DNA of 64,000 nt from an uncultured virus (IMG/VR IMGVR_UViG_3300005662_008418) (IMGVR_UViG_3300005662_008418), one strand, 5' to 3'. Counted from the stretch's first letter, positions 1 through 64,000 are shown. Notes: generated from the sequence alone by a model not told the origin. Program-made: numbers and translations.

Positions 1-2232
1 CCCTATAGACGCATTTGTTATCCTATAAGGCTCCGACTGAGACATGCAACTCATGAAATATGAGCCAACTTCTTCATAAAATCTGTGTGGATGGAATGCG
101 TTTCCTCCAGAAAAATTAACTGATACACCTATTTTAGATGTACCTATGCATGGTCTTCTTTCCAATTGACCACTAAGATCTTTTATAGCATTAGGATATA
201 AATAGCTTTTAAGTCTGTCTGGTATCTGATATTTTTTAGCAGCATCATCAGATCCGTTTCTTATAAAATATACAGAATCAGCGATAGAGCGCAATGGATA
301 ATATCTATTGGCTCTTATTGATTCAAAGTCTCCATCATTAGCATGCTGCTCATAAGACTTAATGGATTGCCTCATGAATGCTCTACCAGATCCTCTTGAT
401 ATGGGCATCGCAAGACTGTATTTATTCAAATTGAATGATTTTTCTGGGCCCCTAGAAAAAATTTGCAATATAGGAGATCCATTATTTGACTGAATGGATG
501 GATTTAAGTTTTCTACTAATGCTTCCTTAATGGATCCATCGGTATTCCCAAGCCACATTCTATGCGCTGGCAATCCATAACAGGCAGAAAGATGATCGCC
601 AGCGACAACAGAAATAATCGGAGCATAAGGGGTTGGAGACACAATACCACATTCGCTAAATGTTGGGATAAGACCATTGCAAGCTTGACCGCCCCTGTAT
701 CCACCAACTTCATTGATGCTTATATTACTATCCAACTCCCCGTTAACTGTGCCTGCTATGTTATTTGATATTAAATAATACAAGTCGCCAATAGTAATAT
801 CGCTGTGGGGCCAACCCATGTCCTCTAGGTTGTCTCCAGAACCGTATGTAACATGAGAGCCTATCGAATCTGTTTCATATCTTGTCTTTACTCTTAATAA
901 ATTGGTAAAAGTCCTCAGGTTTGATCCAGATCCGATACTGGTAGTGCATATGATGCCTACATCATTTTTTTGCCTTACACTTCTATTTTTATCTTTAAGT
1001 ATTTGAATGGAAAATGAAACTATATTTTCAACATTAGGCACTGAAAAATTAAATATATTTGCTATATTGTTCGTGCTCTTTACTCTTGCAGCATTTATGG
1101 CAAAAATATAAGGCATCCTAGACACAAAAGATGTGCCGTCAAGAGTGGGCTGAATTTCTAGATCTGTTTTAAATTCCATTAAAGGAATAGATGGATTTCC
1201 AAATCCCTCCAAACAATAGAATGGATCAGAAACCTCAATCAATGGGTGAACTCTGTTCTCATTAGACCCAACGCTAAGTAATTGGCGCGCTACTAATTGA
1301 TCATAAGCATATAACTGATTATCAAAATTATACAAGCTCATAGAGATCTTGCTTATTTGCTTAAATATATTTCCTCTATAATTGTGCCTACTAGTCAGTG
1401 GCTCTGAATAAACCCCATCTTCTACAATAAAACCCTTATATGAAGGAGCAAGATCGGCAGATGCCTCCAGATTCAAATCAACATCCGTTACATTACCTCC
1501 AGCATCAATATTTGTATCTAAATTTGCAATATGATATATGCATGGCTTGCCACAGTTGGCTGGATCCGTAGATTCAGTTCTGAGTATTTCCTGAATTTCT
1601 TCACGCCTGTTTTCTATAATACTTAATGTTTTATTATTTTCACCCTCTCTAATTTCAACATCTAAAGAATCAAAAAAATTACCTGCTCTAGGCTCTGCAT
1701 AAACTTCGAAAGCAGGTTTTGGCGTAGTTGATATTCGACCTGGAGTGTTTGGATCAACCAGATTGATAGACATATCAAAAGGAAAATATCCCTTTCTCCA
1801 TAGTGGAGCCAGCGTAACCGCAACAATACCACGAGACTGACTAGTTCCCACCATGCTATACATCTCTGGCAATGTAAGAGGAGAATTCGGAGGTATAGAG
1901 AATATGACTGGGGGATCGCCAAGGGCATAAGATCCACCGAATCCTGATTCGTTTGCTGGTATTGACGAATTGACTTTAATATCAAATATAACACGGTCAG
2001 GCAGAGATGCCAGCATCTCTGCGCCGAGAGCTATCTTATTTAATTTTCCTTTTTCTATATTAAAATGCCGAGCAGAAATCGGCATCCCGTTTTTCTCCGC
2101 AACAACAACTATGCTAGTAATGTCTGCAGAAGTTCCCACTGAGCCCTGCGAAGTCATAGAATTCCCAGTTATATTCTTAACTGAAGAAAACTCAGACTCA
2201 CTTTGTATGTTTGTATTTTTAATTTCTTCCAT
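1..2232 (-). CDS. Large hypothetical protein, >744 aa, truncated at the window start (possibly structural)
   Basis: Manual translation: the ATG at 2232 overlaps the upstream TAA (TAATG). It reads MEEIKNTNIQSESEFSSVKNITG... with no stop codon down to base 1. Absent from the ORF track because the stop lies outside the window. Confidence 0.8.
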   Translation of the reverse strand, partial: MEEIKNTNIQSESEFSSVKNITGNSMTSQGSVGTSADITSIVVVAEKNGMPISARHFNIEKGKLNKIALGAEMLASLPDRVIFDIKVNSSIPANESGFGGSYALGDPPVIFSIPPNSPLTLPEMYSMVGTSQSRGIVAVTLAPLWRKGYFPFDMSINLVDPNTPGRISTTPKPAFEVYAEPRAGNFFDSLDVEIREGENNKTLSIIENRREEIQEILRTESTDPANCGKPCIYHIANLDTNIDAGGNVTDVDLNLEASADLAPSYKGFIVEDGVYSEPLTSRHNYRGNIFKQISKISMSLYNFDNQLYAYDQLVARQLLSVGSNENRVHPLIEVSDPFYCLEGFGNPSIPLMEFKTDLEIQPTLDGTSFVSRMPYIFAINAARVKSTNNIANIFNFSVPNVENIVSFSIQILKDKNRSVRQKNDVGIICTTSIGSGSNLRTFTNLLRVKTRYETDSIGSHVTYGSGDNLEDMGWPHSDITIGDLYYLISNNIAGTVNGELDSNISINEVGGYRGGQACNGLIPTFSECGIVSPTPYAPIISVVAGDHLSACYGLPAHRMWLGNTDGSIKEALVENLNPSIQSNNGSPILQIFSRGPEKSFNLNKYSLAMPISRGSGRAFMRQSIKSYEQHANDGDFESIRANRYYPLRSIADSVYFIRNGSDDAAKKYQIPDRLKSYLYPNAIKDLSGQLERRPCIGTSKIGVSVNFSGGNAFHPHRFYEEVGSYFMSCMSQSEPYRITNASIG

Positions 2233-3149
2233 TATGTAAGATCTGTGTCTAATTGCATCAGGGTTCTAGGATTATCATTTTCATACTTGATCATCTTGCC
2301 AGAAAAATCGACTGTAAAATCTTTATCTCCAATATGAATAACTGTGCCAATGTTTCCACCAGGCATTCCATTTGAAGGTCTAGCTCTTACCCTTGAGCCC
2401 AGCATCGGTGGCCAACATGAAGCCAACTTAACTACATCTGAAGAAAAAATTGGATTTGACATCCATGTTTCTGCATTATAGTCTGGAGGCACTCTTCTGA
2501 AAAACTTGCTCTCTTCCGTTTTCCCCCAAGCATCTTTTAGCGATTTTGAGAGTGCTTCATATGGAGTGTCTGCCTCCACGGACTCTTTTATTCCCAATTT
2601 TGGGATATTAATCTCGTAAGATGCGCTAGTTTTTATAAAATTTATAAAACTATTTACAGGTATAGAATTGCCGTATTTTTTACTGATTCTATCGGCAGTA
2701 TCCATGAATTTTGAATCACAGATTATACAGTCGATAGCCCCCATAAAATTTCCCACAGAACCGTGCAGCAAATTAAATGAACCTATTTTTTTAACACTTT
2801 TTTCTTTCTTAATTTTAATCCCAAACACATCATGAGCATAATTTTTTTCCAGACTTCTTATATGATGGCAAAGCCTGGGATGAAAAGAAAACATCTTATC
2901 CTGACCAAGCCAAGCATCAAGTTCCAGAGGAAAGCAAGGCACAAACAAGCCATCCTCGATCTGATACTTGGAAATTTCAGCAAGCACAGTTTCTGGAAAA
3001 TGAATGAATCGTTTTCCTATAAACCTGTCATTGGAAATTGCAGAAAGAATAGCCATGCTTTCTTCTTTACTGCAATTACCAATCATATTAAATATGTATT
3101 CTTGCAACGACTTGTTCACTTCAAGTCCTTTTTTTGCGAGAACATACAT
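2232..3149 (-). CDS. Hypothetical protein with a possible C-terminal SH3/KOW-like barrel
   Basis: 305-aa ORF; the C-terminal GSRVRARP..GNIGTVIHIG..FTVDF pattern resembles small beta-barrels. Confidence 0.6.
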   Translation of the reverse strand: MYVLAKKGLEVNKSLQEYIFNMIGNCSKEESMAILSAISNDRFIGKRFIHFPETVLAEISKYQIEDGLFVPCFPLELDAWLGQDKMFSFHPRLCHHIRSLEKNYAHDVFGIKIKKEKSVKKIGSFNLLHGSVGNFMGAIDCIICDSKFMDTADRISKKYGNSIPVNSFINFIKTSASYEINIPKLGIKESVEADTPYEALSKSLKDAWGKTEESKFFRRVPPDYNAETWMSNPIFSSDVVKLASCWPPMLGSRVRARPSNGMPGGNIGTVIHIGDKDFTVDFSGKMIKYENDNPRTLMQLDTDLT

Positions 3150-3315
3150 TGCACCCCGGCTGGGCGCTACTGGTTGAAGAATTGCTCTTTACGGAATTTT
3201 GAGGATTTGAAGCAGTATTGTTGGATGGTGGTCTAACTCTAGATCCAGATGTATTCCTACTACTGGCACTTATTTTCCTCAGAAGTTCTAGTCTTTGTTG
3301 ATCAGTTTTGTCCAT
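3121..3315 (-). CDS. Small hypothetical protein
   Basis: 64-aa ORF filling the gap between neighbours, with short overlaps typical of this genome; ends in CxxC plus a basic tail. Confidence 0.45.
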   Translation of the reverse strand: MDKTDQQRLELLRKISASSRNTSGSRVRPPSNNTASNPQNSVKSNSSTSSAQPGCNVCSRKKRT

Positions 3316-3967
3316 TTTCTATCAAACCTCCTAAATCGTGTTCTAATACATCAACCACATTCATGAGTACTTTCCTTACTTCTTGGCTTGGAGTAGCACT
3401 AAGCTGAACCTGAACAATTTGCTGTATCTTTTCAATTACTATTTTGACAGGTTCGGTGGTTTTCCTGTAGTCATCTATCTGTTGTTGAATAGATAATATA
3501 GCAGATGATAATTTTGCTACAGTTTCTGATATTTTTACGGATTCGGCATCGTCCCGACCATCCGCGACAGCAGCTAGTTGAATTATCCTTCTTTCGAGCA
3601 TCGATATCAAGGCTTCCAGCCTCTGCTCCTTCTTTCTTTCGATTGAGCACCATTCAGCCATATTTTGACAGTAAGACTCTATTCTTTCCTGACTTAAAGC
3701 TGATGTTAAATGACTTAATAAATGATTTCTAACACAACTCCAACTGATCTTATTATCATTTTGTTCTAAAAACCTATGAACATGACTAATATTTCTAGTT
3801 TGAACATACAATTCTTCTGCCTGCTGCCTAATAGGAGAATTGCACAACTTGCAATTCGAATATATCTTAAATGAAGGTATTTTTTCTATATTAAGAAAAA
3901 AGGAATTGTCTGGCGAAGAAGACTCATTCTTAACTGTAATTGGATTATTATTTTGATTTTGGTTCAT
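3302..3967 (-). CDS. Hypothetical protein with a CxxC...HxxxH Zn-finger/HTH-like N-terminus and a coiled-coil C-terminus
   Basis: CKLCNSP...RNHLLSH; helical heptads in the C-terminal half. Confidence 0.6.
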   Translation of the reverse strand: MNQNQNNNPITVKNESSSPDNSFFLNIEKIPSFKIYSNCKLCNSPIRQQAEELYVQTRNISHVHRFLEQNDNKISWSCVRNHLLSHLTSALSQERIESYCQNMAEWCSIERKKEQRLEALISMLERRIIQLAAVADGRDDAESVKISETVAKLSSAILSIQQQIDDYRKTTEPVKIVIEKIQQIVQVQLSATPSQEVRKVLMNVVDVLEHDLGGLIENGQN

Positions 3968-4190
3968 TTTGTATCTTTTTTATCAGTAAAGATGCCATTT
4001 GTTTAAATTTTTTCGGGCTATCCAATGCTATAAATATCATTTTGTCCATAAGTAGGGATACCTCTTCATCTTGCGGTTTCTCCCTATCCTTAATATCGAT
4101 TATAAGCAACTTAGCCTTACCAGGATCTCCGTCACAGAGAAAGGCAGCCATTACCACTTGATTAATGATATCATCTTTAAAGTAAGACAT
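3948..4190 (-). CDS. Hypothetical protein
   Basis: 80-aa ORF on the coding strand. Confidence 0.55.
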   Translation of the reverse strand: MSYFKDDIINQVVMAAFLCDGDPGKAKLLIIDIKDREKPQDEEVSLLMDKMIFIALDSPKKFKQMASLLIKKIQNEPKSK

Positions 4191-4207
4191 ATGTTTTATT
4201 ACAATAT

Positions 4208-4825
4208 TTAATTGATTCGCCCTTGTATCAACATTCTACAATGATTAGCAATAAGCAATGCTTCAGCCTTGCCATCGTCTGAGGAACTTCTTATATAATC
4301 AGAAGAATCTGCAAACATGGTTTTTGCTAAATTGATAGCTTCTTTTTTTGCCAAATTTTTGTTGCGTTGTTTTTCTGCTGCATTGTTTGGCTTTGAGAAA
4401 TTCTGCAGACTTGGATAACTTTTCTTCCATTGCTGCGGGGTGTAAAATTGCATTGGTATATTATGGCATCGGACTATTCCCTCCCATAGTCCATGTCCTC
4501 TTCCAAAAGAATACATGCTCACATTGCCATTACCTGGCATGGCATGAGTCAATTCCTGACATGCGACTACTTTCTTACTGGATAATACCCGTATAGCTAA
4601 AATCATTTTCGATATATCATACTCTTTCTTATTCTTATTATTTTTAATTACAGAATAAGTTGGAGTGCCCAAAACACCACTGCGACCAGCGTCCGTCAAA
4701 AATGCTATTCCACCACCAAGTCCTGGGTCAATACCAAGCCAAATGCGGTCGTTAACAGCATCTATCAGAGATAGCCAGTTTGGGAAATCTATTAGTTTTG
4801 TATGTTTTTGACTTTTCTCCACCAT
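4208..4825 (-). CDS. RuvC-like Holliday junction resolvase
   Basis: LGIDPG, CQE, SFGRGHG, TPQQWKK and DGKAEALLIA motifs of RNase H-fold resolvases. Confidence 0.85.
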   Translation of the reverse strand: MVEKSQKHTKLIDFPNWLSLIDAVNDRIWLGIDPGLGGGIAFLTDAGRSGVLGTPTYSVIKNNKNKKEYDISKMILAIRVLSSKKVVACQELTHAMPGNGNVSMYSFGRGHGLWEGIVRCHNIPMQFYTPQQWKKSYPSLQNFSKPNNAAEKQRNKNLAKKEAINLAKTMFADSSDYIRSSSDDGKAEALLIANHCRMLIQGRIN

Positions 4826-5769
4826 TCAAATGTAGCTTCTAGCCCTTTCTGCAGCGGCCAAGAAGGGGAGAAATTTAGTTCAGAACGAGATAATTTCATA
4901 TCGGCCAATGTCTTTCGAACATCACCTATTCGTGGAGGCGCGTGCAGAATATCTTTCGACATATCCAGACCAAACTTGTTTACAAACCAGTTTAGCACCC
5001 AGTTCAAATCATGATAATCTCCCTGAGCAACATTGTAAACCTGACCATTCCATTTTTCTTCTTTGTAAATACAAATCTTCAAAGCGCTGCAGACATCGTC
5101 GACATAGCAGAAATCTCTCTCTTGATATCCATCTCCGTCAAGTCTTAACTTTTGAGAATTGAAACAAGCTGACATCCATGCAGAAACAACAGTTGCATAT
5201 GCATTGTCAGCATACTGCCTAGGTCCATATACATTGAAAAATCTTAATGAAACTGCGTCAAGACCAGAAAGACTACTTAGCATAGTAGCGCATTTTTCAG
5301 CAGCCATTTTCTGAAGAGCATAAGGACTTTTTGGGCCAAGCCTCTCATCTTCCCTTGTAGGCAAACTCACATTGTCTCCATACACTGAAGACGAACTTGC
5401 AAAAACAACACGCGTATTAGATTTGAGGCATGCCTCAAATATCTGCACTGCCTTTTGACAGTTTTCCCAAAATGTCTCAGATGGCTGTTCTACACTAAAT
5501 GCCACGCGAGGCACAGCAGCCAAATGAACAACAATGTCATACTTTTTACTCTCTATGTCATGTAGAACTATCGCATCGGAAGTGTCCCTTCTCAAATAAT
5601 GAATATTTTCCTTGCGGACTTCTTGTACATCGTTTTCTAAAACATTCATTTTTGATTCATCTCTATCCAACAGATAGAGTGTATCGCTATTTTCCCTCGC
5701 TAGCTGTAAAGATAAATTAGAGCCTATAAAACCAGCAGCTCCAGTTATGAGTATGGACTTATTTTTCAT
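4792..5769 (-). CDS. NAD-dependent nucleotide-sugar epimerase/dehydratase (extended SDR)
   Basis: ITGAAGFIGS, HLAA, ASSSSVYG, YALQK (YxxxK), RFFNVYGP, RDFCYVDD. Confidence 0.92.
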   Translation of the reverse strand: MKNKSILITGAAGFIGSNLSLQLARENSDTLYLLDRDESKMNVLENDVQEVRKENIHYLRRDTSDAIVLHDIESKKYDIVVHLAAVPRVAFSVEQPSETFWENCQKAVQIFEACLKSNTRVVFASSSSVYGDNVSLPTREDERLGPKSPYALQKMAAEKCATMLSSLSGLDAVSLRFFNVYGPRQYADNAYATVVSAWMSACFNSQKLRLDGDGYQERDFCYVDDVCSALKICIYKEEKWNGQVYNVAQGDYHDLNWVLNWFVNKFGLDMSKDILHAPPRIGDVRKTLADMKLSRSELNFSPSWPLQKGLEATFEWWRKVKNIQN

Positions 5770-5962
5770 TGATCAACCCTTTTTCTTTCAATATATTAAA
5801 AATTTTATCGTCTACACGAATGTGAAATCCGCTTTCTGATATTAAGTAGAAAGCATCTTTTTCGGATAGCAAAAGCATATAACCTAAGTCTTTTTCTTCT
5901 TTTTTATTATCTGAAATACTACTCTTCATCGCCATCCTCTTCCGCATCATCTTCGCCGTCAT
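5759..5962 (-). CDS. Small hypothetical protein (start uncertain)
   Basis: Fills the 5770-5918 gap on the coding strand and overlaps the epimerase start. Confidence 0.45.
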   Translation of the reverse strand: MTAKMMRKRMAMKSSISDNKKEEKDLGYMLLLSEKDAFYLISESGFHIRVDDKIFNILKEKGLINEK

Positions 5963-6194
5963 CCTCTTCCAGCATCTCTCTCATGTCTGCAGCGACTTCA
6001 TCCGCAGACTCCAGCATGGACATCGCCAGTTCCCATACAGTAGCTAATGTTGCGGCATGTGTAGCCAGTTCAGTCGCATCCATCTTTGAAGAATTGGAAT
6101 CCAACCTCATATATATTTCATGTACTATTTTTTCAGCGCATGTCGTTATCTGATCAAAATTTATTCCAAAATCATCATCTGGCACCTGAGACAT
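5919..6194 (-). CDS. Acidic hypothetical protein
   Basis: 91 aa with a D/E-rich C-terminus; AGGAAAGAGGT SD-like sequence upstream. Confidence 0.6.
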   Translation of the reverse strand: MSQVPDDDFGINFDQITTCAEKIVHEIYMRLDSNSSKMDATELATHAATLATVWELAMSMLESADEVAADMREMLEEDDGEDDAEEDGDEE

Positions 6195-7188
6195 GGTCTA
6201 CCTCTTTCCTAGCAGATTTATATGCTGATATAATTTTAGACATCTCCGAAGCGGAAATAGATCCCTGCTTGTAGAGCATTATGGATATCCAAGCCAAAGA
6301 GCCCCATGAAGAATAAGGTACTATCGATGCAGCTTCGCATGTAGCCAAGAAGTTGGCATAAGCAACAGGCAAATTATCGTTGGAATGGAATTTATTTACC
6401 ATAAACTGATTCCACAAAGACGAACCATCATTCTTTTTGAATGCCATAACCTGGTCGTTAGAAGCATTACTTGACTTAAGAAGGTTCAGTTTGGCATTTT
6501 TACATTCCATAGAACTAGAAACAGCCTGTATTGTGTGCATATTCGAACTCATTAATTGACTAATAGTCTCATGCAGGCACATGTAATCCACTGCGTCATT
6601 TTTACTGTAAGCCTGAGTTACTTTAGTCAGCATTTCTGATGCGTGATACCCAAGCGCGCATCCTAAATCAGCCTTATCTCTTGGCTTGCGCTTTGCGAAA
6701 ACAATCTCAAGCATGGAAAGAATCATTTCAAGTCTTTCCGCATCGACTTCCTTGCTCCATGATGATGCCATGCAATTCTTAACGACCATGTCGACAATCC
6801 ATCCATCATCTAAATCTATGTTCATTCTTGATCTTACTAACTGCTCTGCCTTATTCACGGAGAATTTAAAAGGAACTTCAACCATAGTTTCTTGCTTCTT
6901 GGCTGAAGCACAGCATTTTGACCAAGATGTCCTTTTTCTATTAATAAATATAAAAAGATCATTATCTGACCAATCAGAACATGAAGAATGGATCTTAGAA
7001 TCTAGAGAATCTATTTCATCTAATATGACAAATACTCGCTTACTTCCGTCAAATACATCCCTAAACATGACATTTTCTTCATACTCTTTTATGTCATGTA
7101 TTGGAACTACTTTTTTACCGTTTTCAGCCTCTTTCTTCAAAAGCAAATTTGCTCTATTAGCAGGACCTTCAAACCATATTATTCTCAC
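6175..7188 (-). CDS. Divergent DNA polymerase III delta (HolA)-like clamp-loader subunit
   Basis: 337 aa directly downstream of the clamp-like gene; FRDVFDGSKRVFVILDE resembles the delta SLF...vvv motif; no Walker A. Call rests on size, context and a weak motif. Confidence 0.55.
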   Translation of the reverse strand: MRIIWFEGPANRANLLLKKEAENGKKVVPIHDIKEYEENVMFRDVFDGSKRVFVILDEIDSLDSKIHSSCSDWSDNDLFIFINRKRTSWSKCCASAKKQETMVEVPFKFSVNKAEQLVRSRMNIDLDDGWIVDMVVKNCMASSWSKEVDAERLEMILSMLEIVFAKRKPRDKADLGCALGYHASEMLTKVTQAYSKNDAVDYMCLHETISQLMSSNMHTIQAVSSSMECKNAKLNLLKSSNASNDQVMAFKKNDGSSLWNQFMVNKFHSNDNLPVAYANFLATCEAASIVPYSSWGSLAWISIMLYKQGSISASEMSKIISAYKSARKEVDHVSGAR

Positions 7189-8402
7189 GACTGAGCCTGC
7201 ACGAAGAAAGTTTCAAAAAATGGCTTTGATTCCTCATCTGCGGACGACCTGGAAAATCTCATTATGATCGGTGCTGGATTGCCATTCAATGTTCCGCCGT
7301 CCACTTCTAAATCGATAACCTCGCAACCATGGGAATTCTTTACAGAATGTAGTAATGAAGCACTTTGGCACTTTATTAAAGGCATATTGCCAGATACATA
7401 ATTACTCTCGCAGTTAATCGACCTCTCAGACTTGTACTGCTTCCCAGTTGAAAGCTTCAGTTTATTAACGACTGGAGATGATATAGTTGTAGTGCAAAGT
7501 TCATTAAGGCTATTCTCGTGCTCGAATACTGCCCTAATACCCTCAAGGACTCCGTCCCACACAGATACATCAGACCTCACTTTATGACTGGATTCTCTAT
7601 CAAATACAACATTCTCATCAGGCCATGTTATGGAATCAGACAAAGATGTAACCATTATAAAGCCGCCAGATCGTATACATGCACTGTCTTTAGAAAATGA
7701 TATAACTACCTGTTCCCCATCTGGTATCATTCCGTCCATGCAGGCTATCGCATTTTTAAGTTCTCTGCATGGCAAAAAGTAAGATGAGTCATCCAGGTTG
7801 GATGAAGAGCAAGGCAAGGACGATCTGGCGAATACTGCGCCATTCCCAGCGACCATAGACAATCCGTCTGTGTCCTTACGAATTTTTACAAATTCATAAT
7901 TGGGATTACTCACGCCAATTCCAAACGCAAACTCTATGCGCAAGATACTTCGCTTGAGTTCTCCCAGACTGCAGGTAATGCTTTTCTTATGCTTTGGCGC
8001 GGATATAGATGTCGGATAGGAATCCCATGTTTTTGCTGGTATCGTTTGAGTCTCGTCCGAATTATCCCTAGATCCAACAGACACGGATGAAATAGATCCC
8101 TCTGCATTTGTCGATACGCTGAGCTTAATGGGAGTATCTGCATCAAAGCTGCAAACAGCCCTAAAGAAAGCCTTCGATTCTACGGCGACTATCTTGCCCG
8201 ATATGTCTTGTATGGAAACCTTTTCTCCAACGCCCATTTCTGTCTGAGCGCATGAGCGATCAGTGCATGACATCATCTTAATTAACTGGTCATTTGCTGT
8301 GTTTCGGCAATCTAAAAAAACTATGTCTACATTGGGCGACTCTTTACCAACATTGCGGTTGGGGAATATTGTATGACCTCTTGCTGCTGTTTGTAAAACC
8401 AT
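7185..8402 (-). CDS. dnaN: Divergent DNA polymerase III beta sliding clamp
   Basis: 405 aa with a three-fold repeated beta-clamp-like pattern (MSCTDRS; SMVAGNGAVFARS, cf. ATDGxRL; WPDENVVF, cf. YPdY..vi); AGGAG SD; next to DnaX and the delta-like gene. Confidence 0.7.
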   Translation of the reverse strand: MVLQTAARGHTIFPNRNVGKESPNVDIVFLDCRNTANDQLIKMMSCTDRSCAQTEMGVGEKVSIQDISGKIVAVESKAFFRAVCSFDADTPIKLSVSTNAEGSISSVSVGSRDNSDETQTIPAKTWDSYPTSISAPKHKKSITCSLGELKRSILRIEFAFGIGVSNPNYEFVKIRKDTDGLSMVAGNGAVFARSSLPCSSSNLDDSSYFLPCRELKNAIACMDGMIPDGEQVVISFSKDSACIRSGGFIMVTSLSDSITWPDENVVFDRESSHKVRSDVSVWDGVLEGIRAVFEHENSLNELCTTTISSPVVNKLKLSTGKQYKSERSINCESNYVSGNMPLIKCQSASLLHSVKNSHGCEVIDLEVDGGTLNGNPAPIIMRFSRSSADEESKPFFETFFVQAQS

Positions 8403-8410
8403 TTTTACTC

Positions 8411-9220
8411 CTATAAATCTATATCCATGCTGTCAAGAATCTGACGAGCCTTGCTTTTTATTCTGCTAAGAGCATTATCTATGCCCTTAATGTTAACTTT
8501 TACTGATGATTTTGGCTTGTAAGGATCCTTATCCGAATTAATAAAATCTGCTATTTCCTGATAGCTCATACGCTTTGCGTATAGTGCCAATACCTTCTTC
8601 TCAAAGCTACTTAACTGCGAAAATAGCTCACCCACTACTCTTCTAAGTGCTTCCTTACGCTCTATTTTAGATGAAAACTGCTCAACTCCGTCAGCAAGTA
8701 TAGAACTAAAATCAAAATCATCTTTTGTACTATGGGGATTACTAAAACTTATTGATGTATTAAGAGCTGCTTTTTTATTTTGAAAACTTGTTTTCAGCAA
8801 AGTACTCAAATGCCTTTTTGTGCATAGTGCTGCAAACTTTTCAAATCCCACAAAGTCATCACCTATTATCCTACTAGTATCAAAATCTGAAATAGCCTTA
8901 AATCTTACTGCATACATTGCTTCTTGATACAGATCATCTGAATGATATCCTGGTATGTTAAATTTACCCACTATTCTTCTAATCAAAGGATCTATTCTCG
9001 ACACTATTTGCTTGAATAGAGACTCTTTTTCATTCTTGCCTTTAGCCTTTTGCATTTTAATGACTATTTCAGCAACAGAGCCGTCCGCAGCGGAAGGCTT
9101 AGGCTGCGAGCCCACGCTTTCTTTTTTACGAGTTTTAGCGCTCGTCTTTGACTTAGACTTAGTCTTAGTCTTCTTATTTACTGGCTGATGCTTCTTGGAG
9201 ATTTTTTTCTTGCTTGCCAT
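8411..9220 (-). CDS. RNA polymerase sigma-70 family factor, SigH-like, with a Lys-rich N-terminal extension
   Basis: DDLYQEA, FEKFAALCTKRH, KAALNTSIS, LSSFEKKVLALY...SYQEIA...KGIDNALSRIKSK; matches the sigma-H region 4 pattern KSIDNALQRVKRK. Confidence 0.85.
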   Translation of the reverse strand: MASKKKISKKHQPVNKKTKTKSKSKTSAKTRKKESVGSQPKPSAADGSVAEIVIKMQKAKGKNEKESLFKQIVSRIDPLIRRIVGKFNIPGYHSDDLYQEAMYAVRFKAISDFDTSRIIGDDFVGFEKFAALCTKRHLSTLLKTSFQNKKAALNTSISFSNPHSTKDDFDFSSILADGVEQFSSKIERKEALRRVVGELFSQLSSFEKKVLALYAKRMSYQEIADFINSDKDPYKPKSSVKVNIKGIDNALSRIKSKARQILDSMDIDL

Positions 9221-10319
9221 TTTTAACCCTATGTGCAGATATTATCATGCGCACAATAAGCGAGTCCAAGGCAAGATGGGGATTCATGCCAGCGTTAATT
9301 GACTCATGAGCATTCTTGAGTGAATCTATAAAATCCAAAACAAGTTGCGTCTCGCATGAAGAAGCCAAACCTTTAGCCCTTGACAGAGAGAGAGCACACA
9401 CATTAGACATTTTACTTATATTTTTGCATGTTCTGATTAGCAATATATTTCTTACGACAGTTACGATGCCAGATATGAAATCAAATGGAGAAATGCCAGA
9501 CGCTATAGCCTGATTTGCTTTAATCATGGCATTCGTGGCATCTTTATCCAATATATACTTCATAACATCTTCGTAAAAGCCATCGGAAACTATACCGCAA
9601 CAATTTGTGACAACAGATTCATCTATTGTCGAACCGTTAGCTGTGGTTGCACACTTCTCTAGTAATTGTATGGCTAGGCGCATACATCCAGAACTGGCTC
9701 TAGATATATTGTTTATAGCAGAGTCTTCTGCATCGAAAGATTCTAATTGACAAATTTCCTTGAGTCTCTGAGATATCAATTCATTAGAAATTGACATAAA
9801 ATGAAGAGTTATGCATCTTCCGAATATCGTGTCTTTTAGTTTTTCAGGCTCAGTTGTGCATAGAACAAACACCGTGGAGCTCGGAGGCTCCTCGAGCGTC
9901 TTGAGCATCGCTTCTGCTGCTGCTCCAGTAAGACCGTGTGCTTCGTCTACTATGACGAACCTTTTCCTGCACTCAAAAGGAGCATACTTTATTTCTACTC
10001 TCAAGTTACGAATATCATCAATGCTGCGATTGCTTGCTGCGTCTATCTCCTTAACATCTACACATTTACCATTTAGTATCTTATCTTCGATACTTCCGTT
10101 AGAATGAGATATGTCCACCGTTGGACCATCACTCGCGTTCACGCTTGCGGCGAATATTCTAGCAGCAGTTGTTTTTCCTACTCCACTAGGACCGCAAAAA
10201 AGGTAGGCATGGTGAACAGCATTGGTGGAAATTGCGTTACGCAGATACTCTACGACGTATGGTTGTCCATAAACATCAGATAGAGATTGTGGTCTATATT
10301 TATTTGCTAGAGCAGACAC
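9174..10319 (-). CDS. dnaX: DNA polymerase III gamma/tau clamp-loader ATPase (gamma length)
   Basis: KYRPQ, HAYLFCGPSGVGKTT, EIDAASN, IVDEAH, LKTLEEPP, TIFGRC. Confidence 0.95.
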   Translation of the reverse strand: MSALANKYRPQSLSDVYGQPYVVEYLRNAISTNAVHHAYLFCGPSGVGKTTAARIFAASVNASDGPTVDISHSNGSIEDKILNGKCVDVKEIDAASNRSIDDIRNLRVEIKYAPFECRKRFVIVDEAHGLTGAAAEAMLKTLEEPPSSTVFVLCTTEPEKLKDTIFGRCITLHFMSISNELISQRLKEICQLESFDAEDSAINNISRASSGCMRLAIQLLEKCATTANGSTIDESVVTNCCGIVSDGFYEDVMKYILDKDATNAMIKANQAIASGISPFDFISGIVTVVRNILLIRTCKNISKMSNVCALSLSRAKGLASSCETQLVLDFIDSLKNAHESINAGMNPHLALDSLIVRMIISAHRVKNGKQEKNLQEASASK

Positions 10320-11196
10320 TGTGCATCGCCTTTTTAAAGATTATTTCGTCAAGTATCTCAAACACTTTCCTATTTTTATCCATTATGTCTTCATGTGGAT
10401 AAATATGAAAAACATTTTCATGATCCAATATGCTACTGTCGGTAATTCCCTTTTCAGACTCGTGAATATCCGCAGCATCTCCATTGCGTTTCAAGATTAT
10501 GATATATCCGTCATTGGCTAATACTGCCCGAGCCTCACTATTAAATCGCATATCATCAATAAGACAAAGTTCATAGTCAGATTTGATGATTTCTTTCATA
10601 GTTGAGTTAACCCATATATTCTCATCAAAAAACTTCCTAAAAACATCAGTACCTACAATCTGCATAACTTCCCGATTAGACATAGCCCCAGTTCTCAAGT
10701 TGGATGGCAGCAGTCTTTTGTTTATGCACAAATTAAATAATGAGTCCTCATTATTAATGTCGCCAAATTGGAAATGTTCTCCATTATCTATTGATACTAA
10801 ACATCTGTTTGTAGAATTTATCCACCTGATCCATATGGGCAAACTATCCCAATTGTATTTAGTGGACATATTTTTGCCTTTCTCAGATCCGAAAACGCCA
10901 TCGCTATCAAGATCAAGAACGTCTACTGATATGCTCTTAACCTTAGTAGCAAATGAAAAGATATCAGAAAACGAAGAGCCCAAAAGATTCACTGGATGAA
11001 CTACTCCATCAATACTTGCAAAAACTTGAGTTCTGCCTGTCTCTGCATATTGAACAATAGAAGCAGTGTCTGGTATAATACCACCATTTTTTATCACTAA
11101 GTTGCCACGCATTTTTTCATATGCAGCGTGTATGAACTTGCATAAGCTAGTTTTGCCTACGCCTTTAGGTCCAGAAATAGCGACTATAGTTTTCAT
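10300..11196 (-). CDS. Deoxynucleoside monophosphate kinase
   Basis: ISGPKGVGKT, FSFATKVK, REVMQIVGTDVFR, IDDMRF, HESE motifs of phage dNMP kinases. Confidence 0.85.
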   Translation of the reverse strand: MKTIVAISGPKGVGKTSLCKFIHAAYEKMRGNLVIKNGGIIPDTASIVQYAETGRTQVFASIDGVVHPVNLLGSSFSDIFSFATKVKSISVDVLDLDSDGVFGSEKGKNMSTKYNWDSLPIWIRWINSTNRCLVSIDNGEHFQFGDINNEDSLFNLCINKRLLPSNLRTGAMSNREVMQIVGTDVFRKFFDENIWVNSTMKEIIKSDYELCLIDDMRFNSEARAVLANDGYIIILKRNGDAADIHESEKGITDSSILDHENVFHIYPHEDIMDKNRKVFEILDEIIFKKAMHSVCSSK

Positions 11197-11624
11197 TTTA
11201 TAAACTTAAAGAATACAAACGCTTTATTGTTAAGGACTGGGTCATCAAGTTTAACTATGTGCCTCTTCCTTATGTCTTGAAGAAAAACAACATCTCCGCC
11301 TTTGGATGGCTTGCCCAGCATTATTTTGATACTACTGGGAGATACTTCACTACCGGTATCATTAATAAAATACGGCACTTTTCCACCCTTTTTGCCAGCA
11401 AAAAATACATTATCAACAACAGAATCATCTTCAGACATGGCTATGGGCAGATAGCAGTCCCAATTCTTCATGCGTTCCTCATGAGTAAGTGCATTATCCA
11501 GGTTCTGAGCACTTATATGAGACATTGCATGACTCAAAGCCTTTTCGAATACTGGATATCTGCCCAGTATGGTACCCTGACCATACTCGTCTCTTAACCA
11601 AAGTTCTATCATTTTTTTCTCCAT
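11193..11624 (-). CDS. Hypothetical protein
   Basis: 143-aa ORF, translationally coupled. Confidence 0.6.
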   Translation of the reverse strand: MEKKMIELWLRDEYGQGTILGRYPVFEKALSHAMSHISAQNLDNALTHEERMKNWDCYLPIAMSEDDSVVDNVFFAGKKGGKVPYFINDTGSEVSPSSIKIMLGKPSKGGDVVFLQDIRKRHIVKLDDPVLNNKAFVFFKFIK

Positions 11625-12038
11625 TTAAAGTATATCTGGAACATCCGGCGATTCTTCATAGTTCGCTCCGAACATTTCGACCATATCCTTGTGGTCTTTC
11701 ATATCAAAGCCCTTAGACCTGATGCATTCACCATCAAATTGTAGACATCCCATAGCCGAAGCAACAACAAGATTTTTATTTTTATCGCCTAGATTAGCCC
11801 AACTAGAAAGAAAAACCACGCAAATAACGTCTATCATGGATTCTTGAGCAAAAGCTTCTGGTATGAAAAACCAGTTATATATTTTATTTTTATTTGAAGG
11901 TCTTTCTTTATTGATGACTGCGTAAAATTTGATCCTATCCGTTGGAATTGATCCATACTTGTCTGGATACTTACTAGCAAGTTTATGTGCTATTTCAGCA
12001 AAATCATGCAGTATAACATACTCGCCTCTATTTGCCAT
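11625..12038 (-). CDS. Putative phage metallopeptidase-like protein lacking HExxH
   Basis: Family-like frame (D..i.v....W..l....k..vv...; D....DmVe.FG), but VASAMGC stands where HELxH is expected. Confidence 0.45.
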   Translation of the reverse strand: MANRGEYVILHDFAEIAHKLASKYPDKYGSIPTDRIKFYAVINKERPSNKNKIYNWFFIPEAFAQESMIDVICVVFLSSWANLGDKNKNLVVASAMGCLQFDGECIRSKGFDMKDHKDMVEMFGANYEESPDVPDIL

Positions 12039-13032
12039 TTCCGTATTTCCTTAACATTGATGTGTACCAATTCTTAATAGCTTGCTTCGTATAATCCCAT
12101 TTAATTCTGTCAGAAAAAAGCGCATGACAAAAATCTTCCGTATCATTCCACAATTCTTCAACACTATTTCCAACTTCCATACTCTTGTTAATTGAAAACA
12201 CTCCGCTTCGATTAACAAAAATAGAAGTGCCAACAATGGATCTTTTCAAACATGCAGCATCAACAAAAGATATGTTTATATCAAACGGTCTGCTTGTCCA
12301 TTGCTTCCTATTGACAGACAGGGGGACTTTCATGCCGAATACAGCCTCATGCCCAGAAAGACAGTTAGATCCGCTTAAAAACCTTGCATCAAGAGCAGCA
12401 GCAATAGCATACGAATTGCTTGGAAAATTCCACATGAACTCAGACAACTCGCACCACGAAGACATCCAGATATGGTCATTGTCACTATATCCGTTCATGC
12501 CTACTATGGCACTTGCGGGGGCAATGTCAAATGCTTCGAAACTGCTTATAGCCTTCTTCTTCATAGCAGAATCTATATCTAATTCGTTTATATGTTTGCT
12601 TACATCTATTAAAATATTATTATTGAAACATCTAGCTTTAACAAACTCGTCATTTGCTTTTAACTTTATTTTAGCCACAAGCAATGCTGAAGAATAAGCC
12701 AGCCACAGCGAGGCTACTGTGACGCTTGAAATGCTTCTACCTACTGAATGTGAAAAGCCATATACTGGATGGTTACTACCACTTTCACACGACATGGCGC
12801 AAATCGGACCAATTGAATCAATCCCACAAAGTGGGCTAGTCATGAAGCAGTCAACTTCGGGCATCTTAAAACTTGATTGAATCATCAAGTTATTAGCAGA
12901 GTTTATGGGAAAACCTATTAGCTCTACATGTGGAATAGAAAGATCTATTGCGCGAAAATTACTCTCGCGCAATAGATCTTTCCTACCAAAAGAACACAAA
13001 CAATCAAGTTGCCGTTTCATCATCCAAGCCAA
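12028..13032 (-). CDS. Hypothetical protein
   Basis: 334-aa ORF with no recognised motif. Confidence 0.6.
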   Translation of the reverse strand: MAWMMKRQLDCLCSFGRKDLLRESNFRAIDLSIPHVELIGFPINSANNLMIQSSFKMPEVDCFMTSPLCGIDSIGPICAMSCESGSNHPVYGFSHSVGRSISSVTVASLWLAYSSALLVAKIKLKANDEFVKARCFNNNILIDVSKHINELDIDSAMKKKAISSFEAFDIAPASAIVGMNGYSDNDHIWMSSWCELSEFMWNFPSNSYAIAAALDARFLSGSNCLSGHEAVFGMKVPLSVNRKQWTSRPFDINISFVDAACLKRSIVGTSIFVNRSGVFSINKSMEVGNSVEELWNDTEDFCHALFSDRIKWDYTKQAIKNWYTSMLRKYGNGK

Positions 13033-13498
13033 ATGATCTAGTTATGTCATCTGTGACATCTTTGGCAGCAGCCTTCATCAAGGAGTAAACCTCATCTCCA
13101 TTTACTATATCGAGAACCTTATTGTTCATTTTTTCTCTCGCGGCAAAACATGCTTCGAGAAATCCAGTCTGATTCATCAGGCTGGCAAAAGCACTAGATT
13201 CAAGAAATTTAGCTATTGACTGCAGATCCTTATTCGTCATGTTCTTTTCTAGAATTGGCTGAATAAATTCAACAACATCAATAGCATAATCTGATATAAT
13301 CGAGTTTTTATGCTTCTGTATGACCTTATTGACGCACTCAACATACTTTTGCCTAATGGCATTCACGATAGGATCACTATCCCTCATGCCCATAGCTGCG
13401 GAGACTCGTTTTGGATCCAGTGACTGTTCTGCAGATTTTAGCAAAACGGTAGCCAGCGAGTGAGATATTTTTCTAGATGGTTTCATTTTTACGATCAA
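13004..13498 (-). CDS. Hypothetical helical protein (weak DUF2059-like motif)
   Basis: NMTNKDLQSIAKFLESS resembles FT..EL..l..FY.S. Confidence 0.5.
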   Translation of the reverse strand: MIVKMKPSRKISHSLATVLLKSAEQSLDPKRVSAAMGMRDSDPIVNAIRQKYVECVNKVIQKHKNSIISDYAIDVVEFIQPILEKNMTNKDLQSIAKFLESSAFASLMNQTGFLEACFAAREKMNNKVLDIVNGDEVYSLMKAAAKDVTDDITRSFGLDDETAT

Positions 13499-13890
13499 CC
13501 GCCTGTGGCGACATGATAAATATGAGACGCAGCCATATATCTAGTGTTGGGAATTGGTTCAATATATCCAGCGGCAATAGCCGCTATATGAGTCCATGAT
13601 TCCAGGCATTCTCCCAATTTTCTAGATGGCATTCTAATCATATTGTTCTTAGACTTAGTTAACCATCCATACGGGGTAAAAATGCCATAATTAGAAAGCC
13701 TCTTGAGTGGGGTTTCAATATCCTTAACATCTATCTTTAGGTATCTTGCAAGAATATCAGCCTCCATTGGAATGTCATGCAAAAAAGCATGTGCTATAAG
13801 AACTCCTACATGACCACTAAAGTCAGTAGAAGACAAATCCTGAGGTCCATTGCCATTGTTTACCATATAACTAATTTCATTAGCTGTCAT
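13495..13890 (-). CDS. Hypothetical protein, possible winged HTH
   Basis: ILARYLKIDVKDIETPLKRLSNYGIF helix-turn-helix-like pattern. Confidence 0.5.
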   Translation of the reverse strand: MTANEISYMVNNGNGPQDLSSTDFSGHVGVLIAHAFLHDIPMEADILARYLKIDVKDIETPLKRLSNYGIFTPYGWLTKSKNNMIRMPSRKLGECLESWTHIAAIAAGYIEPIPNTRYMAASHIYHVATGG

Positions 13891-13892
13891 TT

Positions 13893-14540
13893 TTAAATCC
13901 TTATAATTGCAAACTCTCCGTCGGCCGCTGATGGCGCCTGTACGGATACATACCGTTTTGGCACATAATTACCATCATCTATATTTTTAGCAGCGGAGTG
14001 AATGTGTATTTGCAACTTCTTTAGATCGTCCATCTTTTTAGCCAGAGCAAAATCAGACTCCTGATCTGAGGATTCCCCCTCTCTGGGGAATGTATTGGTG
14101 ACCAATACATCTACAAATGAGGGAATCCTCTCAATAGCCCTTAAATACTTGCTTGACTTAGAACACATAAAAGCGTCTTTTTGCTTTTCAGATTTCATGT
14201 GCAAAGGCATCCACGGAGTTCCATATATGTGAAGTCCCTTGCAATCTACTGTATCATCCTGAACATATTCTGCTTTTATGTAGTTGCTTAATTGCGCTCC
14301 ATAAAATTCTGCAATGTGATCATTCTTGCCTCCAACCACTATTTTACATGGAGATGGCAAGCTGTCTAGCCATGGGTTCAATTTTGCTTCTATAAAATCA
14401 ACTTGGTTTGTTATGTTCCATGTGATTAGTTCATTATCATACATAGGACAAAAACTACCACATAATACAACAACATCAACAGCCTCTTTTAGAGTTGGCA
14501 AATTAGAGAACACATCACTGCATGTGGCTATAATTGGCAT
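13893..14540 (-). CDS. Calcineurin-like metallophosphoesterase homolog with degenerate metal ligands
   Basis: Motif order is conserved (SDVFS / CGSF / GGKNDH / YGTPW / DVLVTN / IHIH), but DxH, GD, GNHD and GHxH are altered. Confidence 0.65.
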   Translation of the reverse strand: MPIIATCSDVFSNLPTLKEAVDVVVLCGSFCPMYDNELITWNITNQVDFIEAKLNPWLDSLPSPCKIVVGGKNDHIAEFYGAQLSNYIKAEYVQDDTVDCKGLHIYGTPWMPLHMKSEKQKDAFMCSKSSKYLRAIERIPSFVDVLVTNTFPREGESSDQESDFALAKKMDDLKKLQIHIHSAAKNIDDGNYVPKRYVSVQAPSAADGEFAIIRI

Positions 14541-14542
14541 TA

Positions 14543-14881
14543 TTACTCAGACAGAACCAATTTCGGAGAATTGGCATCAGAGTCAACCCCAGAAGCAATA
14601 TCATTCTTATTTGAGGACTGAGCCCTTGCAGCCTCTACACTCTTGACGAAAGCTGATAAAGCATCATCAAAAGCCTTCATAGCGCCATCAATGCTGGATG
14701 CTTCTATTGGGAATCTGACCTCAAAAGGAGTTCCATTGTTCACTGCCTGCGCAACGCCAAAAAACTTCTCTGGAGCCTCATTATCCGGAATGAGGCGCTC
14801 AACTTTATTACCCTCGATACTGACGTATGATTTAATTTCCATTATCATTTTACATTTCCTCGAACTGTGACATAAATTCAC
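14543..14881 (-). CDS. Hypothetical protein
   Basis: About 100 aa; the likely start is MEIKSY or MIMEIK. Confidence 0.6.
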   Translation of the reverse strand: MNLCHSSRKCKMIMEIKSYVSIEGNKVERLIPDNEAPEKFFGVAQAVNNGTPFEVRFPIEASSIDGAMKAFDDALSAFVKSVEAARAQSSNKNDIASGVDSDANSPKLVLSE

Positions 14882-15161
14882 TTACTATATCGTCAAGAGA
14901 TTTACGCTTCTCTTGTGTTGCAAACAATTCTAGTCTACATATGCCATTTTGCATTTTGGTTCTACTATATTTGATAAATGAATCTTTTAGAATATTTTCA
15001 CAAGGTCCAATGTCTCTTTCTAGGATATGCAGCATAATAGACTTTTTAGATTTTTGCAATTTAGCAATTGCATGTACAATATCGGAAATATTATAAATTT
15101 TAACATTTACATTATTTTTGCTTTTTGACTGAACAGGCTTTTTGCTTTTTTTATTGCTCAT
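14850..15161 (-). CDS. Hypothetical basic protein
   Basis: 103-aa ORF overlapping the upstream stop (ATGA). Confidence 0.55.
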   Translation of the reverse strand: MSNKKSKKPVQSKSKNNVNVKIYNISDIVHAIAKLQKSKKSIMLHILERDIGPCENILKDSFIKYSRTKMQNGICRLELFATQEKRKSLDDIVSEFMSQFEEM

Positions 15162-17371
15162 ATTATGACTGGGTAAACCTTCTTCCTAGACCTCATTCTT
15201 CTCTTCTTGGCATCGTTCCTGATTTTGTCCCAATTTGTTCTTTGAGCACTCGTGGCCGTAAGACCATCGGATACAGATCCCCTATACTTGTAAAGTGGGA
15301 CATTAAGAAAATGTCCGTGCCCCATTTCTTCAAGCATATATCCCATAAATTTATCGACAGAAGATGAATAAGGACAATCAAAAACATTTCTCATGTCGGG
15401 AAACTTTTTCATAGTTCGCCAATGGCTATAGCAATGAACTCTTCTTGTATGGGATTCAAAATCAAGAATACTCTTAGGTGGTCTTTGAGGTACCTGTCTG
15501 GATATACCTCCACCAACCATGGACATGTCATGATTGCACCTAACATACTGAGACCATATAAAAGATATCTTTGGATTAGACATGTATCTCGCCATTACCA
15601 CAGGAACTGCATTTGGAAGCAAGGCATCATCTGCGTCTAGTACTCCAAAATATTCCCCCGTACCGGTCTGAAGAGCTATCCCATAACTCTTGGCGCACCC
15701 CTTTTTGCCGTCATTCTTAATGTGTATCAAATCTATGTTGTTTTTGGCAAATTCTTCATACATAGATTTGATAATCTCATCTGTATCATCCGAGCTATCG
15801 TCATCCACAAAGACTACTTCAAGTGGTCTGTAATTTTGCTCTAATATGGATTTCATCCAATCTCCTAAATATCTGCCCTTACAGTAAGCAGCACTTATGA
15901 TAGTAAATTTTGGACCTTCAAATATTTTTTCAGCCTTTTCTATCTTACTAAAAACCTCGCTTACAAATAATTCACTTGCGACGGGCTTAATTCCATCTTT
16001 ATTTTTTACGCGAGGAGCTGACTTTATCATAATCTTATCTTTATTTTTATCTTTATTTTTATTTTTATCTTTATTATTTTTTATACTCTTACGCTCAATA
16101 TCAGCATCCTTTAACGCCTTACTTTCTTTCTCTTTGATCTTATTTTTATCTTTATTTTTATCTTTATTAAGTTCTGCGCTTTTCTTTATTTCTACAGCCT
16201 TAGGAACTGACGGATGCTTAAATGCAACCTTCCTATTACCCCTAATGATAAAATCATTTTTGTTTTTAGCCATGTTTTGGTCTGCTTTTGAACTTCCGGG
16301 AGTCTGGGATATATTTGCTATAACATCTTTTCTTATTTTTTTAATATTTACACTTTCCACAGCATCTACATACAACTTAGACATTCTTAAAAAACTATCA
16401 TCATTTGCTGCTATTTCTAGACACTTATTTCGAAGTTCTTCTATTTTATTATTTTCAATAATTTCTCTTACTATACTGGCTGCTTGATTTAAATCTCTAA
16501 AAAGATATCCATTTTTACCTGGAATTATTATTTCATTGTTGCCAGGTTTATCAGAGCAAATTACAGGAACTCCCATTGCCAATGACTCTAATATTGACAT
16601 ACTTGTTCCCTCTGGAAGATTTATGTCATATAAAAAAAATTCCCATGAACTCATGAGGTCAAAACGAACTTCTTCGCTCTCGATGTTGCCTTTAAAATCT
16701 ATTTCATTAATATTCCGCTTGGCATCAGCATAAGATCTAGCTTCTCCTATCATGGCACCACCGCCAAGATATTCCATCGTCAGAGGCTTGCCAAAATCAG
16801 TGCCACAGAACCAATCAGTAAATTTATTGCTATATTTAATTAAATTTAAAGTATTTGATCTGCCAATTACTCCGCTTCTAACCTCGCCAATTGTTTTAAC
16901 TTTTTCCTTGATCCATTTTGAGCTAACAGCATTATGTATAGTGGTTAGATTAGTTTTTGGATTTAATTTTTGAAATGTACTTTTCATGTAGTTGCTAACG
17001 CAAATACACAAATCAGGTCTTCCTACTAAGCAATTTGATGGATTAACGGAGTATGTATGACTAACAACAATAGTCTTACATACTCCTCTGGGGATATAAG
17101 AAAGAATCCTTCCTATGTTTGTATTCATTAATTTATGAATAAAAACAACATCAAATTGATGTAAAAACTGATTTAAATTTTCATAATGAACATAAACTGC
17201 GTCTTGCTCAAAAAAATCTGGGTTCTCTACGTGCTTGACATCCTTCTTGGAAGCTACGACGACTTTTTGATCCCAGTTATTCTTGCAATGAGAAATGCCA
17301 AGCCTTATCTGCTTAAGAGAAGCCAGAGCACCACCGTTGAAAGCCTTTTCACATAGATGAGCTATGCGCAT
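15158..17371 (-). CDS. Fused glycosyltransferase: N-terminal GT4 (GT-B), Lys-rich linker, C-terminal GT2 (GT-A)
   Basis: EGTSMSILESLAMGVPVICSD (GT4 Ex7E); FTIISAAY, FVDDDSSD, VLDADD (GT2). Confidence 0.9.
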   Translation of the reverse strand: MRIAHLCEKAFNGGALASLKQIRLGISHCKNNWDQKVVVASKKDVKHVENPDFFEQDAVYVHYENLNQFLHQFDVVFIHKLMNTNIGRILSYIPRGVCKTIVVSHTYSVNPSNCLVGRPDLCICVSNYMKSTFQKLNPKTNLTTIHNAVSSKWIKEKVKTIGEVRSGVIGRSNTLNLIKYSNKFTDWFCGTDFGKPLTMEYLGGGAMIGEARSYADAKRNINEIDFKGNIESEEVRFDLMSSWEFFLYDINLPEGTSMSILESLAMGVPVICSDKPGNNEIIIPGKNGYLFRDLNQAASIVREIIENNKIEELRNKCLEIAANDDSFLRMSKLYVDAVESVNIKKIRKDVIANISQTPGSSKADQNMAKNKNDFIIRGNRKVAFKHPSVPKAVEIKKSAELNKDKNKDKNKIKEKESKALKDADIERKSIKNNKDKNKNKDKNKDKIMIKSAPRVKNKDGIKPVASELFVSEVFSKIEKAEKIFEGPKFTIISAAYCKGRYLGDWMKSILEQNYRPLEVVFVDDDSSDDTDEIIKSMYEEFAKNNIDLIHIKNDGKKGCAKSYGIALQTGTGEYFGVLDADDALLPNAVPVVMARYMSNPKISFIWSQYVRCNHDMSMVGGGISRQVPQRPPKSILDFESHTRRVHCYSHWRTMKKFPDMRNVFDCPYSSSVDKFMGYMLEEMGHGHFLNVPLYKYRGSVSDGLTATSAQRTNWDKIRNDAKKRRMRSRKKVYPVII
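16035..16170. repeat. Imperfect 6/12-bp tandem repeats encoding NKDKNK in the GT linker
   Basis: (TTTATTTTTATC)-like units at about 16035-16076 and 16135-16170. Confidence 0.7.
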
Positions 17372-17373
17372 AA

Positions 17374-17865
17374 CTATGCATTTCTCGCTTCGTATTCTTC
17401 TCTATAGAATTGCCACACAAAATCATCTATAACTCCATCGCCACCATCACATCCAGATTGATGTTTGCATATATTTTTAACATATGGAACCGCATCTAAT
17501 GGACAGAAACTGATAGATGCTTTTTGCAAAACAGGAATATCTATCCAATGATCACCTATAAAAGCGACATGATCAAAAGAGATGTTCATCTTTTCAGTCA
17601 GCTGATTCATGAAGGCCAACTTATTGGATATACCATATGCTAGTGGGATATCTTCAGATTTGAATCTATGAATAGTCGCATGATCACTCGCACCAGACAG
17701 ACCCATCACTGGTATTTTTAATACATTTTTTATAAAGTTAATGGCAAAAAAATCTCTAGTGTTAAATCTCTTTGAAACATTTCCCTGGTGGTCGTACGTA
17801 TATCCAGAGTCAGTTAATACTCCATCAACATCTGTGACTATTAATTTTATATCATTTATTGGCAT
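17374..17865 (-). CDS. KdsC-family HAD phosphatase (KDO-8-P / KDN-9-P / NeuAc-9-P phosphatase-like)
   Basis: TDVDGVLTD, KRFNTRD, AFIGDHWID, GGDGVI. Confidence 0.88.
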   Translation of the reverse strand: MPINDIKLIVTDVDGVLTDSGYTYDHQGNVSKRFNTRDFFAINFIKNVLKIPVMGLSGASDHATIHRFKSEDIPLAYGISNKLAFMNQLTEKMNISFDHVAFIGDHWIDIPVLQKASISFCPLDAVPYVKNICKHQSGCDGGDGVIDDFVWQFYREEYEARNA

Positions 17866-18706
17866 TGAAAATCCGCATTTTTTTAGCTTGAATTGATTCC
17901 TCTTCTGTCATATCTCCACGCTCACCTAGCGCCAGACCAACCGCCAATATGTCCCTTTTTAATCTTCGTAAACCATCTGGTTCCAGACTAGCCGCAGCAT
18001 CTGTATGTCTAAATGCTCTATCATCCACAAAATGTCTTTCATCATATTTAGCGCCAAGCATCATGGCGGCGATGTCCATTGCTATACCATAGCCATGATT
18101 AGAGAAAGCTGCTTCAAACCCATTATTAATAATTTCAGATATGCCCAACATTTGCATTTTATCAAAAGAGCATGGGTACTCGGAAACGCAATGATATAAA
18201 ACCACCCTATCTCGATAGGAGGATAAAAAATCAAATATTTCTACCCTATCATTCCTATTAGTCATTCCTAAAGATATGTGTATTTTACTGTTGCAGTTTT
18301 GCAAACAATAATTTATTAGATCAAAATCGTGATTACATGCAGATGGTATTTTCAATAGATCTGGATTTAAGGAAATTATACCCTTAGCACTCTCCATATC
18401 CCATACACTACAACCATACAAAACTCCATAAGCGTGACATGTGTCTCGCAAAATCACATGATCTTCCAGAGATAATTCCAGATTGATTCGGTGCTCCAAA
18501 TAGGTTGAACCGTATGCAAAATTAGGATTAGGATGAGGGTGATTTTTTAAATGATCTGGAGTAGAAAGATATGGATTTCTCTTTTGGAACTTAACATAGT
18601 CTGCTCCGTTTTTTGCAGCTAGTCCCGTGAGAAATAGCGCCCTTGACAGGCTGCCACCATGAACACAACCTATTTCTGCGACTATTTTGCAATCTTTTTC
18701 ATCCAT
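17852..18706 (-). CDS. neuB: NeuB-family nonulosonic acid (9-phosphate) synthase without a C-terminal SAF domain
   Basis: VAEIGCVHGG, VKFQKR, LKIPSA, ISLGM, HCVSEYP, FSNHG, ERHF...TDAAASLEP; only 284 aa. Confidence 0.92.
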   Translation of the reverse strand: MDEKDCKIVAEIGCVHGGSLSRALFLTGLAAKNGADYVKFQKRNPYLSTPDHLKNHPHPNPNFAYGSTYLEHRINLELSLEDHVILRDTCHAYGVLYGCSVWDMESAKGIISLNPDLLKIPSACNHDFDLINYCLQNCNSKIHISLGMTNRNDRVEIFDFLSSYRDRVVLYHCVSEYPCSFDKMQMLGISEIINNGFEAAFSNHGYGIAMDIAAMMLGAKYDERHFVDDRAFRHTDAAASLEPDGLRRLKRDILAVGLALGERGDMTEEESIQAKKMRIFNANK

Positions 18707-19392
18707 GTATTAATATTCTCATTTTCTATTAATTTTCGGCATAGCTCTAGATCGATAGGTTCATCTATCTGCAAAGATTGGATTTTATCAACTGGAATGA
18801 TTTTACAATTACCAACATGCCTGTCTGCCGTTATGTAGAAATCTCCAGATATGAAGCTGTAAACATTGCCGCAGTCATGCCATGCAAGTTCTTCTTCAGC
18901 GTATTCCTGACGCATTTTTCTGCTAGAAAATTGCTTAAGAGCATGATTGCCTGAATATTTAGTCCAGAATAATGGAGTATGAGGAAAAGCAGTAAAGGCA
19001 GATACTCCTGATCGCACTTCTTGTATACATTTTTTAATCAAATCTCCGTATCTAAATATAGATGTTGGCTGCAAGAACACTATTTTTTCCTCTTCCTTGA
19101 TAGCACAAGTTTTTATTGCATGAAGAATAGACAATTCGGATGGGGACTTATCTCCAGCAAAGCAAGAAGGTCTTGGTAAGGGATAGACTCTCTTGTCATT
19201 AAAATCGCTGCATATTTTCAATATGTCTGACGAATCACTTGAAACTATAACGCTGTCGCATACATCATCCTCCAAGGCTGCCAGTACCGACCACATAAAC
19301 ATTGGCCAACCATTAATATCAACCGTATTCTTACCGGGGATACCCTTGCTCCCGCCTCTAGCCAATATAATAGCACATGTTTTTTCTGTCAT
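18682..19392 (-). CDS. neuA: Acylneuraminate cytidylyltransferase (CMP-nonulosonate synthetase)
   Basis: IILARGGSKGIPGKN, VSSDS, LQPTS, RQE, QIDEPIDL. Confidence 0.93.
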   Translation of the reverse strand: MTEKTCAIILARGGSKGIPGKNTVDINGWPMFMWSVLAALEDDVCDSVIVSSDSSDILKICSDFNDKRVYPLPRPSCFAGDKSPSELSILHAIKTCAIKEEEKIVFLQPTSIFRYGDLIKKCIQEVRSGVSAFTAFPHTPLFWTKYSGNHALKQFSSRKMRQEYAEEELAWHDCGNVYSFISGDFYITADRHVGNCKIIPVDKIQSLQIDEPIDLELCRKLIENENINTWMKKIAK

Positions 19393-20093
19393 AATTTTTC
19401 CAAGTCTATGCTAGGGAATATACCCATAGGATTGCCGGGAGTAGCATCAAAAATATTAACTGTATCCTTATTTTGATTATATAAGTCTGAAAAATATTCC
19501 AACACTCCATTGTAGTCAAATTTGTCCCAAACACCCCTATTCGGCTTTCCGTCAACTCTATTTACATTTACCGAGCCTTCCCAGAAATAACGCTTATCGT
19601 TTTTTACTCCATTATCCATTCCGCATAAAATAATTGGATCGCAACCCATTATGGCCAATATATGTATTGCACTTCCAGATGAAGTTCTAGCTCCTATTAT
19701 TTTTTCAAAAGAGTTACGCTTAATTAAAACGCCATCTAGATTTTTTCTTCCAGTTGATGGTTGATACCACCAATCATGGTCAAACATGACAGTCTTATCC
19801 GCTCCAAAAAACTTATCAAATACGCCCAACTTACTGCGGTACATAAATTTACAACAAGACGAGTTTTTAAGTTCTTTATAAAAATATGACCAATTACTTA
19901 CGGCTATGTCATCGGAAATCCAGTATTTTACACTTGGATCCAGCAGTATCGAAGAATTCACCGCGATGTTTGGGTGTTTAAGTATTAATTTCTTATCTAT
20001 ATCAGATATGCTAGGTCCAGCACCTATAACAATGCCTGCTTTACCATTATGAATATTGTAAAAATCTTCCAGTTTAGGCATGATGAAATTCAA
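19389..20093 (-). CDS. DUF115/Maf-like (GT42-related fold) putative nonulosonate transferase
   Basis: IVIGAGPS, AVNS, WISDD, TSSGSAIHILAIMGCDPIILCGMD. Confidence 0.75.
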   Translation of the reverse strand: MNFIMPKLEDFYNIHNGKAGIVIGAGPSISDIDKKLILKHPNIAVNSSILLDPSVKYWISDDIAVSNWSYFYKELKNSSCCKFMYRSKLGVFDKFFGADKTVMFDHDWWYQPSTGRKNLDGVLIKRNSFEKIIGARTSSGSAIHILAIMGCDPIILCGMDNGVKNDKRYFWEGSVNVNRVDGKPNRGVWDKFDYNGVLEYFSDLYNQNKDTVNIFDATPGNPMGIFPSIDLEKL

Positions 20094-20793
20094 AACTTTT
20101 TATTTTACTATTTTTATTCATATTAAATATCTTTACATTTTTAATATCAGCATATTTCTGTAGTGCATCAAAGCAATGTATATTCTCATTCCAAACAGAC
20201 AGTCTTTGATCTCTGGGCTGGACTAGAGCCAGAGGCTTTGTATTAAATTTCCTATCCCCCTTATAGTCCACTACCTGCATGGGCTTGTCTCTTTCTTCCC
20301 AGGAACTCCAGAAATATCCATTATTGTCTATGTCGTGATCTACACCAAACAAATATATGCATTTAAAACCAAAACCTATAGCCATATCAATACAAGTAGG
20401 AACGCTAGAGCAATAACACAGACCATTCTCACTCTCATCTGTAATTATGTTTTCACTTCTAGGAGAAAAGTATTTTACTCTTTTTGGAAGAATATCACTG
20501 TATTTTTCCCAGCTATCTCTAACAACTATGTTGCAAAAACTGGCTTTAACCTTATCCCAATAACTCCACCTTAGACACAGAGCATCATTAGACACCCAGA
20601 ATCTGCCTTCTTCAGATCCATTATCCCATTTCATCTTCATTATGGCGCTATTGACCGCAAAGCACGGCATTGATTCAAGCATTGACGCATCTGCTTCATT
20701 CAGCGATGGACCCGCCCCGCATATGCAGCACGATTGCCCCAAAAAAGATTCACGATATAATTCTTTGAAACTGTTCTTGCAAATCATCGACAT
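20074..20793 (-). CDS. DUF115/Maf-like putative nonulosonate transferase (paralog)
   Basis: ICGAGPSL, AVNS, WVSND, SSVPTCIDMAIGFGFKCIYLFGVD; the likely start is MSMICK (20793), not the track start at 20859. Confidence 0.75.
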   Translation of the reverse strand: MSMICKNSFKELYRESFLGQSCCICGAGPSLNEADASMLESMPCFAVNSAIMKMKWDNGSEEGRFWVSNDALCLRWSYWDKVKASFCNIVVRDSWEKYSDILPKRVKYFSPRSENIITDESENGLCYCSSVPTCIDMAIGFGFKCIYLFGVDHDIDNNGYFWSSWEERDKPMQVVDYKGDRKFNTKPLALVQPRDQRLSVWNENIHCFDALQKYADIKNVKIFNMNKNSKIKSFEFHHA

Positions 20794-22651
20794 CCACCAG
20801 TTGAGATTCAAAAAGGAACCTTGATGGCTTTTTCGGAGATTTCTTAATTTTGCTGTCAAATATGGAGAATGTTAGCGCAAGACGATCCTCCGCCCTTGTC
20901 ATGGCTACATAAAAAAGCCTTCTTTCCTCATCAATGCCGCCTTCAGCATCTTCTATACTGCGTCTATGAGGAATAATCCCGTCTTCACAGCAGCATATAA
21001 AAACATTCTTAAATTCCAGTCCTTTAGAGGAATGCATGGACATAATTCTAACTCCTTTTTCTTCCTCATCTTTTGGACTACTTAGCGTGGACTTTTCTAA
21101 AATTTCGTATAAACTCATGCCTTTATTAATGCATTCATCTATATACTTGAAGAACTCTTTGACATTGTCCCACTTCTCTTCCATCTTATCTTTATGCTCA
21201 GAAGAAAGCCAAGTAGTATAGTCAATCTCCTCCATTATGCTTTGAAGTTTCTTTCCATCGACATTTTGAGAATGCTTGTTTATTACATCCAATACTGAAC
21301 ATATGCTATCCTTGGTCTTATTGGGAACATCAGAAAGCTGTATATCAGCCATAATTGCCGTTATGCTCTTCTGCCTATAGCAAGCATCTCCAATTTGCTT
21401 TGAAACTTTTTGTCCTATCCCCCTTCTGGGCTTATTGACAAATCTCATTAAACTAATAGCATCATTATTGTTATATATAAATTTTAATATTGCAAGAGCA
21501 TCTCTAACTTCTTCGCGATCAAAAAATCTTCTCGTGCCCAAAACTGAATAAGGTATTCCACGAGAGTTTAAGGCGATTTCCAGTGATCTAGTGAGATGGT
21601 TGGCCCTGATCAAAATGCATATACTCGATGGCTTGATCCCAGCCTGAACTCCCTTCCATATCTGACCAGCAACCCAATCAGCCTCTTCTTCTCTGTCTAG
21701 GAACATTCTCCAAGAAACTGGCGAACCAGATGTCTTAAATGCATGTATGTCTGAATTTATCCTGTTCTTATCACATGATATTAATCTAGAAGCAGCCTCC
21801 ACGACATGAGGATTGCATCTATAGTTCCTAGTCAATTTTATTAACTTACCTCCAGAGTTTATGAACTTTACCAGGTTTTCTGGTCTAGCTCCTCTCCATT
21901 TGTAAATTGACTGGTCTCCATCTCCAACAAGCATGATATTGTTATGCGGAGATATCATCCTAGCCAATTCGAATTGAATAAAATTTGTATCTTGCGCTTC
22001 GTCCACTATAACAAAATCAAAGATGTTACCAACTAATGATGTTCCGTTTTTGATTGATAAATATGGCTCGTGAAGAAGAGCAGTAAAATCGAGGGCTCTT
22101 ATATTTTTCATAGATTCTATGAAGTTGCGAGCCACAGCAGAGTCTGGACCTAAATGATGATCTAAGTTTTCCAAAGTGGGATCATCATTCTCTCTTATGT
22201 CACATATTCTGCCATGCAGCATTCGGGCTTCCGCTGCGTCAATTTTACTGCCCATATCTGAGACAATAGATCGAATCAAATCTACCGCATCATCTTCATC
22301 ATATATGGTAAATTTCCTGCCCTGAGGAATTTTAACAATACCATCTCTTATTAGCTTGGCGAATAAGCTATGAAATGTACTCACGCATATCTTGTCCCAT
22401 CCGCTAACCCCATATTTATTGAATACGGTTTCCAGCCTTTTCTTCATCTCTTCAGCGGCTTTATTAGTAAATGTCACCATGCATATCTTACTGGGATCAA
22501 TTCCGTTACACACTAAATTTAATGCTCGGAATATTACCACCCGAGTTTTCCCAGCCCCTGGACACGCACTAATCAATGCTGGTCCATATATGTGACCCAC
22601 TGCCTCTATCTGCTCTTCAGTGAGTTCATTGCTAAAATTTATTTTTTGCAT
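20750..22651 (-). CDS. UvrD/PcrA SF1 helicase
   Basis: ACPGAGKT, TFTNKAA, STFHS, VDEAQD, VGDGDQSIY, NYR, SMHSSKGLEF, EERRLFYVAMTRA. Confidence 0.95.
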   Translation of the reverse strand: MQKINFSNELTEEQIEAVGHIYGPALISACPGAGKTRVVIFRALNLVCNGIDPSKICMVTFTNKAAEEMKKRLETVFNKYGVSGWDKICVSTFHSLFAKLIRDGIVKIPQGRKFTIYDEDDAVDLIRSIVSDMGSKIDAAEARMLHGRICDIRENDDPTLENLDHHLGPDSAVARNFIESMKNIRALDFTALLHEPYLSIKNGTSLVGNIFDFVIVDEAQDTNFIQFELARMISPHNNIMLVGDGDQSIYKWRGARPENLVKFINSGGKLIKLTRNYRCNPHVVEAASRLISCDKNRINSDIHAFKTSGSPVSWRMFLDREEEADWVAGQIWKGVQAGIKPSSICILIRANHLTRSLEIALNSRGIPYSVLGTRRFFDREEVRDALAILKFIYNNNDAISLMRFVNKPRRGIGQKVSKQIGDACYRQKSITAIMADIQLSDVPNKTKDSICSVLDVINKHSQNVDGKKLQSIMEEIDYTTWLSSEHKDKMEEKWDNVKEFFKYIDECINKGMSLYEILEKSTLSSPKDEEEKGVRIMSMHSSKGLEFKNVFICCCEDGIIPHRRSIEDAEGGIDEERRLFYVAMTRAEDRLALTFSIFDSKIKKSPKKPSRFLFESQLVDVDDLQEQFQRIIS

Positions 22652-22992
22652 CCGCTACATCCGCTCGATTGCGACTTAGCAACTGGGAAAGACTGGCTAC
22701 CTTTTGTTATTCTATAAGCTACATCTGCAAGAAATTGCTGAGCAGAATATGGACCAGAATGCTCCATGATTACCTTGCCGTCTCTTATTGCTTGCGTATG
22801 CGGCAATTTGTCTACATTATGATCATCGCATAGTTTCTGATTCTCATCCGCATTGGCATCAATAAAATCAACGATAATTCCCATGTTCTTGAATTCTTCT
22901 TTAACTTCCATGCAATGATGACATTCAGTTGATCCGAAAATCCTTATCTCAACTTTTTGCTCTTTACGTATAATGTTGTCCATGTCAACCAT
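22639..22992 (-). CDS. Glutaredoxin/thioredoxin-fold protein
   Basis: CHHC active site and cis-Pro motif KLPH. Confidence 0.75.
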   Translation of the reverse strand: MVDMDNIIRKEQKVEIRIFGSTECHHCMEVKEEFKNMGIIVDFIDANADENQKLCDDHNVDKLPHTQAIRDGKVIMEHSGPYSAQQFLADVAYRITKGSQSFPVAKSQSSGCSGCKK

Positions 22993-23221
22993 CCTGTATA
23001 ATAAAGTTTAACTTCTTACCCTTCATTGATGAACAAAATTTTTCCCAGTCGTCGATAGTCAGATTGGCATATTTTATTCCAGCACCTTCGGCAAAACTTT
23101 GACAAGTACAGGCATACTTAATGTCTTCTCCGCTATTTGACAGCAGCGTAAATACAAGCATCATGCTGGATTTCTCCAGCACGATGCCTGCACATGTCCC
23201 CGAAAATATGTTGTCGCTCAT
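22985..23221 (-). CDS. Hypothetical protein
   Basis: 78-aa coupled ORF. Confidence 0.55.
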   Translation of the reverse strand: MSDNIFSGTCAGIVLEKSSMMLVFTLLSNSGEDIKYACTCQSFAEGAGIKYANLTIDDWEKFCSSMKGKKLNFIIQDG

Positions 23222-23745
23222 TACAGTGAATCAAAGTCAGTACCATCGTCTGGTATTGACTGAAAGCCCATGTCGGATCTAATACCTTTAGAGCCAAAGT
23301 TGCTGTTTTTTTCCGAAGATGCGCTTTTATCGCTATCGAAAAAAGTTATTCGCAATGAATCTTCAGCCTCCTTCAGCTTAACACATGAAGGAATGGCATC
23401 AGCAGACCTTAATTCGTCTAAAAACTTAGTAAGTGGAGCATTAGATATCTTCACGGCAGTTTTTACCATGTCTTCATATCTACCCATAGCCTTTAAGAAC
23501 TTAATAAGTTCCTGCTCATCGACTACCTCATATGCTCTTGCTGTTTTCTGAATTTTAACCTCAGCAAGACTGTCAAAAGAATCGTACCTCTTCTTATTAG
23601 AAGACATTTCTTCCATAATCCGAGATCTAATTTCCTTTTCTTTAGCTTCTAGAGCAGAAATTTTCTCTTGAATCTCCTTTTTGGAAACTGCAAGAGTATC
23701 TATTTCAACTCGTATGGTCTTGATTTCTTCTATTAATTCCTTCAA
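23221..23745 (-). CDS. Gam / Siphovirus Gp157-like coiled-coil protein
   Basis: N-terminal coiled coil followed by YEVVDEQELIKFL...KIS...IPSCVKL..EDSLRI. Confidence 0.55.
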   Translation of the reverse strand: MKELIEEIKTIRVEIDTLAVSKKEIQEKISALEAKEKEIRSRIMEEMSSNKKRYDSFDSLAEVKIQKTARAYEVVDEQELIKFLKAMGRYEDMVKTAVKISNAPLTKFLDELRSADAIPSCVKLKEAEDSLRITFFDSDKSASSEKNSNFGSKGIRSDMGFQSIPDDGTDFDSL

Positions 23746-24110
23746 GAAACACCTTCCTGATCAATGGTAAAGACAGTGAACGTAACTCCAGTCTTTTCCA
23801 CTTCTCCGAACTCCACCTTATCGAAATTGGCAATCATTCCAATGTCGTCACCATGCTTCTTTACGAACTCCCTAGCTACGATATACGCCTTGAGGGCGTT
23901 GTTGATGCTAAGCACACCAACTGCCTTCATCTTGACTTCTTCCTTCTTCTCGATCTCCTTAGCAATAGCTCCAGCCACTCGGTGAATGTAGTCCCTAACG
24001 GCAGGAGAACCGCCCTCTGAGTCTTTCATTCCCTTAATGCGCAGCACTGCAGATCCGCCATTGTTCGAGTCATTCTGAATATCGCTATTTACATTAATTT
24101 CTGAACTCAT
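23742..24110 (-). CDS. spoVS: Stage V sporulation protein S (SpoVS, Alba-like) homolog
   Basis: VAGAIAKEI...KAVGVLSINNALKAYIVAREFV...NFDKVEFGEVEKTGVTF aligns by eye with SpoVS VAGALAGVL...QAIGAGALNQAVKAVAIARGFV...AFTDIQIDGEERTAIKL; AAGGAG SD before the ATG at 24110. Confidence 0.85.
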   Translation of the reverse strand: MSSEINVNSDIQNDSNNGGSAVLRIKGMKDSEGGSPAVRDYIHRVAGAIAKEIEKKEEVKMKAVGVLSINNALKAYIVAREFVKKHGDDIGMIANFDKVEFGEVEKTGVTFTVFTIDQEGVS

Positions 24111-24120
24111 TGTTAACTCC

Positions 24121-25071
24121 TTAAATATCATCAAACGGGTAAAACTTTTTTCTCAGCTCATCCAGTTTTGGATTATCCCAAATTGGACTTGCATGACAAA
24201 TATCCATATACTCACAGTATCGACAATCAAAATCCGATTTTGATTCTGGTCTGGGAGGTGGTAAATTCTTCTTCTCAGCCATAGCCATCATGGCTTTAGC
24301 TTGTTTCTGTATGACATCCCATATGTCTTCATTTCTTTCCACTCGGAACATCTTCACTTCTGAGTCATCTTTTCTTTCGTATATGATTATGCCCATGTCC
24401 AAATTTAGTATGTGAAGATATATTGTTAATTGGACTATGTAATAGAAATGCGCTTGCCTGTCTATTTTGTTCCACTGGTTCTTACCAATGGTTTTCATGT
24501 CCACTATTATAGGCTTTTCTGGCAACCAAGAAAATAAATCTTTTATCTCTTGAGCTTCAGTAGAATTTTTGAAATTCTCATCTAGAAGGCTAAAATCCAG
24601 AACCTGATCGCAGTGCCCATACATGTTAATGTCTTTGCTGGAAACTGTTATTTCCTGATATTCCCATTGCGAGCATTGACACTTATCGCACTTATCAGGC
24701 TTGAAAATTCCGAGAATTTCATCGCCACCAAGCATTGATGAGCAATTACGACATTTCCATACGCCTCTTAAAATGCCGAGCTTTTCCATATAGGTAGCCC
24801 ATCTGCTATGCATACTATGCCCAGTGTCCCATATTCTAACCATTCTAGGCTCTGGATTACTGGGAGGAATTGGGATAATGCCGTCAGAAGAATACTTCTG
24901 ATACTGCATTTTTCTAAGGCATTTGCCAAATGCACTCGGGTGGAACACACTATAGCTTCTATGCTCAGAGCCATTGGCGTTATTCCACTTCAAAAAAGAA
25001 TCTATTATTTTTGAAAACGCATATGTGCATTTTCCATTATCTTGTGACATATTATTTTTTGTTCCTAACAT
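24121..25071 (-). CDS. Cas4-like / PD-(D/E)XK exonuclease with an Fe-S staple
   Basis: HPSAFGKCLRK, GHSMH, GHCD, VDMKT, QLTIY, C-terminal CRYCEYMDIC; extra internal CxxC pairs. Confidence 0.85.
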   Translation of the reverse strand: MLGTKNNMSQDNGKCTYAFSKIIDSFLKWNNANGSEHRSYSVFHPSAFGKCLRKMQYQKYSSDGIIPIPPSNPEPRMVRIWDTGHSMHSRWATYMEKLGILRGVWKCRNCSSMLGGDEILGIFKPDKCDKCQCSQWEYQEITVSSKDINMYGHCDQVLDFSLLDENFKNSTEAQEIKDLFSWLPEKPIIVDMKTIGKNQWNKIDRQAHFYYIVQLTIYLHILNLDMGIIIYERKDDSEVKMFRVERNEDIWDVIQKQAKAMMAMAEKKNLPPPRPESKSDFDCRYCEYMDICHASPIWDNPKLDELRKKFYPFDDI

Positions 25072-25750
25072 TAGTTATTATAGAGGCCATGGAGTCACAT
25101 CCGAATTTAGAAAGCCAATCATCTGGATCTTTAGCTCCATCAAAAAAAAGATTTCTTATCTTGATGCTTCTAGTTCCTATCATTTTCTTGCTTTTTAACA
25201 TGTAGTAAAAATCTTCTCTTGCCCTCTTCCCCGCTTCATCAGAATCAAAAGCAAGCAGTATCTCATCACACCACCGCACTAGCAATGAGAACTGCTCCAT
25301 GGATATCTTGCTGCCCAATATTGATACTGTATTATCAAAACCGCATGCGTGCATATGCATTGCATCAAACTGACCCTCGCATACTATGCAGAATTCTTTT
25401 TCCATAATGTTTCGATATGCCGCATTAATACCAAACACTTCATATTTTTTCTCAAAAGATTCGTGCCAATGTCCTCTGTTTTCAGCACTTGTGTCTATAG
25501 ATCTTGTTGTCAATGCAACACAATTGCCCCAGGCATCTATTAATGGCATTATAATTCGACCAGATATCCATCTAACATTGCTTCTCGTTGGGCAAAATCC
25601 GATTTTAAATGATTTAATCGTAGCGTCATCAAGATGCCTTGAATGAAGATAAGCGAGTATCTTTTCAGATTCCTCGCTTCCTTCCCACAAAGTCTGTTGA
25701 GATAGATCTACTATCTTTTCTCGTTCGTACTCAGTGAATATTTGCGCCAT
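25052..25750 (-). CDS. DnaG primase catalytic core (Toprim) only
   Basis: YLHSRHL, GRIIMP, CEGQFD, AFDSDEAG, KDPDD; no Zn-binding or helicase-binding domain; likely start MAQIF at 25750, right after the recA stop. Confidence 0.9.
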   Translation of the reverse strand: MAQIFTEYEREKIVDLSQQTLWEGSEESEKILAYLHSRHLDDATIKSFKIGFCPTRSNVRWISGRIIMPLIDAWGNCVALTTRSIDTSAENRGHWHESFEKKYEVFGINAAYRNIMEKEFCIVCEGQFDAMHMHACGFDNTVSILGSKISMEQFSLLVRWCDEILLAFDSDEAGKRAREDFYYMLKSKKMIGTRSIKIRNLFFDGAKDPDDWLSKFGCDSMASIITNVRNKK

Positions 25751-25751
25751 A

Positions 25752-26909
25752 TCATTCTTCGTCTGCCTTAAAGATATTCTTGGACATCTCTTCGTGATCT
25801 TTCCTATTCCACACAATTAGCTCGAATGGAATGATATAGTCTTCTTTAGTAGCCTCTTCAGTTATGTCACTGATTAGATTCTCTAAATTGCCATCTTTCT
25901 TTAGAAGAGATATAAAGGCATCCTTGCCTTCGCACTTTAATTCCCTCCATGCAAAAACATTCATTCTGACGCGTATCAATTTGAGATACCTTCCTACATC
26001 GAAGGCTATCTCTTCTATATCTGGAAAGTAATGCTCAAAATAAATGGGAATTGATATGGAACTGTCAATAGGACGACTGTTACGAGTCTTTTCGACTGTG
26101 ACCATTGACTCTCGACCTATCATGCGCTCCTTACCCTCCTCGTCGCGCATCATAATCTTTCTCTTCTTACCCATGCATTTCTCTATCTTGAGAATGATAT
26201 CAGCATTATGCCTTAGGGAATGACCGCCAGGCATGGTTTCGTCAGATCCAGGTATCCAGCTTGTCTGACCTACCTTCTTCCTCAGCTGATTAATGAGTAC
26301 GACCAGAACTTGACCTTCCTGAGCTGCTGCTCTTAGTTTGGGCAGAAACCTAGATAGAACTCTGGCCAACTCTCCGACAAATTCATCACCTACGGAGGCA
26401 GCTTCCAACTGCCTTCTGGATACAAGTGATGCAATGCTGTCAATTACAAGAACTTTGATACTTCCAGACTTAACTGCCTCTAAAGCATTGTCAAGAAGCA
26501 TCTCTGCGCATATCTCATCTTTAGTGCCTTTTGCAAAGTCCGCAACAGAAGCAACAAGCAACTTATCTGGATCGACTCCATTTATCTTTGCCAGACTTGT
26601 GGAGTAGCTATTCTCTGCATCTATCCATGCGCAATTCCAACCCTTACGCTGTGCAGATCCACATATCCTGTAAGCAAGACTGCTCTTTCCAGAACCTTCA
26701 GCTCCATATAAAATAGCTATGTTTGCCAGCGGGAATCCGTGCTCTCTAAGATGAATATATTCCTTAACGAGACCATCGCTTATGGCGAAGTCTAATGCAG
26801 TATAGCCGCAAGGAACTGTGCCATCCACATCTCGTTTTCCACCAAGGCGGAATCCCTTAAGATTAGCCATGGCTACTGCGCTTCCAGAAGAATTATTTTT
26901 CTTAGCCAT
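25752..26909 (-). CDS. recA: RecA/UvsX recombinase
   Basis: YGAEGSGKS, WIDAEN, VIDSIASL, INQLR, TMPGGHSLRH; GAGGTG SD. Confidence 0.92.
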   Translation of the reverse strand: MAKKNNSSGSAVAMANLKGFRLGGKRDVDGTVPCGYTALDFAISDGLVKEYIHLREHGFPLANIAILYGAEGSGKSSLAYRICGSAQRKGWNCAWIDAENSYSTSLAKINGVDPDKLLVASVADFAKGTKDEICAEMLLDNALEAVKSGSIKVLVIDSIASLVSRRQLEAASVGDEFVGELARVLSRFLPKLRAAAQEGQVLVVLINQLRKKVGQTSWIPGSDETMPGGHSLRHNADIILKIEKCMGKKRKIMMRDEEGKERMIGRESMVTVEKTRNSRPIDSSISIPIYFEHYFPDIEEIAFDVGRYLKLIRVRMNVFAWRELKCEGKDAFISLLKKDGNLENLISDITEEATKEDYIIPFELIVWNRKDHEEMSKNIFKADEE

Positions 26910-26917
26910 TTATCACC

Positions 26918-27565
26918 TCAAAAGTCAAGATCGTCTGTTTCTTCCAAAGATGCCGATGCAGAAGCTGCAGCAGCACTCTTAGAACTAGGCTTTGAAGATG
27001 AAGATTCTCCAAAAAGCTTTTGCATTATGTCAGACTGAGGAGTTGGCTTATAAATTTCGTCAAGCTTATAAAGCCCCTGCTTCTTAATCATTTCAGTCTC
27101 ATCCTTGCTGAATGGAACTGGGCCAAGGAACTGGCAGTTATACCTGGTATTCTTCTTGACATTTCCTGGGCATTCCACGGAAATAGCAAAATCTCCACCA
27201 TCCTTAGTTCCTGGATCCAAACCAGTACTCTTAGACCAAACGGCCATCTGCTTGAAAATAGTCACAGCGCCCTCAAGAACCTTGAGTTTGCCATCAGCAC
27301 GATCTATGACATTGACCGCGAAACGCTCCTTAGCCTTTTCTCCGGTCTTCTTAAGAACAATGCAATTTTCCGCATCTTCTGTATAAGCTCTGGCAAAACC
27401 TCCGCCCTGAGCTTCATTGCGCTCAATGAAGTACTGGAATATTCGATATGGCTTTCCTACTGGGCGAATCCGATACGACTTCCCAGCCTCCAGCTTGAGA
27501 TAGGCAACGCCATTAGAGCTGCCCTTATCCTTATTAGAAATTGATGTCCAATCTACAATACCCAT
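26918..27565 (-). CDS. T4 gp32-like single-stranded DNA-binding protein
   Basis: YLKL...RIRP, RFAVNVIDR, KVLE, DPGTKDGGDFAI, TRY, acidic tail EETDDLDF; AAAGGA SD. Confidence 0.75.
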   Translation of the reverse strand: MGIVDWTSISNKDKGSSNGVAYLKLEAGKSYRIRPVGKPYRIFQYFIERNEAQGGGFARAYTEDAENCIVLKKTGEKAKERFAVNVIDRADGKLKVLEGAVTIFKQMAVWSKSTGLDPGTKDGGDFAISVECPGNVKKNTRYNCQFLGPVPFSKDETEMIKKQGLYKLDEIYKPTPQSDIMQKLFGESSSSKPSSKSAAAASASASLEETDDLDF

Positions 27566-27582
27566 AATGATTTATCCTTTTG

Positions 27583-28653
27583 TTAAATCCAATCTACAAT
27601 ACCCGCTTTTGACTCCCGAGAACCCTTAGGAGTCGAACTATTCTTTTTACTTGCTTGCAATCCAGAATTAGATGACACAGAATCATAATCTTCAGAATTG
27701 AATGTAGAACTTATTGCATTCTTTGTCTTCTTCTCTACGAAATCTACATCCTTACCCATTGTAGACACTGAAGTCGTGATTTGTCTACTAATACACTCAA
27801 AAGCATTATCTAAATTTTCCCTTACTGCTGAAGCACTAGCATGTAAAGATTCCAATTTGCTCATGTACATAACCATGTCGCCCATGTGTTCCATGACCAC
27901 CCCATCCTGCTTCTCAGAAGGCTTTTCGTATCTGCATCGCGCAAGGACTCCCCTAAACAATTCTATAGCCCTCTTCCAGGCGTAAAATTGCTGGTTGACA
28001 TCTATTTGGATAGCAGTAATTCTATCTTTCCATTTCTGTATCTGCTTAAGAGCAACAAACATGGATTGCATATCACCAAAGACAACCTGAGTAAGATCAG
28101 GCTTTGCTTGCCGCAATTCCTCCATGATGGCAGAAAAATTTACAACGCCACCAGGCAGTAGCCATGTTGCTAATGCGTCTCTTTTTATGTTATAAAAATT
28201 TTCTAGATCGTGCTCCCTGCACTCTATGTTAAAGCCGCTGAATATATTATATTCTAAGCTGCTTTTATCTTCTAATTTCTTCTGGAGCTGTACGGAATCC
28301 ACTTTCTCTTCATCAGCAACTTCTGATGTGGAGTTGGAGTCACCCAGGGCATGATGCTTTTCTTTTCTGGTATCACTATGCTCGACAACCTCATTAGCAT
28401 TCGATTCATCTTTATGATTTTGTACTTTGGGTGTGACATTACCATTATTTCGACTTATACTCTTTGAAGACCTTCCTGCATTTTTAATGGAAGATTCCAC
28501 CTTAGATGCTTGATCTTCAAAAATAACCCCATTAGCCTCATTCATAGTATCACTGAATGCAGCCTCTTCAGAGCCAGCATGGTCTTCCTGTTTTTTATCT
28601 GCTACAGGTATGCCAAAAATTTCATCTAAATCGTCAGTCATTTTATTCACCAA
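27583..28653 (-). CDS. Hypothetical protein; disordered acidic N-terminus and helical C-terminus (candidate UvsY-like mediator)
   Basis: Long amphipathic helices; lies directly upstream of SSB and recA. Confidence 0.55.
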   Translation of the reverse strand: MVNKMTDDLDEIFGIPVADKKQEDHAGSEEAAFSDTMNEANGVIFEDQASKVESSIKNAGRSSKSISRNNGNVTPKVQNHKDESNANEVVEHSDTRKEKHHALGDSNSTSEVADEEKVDSVQLQKKLEDKSSLEYNIFSGFNIECREHDLENFYNIKRDALATWLLPGGVVNFSAIMEELRQAKPDLTQVVFGDMQSMFVALKQIQKWKDRITAIQIDVNQQFYAWKRAIELFRGVLARCRYEKPSEKQDGVVMEHMGDMVMYMSKLESLHASASAVRENLDNAFECISRQITTSVSTMGKDVDFVEKKTKNAISSTFNSEDYDSVSSNSGLQASKKNSSTPKGSRESKAGIVDWI

Positions 28654-28939
28654 ATATATTTTTCAAGTCATCAGAAGATGGCTTTTCCATCTTACTGGGA
28701 GCTGATTCTCCCCATGCTTTCTTTTCATGCAATTCTAGTTCTGAGAAAACTTCATTTTGAGTTATCTTAAAATCATTTATAATTTCCGAAGTAAGTAAGT
28801 TCAGGTACTTTTCCAAATCACTTTCATTGCAATCTATTTCCTTCTCTATATCAACAGATATGACTATATTCTCGTAAGAACCAGTATTTATTTTTCTTGA
28901 TATGTTTTTTCTTATTTTGTAATTCATAGAGTCATCCAA
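28643..28939 (-). CDS. Hypothetical protein
   Basis: 98 aa, SRKINTGSYENIVISV. Confidence 0.6.
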   Translation of the reverse strand: MDDSMNYKIRKNISRKINTGSYENIVISVDIEKEIDCNESDLEKYLNLLTSEIINDFKITQNEVFSELELHEKKAWGESAPSKMEKPSSDDLKNIFGE

Positions 28940-30896
28940 ACATGTCAGTAGAGGCGAAACCCTTTTTTCGCGTCTTCTTGATTGAGTCTCTGAGGAATAT
29001 AAATTTTTCGACTGGATCGCGAGTAGCCTTGAAGAATCCAGCCATTCTCATGGCTTCTATCGTTTCAGAATCTACAACTGAAGTGTCGACCTTGTTGCAA
29101 AAATCTTCAAATGACTTATATGGACCATTACTGACAATATTTTCTCCAGCAGAAAGTCTCATACCCTTACATATAATTGGAGGAACCAATACATTACTCA
29201 CTCCCTCGATAGGGTGAGATATGGTTTTTAATGAATAATTTACTCCAGCAGTATTTATGTGCCTATTGGCCAATGAAACACCCAGCCGAGCAGCCTCCCT
29301 CTCCAGCAATACAACTCTGTCCCAGTCCTTCTTTTTCATTTCTACATTTAAGTAACTACAAATAAATTCAGCTGGAAAATGGGCTTTCAAATATGCTGTT
29401 TGATAAGATATGAGCCCATAGCATGCGGAATGCGAAGCATTAAATCCGTATTGAGCAAACGGAGTTATGAACTCATCCCAGAACTTTTCTGCTATATTGG
29501 AAGGCACACTGTTGAAACATGCGCCAGCAACAAATCTGCTTCTGAACTTCTTAAGTAAATCGTATTTCTTTTTTCCTACTGCTTTGATAACCTGATATCC
29601 ATCTGCAATAGAAAAATTAGCAACACTATTGCAAATCTGCATCACCTGTTCCTGATAAACCAATATCCCATAGGTTTTATCCAACCAGCGCTTAAGCAAT
29701 GGTTCCAGAGAAGGATGCATATAGTCTATTCTTTCTGCCCCCTTCTTTCTTGCGCAATATTTTGGGATACTAGCCATGGGTCCAGGTCTGTAAAGAGCAA
29801 TTCCTGCGCATATATCCTTATATGAGTCAATGCCCATTTGGACCATGGTTTTTTGCATACCACGCTCTTCGCATTGAAAAACACCAGTCAAGTCGCCGGT
29901 TCGGTAAAGACTAAATGTATCTGGATCATTCAGTGGAAGATTTTCTATATCTATTCTTATACCATGCCTGCTGTAAATTAATTTAAGACATTCCGATATT
30001 ACTGAAAGAGTGCTTACTGAAAGAATGTCGAATTTTATAATACCAAGAGACTCCAAATCCTCGTATGCGTATTGAGTAGCGAATGAAACGCCTCCATCAT
30101 CCTCTCCTTTGCCAGTGCCTCTCAAGGGAGCTATTTCAGATAATGGTATTTTGCTAATAACAATACCGGCTGCATGAACTCCGTAACTGCTGCAAAGCCC
30201 TTCTATAGATTCAGAATGATCAAGAATGGCAGGATGCTTCCTTATCCATTGCGCAAAGTCTGAGCAATGAGAGACTGCGTCCCTTACTGTTTTGATCTCA
30301 TGCTCGTCCCCTTCTTCATCCTGTACTTTCAAAATGGCACCACGCTGCTCTGGGAGACTGTCTATCATTCTCCTCACCAGTTCGTTGTTCCTGGTTACAA
30401 ACTCCTCCTTGCCTTGATGGAATGCGTCAGCAATGTCTAGAGCCTTACTGGCTCTGGTCACATACGATCTCATCTTCAGCGTCTGGTAAGTTCCTATATT
30501 TCCTACATATTCTCGACCATATTTTTCTATTATATAGTCATATACTTCCTGACGCCTTTCATGATCGAAGTCCGCATCGATATCTGGAAATCCAGCTCTT
30601 GCAAATATGCGCCTAATAGGAATAAACTCCTGGATATCCCCAGAAGGTCGCAATGAAGTCATATTTAGATGATAAGCCAGCAATGAATTAATGTCGTTTT
30701 TAACCCCTGCTTTTCCACCTATCTTTTTTCTTATATCTAAGAAATCGTCGAAAATATCGCCCTTGCCAAGTCCATCACAAGATGTCATTATCTTTATTTC
30801 ATCTAAGCATCTAGACAAAGATTCATCATCTAGTTTTAACTTTTTAAGTTCTTCTACGATAGAAGAAATACGAATATCTTTTTCAGACAATTCCAT
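28932..30896 (-). CDS. dnaE: DNA polymerase III alpha, C-terminal part (palm catalytic Asp residues, fingers, HhH)
   Basis: FPDIDADF, GVHAAGIVI, IKFDIL, GVFQ, ALYRPGP, YQEQVM, YGFNASHS, AYLKAHFP; ATG at 30896, 1 nt after the upstream TAG, with GAGGA upstream. Confidence 0.95.
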   Translation of the reverse strand: MELSEKDIRISSIVEELKKLKLDDESLSRCLDEIKIMTSCDGLGKGDIFDDFLDIRKKIGGKAGVKNDINSLLAYHLNMTSLRPSGDIQEFIPIRRIFARAGFPDIDADFDHERRQEVYDYIIEKYGREYVGNIGTYQTLKMRSYVTRASKALDIADAFHQGKEEFVTRNNELVRRMIDSLPEQRGAILKVQDEEGDEHEIKTVRDAVSHCSDFAQWIRKHPAILDHSESIEGLCSSYGVHAAGIVISKIPLSEIAPLRGTGKGEDDGGVSFATQYAYEDLESLGIIKFDILSVSTLSVISECLKLIYSRHGIRIDIENLPLNDPDTFSLYRTGDLTGVFQCEERGMQKTMVQMGIDSYKDICAGIALYRPGPMASIPKYCARKKGAERIDYMHPSLEPLLKRWLDKTYGILVYQEQVMQICNSVANFSIADGYQVIKAVGKKKYDLLKKFRSRFVAGACFNSVPSNIAEKFWDEFITPFAQYGFNASHSACYGLISYQTAYLKAHFPAEFICSYLNVEMKKKDWDRVVLLEREAARLGVSLANRHINTAGVNYSLKTISHPIEGVSNVLVPPIICKGMRLSAGENIVSNGPYKSFEDFCNKVDTSVVDSETIEAMRMAGFFKATRDPVEKFIFLRDSIKKTRKKGFASTDMFG

Positions 30897-30897
30897 A

Positions 30898-32193
30898 CTA
30901 AACAAAATCCTCGACTCTAATAAATTTCTTTGAATCAAATCCTAAAAATCTCTCCCATAGTAAATCATGCTCTATGGGATCCACCCCATATGTTATGCCT
31001 ATGCATTTTAATAGCAAAGATCCAAATCCAGAGCCTCTTCCGCATCCAGTGAGTATTCCTTTGCTTCTTGCAAAATCTATATAGTCTCTCACTATGAGAA
31101 AATAAGTAGCGAAGTCATATCCATTGTTAAGTTGTGCTATTTTTACATCATTAAGTTCAAGATTAAGTCTAGAAACATGCTGGGAGCTATCGTCAAGTTT
31201 TAGTTTGCGCAAGCCATTCCACGCAATATGTTCAAGATACGAGTGAGCATCACGAAAACCATCTGGCAATGGAAAGTCAGGCAGCTTCATGCCGCCAAAC
31301 TTACTTCGAATACTATCGACATCTATCTTATCTACTATCTCGTTAGTATTAAAAAGAGCATCTGGAACAGAAGAAAAAATTAAAGCCATCTCCTGTGCGG
31401 ATTTTAGATAGAACTCATGATATGGAAAATGAAGATGCTTTGGATCTTTCATGCATCTAGATGTAGACATGCACATCAACAGTTCTTGAGATGGACCTTG
31501 CTCTTTCTTGCAATAATGACAATCATTACTGCATATCAATGGAACATCCATTTCATCGCTTAACTTTATGATGTCTGGGATAATTAGCCTTTCAGCATCT
31601 ATACCATGAAACATCATTTCTAGATAAAAATCATCTTTGAAAATATCCTTGAACTTAGCAACTGTTTTTTTTGCGATGTCGTATCGACCATATAGAAGAT
31701 TGGCATTAACTACGCTGGAAAGACATGCCGTTGAGCATATAAGACCTTTATGGTACTTTTCTAGCAAAGAAAAATCTATGCGTGGGTCATTATAAAATCC
31801 TTCAACCCAACTAGACTCGCTTAATCTGCATATATTTTGATACCCTTCCCAGTTCTTAGCGATCAAGATGATGTGCCTGTTTCCTTTTCGCCCATCAGGT
31901 TGTTCGCTCTTGCTTTTGCTGAATCTATTCTTGGATAAATAAAATTCGCAACCCAGCAATGGAGTAATTGCAGGATATTCAATTTTATTGCCATCCTTAT
32001 CAACGGATTTTTGACATTCATTAAAAAACTTAATTAATCCGCCCACATTGCCATGATCAGTTATGCCGAGTGCTCGAAACCCCATTTTTCTTGCCTCCAT
32101 AGGGAAGCTAGATATTTTGTTTAATCCGTCGAAAGCAGAATACTCAGTATGATTGTGGATATGTGTAAAATCTTTATTCGTTATATTAATCAT
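30898..32193 (-). CDS. dnaE: DNA polymerase III alpha, N-terminal part (PHP domain plus thumb/palm start)
   Basis: HIHNHTEYSAFDG, ITDHG, GCEFY, TACL, NDCHY, YFLIVRD, GRGSGFGSL, DLLWERFL, then stop. Confidence 0.95.
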   Translation of the reverse strand: MINITNKDFTHIHNHTEYSAFDGLNKISSFPMEARKMGFRALGITDHGNVGGLIKFFNECQKSVDKDGNKIEYPAITPLLGCEFYLSKNRFSKSKSEQPDGRKGNRHIILIAKNWEGYQNICRLSESSWVEGFYNDPRIDFSLLEKYHKGLICSTACLSSVVNANLLYGRYDIAKKTVAKFKDIFKDDFYLEMMFHGIDAERLIIPDIIKLSDEMDVPLICSNDCHYCKKEQGPSQELLMCMSTSRCMKDPKHLHFPYHEFYLKSAQEMALIFSSVPDALFNTNEIVDKIDVDSIRSKFGGMKLPDFPLPDGFRDAHSYLEHIAWNGLRKLKLDDSSQHVSRLNLELNDVKIAQLNNGYDFATYFLIVRDYIDFARSKGILTGCGRGSGFGSLLLKCIGITYGVDPIEHDLLWERFLGFDSKKFIRVEDFV

Positions 32194-32437
32194 TGTCTTC
32201 TACTTCATCATCATTAACTGAACTTTTGCGAAAACCTTCACAACCGATAACGGCGCTTCTGGTGTTTGAGTTTTTCCAAACTCTCATTTTCTTATTCACG
32301 CCAAGAACGCTTACTGTCAAATAAACAATAGGATTTGAACAATCAAAAGACTTACAAGCATCGCATAGCGTGCCTTCTTTTATGATTTCCGAGTCTACCA
32401 ATTTGTTCAAAGATATAAGTTGAGTCTTATATTCCAA
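32186..32437 (-). CDS. Small Cys-rich hypothetical protein
   Basis: CDAC...C...CEGF. Confidence 0.55.
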   Translation of the reverse strand: MEYKTQLISLNKLVDSEIIKEGTLCDACKSFDCSNPIVYLTVSVLGVNKKMRVWKNSNTRSAVIGCEGFRKSSVNDDEVEDND

Positions 32438-32440
32438 TGC

Positions 32441-33043
32441 TCACTCTCCATCTTCGTTAAGATCTATCGTAAATCTTCCCTCTTCATCAAGGCTTGGATC
32501 TACTCCCAAATTCAATGCATTTTTTCTCCTAATGCGAGATCTATCTTTGTTCGATTCGGAATTGGGATTGGTAGATAATTTTGAAATTATACTTGATTGA
32601 TCACGGTCTGATCCCTCGCTACGCAAAGATACTGCAGAAGAAGCTGCTATCATCGTTGGGTTCGTATATGTTTTTGGAGGAAATGAAAAATCGCTATCTA
32701 TCTTGGTAGCAGATCCAACAGGCGCAGAATCATCTACTGATCTAAAAATAGCATTCTCTAAAGAATTATAAGATGAATTGTCTACATAAGAAGGTGCCAC
32801 AGGAATGGATTCTATAGTCTTGCCATTTGAAGAAGAAGGATTTGCCTGAGTGATATAATCAGTAATTTCCTTAAGAGCGTTAACGGTCATTACAACCTGC
32901 TTGTTTCCACTCTTAAATCGGACATGCATTACGCCATCTTCCAGATAGGCGCTAACATCAGTGGTTCGCTCTTTTCCATCCGCATAACTGTCTACATGCT
33001 TAAATGATATGTTAATAATGTGCTTGTCTGATATAATTGGCAT
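32441..33043 (-). CDS. Hypothetical protein, Ser-rich
   Basis: 200-aa ORF. Confidence 0.6.
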   Translation of the reverse strand: MPIISDKHIINISFKHVDSYADGKERTTDVSAYLEDGVMHVRFKSGNKQVVMTVNALKEITDYITQANPSSSNGKTIESIPVAPSYVDNSSYNSLENAIFRSVDDSAPVGSATKIDSDFSFPPKTYTNPTMIAASSAVSLRSEGSDRDQSSIISKLSTNPNSESNKDRSRIRRKNALNLGVDPSLDEEGRFTIDLNEDGE

Positions 33044-33045
33044 TT

Positions 33046-33483
33046 TTAATCTCCGAATATCTTTCTCTTGCCATAAGTTAATGTCAATTGCCTTGAATCA
33101 ACTATGCCAGTTTCCCATAATTGTTTCCAAAAAAATATACTGGCATCCAATTCGTGCAAGGCTGGCTCTGGTCGCTTCCATCCAGCATCCACAAGGGCCA
33201 TAGATATAGCCCTGATACATGAAGAGTCTGGTCCAGAAAGCCTCCTAGATGGAGTGCTCCATATTATTACATGACCATCATGGAAGTAATGCAGTATCCA
33301 GGGAAGGCAGTCTATCCCATTAGCATGTACCGATGTCTCACTCGATAACATCCATTTATCAGCATTAGGTTCTGACTGCTTCATGTGCATCGATACCCTA
33401 GAAAATATTCCGCCATTACTTTTCAATACTTTATCTTCAAAAGTAAGACCAACTCCAAGTTCGCTGCTAAAAAAATCATCCAT
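33046..33483 (-). CDS. Hypothetical protein
   Basis: 145-aa ORF. Confidence 0.6.
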   Translation of the reverse strand: MDDFFSSELGVGLTFEDKVLKSNGGIFSRVSMHMKQSEPNADKWMLSSETSVHANGIDCLPWILHYFHDGHVIIWSTPSRRLSGPDSSCIRAISMALVDAGWKRPEPALHELDASIFFWKQLWETGIVDSRQLTLTYGKRKIFGD

Positions 33484-34069
33484 TCTTGAACCTATGCTGC
33501 ATTTCTATGTATATGGCTTTTGACTTATTGTAGTCTTTGTTCCTGATAGATTTATCAAATTCAGACATAAGAATAAAAACACCATCATCTCCACTGGGAG
33601 AATATGGATCCAGCCTCCTAACTCTCATCATATTTCTAAATATCCTAGAAACTGAAAAGCATATCGATGAAACATCAAGTTGTTCATCTTCTCTCTCCTT
33701 CCCCTCCCATATGCCTATTTCAGCATCCAGTAGATCATTCTCAGATACATTGCTTATGGCATTAATTCCATAATCTTTGCATAACATTCCTGAAGCATCT
33801 GATATGCTCATCTTTTCTATTTGCGATTTTAAGTCGACTACATCACCCCAGCGCTTGCATCCAAAACAATAAAAATTACTATATCCATCGTCTGGTTCAT
33901 AAACATAAAAACTTGGAGAATTATCTCCAGCATGAATTGGACATTTATAAACATGTTTGCCATCATAGGATTTAGACGGCTTTATGTTATTTTGTAAAAG
34001 AAATTCGTAAATAGAAATTCCTTTTCGTATAGCATCTCTTACTGGATTCAATGTCTCTTTATCAGGCAT
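33476..34069 (-). CDS. Stand-alone CHC2 zinc-binding domain of DnaG primase plus a helical C-terminus
   Basis: CPIHAGDNSPSF...FYCFGC..WGDVVD; likely start MPDKET (34069), overlapping the dnaB stop. Confidence 0.88.
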   Translation of the reverse strand: MPDKETLNPVRDAIRKGISIYEFLLQNNIKPSKSYDGKHVYKCPIHAGDNSPSFYVYEPDDGYSNFYCFGCKRWGDVVDLKSQIEKMSISDASGMLCKDYGINAISNVSENDLLDAEIGIWEGKEREDEQLDVSSICFSVSRIFRNMMRVRRLDPYSPSGDDGVFILMSEFDKSIRNKDYNKSKAIYIEMQHRFKNG

Positions 34070-35543
34070 CGTCGAACCAAGAAAAATCATCACTCACAGA
34101 TTTAGAAGATCCATTCTTTTTCTTGCTATCTGAATTATTCGAACTTATTCCATTGACCAAGGCATCCATATGTCTTTTTAGATCTTCGTCATTCGCATCG
34201 AAATTATTTGAAGAAGAACTTTCTATCTTACTGTACTCGGGATAGAAATCCAAAAGTGCATAGTTCTTACCGTCAAAGTTCTTCTTTCCGTATCTTGCCT
34301 TAATGCAAAATAACATTAATTTTCTATTGGGCTCGTCTGGCCATGGAGCCTGCGCAAATATATTATCTGAGTCCGCAGAGTACTCGTGACTTCCTCTCAA
34401 ATCTTCTGAACCTGGAGACTTTGTCTGATCCTTATCTCCCTTGAGTTTCTTAATGCCATCTCTAGTCATCTGAGCAGCGCTCAATATTGCGAAGCCATGC
34501 TGTTTCCCCATGGCTCTTAAGTCCTTAAGAATATCACCAATAGCAAGCCAATTTTCCTTATCTCCGTCAGGGCGAATATTAGCTATGTAGTCAATCACCA
34601 CTACCGTTGGTTTAAAAAATGACATCTTAGACTCTATGGCCTGCTTTATCTCCTGAACACTTGGTCTGCTTTTCACATCCGCCCAGACAAGTCTACTTTT
34701 GGTTGATTCTAACTCTTTAGTCTTAGACTCGAGTCTTGCCCAATCTTCTGGAGTAAGTTCATTTGGAGAAGCAAATCTTTCAAATGGAATTAGCGTCTCT
34801 CTGGAAAGATACTTTTTAAAAATCTCTTCGAAAGGCATTTCCAATGGAACAAAAAGAACATTATGCCCCCTCTTAAATAAGTTAAATGCTATATTGAGCA
34901 TCATGGTAGTTTTTGCTCCACCAACATCAGCTACCGTTAATGTAAGCGTTCCTGGCCTAAACCCAACCACCATGCATTCATCTATCTCTTTAATGCCACA
35001 CTTTATTTTCTCTTCTGGGTTTTGAGCCTGCTCCTTAAGTCTAGAAACAAATGGCGCGCACTCTGATCCAGTATCGTAAAATTCAAATACACTAGAAGAA
35101 TTAGACGATAGAACTTTGGAGAGCTTATCGTTGAGCTGAGATAGTTGAAGAGAAAAATCTTTCCCTTTGTTTTTGCGCAGCTCTGAAATTTGATTTCTAA
35201 ACCATCTTACATGGAAATCATTTTTAGCTTCTTTTAGTAAGATATCAAAATCAAGAGCATCCGCTTCAATACCAGAAGTAACTAATATAAATTCTGGTAT
35301 GGTGGACGCGAGTTCTGCAGGGCTGCTCCGCTCGACAAAGGAGCAGTAATGTTCAAAAGCTTCTTGAGATAAAGGCTTTTTCCTATCAGCACTCCAGCAG
35401 GCAGCTCTAAATATTCTCTTATGCGATGGATCAGAAAATATTTCCTGCCCCATGCTATCGCTAGCAATCATCTTGCACATGTCTGAATGCAGGCAAGCTA
35501 AAGACAATATCTTTTGTTGACTAGAAATCGTATCCGTTATCAT
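34062..35543 (-). CDS. dnaB: DnaB-like replicative helicase
   Basis: FSDPSHKRIF, Walker A-like ADVGGAKT, PLEM, VVIDY, AAQMTR, DLRGS, KARYG. Confidence 0.9.
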   Translation of the reverse strand: MITDTISSQQKILSLACLHSDMCKMIASDSMGQEIFSDPSHKRIFRAACWSADRKKPLSQEAFEHYCSFVERSSPAELASTIPEFILVTSGIEADALDFDILLKEAKNDFHVRWFRNQISELRKNKGKDFSLQLSQLNDKLSKVLSSNSSSVFEFYDTGSECAPFVSRLKEQAQNPEEKIKCGIKEIDECMVVGFRPGTLTLTVADVGGAKTTMMLNIAFNLFKRGHNVLFVPLEMPFEEIFKKYLSRETLIPFERFASPNELTPEDWARLESKTKELESTKSRLVWADVKSRPSVQEIKQAIESKMSFFKPTVVVIDYIANIRPDGDKENWLAIGDILKDLRAMGKQHGFAILSAAQMTRDGIKKLKGDKDQTKSPGSEDLRGSHEYSADSDNIFAQAPWPDEPNRKLMLFCIKARYGKKNFDGKNYALLDFYPEYSKIESSSSNNFDANDEDLKRHMDALVNGISSNNSDSKKKNGSSKSVSDDFSWFDDA

Positions 35544-36328
35544 GGTATGCTAATCACGTAATTTCCGCTATTCTGCCTGAGCATTTTTGCCGCAAAGTGC
35601 CCTATCTCACTGTCTATATCGTTAGTTTGAGCAGCATCAAATTGCAAAACCACTATCGTAGGAAGTTTAACTGACATTCTATAGCTTATGATTTCATCGA
35701 ACACGCTAGCAAGATGCATTCTTCCTGAGTAGACATCATCTATGCAAAGCCAATCAACGGTGCGTGCTGCAGGGATTTCCTTCACCCTCTTGCTGGAAAA
35801 TACTGATTCTATCAGCATTTCCGCCGATGTGAACATATAGGAAAATGCCCTATTCGAAGAGAACATCCTTCTCCAAATAGCCTCCCTCATCACCACAGAT
35901 GCTATGAATGTTTTCCCTAAAGGAACCTTTGATCCATGGGATGGTGAATTTCCGCCATTCCCATGAATAACGAGATTATGACCTTCGTTAAACCTTACAT
36001 CCATCTTACTAAGTTGATTAAGTTCTGCCCTATTAGGAATTTGTTTATCAATGACTTCGCCAAAACAATAGTCTCCAACCTTGCCAATCACCCTCTTAAC
36101 AACATGGTCAGGCAGAACTCTGCATCCGTGGGCAAATCCATTGAAATTTCCAAGGTCAGCAGATTCAAAACCGTTAGGCAGAATTTTTGCGCAGTATCCG
36201 TTAATTTCAGCAAGTGCAGAACATATGCAAGCATTGCTTCTAGTGCAAATGCCGCTTTTTTGAACGGATGGACAATGCGCCTTTAGCTGCAAAAAATGAG
36301 AATTAATGAGTTCTTCTAGATTCTTCAC
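35540..36328 (-). CDS. DnaC/IstB-like AAA+ helicase loader
   Basis: N-terminal Cys cluster (CIC), VIHG...LGKT (Walker A with an insertion), WLCIDD (Walker B), YRMSVKLPTIV; directly upstream of dnaB. Confidence 0.72.
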   Translation of the reverse strand: MKNLEELINSHFLQLKAHCPSVQKSGICTRSNACICSALAEINGYCAKILPNGFESADLGNFNGFAHGCRVLPDHVVKRVIGKVGDYCFGEVIDKQIPNRAELNQLSKMDVRFNEGHNLVIHGNGGNSPSHGSKVPLGKTFIASVVMREAIWRRMFSSNRAFSYMFTSAEMLIESVFSSKRVKEIPAARTVDWLCIDDVYSGRMHLASVFDEIISYRMSVKLPTIVVLQFDAAQTNDIDSEIGHFAAKMLRQNSGNYVISIP

Positions 36329-36343
36329 TACCCAATTCTAGTA

Positions 36344-37123
36344 TCAGTCATTTAAACGTGAGCGAACAATGATAACTAATTCTTCTGGATCTATTTCTTC
36401 GAATCGATCAAAAGGACTGTAAAAGTTATTTATTTCAATTATCCTAGTAGCAGTTGCTGAACCAGACGAAATGCACCTTTTTACAGCATCTACTACAAAT
36501 GTTATTGCGTCTTTTCTATCGAAGTTTTTTGTTTTTATTAAGAAAGCAATAGGTATCACTATTCCGTAAGCAAGAACAAATTCAGAAGGATCGCCTCTGT
36601 AAAATTCTTCTAACAAAATAGGATTAACTGGTCTTTTTTGAAACGTAGAAACTTCCTTCTTGGCATTATTTGCAGATTGCAGTTTGAAAAATTCTTTCAT
36701 CCTTGCATCATGTATTAACTTTTGAGGATACCAGGAAGATGGCTTGCCTTTCCACCATTTACTCATATTTTTAATGTACCATTCGATGTAAGATTTCATC
36801 AAAATATTTACATCAGCTTTCTCCGCTTGCTGCTCTATTATGTTCCTCAAGCCGCTCATAGCCATCATGGCGGGTCTTATGGCAAAATCAGATCTAACGC
36901 CATGCTTAAGAGAATACTGCTCTTCGACAAATTTTAACATATCTTTCAAATTCCACTCGGCTATTTTCTTGCCGTTGCCAGCAAAAAAACTAGCATCATT
37001 CCATGAGACTAAATTTTTCGATAGCTTATCGGAAAATAGATCATTAACCTTAGACACCTCGGAACCGTTCGGAGCAGATGGGGCATTCTCCGTAGCCTTG
37101 TGAATCATGTTTATAATATTCAT
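36344..37123 (-). CDS. Hypothetical helical protein (candidate replication initiator)
   Basis: 259 aa immediately upstream of the DnaC-like gene and dnaB; function inferred from position only. Confidence 0.55.
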   Translation of the reverse strand: MNIINMIHKATENAPSAPNGSEVSKVNDLFSDKLSKNLVSWNDASFFAGNGKKIAEWNLKDMLKFVEEQYSLKHGVRSDFAIRPAMMAMSGLRNIIEQQAEKADVNILMKSYIEWYIKNMSKWWKGKPSSWYPQKLIHDARMKEFFKLQSANNAKKEVSTFQKRPVNPILLEEFYRGDPSEFVLAYGIVIPIAFLIKTKNFDRKDAITFVVDAVKRCISSGSATATRIIEINNFYSPFDRFEEIDPEELVIIVRSRLND

Positions 37124-37125
37124 GC

Positions 37126-39120
37126 TTATATGCTTCCGAATAAGTCAGCATCTTTGCCTATTTTTATTACTTGAAACTCAGGCTCTGACCTATATAGTTT
37201 CTCTCTTCTTTTGCTATGAGCCCTGAGATACTTAACATCGTCAAAAAAGTCTATGACTACAGCATCCTTCTTGCCAGAATTAGATCTTATCACTCTTCCT
37301 ATTCTCTGAAGCGCTCTAGTTGGACTTTTTCCAGCGCCAGCCAAGATCAGAGCATCAAGTGGTCTTGCGTCTATTCCTTCATCAAATATAGTGCTAGCGA
37401 TCACAACTCCAGGATATCCCGCTCTCATTTTCTCCAATATGCCATCTCTTTTTTTCTTATCTGTTTCTCCGCTAATAAAGACTGAATTAGGTATCATTTT
37501 TTCTAGCATTTTGCCATGCTCGATTATTCTAACAAGCACCAGTATCTTTCTATTGGCCTTATACAACTGATCTGCCATTGAAGCTATAATGTGATTCCTT
37601 TGCTCATTATGTACTATGCATTTTTTATAGACATCCTGATATGAACCACCGATATTACTGCTTAATGGTATGAAATATATGCTAGGCTTAACAAGCACCT
37701 TTGATCTTATCAATTCACTTGCGCTAACCTCCGCAACTGGTTTGCCAAAACAACCATCTATAAGAATATCATCACCTTGATCTCTCCAAGGAGTGGCTGA
37801 AACACCAAATCTATATCTTGCTTCTTCCATGCTATTGCTGACAATTTGACATGTTTCTGCCGCCCAGTGCTGACAATTATGAACTAATAAATTATTTGCA
37901 AAGAAGCAATGCGTTCCTTGAACAGATATATCAAAAACATGATTACTTCCTGCACTTTCAATATTTTTGATTTTACTTGCAACTGCAGAAGAATCAACCA
38001 AGTGATGCGAACTGTTATTGACTAGATTATTTACACTCGATGAATCCAACTTGATAATGCTGTCATCAATTCCAATATCCTCGGCCTTGATCCAGCCTCT
38101 GCCGGTCATTAGCAAATGATTATTCGTACATATGATTTCCTCTCCGGATATCAATGTGATTCTCATCACTTCCTTAACGCCCTTGTCGTAAAAATTAGTT
38201 ATTTTACTCCATACGACATTAGCCCCATCAAAACTAAGAATCTCCTCGCCTACCATGTCCGCTAAATCTTCTATCCTCTTCTGACCAAATTTCTTGATAA
38301 TCACAATAGAATTTCCAGCAATACATTCATCAGCAATGTATATTTTGCAGTTTTTAATTAATTTTCTTATGACGTCTTTTTTATCGTCGTCGAATACGGC
38401 ATCATCTTCGCAATCTTCTTCTTCATCATATTTTTTATAAGATCCACCCAGAGATCTTACGGCTGTTTGCACAGTCATTATTGTAATGTCTGAAGGATCA
38501 AAAACGCCCCCGCCTATCGCTCCTACATTGGCTGGCTTACCGTTTTCCAATATTACGGTAGAAAGTTCTTTTCTAGCCTGATGCATAAGATCGCGACTAG
38601 TTACCAAAAAAACGGCTGGCACAACATCTAGTTCCGCAATCAGTGCCGCACTTATCACCGTTTTTCCAGCACCAGTTGCAGCCTTTATTATGCCTCTTCC
38701 TTTTTTAACGGCAGATTCGACTATTCTTTTTTGATAGTCTCTAAGTGAAACGCTATCGCTGGTAGAGAATTTATTTGATTTTTCAACCTTAGGTCTTATA
38801 TCTTCTACCTTAAAAGCAATGCCGTTTTGATTGAAATAATCCCTAACTATAGACAAGCTACCAGTAGGAAAATGCATGCCGTCCTTTTTGTCGACGCATC
38901 TACATCTTGCCCTGTCAAAGCAAAGCGTAGTTATCCAGCCATCCCAGAATTTAGAGTTTCTAGTCATCCAGAAACTTTCCTCAGGCTGGTATCCTAATTT
39001 TTTCTTCAGTATTGCGTGGTGCTCGCCTTTTATGGGCGGATCAATCCTAGTAGAAACATTACCTACGATCAAGCGGTGAACTGGGCTGTTCGTCATATTC
39101 TGATTCTGAAAATCTTCCAT
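37126..39120 (-). CDS. SF2 DExH helicase (UvsW/SSL2-like) containing an intein
   Basis: LRDYQ, AATGAGKT, ADE|CQH, SATP, DEGID, LQRIGRVIR. Confidence 0.92.
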   Translation of the reverse strand: MEDFQNQNMTNSPVHRLIVGNVSTRIDPPIKGEHHAILKKKLGYQPEESFWMTRNSKFWDGWITTLCFDRARCRCVDKKDGMHFPTGSLSIVRDYFNQNGIAFKVEDIRPKVEKSNKFSTSDSVSLRDYQKRIVESAVKKGRGIIKAATGAGKTVISAALIAELDVVPAVFLVTSRDLMHQARKELSTVILENGKPANVGAIGGGVFDPSDITIMTVQTAVRSLGGSYKKYDEEEDCEDDAVFDDDKKDVIRKLIKNCKIYIADECIAGNSIVIIKKFGQKRIEDLADMVGEEILSFDGANVVWSKITNFYDKGVKEVMRITLISGEEIICTNNHLLMTGRGWIKAEDIGIDDSIIKLDSSSVNNLVNNSSHHLVDSSAVASKIKNIESAGSNHVFDISVQGTHCFFANNLLVHNCQHWAAETCQIVSNSMEEARYRFGVSATPWRDQGDDILIDGCFGKPVAEVSASELIRSKVLVKPSIYFIPLSSNIGGSYQDVYKKCIVHNEQRNHIIASMADQLYKANRKILVLVRIIEHGKMLEKMIPNSVFISGETDKKKRDGILEKMRAGYPGVVIASTIFDEGIDARPLDALILAGAGKSPTRALQRIGRVIRSNSGKKDAVVIDFFDDVKYLRAHSKRREKLYRSEPEFQVIKIGKDADLFGSI
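37876..38325 (-). mobile_element. Mini-intein (150 aa, no homing endonuclease) in helicase motif II
   Basis: Starts CIAGNS, block B CTNNH, block F VFDISV..THCFFAN, ends VHN followed by a Cys+1; removal restores DECQH. Confidence 0.92.
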
Positions 39121-39289
39121 CAGGAATCACAACTCCAAGCTGATATATTCTTCTTTTTTTAACTCTCTTGTTATTTTTTGCTGGAGAAGATCCACCAAAT
39201 ATGGATCCAGATCCCTGATTGTAACTCAGAGATCCTTCTCCAAATTCGATGGCGTTTCCGCTGACTCTTTGTGATCTTTTAATGAACAT
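39059..39289 (-). CDS. Possible small hypothetical protein
   Basis: Fills the 39121-39225 gap but overlaps both neighbours by about 60 nt. Confidence 0.3.
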   Translation of the reverse strand: MFIKRSQRVSGNAIEFGEGSLSYNQGSGSIFGGSSPAKNNKRVKKRRIYQLGVVIPDGRFSESEYDEQPSSPLDRR

Positions 39290-39465
39290 ATACCATCCCC
39301 CTTATCGCTCTGCATGCCATTAATGATATTACAAAGAATATGACGCACGCCTTTCATCTTTTCATAAGCTGGAATAAATCTACCATTTACCATTAAGTTT
39401 ATGGAAGAATCCATCTTAAAAAGAATTCTTTTAAGTTCTTCTATTGTATTTTCTTTATTTTCCAA
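39226..39465 (-). CDS. Hypothetical protein
   Basis: 79-aa ORF. Confidence 0.55.
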   Translation of the reverse strand: MENKENTIEELKRILFKMDSSINLMVNGRFIPAYEKMKGVRHILCNIINGMQSDKGDGICSLKDHKESAETPSNLEKDL

Positions 39466-40454
39466 AGCCTAGATTCCTCCAGCCTTGATTGTAGTAGTTT
39501 ATCTTCGCCGTTTTGAGAAAAAGGTTCTGATTGAACGCGCAACATTAATTCCATTGGCGCATGAGGCAATCCCATAACTTTTCTTCTCTCATCAATGCGA
39601 TCCCATACTTCATGCGAAATTGGAGCCCACTTTTCTGCAATATTATCCCTCACCCCTCTCACTGGGGCTAGCATCTTTTCTATTAATCCGAATATCCAAA
39701 ATGAGGGGGCTGTAAATGAAGCTTGTTTGCCAATTTCTTGCTGATTCCAATCGATGCTACCTCTTGGCATGTCAGCAAAAGCATGTGCCATTAATAAGAA
39801 TGCATTGATATCTACTTCCGAATCATTATAAATGTTGTTTAAAGATGAGGTTAATATTCTCTTGAACATCCTACTGGACAGCATTTGAGAAAATATATCC
39901 TTGGGATTTTTGCCATTTTTAATACACAAGCAAGCCAGTGCAATACAATCATATGCGCCCATGTTAGATATCTGCGAATTAATAACTACTGTATTTGATT
40001 TAATACAGAAAGGGCTAAATAAAGTATGATCTAACATAATATCATAGTTTATGAGTTTAAGTTCGCATATGGGACATGCTATATTATTTGCAATGATAAA
40101 TGAACCTGGAAGTTGATCAAGCCTGATGGCTACTTTTTCCTGCCCCTGCTTGCCACCATACATTCCATAAGTCATCTGCATTATACCAATTAATGATGAT
40201 ATTATCCCCGATATAACTGACTCATCTACCGTTCTACCAGCACTATTGGCAGATATACGGATAGCATTCTTAATAATTAAAGCTTGATTATGTATAAAAG
40301 ATTCATTATCAAGTTCAATGTCACCACCACAACCCTTTTTAGATATGGTTATATTGCTGACTGGAACCCCCAGATCGTCACAGGCATTTCTTATTAAGAA
40401 ATATAAAAATGGTATGTCCACTAGACTAATTTTAGAATCACTTGCCGTTTCCAT
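39441..40454 (-). CDS. Hypothetical protein
   Basis: 337-aa ORF. Confidence 0.6.
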   Translation of the reverse strand: METASDSKISLVDIPFLYFLIRNACDDLGVPVSNITISKKGCGGDIELDNESFIHNQALIIKNAIRISANSAGRTVDESVISGIISSLIGIMQMTYGMYGGKQGQEKVAIRLDQLPGSFIIANNIACPICELKLINYDIMLDHTLFSPFCIKSNTVVINSQISNMGAYDCIALACLCIKNGKNPKDIFSQMLSSRMFKRILTSSLNNIYNDSEVDINAFLLMAHAFADMPRGSIDWNQQEIGKQASFTAPSFWIFGLIEKMLAPVRGVRDNIAEKWAPISHEVWDRIDERRKVMGLPHAPMELMLRVQSEPFSQNGEDKLLQSRLEESRLWKIKKIQ

Positions 40455-40890
40455 ATCTGTCTATCTCCTCATCCGTAAGACCTATTTCTCTCAATAGTTC
40501 CGTGTAATTATCGCAAGAGTTCAAAAAATCTATAAAATTCTTGCTCTCTCTATTGAAAGAATTCATTCTAATATTTTTTTTGAGCTTTTTACTTTTTTTC
40601 TTAAAAGGAGATACATACTGATGGGTTATGTCTGCCGTGCTGTCTTCCTTGCATGCAGTAAATATTTCTGCAGCCAGTTGTTTTGCAGTAAAATCAACAT
40701 CCGTTAATATAGTAGTACTGGCTGGTATCTCACAATTTGAACATAAAGAATCAAAGCATATGCTATATTTGCCGCCTTCTGATTCTTTTATGCCTAATAA
40801 TATTATTTTTGAAGAACCCATACTGGCCCCACATTGAGGACAGCCCTTTTTTGATATATATGAATAAACCCATTCTGGAAGGTTTAACAT
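40438..40890 (-). CDS. Zn-ribbon hypothetical protein
   Basis: CPQC ... CSNC. Confidence 0.6.
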   Translation of the reverse strand: MLNLPEWVYSYISKKGCPQCGASMGSSKIILLGIKESEGGKYSICFDSLCSNCEIPASTTILTDVDFTAKQLAAEIFTACKEDSTADITHQYVSPFKKKSKKLKKNIRMNSFNRESKNFIDFLNSCDNYTELLREIGLTDEEIDRYGNGK

Positions 40891-42087
40891 CTACCTCTTA
40901 GCCTCCAAGTCAATATCGTATCTGAAAGAAACGCCATGCTTCTCATTAATTCCGAATATTTTCTGCTCAGGCCTTCCACATTTTTGTAAGTTTTTGATTG
41001 AATATACATCACCTCCAACAAAACTACCGTTAACCACTACTTTGCCAAAATTGTTGGTCATTTCAGATGATTCATGAAAATGACCGCATATAGTCACATC
41101 TGGCTTCTTCCCAGTCATTCCCCATTGAGACATGGAAAACATCTCCAGACCTTTTGCAGGAGATCCCTTGGGCTTAAACTGATCACCATGCACAAGCAGG
41201 AAGTTTTTACCTCTTATCTCTTCCATAATCCACCAGGTTCGAGGCACTACAAACTTTATCCTTTTATTATCCTTAAACATGAGTTTTAGAGTTTCATAAG
41301 CCATACTGTCCCAGTTGGCGTAATCTTTCTCCGCCCCAGACGGAGCTATTCTACCGTGGTTTCCTCTCACTCCATAAAAAACAACATTATCAAATACTGT
41401 TAGCCACTTAGCCAAAAGTTCTGCTATGCAATTTACTCCTATAAACATCTGATCAAATATCGGAGTGTCTATATAGACAGGAGACCAACTTCCAGCCTGG
41501 TTCATACCATCAACAATATCCCCGAGACACATAACATGAAGAGTTGGGATGTTATAAAGATGGGTATGCAGATCGTATATATTCTCTACTGCCAATTCCA
41601 GATTTTTGAGTCTGCGCTTGAAAATTTCAACACCATACTCTGAAAGACCACCAGTTTCCTCCATGGTATGAGCATGACCTATGTGCAAATCACTGAGCAC
41701 GACAGCCATATCCTCGTCTTTCTTGACAGTATTTCGCTTCCTTGGTCTATAGGGAGAAACCTTAATACTTGGGAGTTTTCTGATGGCACGTTCAACCTTA
41801 TCGGATATGATATCATGCCTCATCCTAAACATGTCCAGTTTCTTTTCAACTGAATCTGCAGTTTTATCTATATAAGAAGCTTTCTTATCCTTCTTTGCAG
41901 TACTTAAAGCGTTATTGAAAAATGGCTCACTTTTCCAGTCATTTTTCAGCCACATACTCTTACAAGATTCGACAGTCCTATCAAGGTTGCGCGCAACAAC
42001 GATATACGGAACTTGATTAGATTTTGCAAAGAAAAGGTATTCCTTTTCCTCCTTAGACCATTCTTTTGTCTTCATATTTTGACTCAT
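40891..42087 (-). CDS. Calcineurin-like metallophosphoesterase/nuclease with an N-terminal Myb/HTH-like domain
   Basis: SDLHIG, LGDIVDG, GNHG, VHGD, GHFH are intact; N-terminal WSKEEKEYL...VARNLDRTVESC. Confidence 0.85.
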   Translation of the reverse strand: MSQNMKTKEWSKEEKEYLFFAKSNQVPYIVVARNLDRTVESCKSMWLKNDWKSEPFFNNALSTAKKDKKASYIDKTADSVEKKLDMFRMRHDIISDKVERAIRKLPSIKVSPYRPRKRNTVKKDEDMAVVLSDLHIGHAHTMEETGGLSEYGVEIFKRRLKNLELAVENIYDLHTHLYNIPTLHVMCLGDIVDGMNQAGSWSPVYIDTPIFDQMFIGVNCIAELLAKWLTVFDNVVFYGVRGNHGRIAPSGAEKDYANWDSMAYETLKLMFKDNKRIKFVVPRTWWIMEEIRGKNFLLVHGDQFKPKGSPAKGLEMFSMSQWGMTGKKPDVTICGHFHESSEMTNNFGKVVVNGSFVGGDVYSIKNLQKCGRPEQKIFGINEKHGVSFRYDIDLEAKR

Positions 42088-42850
42088 GGCGTTTTAGTTC
42101 GACCTTTCCGTAGTGTCTGCGCACCACCTCAACATGATGCTTGATCATTTCTGCTTTTTTGCTTCCAGTGTTTGAGTTAGATCTAACTCTATACCTCATA
42201 AGCGGTATATCAATATTCCCTAGGCGCATTCCTTTTTTAGCCATGCGGAACCATAGATCAAGGTCTGGAGATAATGCTATTTTAGCATCCTCAGACCATC
42301 CGCCCATATATATCAGACAATCTTTTTTAATTATGCAACTTGGATCAATCATGGGATTAGTTTTGCTTGGCAACCTCCACACTATTTCATCATGATCAAT
42401 AGGAGGATAATCATAAATACATTCTGTCATAGAGAAGTCTTTAAGAATAAAAGCCCAAGATCCACATGCGTCAAGATGATTTACGGACATATTATGAATT
42501 GTTCTACTAATTCTATCCGGCATATAAACATCATCTGAATCCCATATGGCTATATATTTCCCTCTAGCCTTGGCTAGTCCCCAATTTCTTGCCACAGCGC
42601 AACCTGACGATCTTGCTAGTTTGAATATTTTTACTCTGTCTGAAATATTCATTTTTTTGATTATATCTTGCGCAATTTCAAAAGACCCGTCTTCAGAGCA
42701 GTCATCAACTATAACCATATCTAAATCTAAAATGTCTTGCTCTATAAAAGACATCAATGATTCTTCTATATACATTTTTGAATTCTTGCATGCCATGACA
42801 GCTGTGCATAGATTATTGGAGTGCCGCATTGTACATTTCCGATACCACAT
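42053..42850 (-). CDS. GT2 glycosyltransferase
   Basis: IVDDCSEDGS, ARNWGL, WDSDD, DLDLWFR. Confidence 0.9.
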   Translation of the reverse strand: MWYRKCTMRHSNNLCTAVMACKNSKMYIEESLMSFIEQDILDLDMVIVDDCSEDGSFEIAQDIIKKMNISDRVKIFKLARSSGCAVARNWGLAKARGKYIAIWDSDDVYMPDRISRTIHNMSVNHLDACGSWAFILKDFSMTECIYDYPPIDHDEIVWRLPSKTNPMIDPSCIIKKDCLIYMGGWSEDAKIALSPDLDLWFRMAKKGMRLGNIDIPLMRYRVRSNSNTGSKKAEMIKHHVEVVRRHYGKVELKRHESKYEDKRMV

Positions 42851-43928
42851 CCCAGTTGAAATTTTGGCTTATCATAGCCAAGCCTAGAGATCCTAGTTCA
42901 TTTCTTTTATGCTCATTCAAAAGCAGTTCCTTGAGTTCCTTACTGAAAAACTCCAACTCAGAACTGATCGGCTTGAAGTAGCCTTGACTATCCCTAATTT
43001 TGCAATCTACGATAACCCCTCCAGGCATTTCTGGAGTGTTGCCAACTGGAAAGCTTATCCATGGTATTCCGCATGCCATGCTCTCAAGAATTACTACTGG
43101 AGCAACCTCCTTCAAGGAAGTAAGTACGCAGACATCACATGAAGCAAATGCCTCGCATACAGCTTCTCTTGAAGCATCCAGCATGACGATGCATCTTGGT
43201 CTTCTAATTCTAGCCAAACGCTCCCTGATGGAGTTTGTAAGTCTTTTTGCCACTGGCCACGATGGGGTCGAGCATGCTAATACAAAAAAAGAATTATCTG
43301 GGAATGTGTGTGAGTGCTTCTCCAAGATGCTAATCATTTCTTCGTGTCCTTTACCAGGAAAACAGTTAGCAACCATAAGCATCACATGAGCATTCGAGGG
43401 TATGCTGAATTTGTCTCTAAATCTTGATTTTGGTATAAAAAATTCGGATGCATCTACAGCATTTGGTATTACACGGAAAGGTATGCTATTTTTCTGAAGC
43501 AGTTTTGCATCATCGTAAGAAGAAGAATGAGTAATAAACTCTATCTTGTCTTTATGCTTTTTAAAGTTTTCCAAAATTCTAGGATTAGACAATGCTGCGT
43601 TACATCCAACCGTACATAATGCCATTTTACACTTTAGCGTATGCATATTATCCAATAGGATAGGCAAGCACATAGAAGCATCGCTATATATCAAAATCCT
43701 ATCATCCGCACCTAACTTACGTGCTTTATGAAATACCTTTTCTGGGGTGCCAGGTTCAATGTCAACATTGCCAATTCTTAAAAAACGATTAGCATCGTTG
43801 CTCATAACCGATGTAGACCAGCCTTTATCTGCCATTTTTTTTGACAGATATTTTATGATAGTTTCCGAGCCACCCACATGAAATGGATAGGCGTGATTGG
43901 ACGCAATTATCAATTTTCTATTATTCAT
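42813..43928 (-). CDS. GT4 glycosyltransferase
   Basis: YPFHVGGSE, VIPNAVD, KGH, EVAPVVILESMACGIP. Confidence 0.9.
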   Translation of the reverse strand: MNNRKLIIASNHAYPFHVGGSETIIKYLSKKMADKGWSTSVMSNDANRFLRIGNVDIEPGTPEKVFHKARKLGADDRILIYSDASMCLPILLDNMHTLKCKMALCTVGCNAALSNPRILENFKKHKDKIEFITHSSSYDDAKLLQKNSIPFRVIPNAVDASEFFIPKSRFRDKFSIPSNAHVMLMVANCFPGKGHEEMISILEKHSHTFPDNSFFVLACSTPSWPVAKRLTNSIRERLARIRRPRCIVMLDASREAVCEAFASCDVCVLTSLKEVAPVVILESMACGIPWISFPVGNTPEMPGGVIVDCKIRDSQGYFKPISSELEFFSKELKELLLNEHKRNELGSLGLAMISQNFNWDVVSEMYNAALQ

Positions 43929-44889
43929 TTAATCTCAATATCTTCAGTAAATGCTTCTTGAATTCTGGATAGCATATCGCTCTATATTCAGGGAAATTTT
44001 CTTTTATTTCTTTCGCTAGAAAAACGGATGTTTTTTCTAGTCCCCAGTGCTTATGATAATAAGAAGAAACTTGCTCTGGGTTGCTGGCATGTTTCATTTC
44101 TGAACTCATTGATTCAGATAATTCATCTACTACATTCTTAAAGTTATCCCACATTTCTTCGGCACAAGTTGGCATTTTAAAAATGGAGCCAGTGTTGCTG
44201 TTTATATATTTTTTTCCACCAATGCAATGTTCTCCGAGCATTACCCTAGTCCCCCTACATAGAGATTCTGCTATAGTCTTTGGCGAAGCATCATATATGC
44301 TTGGGCAAATAAAAAGCTTATGACTTCTAAAAAACTCAGCCATTTTTTTCTGATCATTGTCTGGTTTATTCCTGATTATATGCACATCTTTGCTTTTTAA
44401 AAATTTTCTAACCTTCTCCAGACTGTCAGACCATCCCCCTCCCCTGCCGTATTCCACCACAGTAAGCGGATATCCCGTATTCTTACAGGCTTCTGATACT
44501 GCAGCCGTCATAAAAAATCCCTTTGTTCTCATCCCAGAGTCGTGATCAAGAGTAACCATTATTACTCCAGCACGCTCTCTTCCAGCCTTCACGCCACCGC
44601 ACCATGTCTTATCAATCATATCAGATTCACTCAATGATGCCTGAGGAATTTTACACCAGCTTAAATCATTATTAAAAGAATGAAAAAATCTTATACAGTT
44701 TTCTGGCAATGTCCCAGAAAAATCTACCCACTTATAATGAGATGCTATTACTATACTCTTACCATTTCTTATCTTTGAAAATGATTTTTTATCAGATGGC
44801 TTGCGGATAACGGTAAGCGGAAGCTCGACACAAGAGCCGTCGTTCCTTATTCCTATCATTCCAGATCTATAGATGTCGCCTAATTTCAT
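43921..44889 (-). CDS. GT-B (GT4-like) glycosyltransferase
   Basis: TKG, FICPSIYDASPKTIAESLCRG. Confidence 0.75.
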   Translation of the reverse strand: MKLGDIYRSGMIGIRNDGSCVELPLTVIRKPSDKKSFSKIRNGKSIVIASHYKWVDFSGTLPENCIRFFHSFNNDLSWCKIPQASLSESDMIDKTWCGGVKAGRERAGVIMVTLDHDSGMRTKGFFMTAAVSEACKNTGYPLTVVEYGRGGGWSDSLEKVRKFLKSKDVHIIRNKPDNDQKKMAEFFRSHKLFICPSIYDASPKTIAESLCRGTRVMLGEHCIGGKKYINSNTGSIFKMPTCAEEMWDNFKNVVDELSESMSSEMKHASNPEQVSSYYHKHWGLEKTSVFLAKEIKENFPEYRAICYPEFKKHLLKILRLNE

Positions 44890-45653
44890 CTGGACCTTTT
44901 GCTGGACAAATAACTTTTAAGATTCATTATTTTTTTCTCTGTAGTATCGTTAGTCTTTTTCTCTTTTACAAATACATCCATATTATTGGGTATCTCTATC
45001 CCTTTAGCGCCTGCGTGATCTACAAATTTGTCTCGCATATACTTTCCGAATCTTAATGCATTTATGTGAATCATCTGTTCAGATTGAGATATATATGCCT
45101 TTAGATTCAATTTTCTCATTCTTTTTGACCCCTTTAGTTCCACATCCCAAGCATCTTCTCCGCTTTTCAATATTGATAATAAATGCGACTTTCTCCATAG
45201 CGCTGGTTGTAAAGAACATAAATATTTGAAATCGTTTTTAACCCTTACGAAGTTGAGTATATTGTCGCTGAAATCAGCGCACTTTTTATCAAATATGTTG
45301 AACCTAACGCACGCTACATCTCGATTGTCATTTAGTAATTTAAAAGCTCTTGAAATAAGTTCTTGCTGATCAACTGGCTGATCAGCATAAGCAGGCATAA
45401 CGTAGTCATCCAAAAGAACAAGAACAATATCATCCTCTGCGCTTTTTAGTGCTTCCAGCATATTTGATGAAAATCCAAGATCCTTGCTAAGAAATGTTAA
45501 CTTGACCTTTTTATCAGAATTAAATTTAATACTATCATCGTCCGTAGCGATATATATCTTATTAATAAATTTATATTGATTCAAAGATTCTATGGTAGTT
45601 TTGCAAATGCTAGAAAATTTCTTACAACTCTGCATGACTAATGATATATTCAT
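44886..45653 (-). CDS. GT-A-fold glycosyltransferase-like protein
   Basis: VLVLLDDY (DxD-like), SLQPALWRK, DAWDVE; sits in the GT cluster. Confidence 0.7.
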   Translation of the reverse strand: MNISLVMQSCKKFSSICKTTIESLNQYKFINKIYIATDDDSIKFNSDKKVKLTFLSKDLGFSSNMLEALKSAEDDIVLVLLDDYVMPAYADQPVDQQELISRAFKLLNDNRDVACVRFNIFDKKCADFSDNILNFVRVKNDFKYLCSLQPALWRKSHLLSILKSGEDAWDVELKGSKRMRKLNLKAYISQSEQMIHINALRFGKYMRDKFVDHAGAKGIEIPNNMDVFVKEKKTNDTTEKKIMNLKSYLSSKRSR

Positions 45654-46564
45654 GATAAAAACCTTTTAAACAATTTTGCGTACTTTTCTGCAGCATTTTC
45701 TATTAAAAGATCATCTCTGGAAACTTTCTTATTGAAATTTATTATCTTAAGTATGTCGTCACTGAGGATGCTAATTTGCTTATCATTCATCCTTGTTGCT
45801 TGCATATCGTCTATGGGCTTCCAATTCCATGCATCTATGTTGGAAATAACACCATCATCGCCAACCAATTCCATGGTTCCTCCTATATTGTTGCACAGCA
45901 CTGGCAGTCCACAGACCAAAGCCTCTACGACAGAATTGGGACAACTTTCTATGTGGCATATATGCGCAAAGCAAGAACATGAAGACAATTCTTGCTGAAC
46001 CAACTTATTGTCTATGTGACCAGTGAACTTGCAAAAATGAGGAACAGAACAATCTGGATCGCCTATTATCTTAAGTTTAATGTCTTTCCCAGACTTGGAT
46101 CTAGCAATATCAATAGCGGCAATTAGTCCTTCTAGTCTCTTATTAACTCTCCATTTAGCAGAACATCCTATTGTCATGCAGTTTAAAGAGGCATTAGCAA
46201 CAGCCATCCTTCTAGCTCCATTTAGTATAACTGATGAGTTCACGGAGTTGCCTGTTAGTTTTTCAAAATTTATCTTAGAAAAACTACTCTGAAAAATAAC
46301 ATGATTATGGCTTTTTGCTGATTTTATTATACTCTTGTTTTTAGATAATCTTTCCTTATCGTAATATATACCATCAACTCTTAAAAAATTTATAGATCCC
46401 TTCTTTATATTTCCTGATATAGAATTCAAATGAACATCGGAATTGCTTTTCACATCTACAATTCTAAATTTATGCTTATTTTGAAGTTCCTCGGCAAGCA
46501 TCGCCAGAAATCCTTGGCGACCGCCTTTTTTAAAATCAACTTCTCCTGATATGGATATTTTCAT
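45650..46564 (-). CDS. GT4 glycosyltransferase
   Basis: IFQSSFS, VILNG, WRVNKR, ESCPNSVVEALVCGLPV, GGTMEL. Confidence 0.88.
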   Translation of the reverse strand: MKISISGEVDFKKGGRQGFLAMLAEELQNKHKFRIVDVKSNSDVHLNSISGNIKKGSINFLRVDGIYYDKERLSKNKSIIKSAKSHNHVIFQSSFSKINFEKLTGNSVNSSVILNGARRMAVANASLNCMTIGCSAKWRVNKRLEGLIAAIDIARSKSGKDIKLKIIGDPDCSVPHFCKFTGHIDNKLVQQELSSCSCFAHICHIESCPNSVVEALVCGLPVLCNNIGGTMELVGDDGVISNIDAWNWKPIDDMQATRMNDKQISILSDDILKIINFNKKVSRDDLLIENAAEKYAKLFKRFLS

Positions 46565-47262
46565 ATTTTACCACGTAGAATTAAGTCTTTTCTGCTTCTC
46601 CATTTGTTTCTAAAGTATTGAGCGCTTTTTGAGAACATCTCACTTCTGTTATTCATTTTACCAAGAGTCTGATGAGCTAAATGCAAAATATGTTTGTTGG
46701 GATTCCATTTTACCTCCAACCCATAATCAAAAATTCTAAAACAATAATCTGGATCTTCAAAATAAGCCATGCCCAAATTGCTGTCGAACTTTCCAATTTT
46801 TAAAAAAATGTCTCTCGGTATACACATCCCACCACAGCCAACATAAGAGAAAATTCTATCATTTGATGAGCACATTTTAAATGGCTTTAAATTATTGTCC
46901 AGCTGCCAAGCCTCCAGACCAAGTAATGCTCCGTTAAAATCTGCATGAGACATATAATTATCCAGCCATCCTGGAGAAACTATCTGATCGTTGTCTAGAA
47001 AAATTAAATGCGAAGAATCGTCATTTGCGAACACATCAAAAATTTTATTGCGTCCTCCTATTACTCCTAGATTTGTATCTGATTTTAAAAACAAATCAGT
47101 ATTTCTAAGTTGCGCTGTAACAACTTCCACCGATTCATCGGTACTTGCGTTATCCAACCATACTAACTTGCATTTTTCTGATTCTTTAGAAGAATAGAAT
47201 TTATCTAGAAACATTTTTGCAAGTCTAGTATCATTGCGGTGAAGCACTCCAACCATTATCAT
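46561..47262 (-). CDS. GT2 glycosyltransferase
   Basis: LDNASTD, NLGVIGGRN, FLDND, EDPDYCFR; likely start MIMVG (47262) after a GGAG SD. Confidence 0.9.
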   Translation of the reverse strand: MIMVGVLHRNDTRLAKMFLDKFYSSKESEKCKLVWLDNASTDESVEVVTAQLRNTDLFLKSDTNLGVIGGRNKIFDVFANDDSSHLIFLDNDQIVSPGWLDNYMSHADFNGALLGLEAWQLDNNLKPFKMCSSNDRIFSYVGCGGMCIPRDIFLKIGKFDSNLGMAYFEDPDYCFRIFDYGLEVKWNPNKHILHLAHQTLGKMNNRSEMFSKSAQYFRNKWRSRKDLILRGKI

Positions 47263-47315
47263 TTCATTTTCTCCGTATAAAAATAAAATTAATATACACC
47301 GTGTAGCCAACCAAT

Positions 47316-50300
47316 TTATCCAGGTCCATTACCACCACCGCCTCCCGCATTGCCATCAAAGCTACCCTGCTTTAGTATAACATTAGAGTAAGCAGCAGGC
47401 GCAAATTCAACTCCATCGTAAGGAAGAACCCTTACTCTTATTTTCGAATTATATGGCACATCAACCACATTCCATCCGTCAAATCTAGGATCAAGACCTT
47501 CTACGACAACAAAGTCTTCTGTTTCGGGATACTGAACCTCCCAATAAGCCAGCGACTGATCTTCCTGAGCCTCGCCTGATATGATATCGGCATCAATAAA
47601 AGCATAACGACATCTTGCTATCCAGAAATCACCGCTATCAGTCTCTTGCCCAGTGGCTTCCAATCCGAATATTAGAAGTTCGACTCTTGGTCTTGAATTA
47701 CGTATTACCATAGACATGGTGGATAAAGTATATTCCTGATTAGTTGATGATGCTGGTATGTAAAGTTCTGCCCTTATGATATTCCCGACTGCGATTGCCC
47801 TTAATCCATTAACAGTTCCAGGTCTTAATACGGTACTCGGATCAGAGGGATCTCCTATGAGGGACAATTCTCTAAATCTAAACTCCTGCTGATTTGGTAG
47901 AGTAATATACCAGCGCACAATAGTTCTATTCATAAGAACTGGAGAAAATAACGGGAAATCTATAAACAATGATGTCTGATTAGACGCATCTTCAACGATC
48001 TCCTGAGTAGTCAGAAGCCTTGCTTTCAAAGCAGGTTGGCTTGGAGTATCTTCTATATTAGTTACTGTGATCTGCTGACTAAAAGCCTCCAATCCATATT
48101 GCGTTTGATCATGCGGTTTGACAGAGAAGCGTACTCTGTCGTTGATCTTTAAGAAAGAAACTGCGTCCAATGCTGCCAGCAATGCTCCGGGTTGCCCCTG
48201 TTGTGCTCCCAGGAATGCGTAATTAGTCGAGAGCGCGTAAGCAAATACTGGATCTTGAGGATCTGAGAAATTATTGAAAGTCTTCTTGTTCTTAAGGAAA
48301 GGGATTTCTATATCATTTATAAACCATCGTATCTCCGTTTTTGATGAATCTTCCTCATCTCCCTCAGCATCTAAGTAAGTATAATTGCATGTAATAGTTT
48401 CATATATAGTTATAGGCGGAGATGATATCGAAAGATTTACAGCTACAGGTGGCTGATTTGCCGTATATCCATATGCTTCTTTTTCAGTTGTGGTCATGAA
48501 GGATATGCCGCTAATGCCTACAGCCTCATCCTTGGATACATTAATGACATTAGCCGCCAAACTGAGCTGCTCTGGATTTACTACTTCTATAAATATGGGG
48601 TTTTGCACATAACTCTTAAATAGTATTGCGCCCTTTTCTGGAAGAAGTATATATGCAGTAGGATCGATTATAGATCCAGTTCCGTCCTTGACGGTAACCG
48701 TAGAATTCATAAACCACCCGCCACGAGGAGATTCATAATACAAGCCATGTACTTGGACCATTTTTTCTCTAATCTGCTCTGGAACTTCAAATTTTCTCTG
48801 GCTAAATATTATTTTTCCGTATTCCCTTACCACTCCATGATATTTAACAGCATAATCAGAAAAATCATAACCAGTTCCAGCTGCAGCAGTAGTCTCTATA
48901 TAAGCCAGTTCATTTTTATCAGCATATACTGAAAGAACAACCTGGTTAGGAGCACCGCCTACAGCAAATGGCTTTGTGATGATAGAAGATTCAGCACTAA
49001 AGCTTACAGAAAGATCTATCTTAAGAAGCGCTGGATATTCTGGAGATGGCATGCCATTCTCGTCTCTAGCAACATTCAATAAAGAATGAATCAAATTGAC
49101 TTTTATTTTAATGAATCTTACTATTTTAGCTGGTCCAATGATTGGGTTTTCATATGAAGAAGAATCTCTCATGCTATATGAAATACCATCACTAGAAAAC
49201 TCAACGCTGTAATCAGCACTTGTATCAGGTGGTATTTCAAAAACAGGATTTATTGACAAAACAACACAGTCTCGGCCTAAATCTATTACAGATTCATAAG
49301 TCCCCCTCGCTATGGCTCCCACACTTCTGCTCATAGCAAAATTTACAAACTTACTGGCATCACTAGCATTCCTAATTATGCTGGTTGCTCCACCAGACAT
49401 TGAAGATGCAACAATAACTTCTCCAGCGTTAGATTTGGATAGTGCGGAAGAAATGAATCTTGGTTCTACAAGATTCATGAGAGCAACCATCAAGGGGCTT
49501 TTCCGCGATCCAGCTATGGAATTAAGGTCAGCAGCTACATCTTCAGCACCAACACTGGAAGTGTTTTCATCGTTGTCTGATATAAGTATAAATGATCTTT
49601 TTGCAGTTTCTGTATCTACTGATTCTGGAACAGAGAAAGCATTCTCCCTGATCGCATTGAAAATGGGAGAGCAACCAAAAGGAGTCATTCTAGATAATAT
49701 CTCTATTTCTTCTTGAGCATTTTGATAGGCACTTGCACCACTGAAAGTTCTAGTTCTAACCTGTGGAAGCCAACTTAAGTCAGAATAATATTGTATCAAA
49801 GGAGAATCTGGTTCCACCAATTCTGTTGCTCCTCCAGACCAGTAGGAGAACACAGCATTCATATCGATAAATATAAAATCAAGCAACTCTGGCTTACCAG
49901 TTGGAGGCTGAGGACTTCCCAGATTGACCTCTCCTCCCTCTCCATTTAAATTAAGATTTTGATTTTGCGCATTCTGACCGTCGTTTAGATTAAAAGAAGA
50001 TTTTCCAATTAGATTGAAGCATATAGTATTATTAGTTCCAGTGCAAGTTAAACCACTAAGACCGCTTCCAGTTCTTAAGCATGATGGACATGTAAATTGG
50101 CATGTGGCATTTCCTCCAAGATTTAAATTAGGTGCAAAATTTCCACCACCAAGGTTGACATTCTGCATGATTGCCAAATTATTGGCATCTTCAAATGGAA
50201 CAGCAAGTCTCAGTCTGTATTCTCCAACCACACTGCCAATGATATCTGAAGTTGGATTCAGCTCTGCGTTTGATGCCTTTACAACAATATAATACTTTAA

Positions 50301-53300
50301 ACCACTTTCTAGGAAAATATTGTTAGTGGGGTCTCCGATGCCATCATCGTTATTAAAATATATTATACCATCTGGTATTTCAGGAATATCAATAGGAACA
50401 AAATTGCTGTTATATATAGTAATTTGAGATTGCAATGAACTTACATTTCTCCTCGTTACGGAAACTACATACTGACCAGTAACTGGAGCTGTGAAAGTAA
50501 ATATATCAGAATCGCCAATCGGTCCTATCACGCCAAGTTGACTTGTTTCAAGAACATTTCCTAAATTAACAAATGGCAGAGGGACTATATCAGCGTTGCT
50601 TGAGTTTAAACCTCCATAGCCTAAAGAAAATTCTGGTAAGGGGCTGGCAAAATCAAAATCACCTTGATTGGCTATCTCATCTTGAGCAGTTAATTCTGGG
50701 TATGAAGACCCTTCTATAAAGTCATCTTCACCTACAAAGCTAGTATTTCCATAAAAACTATCGTCGACTATCTCACCATACAGCACAATTTGGTACGGGA
50801 ATCTAGAAAGACCCTGCCGTAGAAGTATTTGATTACTCATAGTGCCCGCTAAATCTATCTCTGCGCCCAGGGTATCGCCCAAAGCAGCAGAGAGTTCAGA
50901 AATATCCCGAAGAGGATCTTCTGATCTTCCTAAAAGCTTCGCTGAGCCCAATCCTGCTGCTATGTCCACCACTTCAGGACTTATGCGTACGGGGAAGACT
51001 CGAGTACCTCTTCTTACTCGTTTCTTCATAAATAAAACATCTCCGCCAGGACCAGATCTGCCAAATGTTGATCCAAGAGATCCTCCCACTCCCAGTTCAT
51101 CTGGAATGGGAAATTTTATAAATCCCGTCAACTTTACCTGAGTATTTCTTGATAACAATTTGCCATTTTCATCATAACACTTTATCTTAATGTCAACACC
51201 ACTTATGCCATCAAGACGAACCATGGCATCAACTGGTTCCTGCAAATCTAGTCTAGTAAATCCTACGGTATCGTTTTGCTCTCCATAAACTTCGATAAAA
51301 ACTCTTACAAAGCCTGGGGCTTTACCAGAAGATACCCCTCCGGATAACACCGCAAATCGTGAATTATCCGAAGCAAAAGAGCAAAGAGCTCTGCCAAAAG
51401 GCATGACTGCCAAATTGCCCAAAATGGCTTTTGCGCTACTGATATCTATATTCTGAACTGTTGAGAGTGCTGGAGAGCCAGGGTTGGTGCTAGAGGAAAA
51501 TTTTCTTCCACCCAATATCGCATAACTATTGTTAAATCTGGCCTGACCTGCCTGGTCTCTACTTTCAGGTGGATTTGGCATTAATTCATCTGCATCAAAC
51601 AAGTATGATGGAGTATTCACCAATAGCGTGTCTATTAATATTGCATCTTTAAAATTAAATTGCTTAATTATACTTCTAGAGATTATCTCGTTGTTTAAGA
51701 AATACTGCTCTGTTTCCTCTCTGTATCCGCTTCCTCCAAAAATCAATATGTTATTATTTTTAACAATAGCATTGGGATACAATCTAGCGTATCTGACCAA
51801 GTCGCGATCTGGTAAAACATCACTCACAGACCAGGAATTTGACTCTTGATCAAAAATTAGAACCCTATCAAGCATAACAGATGGTTCTAATTCACTATTT
51901 ATTGCCCTGGCTCCACACAATACGTATATTTTTTGCGCAACCAAAACGGCTGATCCAAAAACGCTTGATAATGGGCTAATGCCAGAACTGGCAGAGTCAA
52001 AGTTACCGACTGGAGCGTCTACTATGTTGCCATCACTATCAGTCCATGGCATTGATGACAAAACAGCCCATGTGCCGTCTACGGTATCGAAACATTCTAT
52101 TTTATTGCTAGCCCTTAGACTGTATTTCACTTTGCTTGCTGATGGATTTGAATAAGCGTCTACATATGACTCGACACCTCCTATGACATAGATATATCTA
52201 CCGTCATTGACAGAGCAGCATCCAAATCTTGGAGTAGGCATATCCGGTATAACATCCCACCTATTATTGGGAATATCCCATACTTCATTCATGGTAGATA
52301 TGCCGTATTGTGATAGTCCACCCACCACATACCACTTACTATTCACACATTCGCTGACATGCCATGCTCTAGCGACAGCCATGTCAGCCACCTGAGACCA
52401 GGTTAGAGTAGTTCTATCAAAGAAGAAACATTGATTAGATATAGAGAGTCTGCTGAAATCTCTTCCAGATACTGGATCCTTTAGTATTGTCGGAAGCGCT
52501 GCGTTATCACCTGACTCACCACCGCCGCCGGGAGGCAATACAAATTGTACAGCAGCTCCTTCAGACGCTCCATCATAGGTTATATTTACGCCACAAACTT
52601 TTTGCCTGAACACAGTTCCGTTTTTATTGTAGCGTGCTTCAGCAAATACGGATCCAGAAAAGCTAGAACCAGGCATCATGGGTAGAAGTCTGACAACTGC
52701 GTAACTTGTCCCTGCATTTATAAAATTACCATCAGCATCAACACACCATGGACCATTTTCATCCACCGTAGCTGTTGAAATATTATTTTCTACAACAGCG
52801 ATGGAGGGAGAACCGCATGTATAAACTAATATTTCAGTTCCTTGTGGAACTGGTCTTCCTGAGAATGACACTGCAAAATAAATGTCGTTCTGACTGACTC
52901 CATCCACTAAAACATTACCATCAAAATTTCTCACCCCACCAACTTCCACAAAAGCGAAGGTAATATCAAGAGGTTCAATAAATTTTATTAGTTTTGGAGG
53001 ATTGCCTAGCGCCCATGTCCCTGATCCAATGCACGGTATTTCTCCCAAACTAGTGTCTATGTTCGTTTGAGCATTGACAACAACATCGTAATCAAGCCAT
53101 CTCTTATCTTCTGTTTCAGTGATTATTCTTGAATCATAATTACAGTCTTCCACGAAACCATCAGTGCTACAATTTTCAGTATTTGAAAACACAGGCTGCT
53201 CATTTCCAGAAGCGCCTATCAACTCTCCAGTAGCAGCGAATGGTCTATTATGGAAATGTTCACATAGATATCCAGAATCTTTCACTGTAGTCGGTTCGTT

Positions 53301-56300
53301 GTGCCTATTCCATCTTTTTGCTATAAACCCATTGCTTCTTATGGCAAAATAAGTCTTATTCTGATTTGACAATCTAACAAAAGCATTATTTAAGTCAGAT
53401 CTTCCATATGTAATAGAAGATGTGCCATCACCATTTGAAACTATCGCGATATTATCATGAAGTATTTCAACATTATAAACCCAATACGGAACATTAGCCT
53501 GCTCAAGATAGTCCTGAAGTTTTCCTATCTGAATTTCAACCAACTGTTCTGGAGCCAGTATGGAAATAAACGCATCAGGCATGCCCTGCCCAGCGAAGGA
53601 TCCTCCGTTATAGCATTTTAAAAATGCTGTAGCCATCGTTCTTTCATCAGCAGAGGAACTATCTATAGAAGATATTCTGGCATCTCTGCTGATTTGAAAC
53701 ACGGCAAAATCATCGCCATCTGCGTAAATTCTCTGAGAGTATCTGCCATTAGTAAGAGAGCAGAACATGCCAGTTCTTCTGACCAATTGATTTGCAGAAT
53801 TACCAAGACCACTAGGAACAAGTGCTGGAGGATATATGCAAACAACTTTCCACGCTGTTATTGTCTTACCTCCATATGTAACACTTGCCTTAATCACATA
53901 CATCTCAGGAACGAGAACAACCCGGACATCGCTTCCCGTGTTTCCGTCAGCAGATGTAAAATACGTGACTTCTTGAATTAACTCACTGGTCACATTTGAA
54001 GCAGGACCGAATCTTACATTACTGGAATATCCTCCAAGCGTCAAGTCATATACTTGTGCGGAATTGCTTGATGCCAAAGAGTAGAAAGGTCTGTTCTTGC
54101 CATTTCTTAAAGGAATCATTTCCCAGTCAATCCGTGTTCCGTCTGGAACTGGAGAAGAAAATTCCTCTAAAGAAGAAACAGTAGCTCCTTCTACATCACC
54201 GATTACAATAGCCCGATTTGGATCTATTATAGCAGCATAAGCAGTCTGTCGCGCTACATCAACTCCGTCTGGAGATGGAACCTGAGCATCTAAGCTCAAG
54301 AACAATGGGTCAGGGAATGCGAAGTACATTCCAGCAGCAGCAGGTAAACCTCCTATTACTGTTTGAGCAAAAACAGTAGCGGCAGAAGATCGCGATGGCG
54401 TTGGGAAATAAAAACTTGCCTCGCTCCAGCCATTTTCTTCATTGTTATAAAATATGGCTGTTCTCTGTCTTGGAGATATGTAATTTGCTGGCACATATTC
54501 TCTCGTAAAATCTGGACCAAAAACTGGATCTCCAGCTATCTGACCTGTACATTTAGTTTCTCTAGGAGTCCCATTTTCACCATTAAATTGAACGCATCCA
54601 CGATAGCCAGCAGGCTTACTACACCTATTCATGAGTCCATCAGATGACCAAGATGGAAGCGAATCCTCGAATGCATATAGATTAGCAGCAGACCCAGATG
54701 GCATGAATCCATCTTTATATTTTACTCTAAATGTAAACTGAATAGGCCTGGAACGACCAACATAAGCTCCATTGTAAACTGCCGTAGTAAGATCCGATGA
54801 AGATCCCGCACCGCAATCGTAAAAATTGTTTATATTGGCAACATTGCTACCAGGCAAACAGGGGACAATTGTCTTGTCTGGAGATGTTACCTCAATTTTA
54901 AAAGGATTAGAAAGCCATACTCTTATAGGTTGAGTATCAAATGCAAAAGTACTTGATTCCTCAGCTATGCCTGACACAAGAGAATTAACAATCCTTTTCC
55001 TTCTTATTGACATTCTAGCAGAAAAATACAGACCAGATACGTATCTCAATTTCTCTGCGCCAAATGCGTCTGTATCCAAAACTATTTTTACAAAACCATC
55101 TGCTGATGTTCTTCGCGTGAATCTGCATAATTCTCTGAACTTAAAGTTCAGTCTCGCTGGAACTCCAGTAAGAGGATCAAATGATTTATAAGAATCTACA
55201 CTATCATAAACACCATCAGCAGTTCCCCTATCCGTAATCATTAGATTACTTGGAACATCATAGTAATCTCCAGCATTGGAACTTATGTCATAATTAGTTC
55301 TAAAAACAAAGTCAAACTCGTCCTCAAGAGGTCTGCCATATATATCAGAAACTTTAAAGTAGAAAAATACTCTGTCGTCAAACCATCCATCAACATCGTA
55401 AAACATTTTAGGATTGACGGGATTTATCAACTTAATCGCTATAGATCCACGTTCTAATTTATAAGCCCTTTGCGCTAATGGTGGTTCCGTGGGAATCTGA
55501 TTGTCTGTTTCTGGGTCAGGTATTGATGATATAAAAATGGGTTGACCATATTTTCCATCTGCATTTCTTAGCACAACTGCATAATGAGCCAGCTTGCCAT
55601 TTTCCAATTCGGTAGACAGATCGCGATTAAGATTGAATGTCTGTATTGCGTCTACAGCATCGGATCCTATTGGCGTACTGGCAGACACTCTTCCATAATA
55701 GTGCGTGAACTCCGTTGCCGTACTTATGCCACAGAACACTGGGTAAGCGCCAGAATGCGTATTGCTATTTATAAAGCTATCCAAGTCGGTATAAGTCAAC
55801 GCGCCATCTTGCGAAAATGGTTTTGCATAGTAGACAACAACGGTATCATGATCAGAATTAACAGGTAAATCCCATGTCAATCTGATCTTTTTATCTCCTG
55901 CAATGTAATTTACATTAGAAACCACATCAGGAGGTATGGAAACCGGCAGATAGTCACCCATTGATGATGGGTGATATTCAATCATGCCACTGTCTTCCAC
56001 TACACTGTGCTCATCTGCCTCATTTATAGAAAACGCTCTTATATAGTGCCTATAACCGTCATAGACTATATTGCCCAACTCGCTGTCTCGCATAGGTAAT
56101 GAAAATGGACCATGAAATACAACTTCATTTAAAATGCCGTTATTGGAATCATATAATGTTAAACCATCTTCTGGATCAACTGGACCAAGATCGTCTCCAT
56201 AACATATACGAGCAGAGACATCAGATCTAGCTATACCATTTAATCCAGGAGGAATAGGGACATTTTGAGGTCTAGATGAATCTCCACCATATTTACCAAC

Positions 56301-58763
56301 ATTGGCAGGGCCAGATATGTTTTGATCCAACAGCCTCAGAGGACCTGCTTCTCTTTTATACTTTAATATCAATCTATTTCCAGAATAACCAATTAGTTGA
56401 CCATCTGGGTTACTGATAACTAGTATTCTATCTCCGTTATCTGGATTTATATATTTATAATTACTGGCAATAAATTCGTTGGAAAGCAATTCTCCATATA
56501 ATCCAACTTCCGTAACTTTAAACGCACCAAATTGATTCTGGAATCTACCTACTCTAAAATTAGTTATGTTAGATCCAGTTCTTCTCCACAGTGAGGAAAA
56601 TTCCTTGGATTCTCCATTTGTATATATCTTTATATTTCCATTGATACCGCTAATGCTGACAAAAACACTGTTCCAGGATCCCCCTATTATTGCATCATCA
56701 GATTGGAATGACTGACTCTCTATTTGCAATGAAATGATTCCAGTTGAAGAACATCTTAATATAATTTGAGATGTTCCCCATCGCCAACTTGCAATTACTC
56801 CGCCTATAATTCCAACCGCACCTTTCAATGGGTTGATCCAGCATGTGAAAGAAAGAACATCACCATCATGGGGTATCGCTGCAGTATGCGTAAGATACTG
56901 GTCCGTACCATTAAGTCGAATTCCGCTACCCTTGCCAAATTGCTCCTCTTCGGATGGAGTCGGAGATTCATTAATTTCTAGCCATGAAGACAGAATAGTC
57001 GATGATGCTTGCATTTCTAAGTATGAAGCATTGGAAGTAAAGCTGTAGCATTTAGATCCATAACCTTCATTCATGTGCCATGAGGCTAATGTGTTTTCTG
57101 AAATACCTACGCCTGTGCCTTTGTATTCCTTGCCAACAATACTCTTTAACCCAGGAGGAAATTTGTCACCATCTGGACTTATTGATATTACTTTTGGAGT
57201 ATATGTGCGTCCATATGAGTCTTTGGGATATATTGAATAATAGTATGTAGAAAGAGGATCCAAATTGGTATCGTAAAATACCGAAGTGTATCCATCAAAT
57301 ACTACATCTCCGTCAGACGGAGATAGAGGAGCACTTTCTTTTTTCCTTACTATTTGAACACCTGCGAAATTATGACTTCCAGATTTAGAGAAAGATGCCT
57401 GCGCAGATTGAGCTGATCCAGCATCATCCAAATCCCTTTCTCTGGAAGCAAACCATTCGACGTTAACTGGCACTCCGCTAAAACTACTGATAGCAAACGA
57501 CACATCCCCTGGATATCCACCAGCGAATCTGTCCATTATCTCACGAGCTACTGAAAACCTAACATTATCTGGGTCACTCCAGGACATAGATCCAGATTGA
57601 TCAACTATAAGCCCAACTATCCTTTGAGGCAGGCTTAATTTTACCCCTGTACCATACTCGGTTTCGAAATAGGATGCATTGTCTATCTTTCCACCCAAAC
57701 TTGCTTCATCTAGATACACCACCTGCACAGCTTGCTCAACAGGAGCAGGAGTGGTTATTTTTCCGTTTTCCACAAAATCCCTACGTGCATAGCATCTTAC
57801 TGCCAATGAAGAATGAAATTGTACAGATTCACCAAATGGAGTTCCTGGCTCAATAACTTCAGCGTTTGCAATAATATTTTCTGTTGAAGACTTTTCCCAT
57901 AAAAATTCAGAAGAAGCAGCAGCAGGAGAAACTAGAGGAACTATAAAACTAAAATCGTTTGGCCCCCTAGATAGAGATGGAGCACAATCTTTTATCATAA
58001 ATTGCCTCCAGCCATCAACTCTTGCGTCATTTAACGAGCACCAACTACCCATACCGCTTTGGTATGCTCCATCTATACCTAGTGAAACTAGATTAATAGT
58101 TGAATATTTATATATTGTCTTTGACTTTATAACGGACAGTCGATATGGACTGACGGAGGATGTTGTATCAACATTCCACCAATGCTCTGATATAGATGTT
58201 GCGAACACTCCAGCAGTGATGATGGGTTCGTAACCAAAATAAATGCAATCTATTTCAAGATCACCCACTAGGGATCCACCATTTATAACGACTACATCAC
58301 CACCTGGGTTGTCATATCCGATATTTAAATAAAACTCTTCCTCTTGCTTTATTATTGGCGCTAGTCTTCTTTGGTACCATATCTCATCGCCAGACATGGA
58401 CGGCATCGATTCCATGAATCCAAAAGGATCATCAGGTGGAGCAATGGAAAAAGAGCATCTAGGACTATTCCCTGATTTTTTAAGCCTACACGCAACCCAT
58501 ACTATACCTGCGTAAGGCATTGAAAATTTATATTTAAACTTAGTTGGCAGCACATTTGCATTGCCGGTTATTATTTTTATTACAGAACCAGAGGCATGTC
58601 CTTGCCCACCTGGGATAATTGCATATTCCGATTGACCAAATGAATAATCAACAAAATTAGTTGCTTCTAAAAAAGCCCCATCGTTCATGGAGGGCATAAA
58701 ATCTTGCTGCGAAAAATCTCCAATTTTATTTAATTTTAAATCTATTCTATCGAAAAATGCCAA
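47316..58763 (-). CDS. Giant multidomain protein (3815 aa): vWA, FN3-like, LamG/ConA-like, Kelch propeller and PPC-like domains; probable virion or receptor-binding protein
   Basis: MIDAS DQSGS (about 57590); LamG (WHMNEG..SFTCWINP..IYTNG, about 56460-57100); FN3 (AGDKKIRLTWDLP); six GG/CG Kelch blades (about 51330-52420); PPC-like DSDIFTF..NDDG (about 50200-50540); no signal peptide evident. Confidence 0.8.
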   Translation of the reverse strand: MAFFDRIDLKLNKIGDFSQQDFMPSMNDGAFLEATNFVDYSFGQSEYAIIPGGQGHASGSVIKIITGNANVLPTKFKYKFSMPYAGIVWVACRLKKSGNSPRCSFSIAPPDDPFGFMESMPSMSGDEIWYQRRLAPIIKQEEEFYLNIGYDNPGGDVVVINGGSLVGDLEIDCIYFGYEPIITAGVFATSISEHWWNVDTTSSVSPYRLSVIKSKTIYKYSTINLVSLGIDGAYQSGMGSWCSLNDARVDGWRQFMIKDCAPSLSRGPNDFSFIVPLVSPAAASSEFLWEKSSTENIIANAEVIEPGTPFGESVQFHSSLAVRCYARRDFVENGKITTPAPVEQAVQVVYLDEASLGGKIDNASYFETEYGTGVKLSLPQRIVGLIVDQSGSMSWSDPDNVRFSVAREIMDRFAGGYPGDVSFAISSFSGVPVNVEWFASRERDLDDAGSAQSAQASFSKSGSHNFAGVQIVRKKESAPLSPSDGDVVFDGYTSVFYDTNLDPLSTYYYSIYPKDSYGRTYTPKVISISPDGDKFPPGLKSIVGKEYKGTGVGISENTLASWHMNEGYGSKCYSFTSNASYLEMQASSTILSSWLEINESPTPSEEEQFGKGSGIRLNGTDQYLTHTAAIPHDGDVLSFTCWINPLKGAVGIIGGVIASWRWGTSQIILRCSSTGIISLQIESQSFQSDDAIIGGSWNSVFVSISGINGNIKIYTNGESKEFSSLWRRTGSNITNFRVGRFQNQFGAFKVTEVGLYGELLSNEFIASNYKYINPDNGDRILVISNPDGQLIGYSGNRLILKYKREAGPLRLLDQNISGPANVGKYGGDSSRPQNVPIPPGLNGIARSDVSARICYGDDLGPVDPEDGLTLYDSNNGILNEVVFHGPFSLPMRDSELGNIVYDGYRHYIRAFSINEADEHSVVEDSGMIEYHPSSMGDYLPVSIPPDVVSNVNYIAGDKKIRLTWDLPVNSDHDTVVVYYAKPFSQDGALTYTDLDSFINSNTHSGAYPVFCGISTATEFTHYYGRVSASTPIGSDAVDAIQTFNLNRDLSTELENGKLAHYAVVLRNADGKYGQPIFISSIPDPETDNQIPTEPPLAQRAYKLERGSIAIKLINPVNPKMFYDVDGWFDDRVFFYFKVSDIYGRPLEDEFDFVFRTNYDISSNAGDYYDVPSNLMITDRGTADGVYDSVDSYKSFDPLTGVPARLNFKFRELCRFTRRTSADGFVKIVLDTDAFGAEKLRYVSGLYFSARMSIRRKRIVNSLVSGIAEESSTFAFDTQPIRVWLSNPFKIEVTSPDKTIVPCLPGSNVANINNFYDCGAGSSSDLTTAVYNGAYVGRSRPIQFTFRVKYKDGFMPSGSAANLYAFEDSLPSWSSDGLMNRCSKPAGYRGCVQFNGENGTPRETKCTGQIAGDPVFGPDFTREYVPANYISPRQRTAIFYNNEENGWSEASFYFPTPSRSSAATVFAQTVIGGLPAAAGMYFAFPDPLFLSLDAQVPSPDGVDVARQTAYAAIIDPNRAIVIGDVEGATVSSLEEFSSPVPDGTRIDWEMIPLRNGKNRPFYSLASSNSAQVYDLTLGGYSSNVRFGPASNVTSELIQEVTYFTSADGNTGSDVRVVLVPEMYVIKASVTYGGKTITAWKVVCIYPPALVPSGLGNSANQLVRRTGMFCSLTNGRYSQRIYADGDDFAVFQISRDARISSIDSSSADERTMATAFLKCYNGGSFAGQGMPDAFISILAPEQLVEIQIGKLQDYLEQANVPYWVYNVEILHDNIAIVSNGDGTSSITYGRSDLNNAFVRLSNQNKTYFAIRSNGFIAKRWNRHNEPTTVKDSGYLCEHFHNRPFAATGELIGASGNEQPVFSNTENCSTDGFVEDCNYDSRIITETEDKRWLDYDVVVNAQTNIDTSLGEIPCIGSGTWALGNPPKLIKFIEPLDITFAFVEVGGVRNFDGNVLVDGVSQNDIYFAVSFSGRPVPQGTEILVYTCGSPSIAVVENNISTATVDENGPWCVDADGNFINAGTSYAVVRLLPMMPGSSFSGSVFAEARYNKNGTVFRQKVCGVNITYDGASEGAAVQFVLPPGGGGESGDNAALPTILKDPVSGRDFSRLSISNQCFFFDRTTLTWSQVADMAVARAWHVSECVNSKWYVVGGLSQYGISTMNEVWDIPNNRWDVIPDMPTPRFGCCSVNDGRYIYVIGGVESYVDAYSNPSASKVKYSLRASNKIECFDTVDGTWAVLSSMPWTDSDGNIVDAPVGNFDSASSGISPLSSVFGSAVLVAQKIYVLCGARAINSELEPSVMLDRVLIFDQESNSWSVSDVLPDRDLVRYARLYPNAIVKNNNILIFGGSGYREETEQYFLNNEIISRSIIKQFNFKDAILIDTLLVNTPSYLFDADELMPNPPESRDQAGQARFNNSYAILGGRKFSSSTNPGSPALSTVQNIDISSAKAILGNLAVMPFGRALCSFASDNSRFAVLSGGVSSGKAPGFVRVFIEVYGEQNDTVGFTRLDLQEPVDAMVRLDGISGVDIKIKCYDENGKLLSRNTQVKLTGFIKFPIPDELGVGGSLGSTFGRSGPGGDVLFMKKRVRRGTRVFPVRISPEVVDIAAGLGSAKLLGRSEDPLRDISELSAALGDTLGAEIDLAGTMSNQILLRQGLSRFPYQIVLYGEIVDDSFYGNTSFVGEDDFIEGSSYPELTAQDEIANQGDFDFASPLPEFSLGYGGLNSSNADIVPLPFVNLGNVLETSQLGVIGPIGDSDIFTFTAPVTGQYVVSVTRRNVSSLQSQITIYNSNFVPIDIPEIPDGIIYFNNDDGIGDPTNNIFLESGLKYYIVVKASNAELNPTSDIIGSVVGEYRLRLAVPFEDANNLAIMQNVNLGGGNFAPNLNLGGNATCQFTCPSCLRTGSGLSGLTCTGTNNTICFNLIGKSSFNLNDGQNAQNQNLNLNGEGGEVNLGSPQPPTGKPELLDFIFIDMNAVFSYWSGGATELVEPDSPLIQYYSDLSWLPQVRTRTFSGASAYQNAQEEIEILSRMTPFGCSPIFNAIRENAFSVPESVDTETAKRSFILISDNDENTSSVGAEDVAADLNSIAGSRKSPLMVALMNLVEPRFISSALSKSNAGEVIVASSMSGGATSIIRNASDASKFVNFAMSRSVGAIARGTYESVIDLGRDCVVLSINPVFEIPPDTSADYSVEFSSDGISYSMRDSSSYENPIIGPAKIVRFIKIKVNLIHSLLNVARDENGMPSPEYPALLKIDLSVSFSAESSIITKPFAVGGAPNQVVLSVYADKNELAYIETTAAAGTGYDFSDYAVKYHGVVREYGKIIFSQRKFEVPEQIREKMVQVHGLYYESPRGGWFMNSTVTVKDGTGSIIDPTAYILLPEKGAILFKSYVQNPIFIEVVNPEQLSLAANVINVSKDEAVGISGISFMTTTEKEAYGYTANQPPVAVNLSISSPPITIYETITCNYTYLDAEGDEEDSSKTEIRWFINDIEIPFLKNKKTFNNFSDPQDPVFAYALSTNYAFLGAQQGQPGALLAALDAVSFLKINDRVRFSVKPHDQTQYGLEAFSQQITVTNIEDTPSQPALKARLLTTQEIVEDASNQTSLFIDFPLFSPVLMNRTIVRWYITLPNQQEFRFRELSLIGDPSDPSTVLRPGTVNGLRAIAVGNIIRAELYIPASSTNQEYTLSTMSMVIRNSRPRVELLIFGLEATGQETDSGDFWIARCRYAFIDADIISGEAQEDQSLAYWEVQYPETEDFVVVEGLDPRFDGWNVVDVPYNSKIRVRVLPYDGVEFAPAAYSNVILKQGSFDGNAGGGGGNGPG

Positions 58764-58764
58764 T

Positions 58765-60141
58765 TTATAGCCTCAATTGTTGTATTATTTTTCTTTTGTT
58801 GCCTACGGGATTGGAAAATGTGGGAACATTAACAGTATTATCCAATTCAGATACTTGATTTTCCAGTAACAATCCTTCGCCAGTAGTCGGAGAATCCCAC
58901 ACTGCATTACTGGAAAGCATATACAATATTTTTTCGGATTCTAAACCAAACTGATATCCGTCAAATGATGCCGTAAAAACATGCTGAGAGTCTGCAAAAT
59001 CCGATGCAACCGCCCCCTGGGAGTTAAAGCCAATAGCCCTACCATCCCAAGAATCATTTATAAACCTATTACCCGTGTATAGTTCTGGACTATGAACAAA
59101 ACCTAAGAATATAGACTTACTGCCATCCCAGGCAAATAGATTATGTCCCTGCTCCCCATTGTTCATAAAATTAATGAAGTCATTGGTGCTAGATATTCCG
59201 GTTAGTCTGTTCGGGGCTGGTAAATTTTCAGAATAAATTACATGATTGTCTCCCCTACTAATTCCATGCACACATGCTATTTTTCTCGTATATGTTACCA
59301 CGTATACAGGAAGTTCAAGAGCATACTTAAGTACTTCTGCGTCGGTACAGAATCGAACTCTCCTGACCGAAGCGGGGATATTAACAGCTAATTGAGATAT
59401 TTTTATGTTTTCATAAACACTAGATGGCATATTCGCCAACTGATCAACTCCAGCGCTCCTCATAGCTTGACCTAAATTTACAGTTTGTATTACAGGAATA
59501 ACAGTGGTCGATCCGCTTACGGGATCTATATATTTAACAGAACTTATATTAGAAGTAGATGCATCAAATGATATTAAATGCCTCTTAGTGATGGGAGTAA
59601 AAAGAGTATCATAAAAGTAGTGCCTACCTAGTGATGAAGATATTCTTGTATCGGCATTAATCCACGACTTATCTATATTAGCAAATACAGAGCCAGGAAG
59701 AAACGTATTATAAGGTTGCGAAGTACTAATGATACCGTTTACATCTCTATTAAATATATCATGCCTACTAGCATTGGCATCATCATTCAAAGACAATGTT
59801 GCGGCTAACGAAAGATTCTGATTACCAATCTGATATGCAATATTCACAGCATCTCCAGAGCAAAACACATCAACACCGTTAATGCCCTTTTTAAAATAAG
59901 ATCCTCCACTAGATATATATGGGAATGGCATTGAAATTTCCGATACTGGCTTTACCAATATCGCTGAGCGTGTCGTGTTTATGATGGATGATGATATAAA
60001 AATAAAGCCATCAGATGATACGCTCTCGTCGATGACATCAAAAAGATGAACTAAATCTCCTCTTTGCCAGTTTGCACTTTGAAGCCTTGTTTTATTAACT
60101 ATAAAAGACATTGTACCTGAAGAAGATCCTATTACGCACAT
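58765..60141 (-). CDS. Hypothetical beta-rich protein, probably structural
   Basis: 458-aa ORF coupled (TAATG) between two giant genes. Confidence 0.65.
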   Translation of the reverse strand: MCVIGSSSGTMSFIVNKTRLQSANWQRGDLVHLFDVIDESVSSDGFIFISSSIINTTRSAILVKPVSEISMPFPYISSGGSYFKKGINGVDVFCSGDAVNIAYQIGNQNLSLAATLSLNDDANASRHDIFNRDVNGIISTSQPYNTFLPGSVFANIDKSWINADTRISSSLGRHYFYDTLFTPITKRHLISFDASTSNISSVKYIDPVSGSTTVIPVIQTVNLGQAMRSAGVDQLANMPSSVYENIKISQLAVNIPASVRRVRFCTDAEVLKYALELPVYVVTYTRKIACVHGISRGDNHVIYSENLPAPNRLTGISSTNDFINFMNNGEQGHNLFAWDGSKSIFLGFVHSPELYTGNRFINDSWDGRAIGFNSQGAVASDFADSQHVFTASFDGYQFGLESEKILYMLSSNAVWDSPTTGEGLLLENQVSELDNTVNVPTFSNPVGNKRKIIQQLRL

Positions 60142-63100
60142 TATATTGATATCCCATTTTTAATAGACAACATTTTGTTATTAGATGTAGAAAATATATT
60201 ATACAGAAATCCAGTCAGTATTTTCCCGTTTACGGATTCTATAAAATGACTTGGAATATCCGTATATGCATATTGCACTGCCTCCAAAGCCGCATCTTGA
60301 TTATTCATAGGAAATGAAATGTCAGCCCTGTTAAGTGAAGCAAAACCAAGAACTCCGCCTATGAGCAATCTAGTTATGTCATTCTGGTCTGACCTGAATA
60401 CTCCACAAGAAACAACGGATCCAATAGCAACAGGTATTTTTTCCACAAAAGATTGCTGCTCGGGCACAATTATTCTCCTCATGGCTACGCTATCAGCAGC
60501 TCCTAAAAGTACATCTCCGTCATCATGCCATGCGTGACCAGATTTAACAAGTACAATTTTTCCAGCAAATACACAAACGTCTTCAATGCTATCTCCGTCG
60601 TTCCATGCAGAGTCCCCGCCAGCTAAAGAAGAATATTTAAATACAGTTCCGTTTGTTGTGGCTATTATGAAATTAGATGAAACAAAAACTGAAATGCCAT
60701 CAGAGCTGCTTTTTACATTTTCTATCACTGCTTGATCTGGAATATTATATGCAAGTTTAAATTTATATTCTGAAAAATATCTTATAAATATCTGCCTATC
60801 AGCCATAAGCAAAATGCCATTTTCCATCATGCATGATGCGCGTACGTCTCCAACCACGCCCTGGTGTGGAAGTGCTTCCACTATAGATCCTTCTAAATTA
60901 ATTTTTATAAAATATGTTTTAGTTATTATAATTAGATGACCATCGATAAAATATGCAGAAATTGGATCTCCGTAATTTTCTATGTCAACAAAAACCGTTT
61001 CTGCATATTCGCTAATTATTCTTATAAAAGCGCTTGTGCCAAAACATCCCGCAGCGTATATTCCGTTTTCTTCATAGGCAGTAAGGCAAATTATCTTGTC
61101 TAAATCCTCAAAAGATGCACCAACATCAATTACTTCATTAAAACATATAGAAGACTTGTCCTGATCGAGCCATGATAAATCTGATGTTTTCAACAACTTA
61201 TTTGAGGTATGCGCTGGCAACGATGCTCCAGACTCGGCATTTAATGTATTATAATTATTTAATATATTAATATGCTGTGCTTGACTGAATGCCGATGGAG
61301 CACCAGAATTAACCCCCTCAAATGAATCTTCTATGACAAAATGCTCGACAACTCCAGAATCATAAAAATTCTCTCTGTCAACATCTATTGTTACATTATC
61401 GTATTTTCCTATTGCACTGTCACTATTTATATGAACTCTACCAGTTATTGAATCAGCATAACCAACAGCAACAGCGCCAACTTGCTCGGAAAAGTCCAAT
61501 CCAAATGCATCACATACCGATCCGCCAAAAGGTTGTATTTTAGCGTTCATTCCAAATAAATTCTGTATCTGACTATCGCTTGTTGAAACTGTATCAAAAT
61601 ACCATCCAAGACGCTGCGCTGGTTCAGAAGAAGAACTACTTGATGATGACGATGAAGAAGAAGAAAATAGAGCATTTATTGATATCACAAAGTCTGGAGC
61701 ATAAAAAGCAGTTGCGAGCACGATAAAATTACCACCATCGTCAAATCTAAAATCAGTCACCTTCCTTACGGTAACAACAATACTTTCATTTTGTGTAGGA
61801 ACAAAATTAGGATTAATCGCAAATCCGAGATAGGCAAAATTGACTCCGGGGCGAGGCGACTCTATCCCTATCGTGCCTCCAGGATTAAATCCGAACCAGC
61901 CGAAATAATTATTTGCAGAGCTGTGATCAAAAGGACTAGCTATATTACTTTCGGATGATTTTAAATGCAATGGTATCGTAGAAGGAGACCATGTTATTTG
62001 CAATGTGTGGTATCCATCACATGATGTCACAAAATTACTATTAGGATATTTTTGTTCTATCGGTGCGGTATTGTTATATCCCACGAAGTTCTGCCAGACA
62101 ACCCCAGAACAATCTATAGCACTAGAGCTAGAACTGCTGCTACTTGAACTGCTAGCAATGTTGACATTAAATGCTCTTATTGCCAAGTTCCAAGATGATA
62201 TCACTCCACTAGCGATATCTTTATGATCTTCTATATGAAGAGTCCAATCTCCAGACATACTTCTGCCAAAAACTTCAGACGTTATATTGAAGCTAATAGG
62301 GTTAGACCTATTTGCTCCTGGAAGTCCACATAGACCGACTGATGCCCTCCAGGGATTAGCAGATCCAGATGGAACAAATAATCCGTCAGCACCAGCGCCT
62401 ATGCTGCCGTTTGATTCCGCCCAATTCCATAGGTCGGATCCATTATCACTAAAAACATAAGAAGCAACAGAACCATTACTTAATCCAAAATTATGCAAAT
62501 ATGCCGATCCACTTGATGCCAGTTTTCCAATTCTATCCATAAGGATAATCTGCGTATTCCAAGGAGTCTCTACATAAATCCTTAGATCACCTATTGAATT
62601 ATGCTTCAATTCTAATGAAATTTCTAAAGAGCAAATTGTTCCAGTAGAACCAATGTTTAATACATCAGATAAAATTCCAGCAGATGGATTGATACATAGC
62701 ACTGAAAGGTCTGAAGCATCTGGTATGGAAGTATTCGTAATCGTCCTTGTGAAAGTATTCAATATACAGTGAAGACTACTGCTAGAACTACTACTGCTAG
62801 AACTACTACTGCTAGAACTACTACTGCTAGAACTACTACTGCTAGAACTACTAGAACTGCTAGAACTGCTAGAACTGCTACTGCTAGAACTGCTACTGCT
62901 AGAACTGCTACTGCTAGAACTGCTACTGCTAGAACTACTACTGCTAGAACTGCTACTGCTAGAACTGCTACTGCTAGAACTACTACTGCTAGAACTACTA
63001 CTGCTAGAACTACTACTGCTAGAACTACTACTGCTAGAACTACTACTGCTAGAACTACTACTGCTAGAACTACTACTGCTAGATGATGACGAAGAAACTT

Positions 63101-64000
63101 GAGGATCAGATATGAATAATCTTAATGACCACCCAGCATATGTTAAATTCTCAGATCCGCTACCGTGATCTTCTATCCTAAGCCTCCACAAATTAGTTCC
63201 GAAAGTGAATGGGTTTTTTCCAGAAACAAACGAGTTTATGCTTACAACAGGAGGATTATTTGGATCTCCAGTAGGACCAGATGCCACGCACATTCCGCTA
63301 TTTGCTTTATATGCACCAGGAGTGATGGTAACATTGGTTCCTGTATTCTGCTGACAAAAAAGCCATAAACTGTTTGCAGCAGTGTCGCTAAAGACATAAG
63401 TTCCATTTAAATTCTGATTATGCTGAGTCGCATTTTGAGCTGTTAATTTTCCAGATCTGTTCGCAAGTGTTAGCACAGCCTGCAATCCAGTACTTTCATC
63501 TATCCATGGTGCATCTATCAGTATTTTTAGATCACCTACATTTGTATGAACAAGACCAAATATGGTTATTTCCAAAGCGCAAAGTGAACCAGAAATACTG
63601 CAAATAATAGTATTTGAGGTAGATGTTGGACTCGGATGAGAACAAGCATTACTGGCAACAGTGGGACTTCCGATACTAACTGGATTGAATGAATTTGACA
63701 GTATAAATTCAACACAATTAGCAGAAGAACTACTACTAGAACTACTACTAGAACTACTACTAGAACTACTACTAGAACTACTACTAGAACTACTACTAGA
63801 ACTACTACTAGAACTACTACTAGAACTACTACTAGAACTACTACTGGAATTACTGCTAGAACTGCTACTAGAACTACTGCTAGAACTACTACTTGAACTA
63901 CTACTAGATGAAACAATATCCAATAATACACATTGGTCTGGAACAATTGATGCGTATAAATTAGGATAATCAACTTGATTTAAAGAAACCACATCAACCC
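60141..64000 (-). CDS. Poly-serine-tract protein with two proprotein-convertase P-domain-like modules, >1283 aa, 5' end outside the window
   Basis: The frame stays open upstream of the track start (GTT GAT GTG GTT...). P-domain patterns: LEITIFGLVHTNVGDLKILI..WRLRIED..WSLRL and LEISLELKHNSIGDLRIYV..GDWTLHIED..WNLAI. Four Ser runs. Confidence 0.8.
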   Translation of the reverse strand, partial: VDVVSLNQVDYPNLYASIVPDQCVLLDIVSSSSSSSSSSSSSSSSSSSSNSSSSSSSSSSSSSSSSSSSSSSSSSSSSSSSSSSSSSSSSSSANCVEFILSNSFNPVSIGSPTVASNACSHPSPTSTSNTIICSISGSLCALEITIFGLVHTNVGDLKILIDAPWIDESTGLQAVLTLANRSGKLTAQNATQHNQNLNGTYVFSDTAANSLWLFCQQNTGTNVTITPGAYKANSGMCVASGPTGDPNNPPVVSINSFVSGKNPFTFGTNLWRLRIEDHGSGSENLTYAGWSLRLFISDPQVSSSSSSSSSSSSSSSSSSSSSSSSSSSSSSSSSSSSSSSSSSSSSSSSSSSSSSSSSSSSSSSSSSSSSSSSSSSSSSSSSSSSSSSSSSSSSSSSSSSSSSSSSSSLHCILNTFTRTITNTSIPDASDLSVLCINPSAGILSDVLNIGSTGTICSLEISLELKHNSIGDLRIYVETPWNTQIILMDRIGKLASSGSAYLHNFGLSNGSVASYVFSDNGSDLWNWAESNGSIGAGADGLFVPSGSANPWRASVGLCGLPGANRSNPISFNITSEVFGRSMSGDWTLHIEDHKDIASGVISSWNLAIRAFNVNIASSSSSSSSSSSAIDCSGVVWQNFVGYNNTAPIEQKYPNSNFVTSCDGYHTLQITWSPSTIPLHLKSSESNIASPFDHSSANNYFGWFGFNPGGTIGIESPRPGVNFAYLGFAINPNFVPTQNESIVVTVRKVTDFRFDDGGNFIVLATAFYAPDFVISINALFSSSSSSSSSSSSSEPAQRLGWYFDTVSTSDSQIQNLFGMNAKIQPFGGSVCDAFGLDFSEQVGAVAVGYADSITGRVHINSDSAIGKYDNVTIDVDRENFYDSGVVEHFVIEDSFEGVNSGAPSAFSQAQHINILNNYNTLNAESGASLPAHTSNKLLKTSDLSWLDQDKSSICFNEVIDVGASFEDLDKIICLTAYEENGIYAAGCFGTSAFIRIISEYAETVFVDIENYGDPISAYFIDGHLIIITKTYFIKINLEGSIVEALPHQGVVGDVRASCMMENGILLMADRQIFIRYFSEYKFKLAYNIPDQAVIENVKSSSDGISVFVSSNFIIATTNGTVFKYSSLAGGDSAWNDGDSIEDVCVFAGKIVLVKSGHAWHDDGDVLLGAADSVAMRRIIVPEQQSFVEKIPVAIGSVVSCGVFRSDQNDITRLLIGGVLGFASLNRADISFPMNNQDAALEAVQYAYTDIPSHFIESVNGKILTGFLYNIFSTSNNKMLSIKNGISI
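62775..63095 (-). repeat. Mostly 15-bp tandem repeat encoding about 107 consecutive serines
   Basis: Plus-strand unit CTACTACTGCTAGAA with CTGCTA variants and a few shorter in-frame units; minus-strand codons TCT AGC AGT AGT AGT. Confidence 0.92.
63723..63911 (-). repeat. 12-bp tandem repeat encoding about 62 serines (one Asn)
   Basis: Plus-strand unit CTACTACTAGAA; minus-strand codons TCT AGT AGT AGT. Confidence 0.92.

Follow-up and report, generated by a model that had tools for sequence, protein, structure and literature searches.

A candidate phage-encoded CMP-nonulosonate and protein-glycosylation system in a clade of huge tailed phages

The stretch of DNA analysed here (hereafter the window; 64,000 nucleotides from an uncultured virus, IMG/VR IMGVR_UViG_3300005662_008418) raises the question of what a virus might do with genes for an activated nonulosonic acid and a set of glycosyltransferases (GTs) encoded in the company of very large modular proteins and long serine runs. 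An initial annotation had described a phage-like locus combining a nonulosonate pathway, a pair of DUF115 proteins, GT genes and an epimerase, and this gene content is confirmed by profile searches of 54 window ORFs against Pfam, with matches reported at E<=0.001 (Table 1). The window comes from a huge tailed phage, since its NeuB protein is present on a 210,960-bp contig, and the clade to which it belongs is uncultured. Comparisons were made with five whole related phage records (G001-G005, spanning 219-548 kb), of which G003 and G004 (488 kb, with terminal repeats) are complete, and with 16 IMG/VR loci surveyed to 10 kb on either side. In the window, the sugar-system genes and the giant-protein genes lie without exception on the minus strand.

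Table 1. Features of the window, with coordinates counted from its first nucleotide
Feature	Coordinates	Strand	Basis or remark
SDR epimerase/dehydratase, GalE-like	4792..5769	-	Pfam and NCBIfam profile matches
dNMP kinase	10300..11196		flanks the nonulosonate module with replication genes
GT4-GT2 fusion, 737 aa	15158..17371	-	Pfam
C0-type HAD phosphatase, nearest KDN-9-P phosphatase	17374..17865	-	profile and solved-structure comparison
Putative NeuB-family nonulosonate (9-phosphate) synthase without SAF domain	17852..18706	-	PF03102, 165.3 bits
Predicted CMP-nonulosonate synthetase-like cytidylyltransferase	18682..19392	-	PF02348, 62.1 bits
DUF115b, paralogue of DUF115a	19389..20093	-	PF01973, 28.2 bits, under the 34.6 cut-off
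DUF115a, predicted Maf/CstII-fold transferase	20074..20859	-	PF01973, 36.0 bits, cut-off 34.6
GT2 transferase, conserved-trio member	42053..42850	-	Pfam
GT4 transferase, conserved-trio member	42813..43928	-	Pfam
GT4-like protein, weak match	43921..44889	-	PF00534, 21.6 bits, 1.7e-4, under cut-off
255-aa protein, candidate GT-A-like transferase	44886..45653	-	weak CTP_transf_3, 5.1e-4, under cut-off
GT4 transferase	45650..46564	-	Pfam; in G002-G005 the homologue follows the nonulosonate module
GT2 transferase, conserved-trio member	46561..47310	-	Pfam; probable ATG near 47262
3815-aa giant, Kelch propeller, weak VWA and weak NanM matches	47316..58763	-
458-aa protein between the poly-Ser protein and the giant	58765..60141	-	no family match
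P-domain (P_proprotein) modular protein with poly-Ser linkers	60141..63998	-	PF01483, 1.6e-11
Ser runs of 11 (62121-62153) and 13 residues (61626-61664)	61626..62153	-
107-residue Ser run, 15-nt tandem unit	62775..63095	-
Ser runs of 20 and 42 residues, single Asn between, 12-nt tandem unit	63723..63911	-

The core of the system is a three-gene route to a CMP-nonulosonate, comprising a SAF-less NeuB, a HAD phosphatase and a cytidylyltransferase. The synthase scores 137.7 bits against TIGR03569, whose cut-off is 399.65, and hence is not a NeuB equivalog; in having no SAF domain it resembles homologues of ~280 aa (1852 of 3349 candidates at E<=0.001). The phosphatase, in the alignment of which DxD and GDxxxD motifs are seen, has as its top NCBIfam model the KDN-9-phosphatase NF058599 (110.8 bits against a cut-off of 180; KdsC 88 bits), and its closest solved chains are 4hgq and 3e81 (76.6 and 74.6 bits; the KdsC chain 1j8d 65 bits). 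The nearest PDB entries to the cytidylyltransferase are the CMP-Neu5Ac synthetases 6ifd and 1eyr, and it scores under the NCBIfam cut-off for the PseF equivalog. All the pathway enzymes in fact fall far under NCBIfam equivalog cut-offs, and the identity of the sugar is thus not fixed by profiles. Since a phosphatase is present and a search for the NeuC-type 2-epimerase (PF02350) found it in none of the five related records, we infer that the product is KDN made from mannose-6-phosphate. The profile evidence supports the view that these enzymes would constitute a coherent CMP-nonulosonate pathway, accompanied by sialyltransferase-like and other transferases. The neighbours of this module are replication genes (UvrD and the dNMP kinase), and the epimerase, a GalE-like nucleotide-sugar epimerase/dehydratase, is kept in G001 and G004.

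The two proteins previously labelled Maf/DUF115-like do possess the DUF115 domain and the Maf fold, but they are bare catalytic domains of ~236 aa (homologues, 188-258 aa) and not full-length Maf, which in 5mu5 has 632 aa. The true start of DUF115a probably lies ~25 codons into the ORF, and its predicted structure (pLDDT 86.8) spans residues 26-261 only. Using VIA-align, the best match of this model is Maf 5mu5 (Z 14.3, rmsd 3.9, 186 aligned), followed by MptE (Z 12.4), Cst-I 2p2v (Z 12.1) and CstII 1ro8 (Z 11.7), such that MptE, a pterin kinase, is nearly as near in fold as Maf; Foldseek recovers CstII at 9.3e-5 and Maf at 1.6e-4. Neither window protein matches the CST-I family PF06002 at E<=0.001, a distant homologue (P0042) carries that domain, and PHROG 4603, annotated as 'alpha-2,3-sialyltransferase', is matched at 2.8e-7. 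Further, no flagellar family was found among the 54 window ORFs, the neighbours of the DUF115 genes being phage replication genes, and a scan with the subfamily pattern over 185,579 species genomes found no member. By analogy with CstII, the pair could equally cap glycans.

Of the seven additional GT genes that had been proposed, the GT4-GT2 fusion stands, its halves being separate genes in relatives, as do five of the six genes of the tandem block at 42053-47310 (one by a weak family match), while the sixth, the 255-aa protein, is a lead only: its Atlas structural match, to a cluster carrying the automatic name GT family 2, has a TM of 0.80, under the tool's own bar for naming a family. For the first transferase of the block the likeliest start is an ATG near 47262 that follows a GGAG; it would lie ~53 nt past the TAA of the giant gene, in keeping with the earlier estimate of about 50 nt. 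None of the window sugar genes encodes a multi-TM segment, and the lipid-carrier and export families Bac_transf, Glycos_transf_4, Polysacc_synt and Wzy_C are each found in none of the five related records; their absence speaks for an acceptor that is soluble and cytoplasmic, for instance the phage's own proteins.

Serine runs of about 107, 62, 11 and 13 residues had been ascribed to a giant beta-rich protein. These runs are real (107, 20+42, 11 and 13), but it is the P-domain protein that carries them, and no run of five or more serines is found in the 3815-aa giant, which is itself kept in all five related records. The P-domain protein has at least 1285 aa, its 5' end being cut by the end of the window; its full-length orthologue P0049 has 1602 aa, with the positions of the tracts conserved and their sequences different. 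The tracts are inter-domain linkers that separate P-domain and LamG-type modules, and this role recurs across several of the clade's unrelated protein families (P-domain, LamG, Cys-rich and giant proteins). The 12- and 15-nt tandem units mix AGY and TCN codons, and the units of relatives differ in sequence yet also encode serine, which suggests that selection acts on the protein. Serine tracts occur in five of the six clade genomes inspected (the whole records and the window). In G004 no ORF of at least 150 aa has a tract with at least 80% Ser+Thr over 20 aa, and the equivalent protein has only a short SD-rich linker. The co-occurrence of poly-Ser and sugar genes that had been put forward as a check is therefore not one-to-one: the complete G004 keeps every sugar module with zero serine tracts, and poly-Ser cannot be the sole acceptor.

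Inspection of gene order in the relatives places this system in a broader setting. In the surveyed IMG/VR loci, UvrD is present in 16/16, the cytidylyltransferase in 15/16, DUF115b in 14/16, NeuB in 12/16 and the phosphatase in 11/16, and all five genes occur in 5/5 whole records, as does NeuB when sought by its Pfam model. Among the new findings, both the nonulosonate module and a GT2-GT4-GT2 trio following the giant homologue are conserved in all five. In G002-G005, three of the six block genes of the window follow the nonulosonate module, indicating that the two clusters exchange genes. In G004, the genes for portal, protease, major head protein (phrog_2522, 5.2e-67) and a minor tail protein share one strand with a tail-fibre-J-like giant and lead into the giant array, with the giant genes forming the end of the head-tail module. 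Three further GT genes, at 297.2, 322.0 and 340.7 kb, are interleaved with the head, tail and giant genes; one GT, which in G001 is found at the contig start, lies inside the giant array of G003, G004 and G005. Thus, the sugar system does sit beside the giant-protein genes, as first described, and in relatives also inside the structural and giant array, the window itself showing only the transferase block behind the giant gene. However, the entire ~60-kb region is syntenic throughout the clade, and therefore the GT-giant adjacency is no better conserved than that between a GT and an Mre11-like exonuclease gene. Window proteins gave no match to PHROG structural families; it is the gene position in relatives that suggests a virion role for the giants.

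Putative glycosylation of the virion is the best reading of these observations, the whole of which draws on sequence and gene order. Tentatively, and with somewhat less than even confidence, we propose a phage-encoded cytoplasmic protein-glycosylation system in which serine linkers, where present, would be the main acceptors. The SAF-less synthase would join PEP to a phosphorylated hexose, most economically mannose-6-phosphate to give KDN-9-P, the KDN-9-P-phosphatase-like HAD enzyme would remove the phosphate, and the cytidylyltransferase would yield the CMP-sugar, so that central metabolites could be turned into an activated nine-carbon acidic sugar in three enzymatic steps. The assembly of O-linked glycans would fall to soluble enzymes of the GT4 and GT2 families, with UDP/GDP-sugars supplied partly by the GalE-like epimerase; the acceptors would be giant, modular and fibre-like structural proteins of the phage itself, to which DUF115a and DUF115b might add the nonulosonate, either directly onto serine or as a cap. 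Poly-Ser linkers modified in this way could form mucin-like stalks. The original proposal of a glycosylation system thus retains its coherent pathway, clade-wide conservation and structural-gene setting, but loses full-length Maf and a one-to-one coupling to poly-Ser; its negatively charged coat with a part in shielding or host mimicry stays a conjecture.

A variant of this proposal, which we consider unlikely, holds that phage structural proteins are glycosylated elsewhere, on capsid, decoration or fibre domains, with poly-Ser serving as flexible spacers whose repetitive DNA eases the shuffling of modules. It would account for the retention of all the sugar genes in G004, where a GT gene follows the major head gene by ~1.8 kb, and for a 69-aa module between serine runs in G001 that is 91% identical in two giants; additionally, tracts parting P-domain and LamG modules resemble the polyserine linkers described for Saccharophagus carbohydrases (PMC2386152). 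Against it, the tracts span most of the clade and several unrelated protein families, the genome-specific codon units all encode serine, as would suit a selected chemical property, and serine hydroxyls are the classic site of O-glycosylation. Alternatively, the enzymes might, over a long infection, remodel the surface of the infected cell, be it LPS, capsule, S-layer or flagellin, perhaps blocking superinfection or altering grazing, with the virion not being the target. Chloroviruses make hyaluronan on the host surface, and replication genes of early type surround the nonulosonate module; further, prophage-borne enzymes that modify nonulosonic acids of the host capsule have been described (PMC12053666, PMC6586298). 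This too appears doubtful, given that an initiating phosphoglycosyltransferase, a flippase, a polymerase/ligase and a WecA-type enzyme are found in none of the five related records, two of them complete, and no membrane-spanning transferase in the window, although the phage could still feed CMP-sugar to the machinery of the host.

Much less probable than either is a transfer of sugars to phage DNA as a hypermodification against restriction. DNA glycosylation by phage transferases is established (PMC12619734, citing Pyle 2024), and the dNMP kinase and replication genes flank the module. However, the thymidylate-synthase/hydroxymethylase family occurs in only 2/5 relatives, with none in the complete G003, and its strong member looks canonical (417 bits) and is distant from the transferase genes. 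None of the 54 window ORFs matches the T4-type DNA glucosyltransferase family at E<=0.001, and we know of no nonulosonate on DNA. The components of the preferred reading, virion glycosylation, may be set against known systems.

Long pure serine runs between beta-sandwich binding modules are shared with the modular secreted carbohydrases of Saccharophagus degradans, where the linkers serve simply as spacers; those linkers belong to bacterial secreted enzymes, and the passage describing them reports no dedicated glycosylation genes (PMC2386152). With the Maf flagellin O-glycosyltransferases (Magnetospirillum magneticum Maf, 5mu5), the phage proteins share the DUF115/MptE-like domain and an adjoining CMP-nonulosonate pathway, but, unlike the multi-domain Maf (~600 aa), they are without flanking domains and form a conserved paralogue pair outside any flagellin context. 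Campylobacter CstI/CstII (GT42) have a similar single-domain fold and size (solved chains 233-275 aa) but are only ~15-19% identical to the phage proteins; they have a GxGPS-type N-terminal motif, and CstII caps lipo-oligosaccharide, not protein. The KDN pathway of Bacteroides thetaiotaomicron, consisting of KDN-9-P synthase, KDN-9-P phosphatase and CMP-KDN synthetase, matches the proposed phage route in using three enzymes and a phosphorylated intermediate, and supplies the closest phosphatase by profile and structure; the phage version differs in being virus-encoded, with a phosphatase below the model cut-off noted above and a putative substrate.

The serine-rich repeat adhesins of Gram-positive bacteria combine Ser-rich tracts in surface fibres with GT4 enzymes (GtfA/GtfB or SdgA/SdgB) encoded nearby. 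The phages resemble them in both respects, but the phage tracts are homopolymeric serine and not dipeptide repeats, the accessory Sec system is absent, and GT4s of the GtfA/B or Sdg type were not found, the SdgA model NF047880, which has a cut-off of 800 bits, scoring only 33.7 and 19.3. No nonulosonate pathway is, to our knowledge, known in mycobacteriophage virion glycosylation. As reported for mycobacteriophages, whose transferases glycosylate their own virion (Freeman et al. 2023, via PMC12619734), transferase genes lie among structural genes, here in G004. In the mycobacteriophages, of ~50-150 kb, the glycans are described at the C-terminal ends of subunits of the capsid and tail tube (PMC12619734), in contrast to the giant fibre-like proteins, poly-Ser linkers and CMP-nonulosonate module of the 200-550-kb phages considered here.

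The minus strand carries all plausible ORFs of at least 100 aa, indicating that transcription runs from 64000 toward 1, and the GC content is ~0.38 across the whole window. Searches of the window found neither a tRNA nor an Rfam family reaching the gathering score; promoter and terminator scans gave counts not above those of shuffles, and no operons were defined.

Features of the window, in order of transcription
Feature	Coordinates	Strand	Remark
Modular protein with poly-Ser runs	63998-60141	minus	5' end cut by window end
458-aa ORF		minus	second in transcription order, after poly-Ser protein
3815-aa giant protein	47316-58763	minus	third, after 458-aa ORF
Six sugar-transferase-type genes in tandem	47310-42053	minus	next after giant
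GT gene	46561-47310	minus	GT2; trio
GT gene	45650-46564	minus
Transferase-type gene	44886-45653	minus	weak, cytidylyltransferase-like profile match
Transferase-type gene	43921-44889	minus	GT4 match under cut-off
GT gene	42813-43928	minus	GT4; trio
GT gene	42053-42850	minus	GT2; trio
Large replication block			after GT block; Mre11-like exonuclease, helicase with intein, DnaB, split primase, split Pol III alpha, SSB, RecA/UvsX-like protein, Cas4-like nuclease, UvrD
SNF2/ResIII-type helicase	37126-39120	minus	mini-intein, aa 279-415 (Intein_splicing, 1.5e-18)
DnaG-type primase, zinc-ribbon gene	33476-34093	minus	~8 kb from Toprim gene
Pol III alpha	28932-32193	minus	two overlapping ORFs
PHP and N-terminal part	30898-32193	minus
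Remainder	28932-30938	minus
DnaG-type primase, Toprim gene	25052-25816	minus
SpoVS-like protein	23742-24134	minus	1.7e-18; in replication block
Nonulosonate cluster	20859-15158	minus	after replication block
DUF115a	20074-20859	minus
DUF115b	19389-20093	minus
Small unknown genes, dNMP kinase, clamp loader and clamp, sigma-like factor, SDR epimerase			last in transcription order
Sigma-factor-like protein	8411-9220	minus	PHROG 1740, 1.9e-6

Profile searches recovered every enzyme that the initial annotation had named. The synthase of the CMP-nonulosonate pathway belongs to the NeuB family, has 284 aa and lacks a SAF domain, and the nearest relatives of the cytidylyltransferase are CMP-Neu5Ac synthetases. 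The 163-aa HAD phosphatase, with DxD and GDxxxD motifs in its alignment, has KDN-9-phosphatase as its best NCBIfam model (110.8 bits) ahead of the KdsC model (88 bits), both scores being under the cut-offs; its nearest solved chains are 4hgq (76.6 bits) and 3e81 (74.6 bits), with KdsC (1j8d) behind. A phosphatase step after the synthase and before the activating enzyme implies that the intermediate is a 9-phosphate, and, as a NeuC-type epimerase is found in none of five whole related phage records (G001-G005), a Man-6-P route with KDN as the putative sugar is the most economical reading. Man-6-P and PEP would then yield KDN-9-P, KDN and finally CMP-KDN, by a chemistry which we take to be that described in the work on B. 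thetaiotaomicron. The larger relatives have, in addition, further paralogues of NeuB, another cytidylyltransferase and as many as five SDR epimerase/dehydratase genes (G003, 313-327 kb and 344-359 kb; G002, 91.9-94.1 kb), which may constitute additional nonulosonate routes.

The DUF115a homologues (n=47) are ~236 aa long and share the motifs GAGPS, VNS and GxD. When the AlphaFold model of DUF115a (pLDDT 86.8) was compared with solved structures by VIA-align, Maf 5mu5 came out best (Z 14.3), followed by the MptE kinase (12.4), Cst-I (12.1) and CstII (11.7), with Foldseek E-values of about 1e-4 to 1e-3 against this set. Given the neighboring CMP-nonulosonate pathway, it is sensible to read the DUF115 proteins as transferases. 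Both are bare catalytic cores and hence match Maf neither in architecture nor in context. Whereas Maf acts directly on Ser and CstII caps a glycan, the pair could follow either mode. The DUF115a subfamily had no tblastn match in 50,697 GenBank phage records, and a pattern scan of 185,579 species genomes with the subfamily alignment A1 returned four matches, none of them a relative.

Queries of IMG/VR with single proteins (DUF115a; the poly-Ser protein) confirmed no close relative, while an alignment-based scan recovered 16 loci, whose contigs range from 13.6 to 548 kb. Searching these with all window proteins by tblastn revealed the same order of UvrD, DUF115a, DUF115b, cytidylyltransferase, NeuB, phosphatase and GT. 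Within ±10 kb, UvrD is present in all 16 loci, the cytidylyltransferase in 15, DUF115b in 14, NeuB in 12 and the phosphatase in 11, the missing genes falling mostly at contig or locus ends. NeuB and the phosphatase of locus L013, and the phosphatase of L014, were recovered in the respective whole records; locus L006 has no NeuB in the ~8 kb downstream. The five nonulosonate genes are present in all five whole records (G001, 223.6 kb; G002, 297.7 kb; G003, 547.9 kb; G004, 488.1 kb with terminal repeats; G005, 219.2 kb), G003 and G004 being complete by the IMG/VR rating. Likewise, in all five, the giant homologue is followed by homologues of the GT trio marked in the table. In G002-G005 the homologues of the other three genes of the block sit downstream of the nonulosonate module, a relocation which indicates that the two window clusters trade genes; they look like one system. 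As regards the block itself, which had been described as six tandem glycosyltransferases starting about 50 nt past the giant gene, the spacing holds, with the first start codon most likely ~53 nt after the giant stop codon, and four of the six genes have clear GT2 or GT4 matches, but the remaining two match only weakly. For one of these, 44886-45653, a structural lead in the Atlas points to a cluster auto-named GT family 2, below the bar for family naming.

Short NeuB homologues number 1852 at E<=0.001; among the matches listed there are at least 120 cluster representatives at >=50% identity, on contigs of up to 580 kb. The exact NeuB sequence of the window is found on 11 contigs, which reach 210,960 bp. 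In GenBank phages (tblastn, 50,697 records) NeuB was found in two records only, both uncultured, and the best Pol III match is ~32-33% identical. An assignment of the clade to the moraphages was rejected, as the abstract on that group gives a maximum of 307 kb and much of the large-phage machinery as missing (PMC12619734). The replication genes vary among the relatives: in G001, G002 and G004 the two halves of the helicase align almost or entirely without a gap between them, the intein thus being missing there, and the split of Pol III alpha is kept in G001 and G004, with the second part interrupted further in G002 and G005. For the UvrD-like helicase, the alignment falls into two pieces ~1 kb apart in G002 (46833-49688), G005 (79005-81857) and loci L004-L006, which hints at an insertion (intein or homing endonuclease) absent from the window copy. 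The sigma-factor-like gene is kept in G001, G002 and G004.

None of the window proteins matched a PHROG structural family, and PHROG and Pfam searches with P0049 (a full-length relative of the poly-Ser protein), P0050, the 458-aa ORF and the ORFs at 1-2232 and 2232-3149 yielded the P-domain only. In the complete G004, structural genes lie directly upstream of the giant array on the same strand: a portal (1.1e-44), a protease fusion, a major head protein (5.2e-67), a minor tail protein (4.5e-16) and a giant with tail-fibre-J-like repeats (8e-21). These lead into an array of 1000-3258-aa proteins, which is closed by the giant homologue and the GT trio; three further GT genes are interleaved (297.2, 322.0 and 340.7 kb). 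G003, G004 and G005 all keep the giant array with its embedded GT, a gene with which the G001 contig starts. The poly-Ser protein of the window occupies a variable slot immediately upstream of the giant, and its C-terminal domain is homologous to p1157 of G004 and to proteins in G001, G003 and G005. Distal tail or fibre genes typically show such an order, and from it we infer a virion role for the giants. The Kelch β-propeller of the window giant (aa ~2107-2345) gives a weak match to NANM (N-acetylneuraminate epimerase; 4.7e-4); binding of a sugar acid is possible, the match being too weak for a claim.

Ser runs of about 107, 62, 11 and 13 residues had been placed in a giant β-rich protein; they are exactly as described and all lie in the P-domain protein at the window end, the 3815-aa giant having none. 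They are encoded by tandem units of 12 and 15 nt in which AGY and TCN codons are mixed, and relatives have different repeat units that likewise read as Ser. The full-length orthologue P0049 (1602 aa, 47% identity) consists of an ~490-aa N-terminal domain, a Ser-rich linker, a P-domain (the single Pfam P-domain match), an ~140-aa Ser-rich linker, a second P-domain-like module, a Ser linker and an ~560-aa C-terminal domain. Between the two proteins the linker positions are kept and the linker sequences are not, and the layout implies that ~500 N-terminal residues of the window protein are missing from the window. Tracts in which Ser+Thr make up 80% or more over 20 aa are present in one ORF of the window, five giant ORFs of G001, one of G002, six of G003 (including two LamG proteins) and two of G005, but in none of the complete G004, whose equivalent of the poly-Ser protein has a short SD-rich linker only. 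In five more fragmentary records (14-29% complete, so that absence is uninformative) the Ser-run pattern matched in two, one Ser-rich with Arg and the other an ambiguous (GCTGGA)n. This distribution makes poly-Ser a habit of the clade, which serves to link domains in several families unrelated to one another. The expected co-occurrence of poly-Ser with the sugar genes holds in the window and four relatives and breaks down in G004: the sugar system does not require poly-Ser.

For the conserved C-terminal domain of the poly-Ser protein family (six-row alignment A3), AlphaFold modelling reached a pLDDT of only 40.5, too low for a fold to be assigned. Its predicted secondary structure consists of repeated β-blades, and the rows of loci L118 and L111 contain Asp-box-like SxDxGxTW motifs, which we treat as a lead only. 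In G001, a 69-aa module between Ser runs is 91% identical in two different giants (144854-152896; 46877-63667), which suggests that modules are shuffled via the repetitive Ser-coding DNA. Another conserved family combines an ~370-aa Cys-rich domain, a poly-Ser tract and a small C-terminal domain (G002, 153604-155073; G003, 281948-283480; G005, 161727-163400), with paralogous copies nearby in G002 (150.8-151.8 kb) and G003 (283.7-286.9 kb).

That the phage's structural proteins are glycosylated, with the poly-Ser linkers as main acceptors where present, is the reading we tentatively prefer from gene content. In a fuller form, to be held a little more loosely, a widespread clade of 200-550-kb uncultured phages would make its own CMP-KDN or a related nonulosonate, and two minimal Maf/CstII-fold transferases together with GT2/GT4 enzymes would decorate the poly-Ser linkers of giant proteins resembling tail fibres, which would become acidic glycan stalks of a mucin-like kind. 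The initial interpretation is partly supported: the enzymes form a coherent sugar pathway, and a block of transferase genes lies beside the giant. G004, in keeping the system without a tract, favors the view that phage proteins are glycosylated at other sites and poly-Ser merely forms linkers. Polyserine linkers have been described as plain spacers in Saccharophagus carbohydrases (PMC2386152). We nonetheless consider this view rather unlikely.

Remodelling of the host surface seems similarly improbable. Surface-polysaccharide routes require a lipid-carrier initiating enzyme, a flippase, and a polymerase or ligase, but none of the five records contains Bac_transf, Glycos_transf_4, Polysacc_synt or Wzy_C, and no sugar protein of the window has multiple hydrophobic segments, which favors a soluble acceptor; the use of host machinery would, however, be compatible with the missing families. 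DNA modification is very improbable, as a thymidylate-synthase-family gene occurs in only two of the five records and not in the complete G003. Some other explanation takes the small share of probability that is left. The finding lends itself to a concrete comparative test, and the complete relative without poly-Ser leaves room for acceptors other than the tracts.

In titles and abstract openings of the literature we found no published phage nonulosonate pathway aimed at the virion. To our knowledge, self-glycosylation of phage particles has been experimentally shown in mycobacteriophages only, and we know of sialic-acid-like sugars on bacterial flagella, capsules and LPS and of none on phages. 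The targets of phage transferases are given as DNA, host and virion in a paper citing Freeman 2023 (PMC12619734). The present system is a candidate for a new form of self-glycosylation by viruses, seen in a large clade without cultured members. If this is correct, ~15 genes of a whole clade of huge environmental phages would be devoted to an acidic glycan coat on giant fibres, with a bearing on adsorption, particle stability, grazing and aggregation in water and sediment. The minimal three-gene CMP-nonulosonate pathway and the ~236-aa transferases would also be of biotechnological interest. Such a coat would provide the first nonulosonic-acid glycoprotein from a bacterial virus and a phage counterpart to the glycosylated fibrils of giant viruses.
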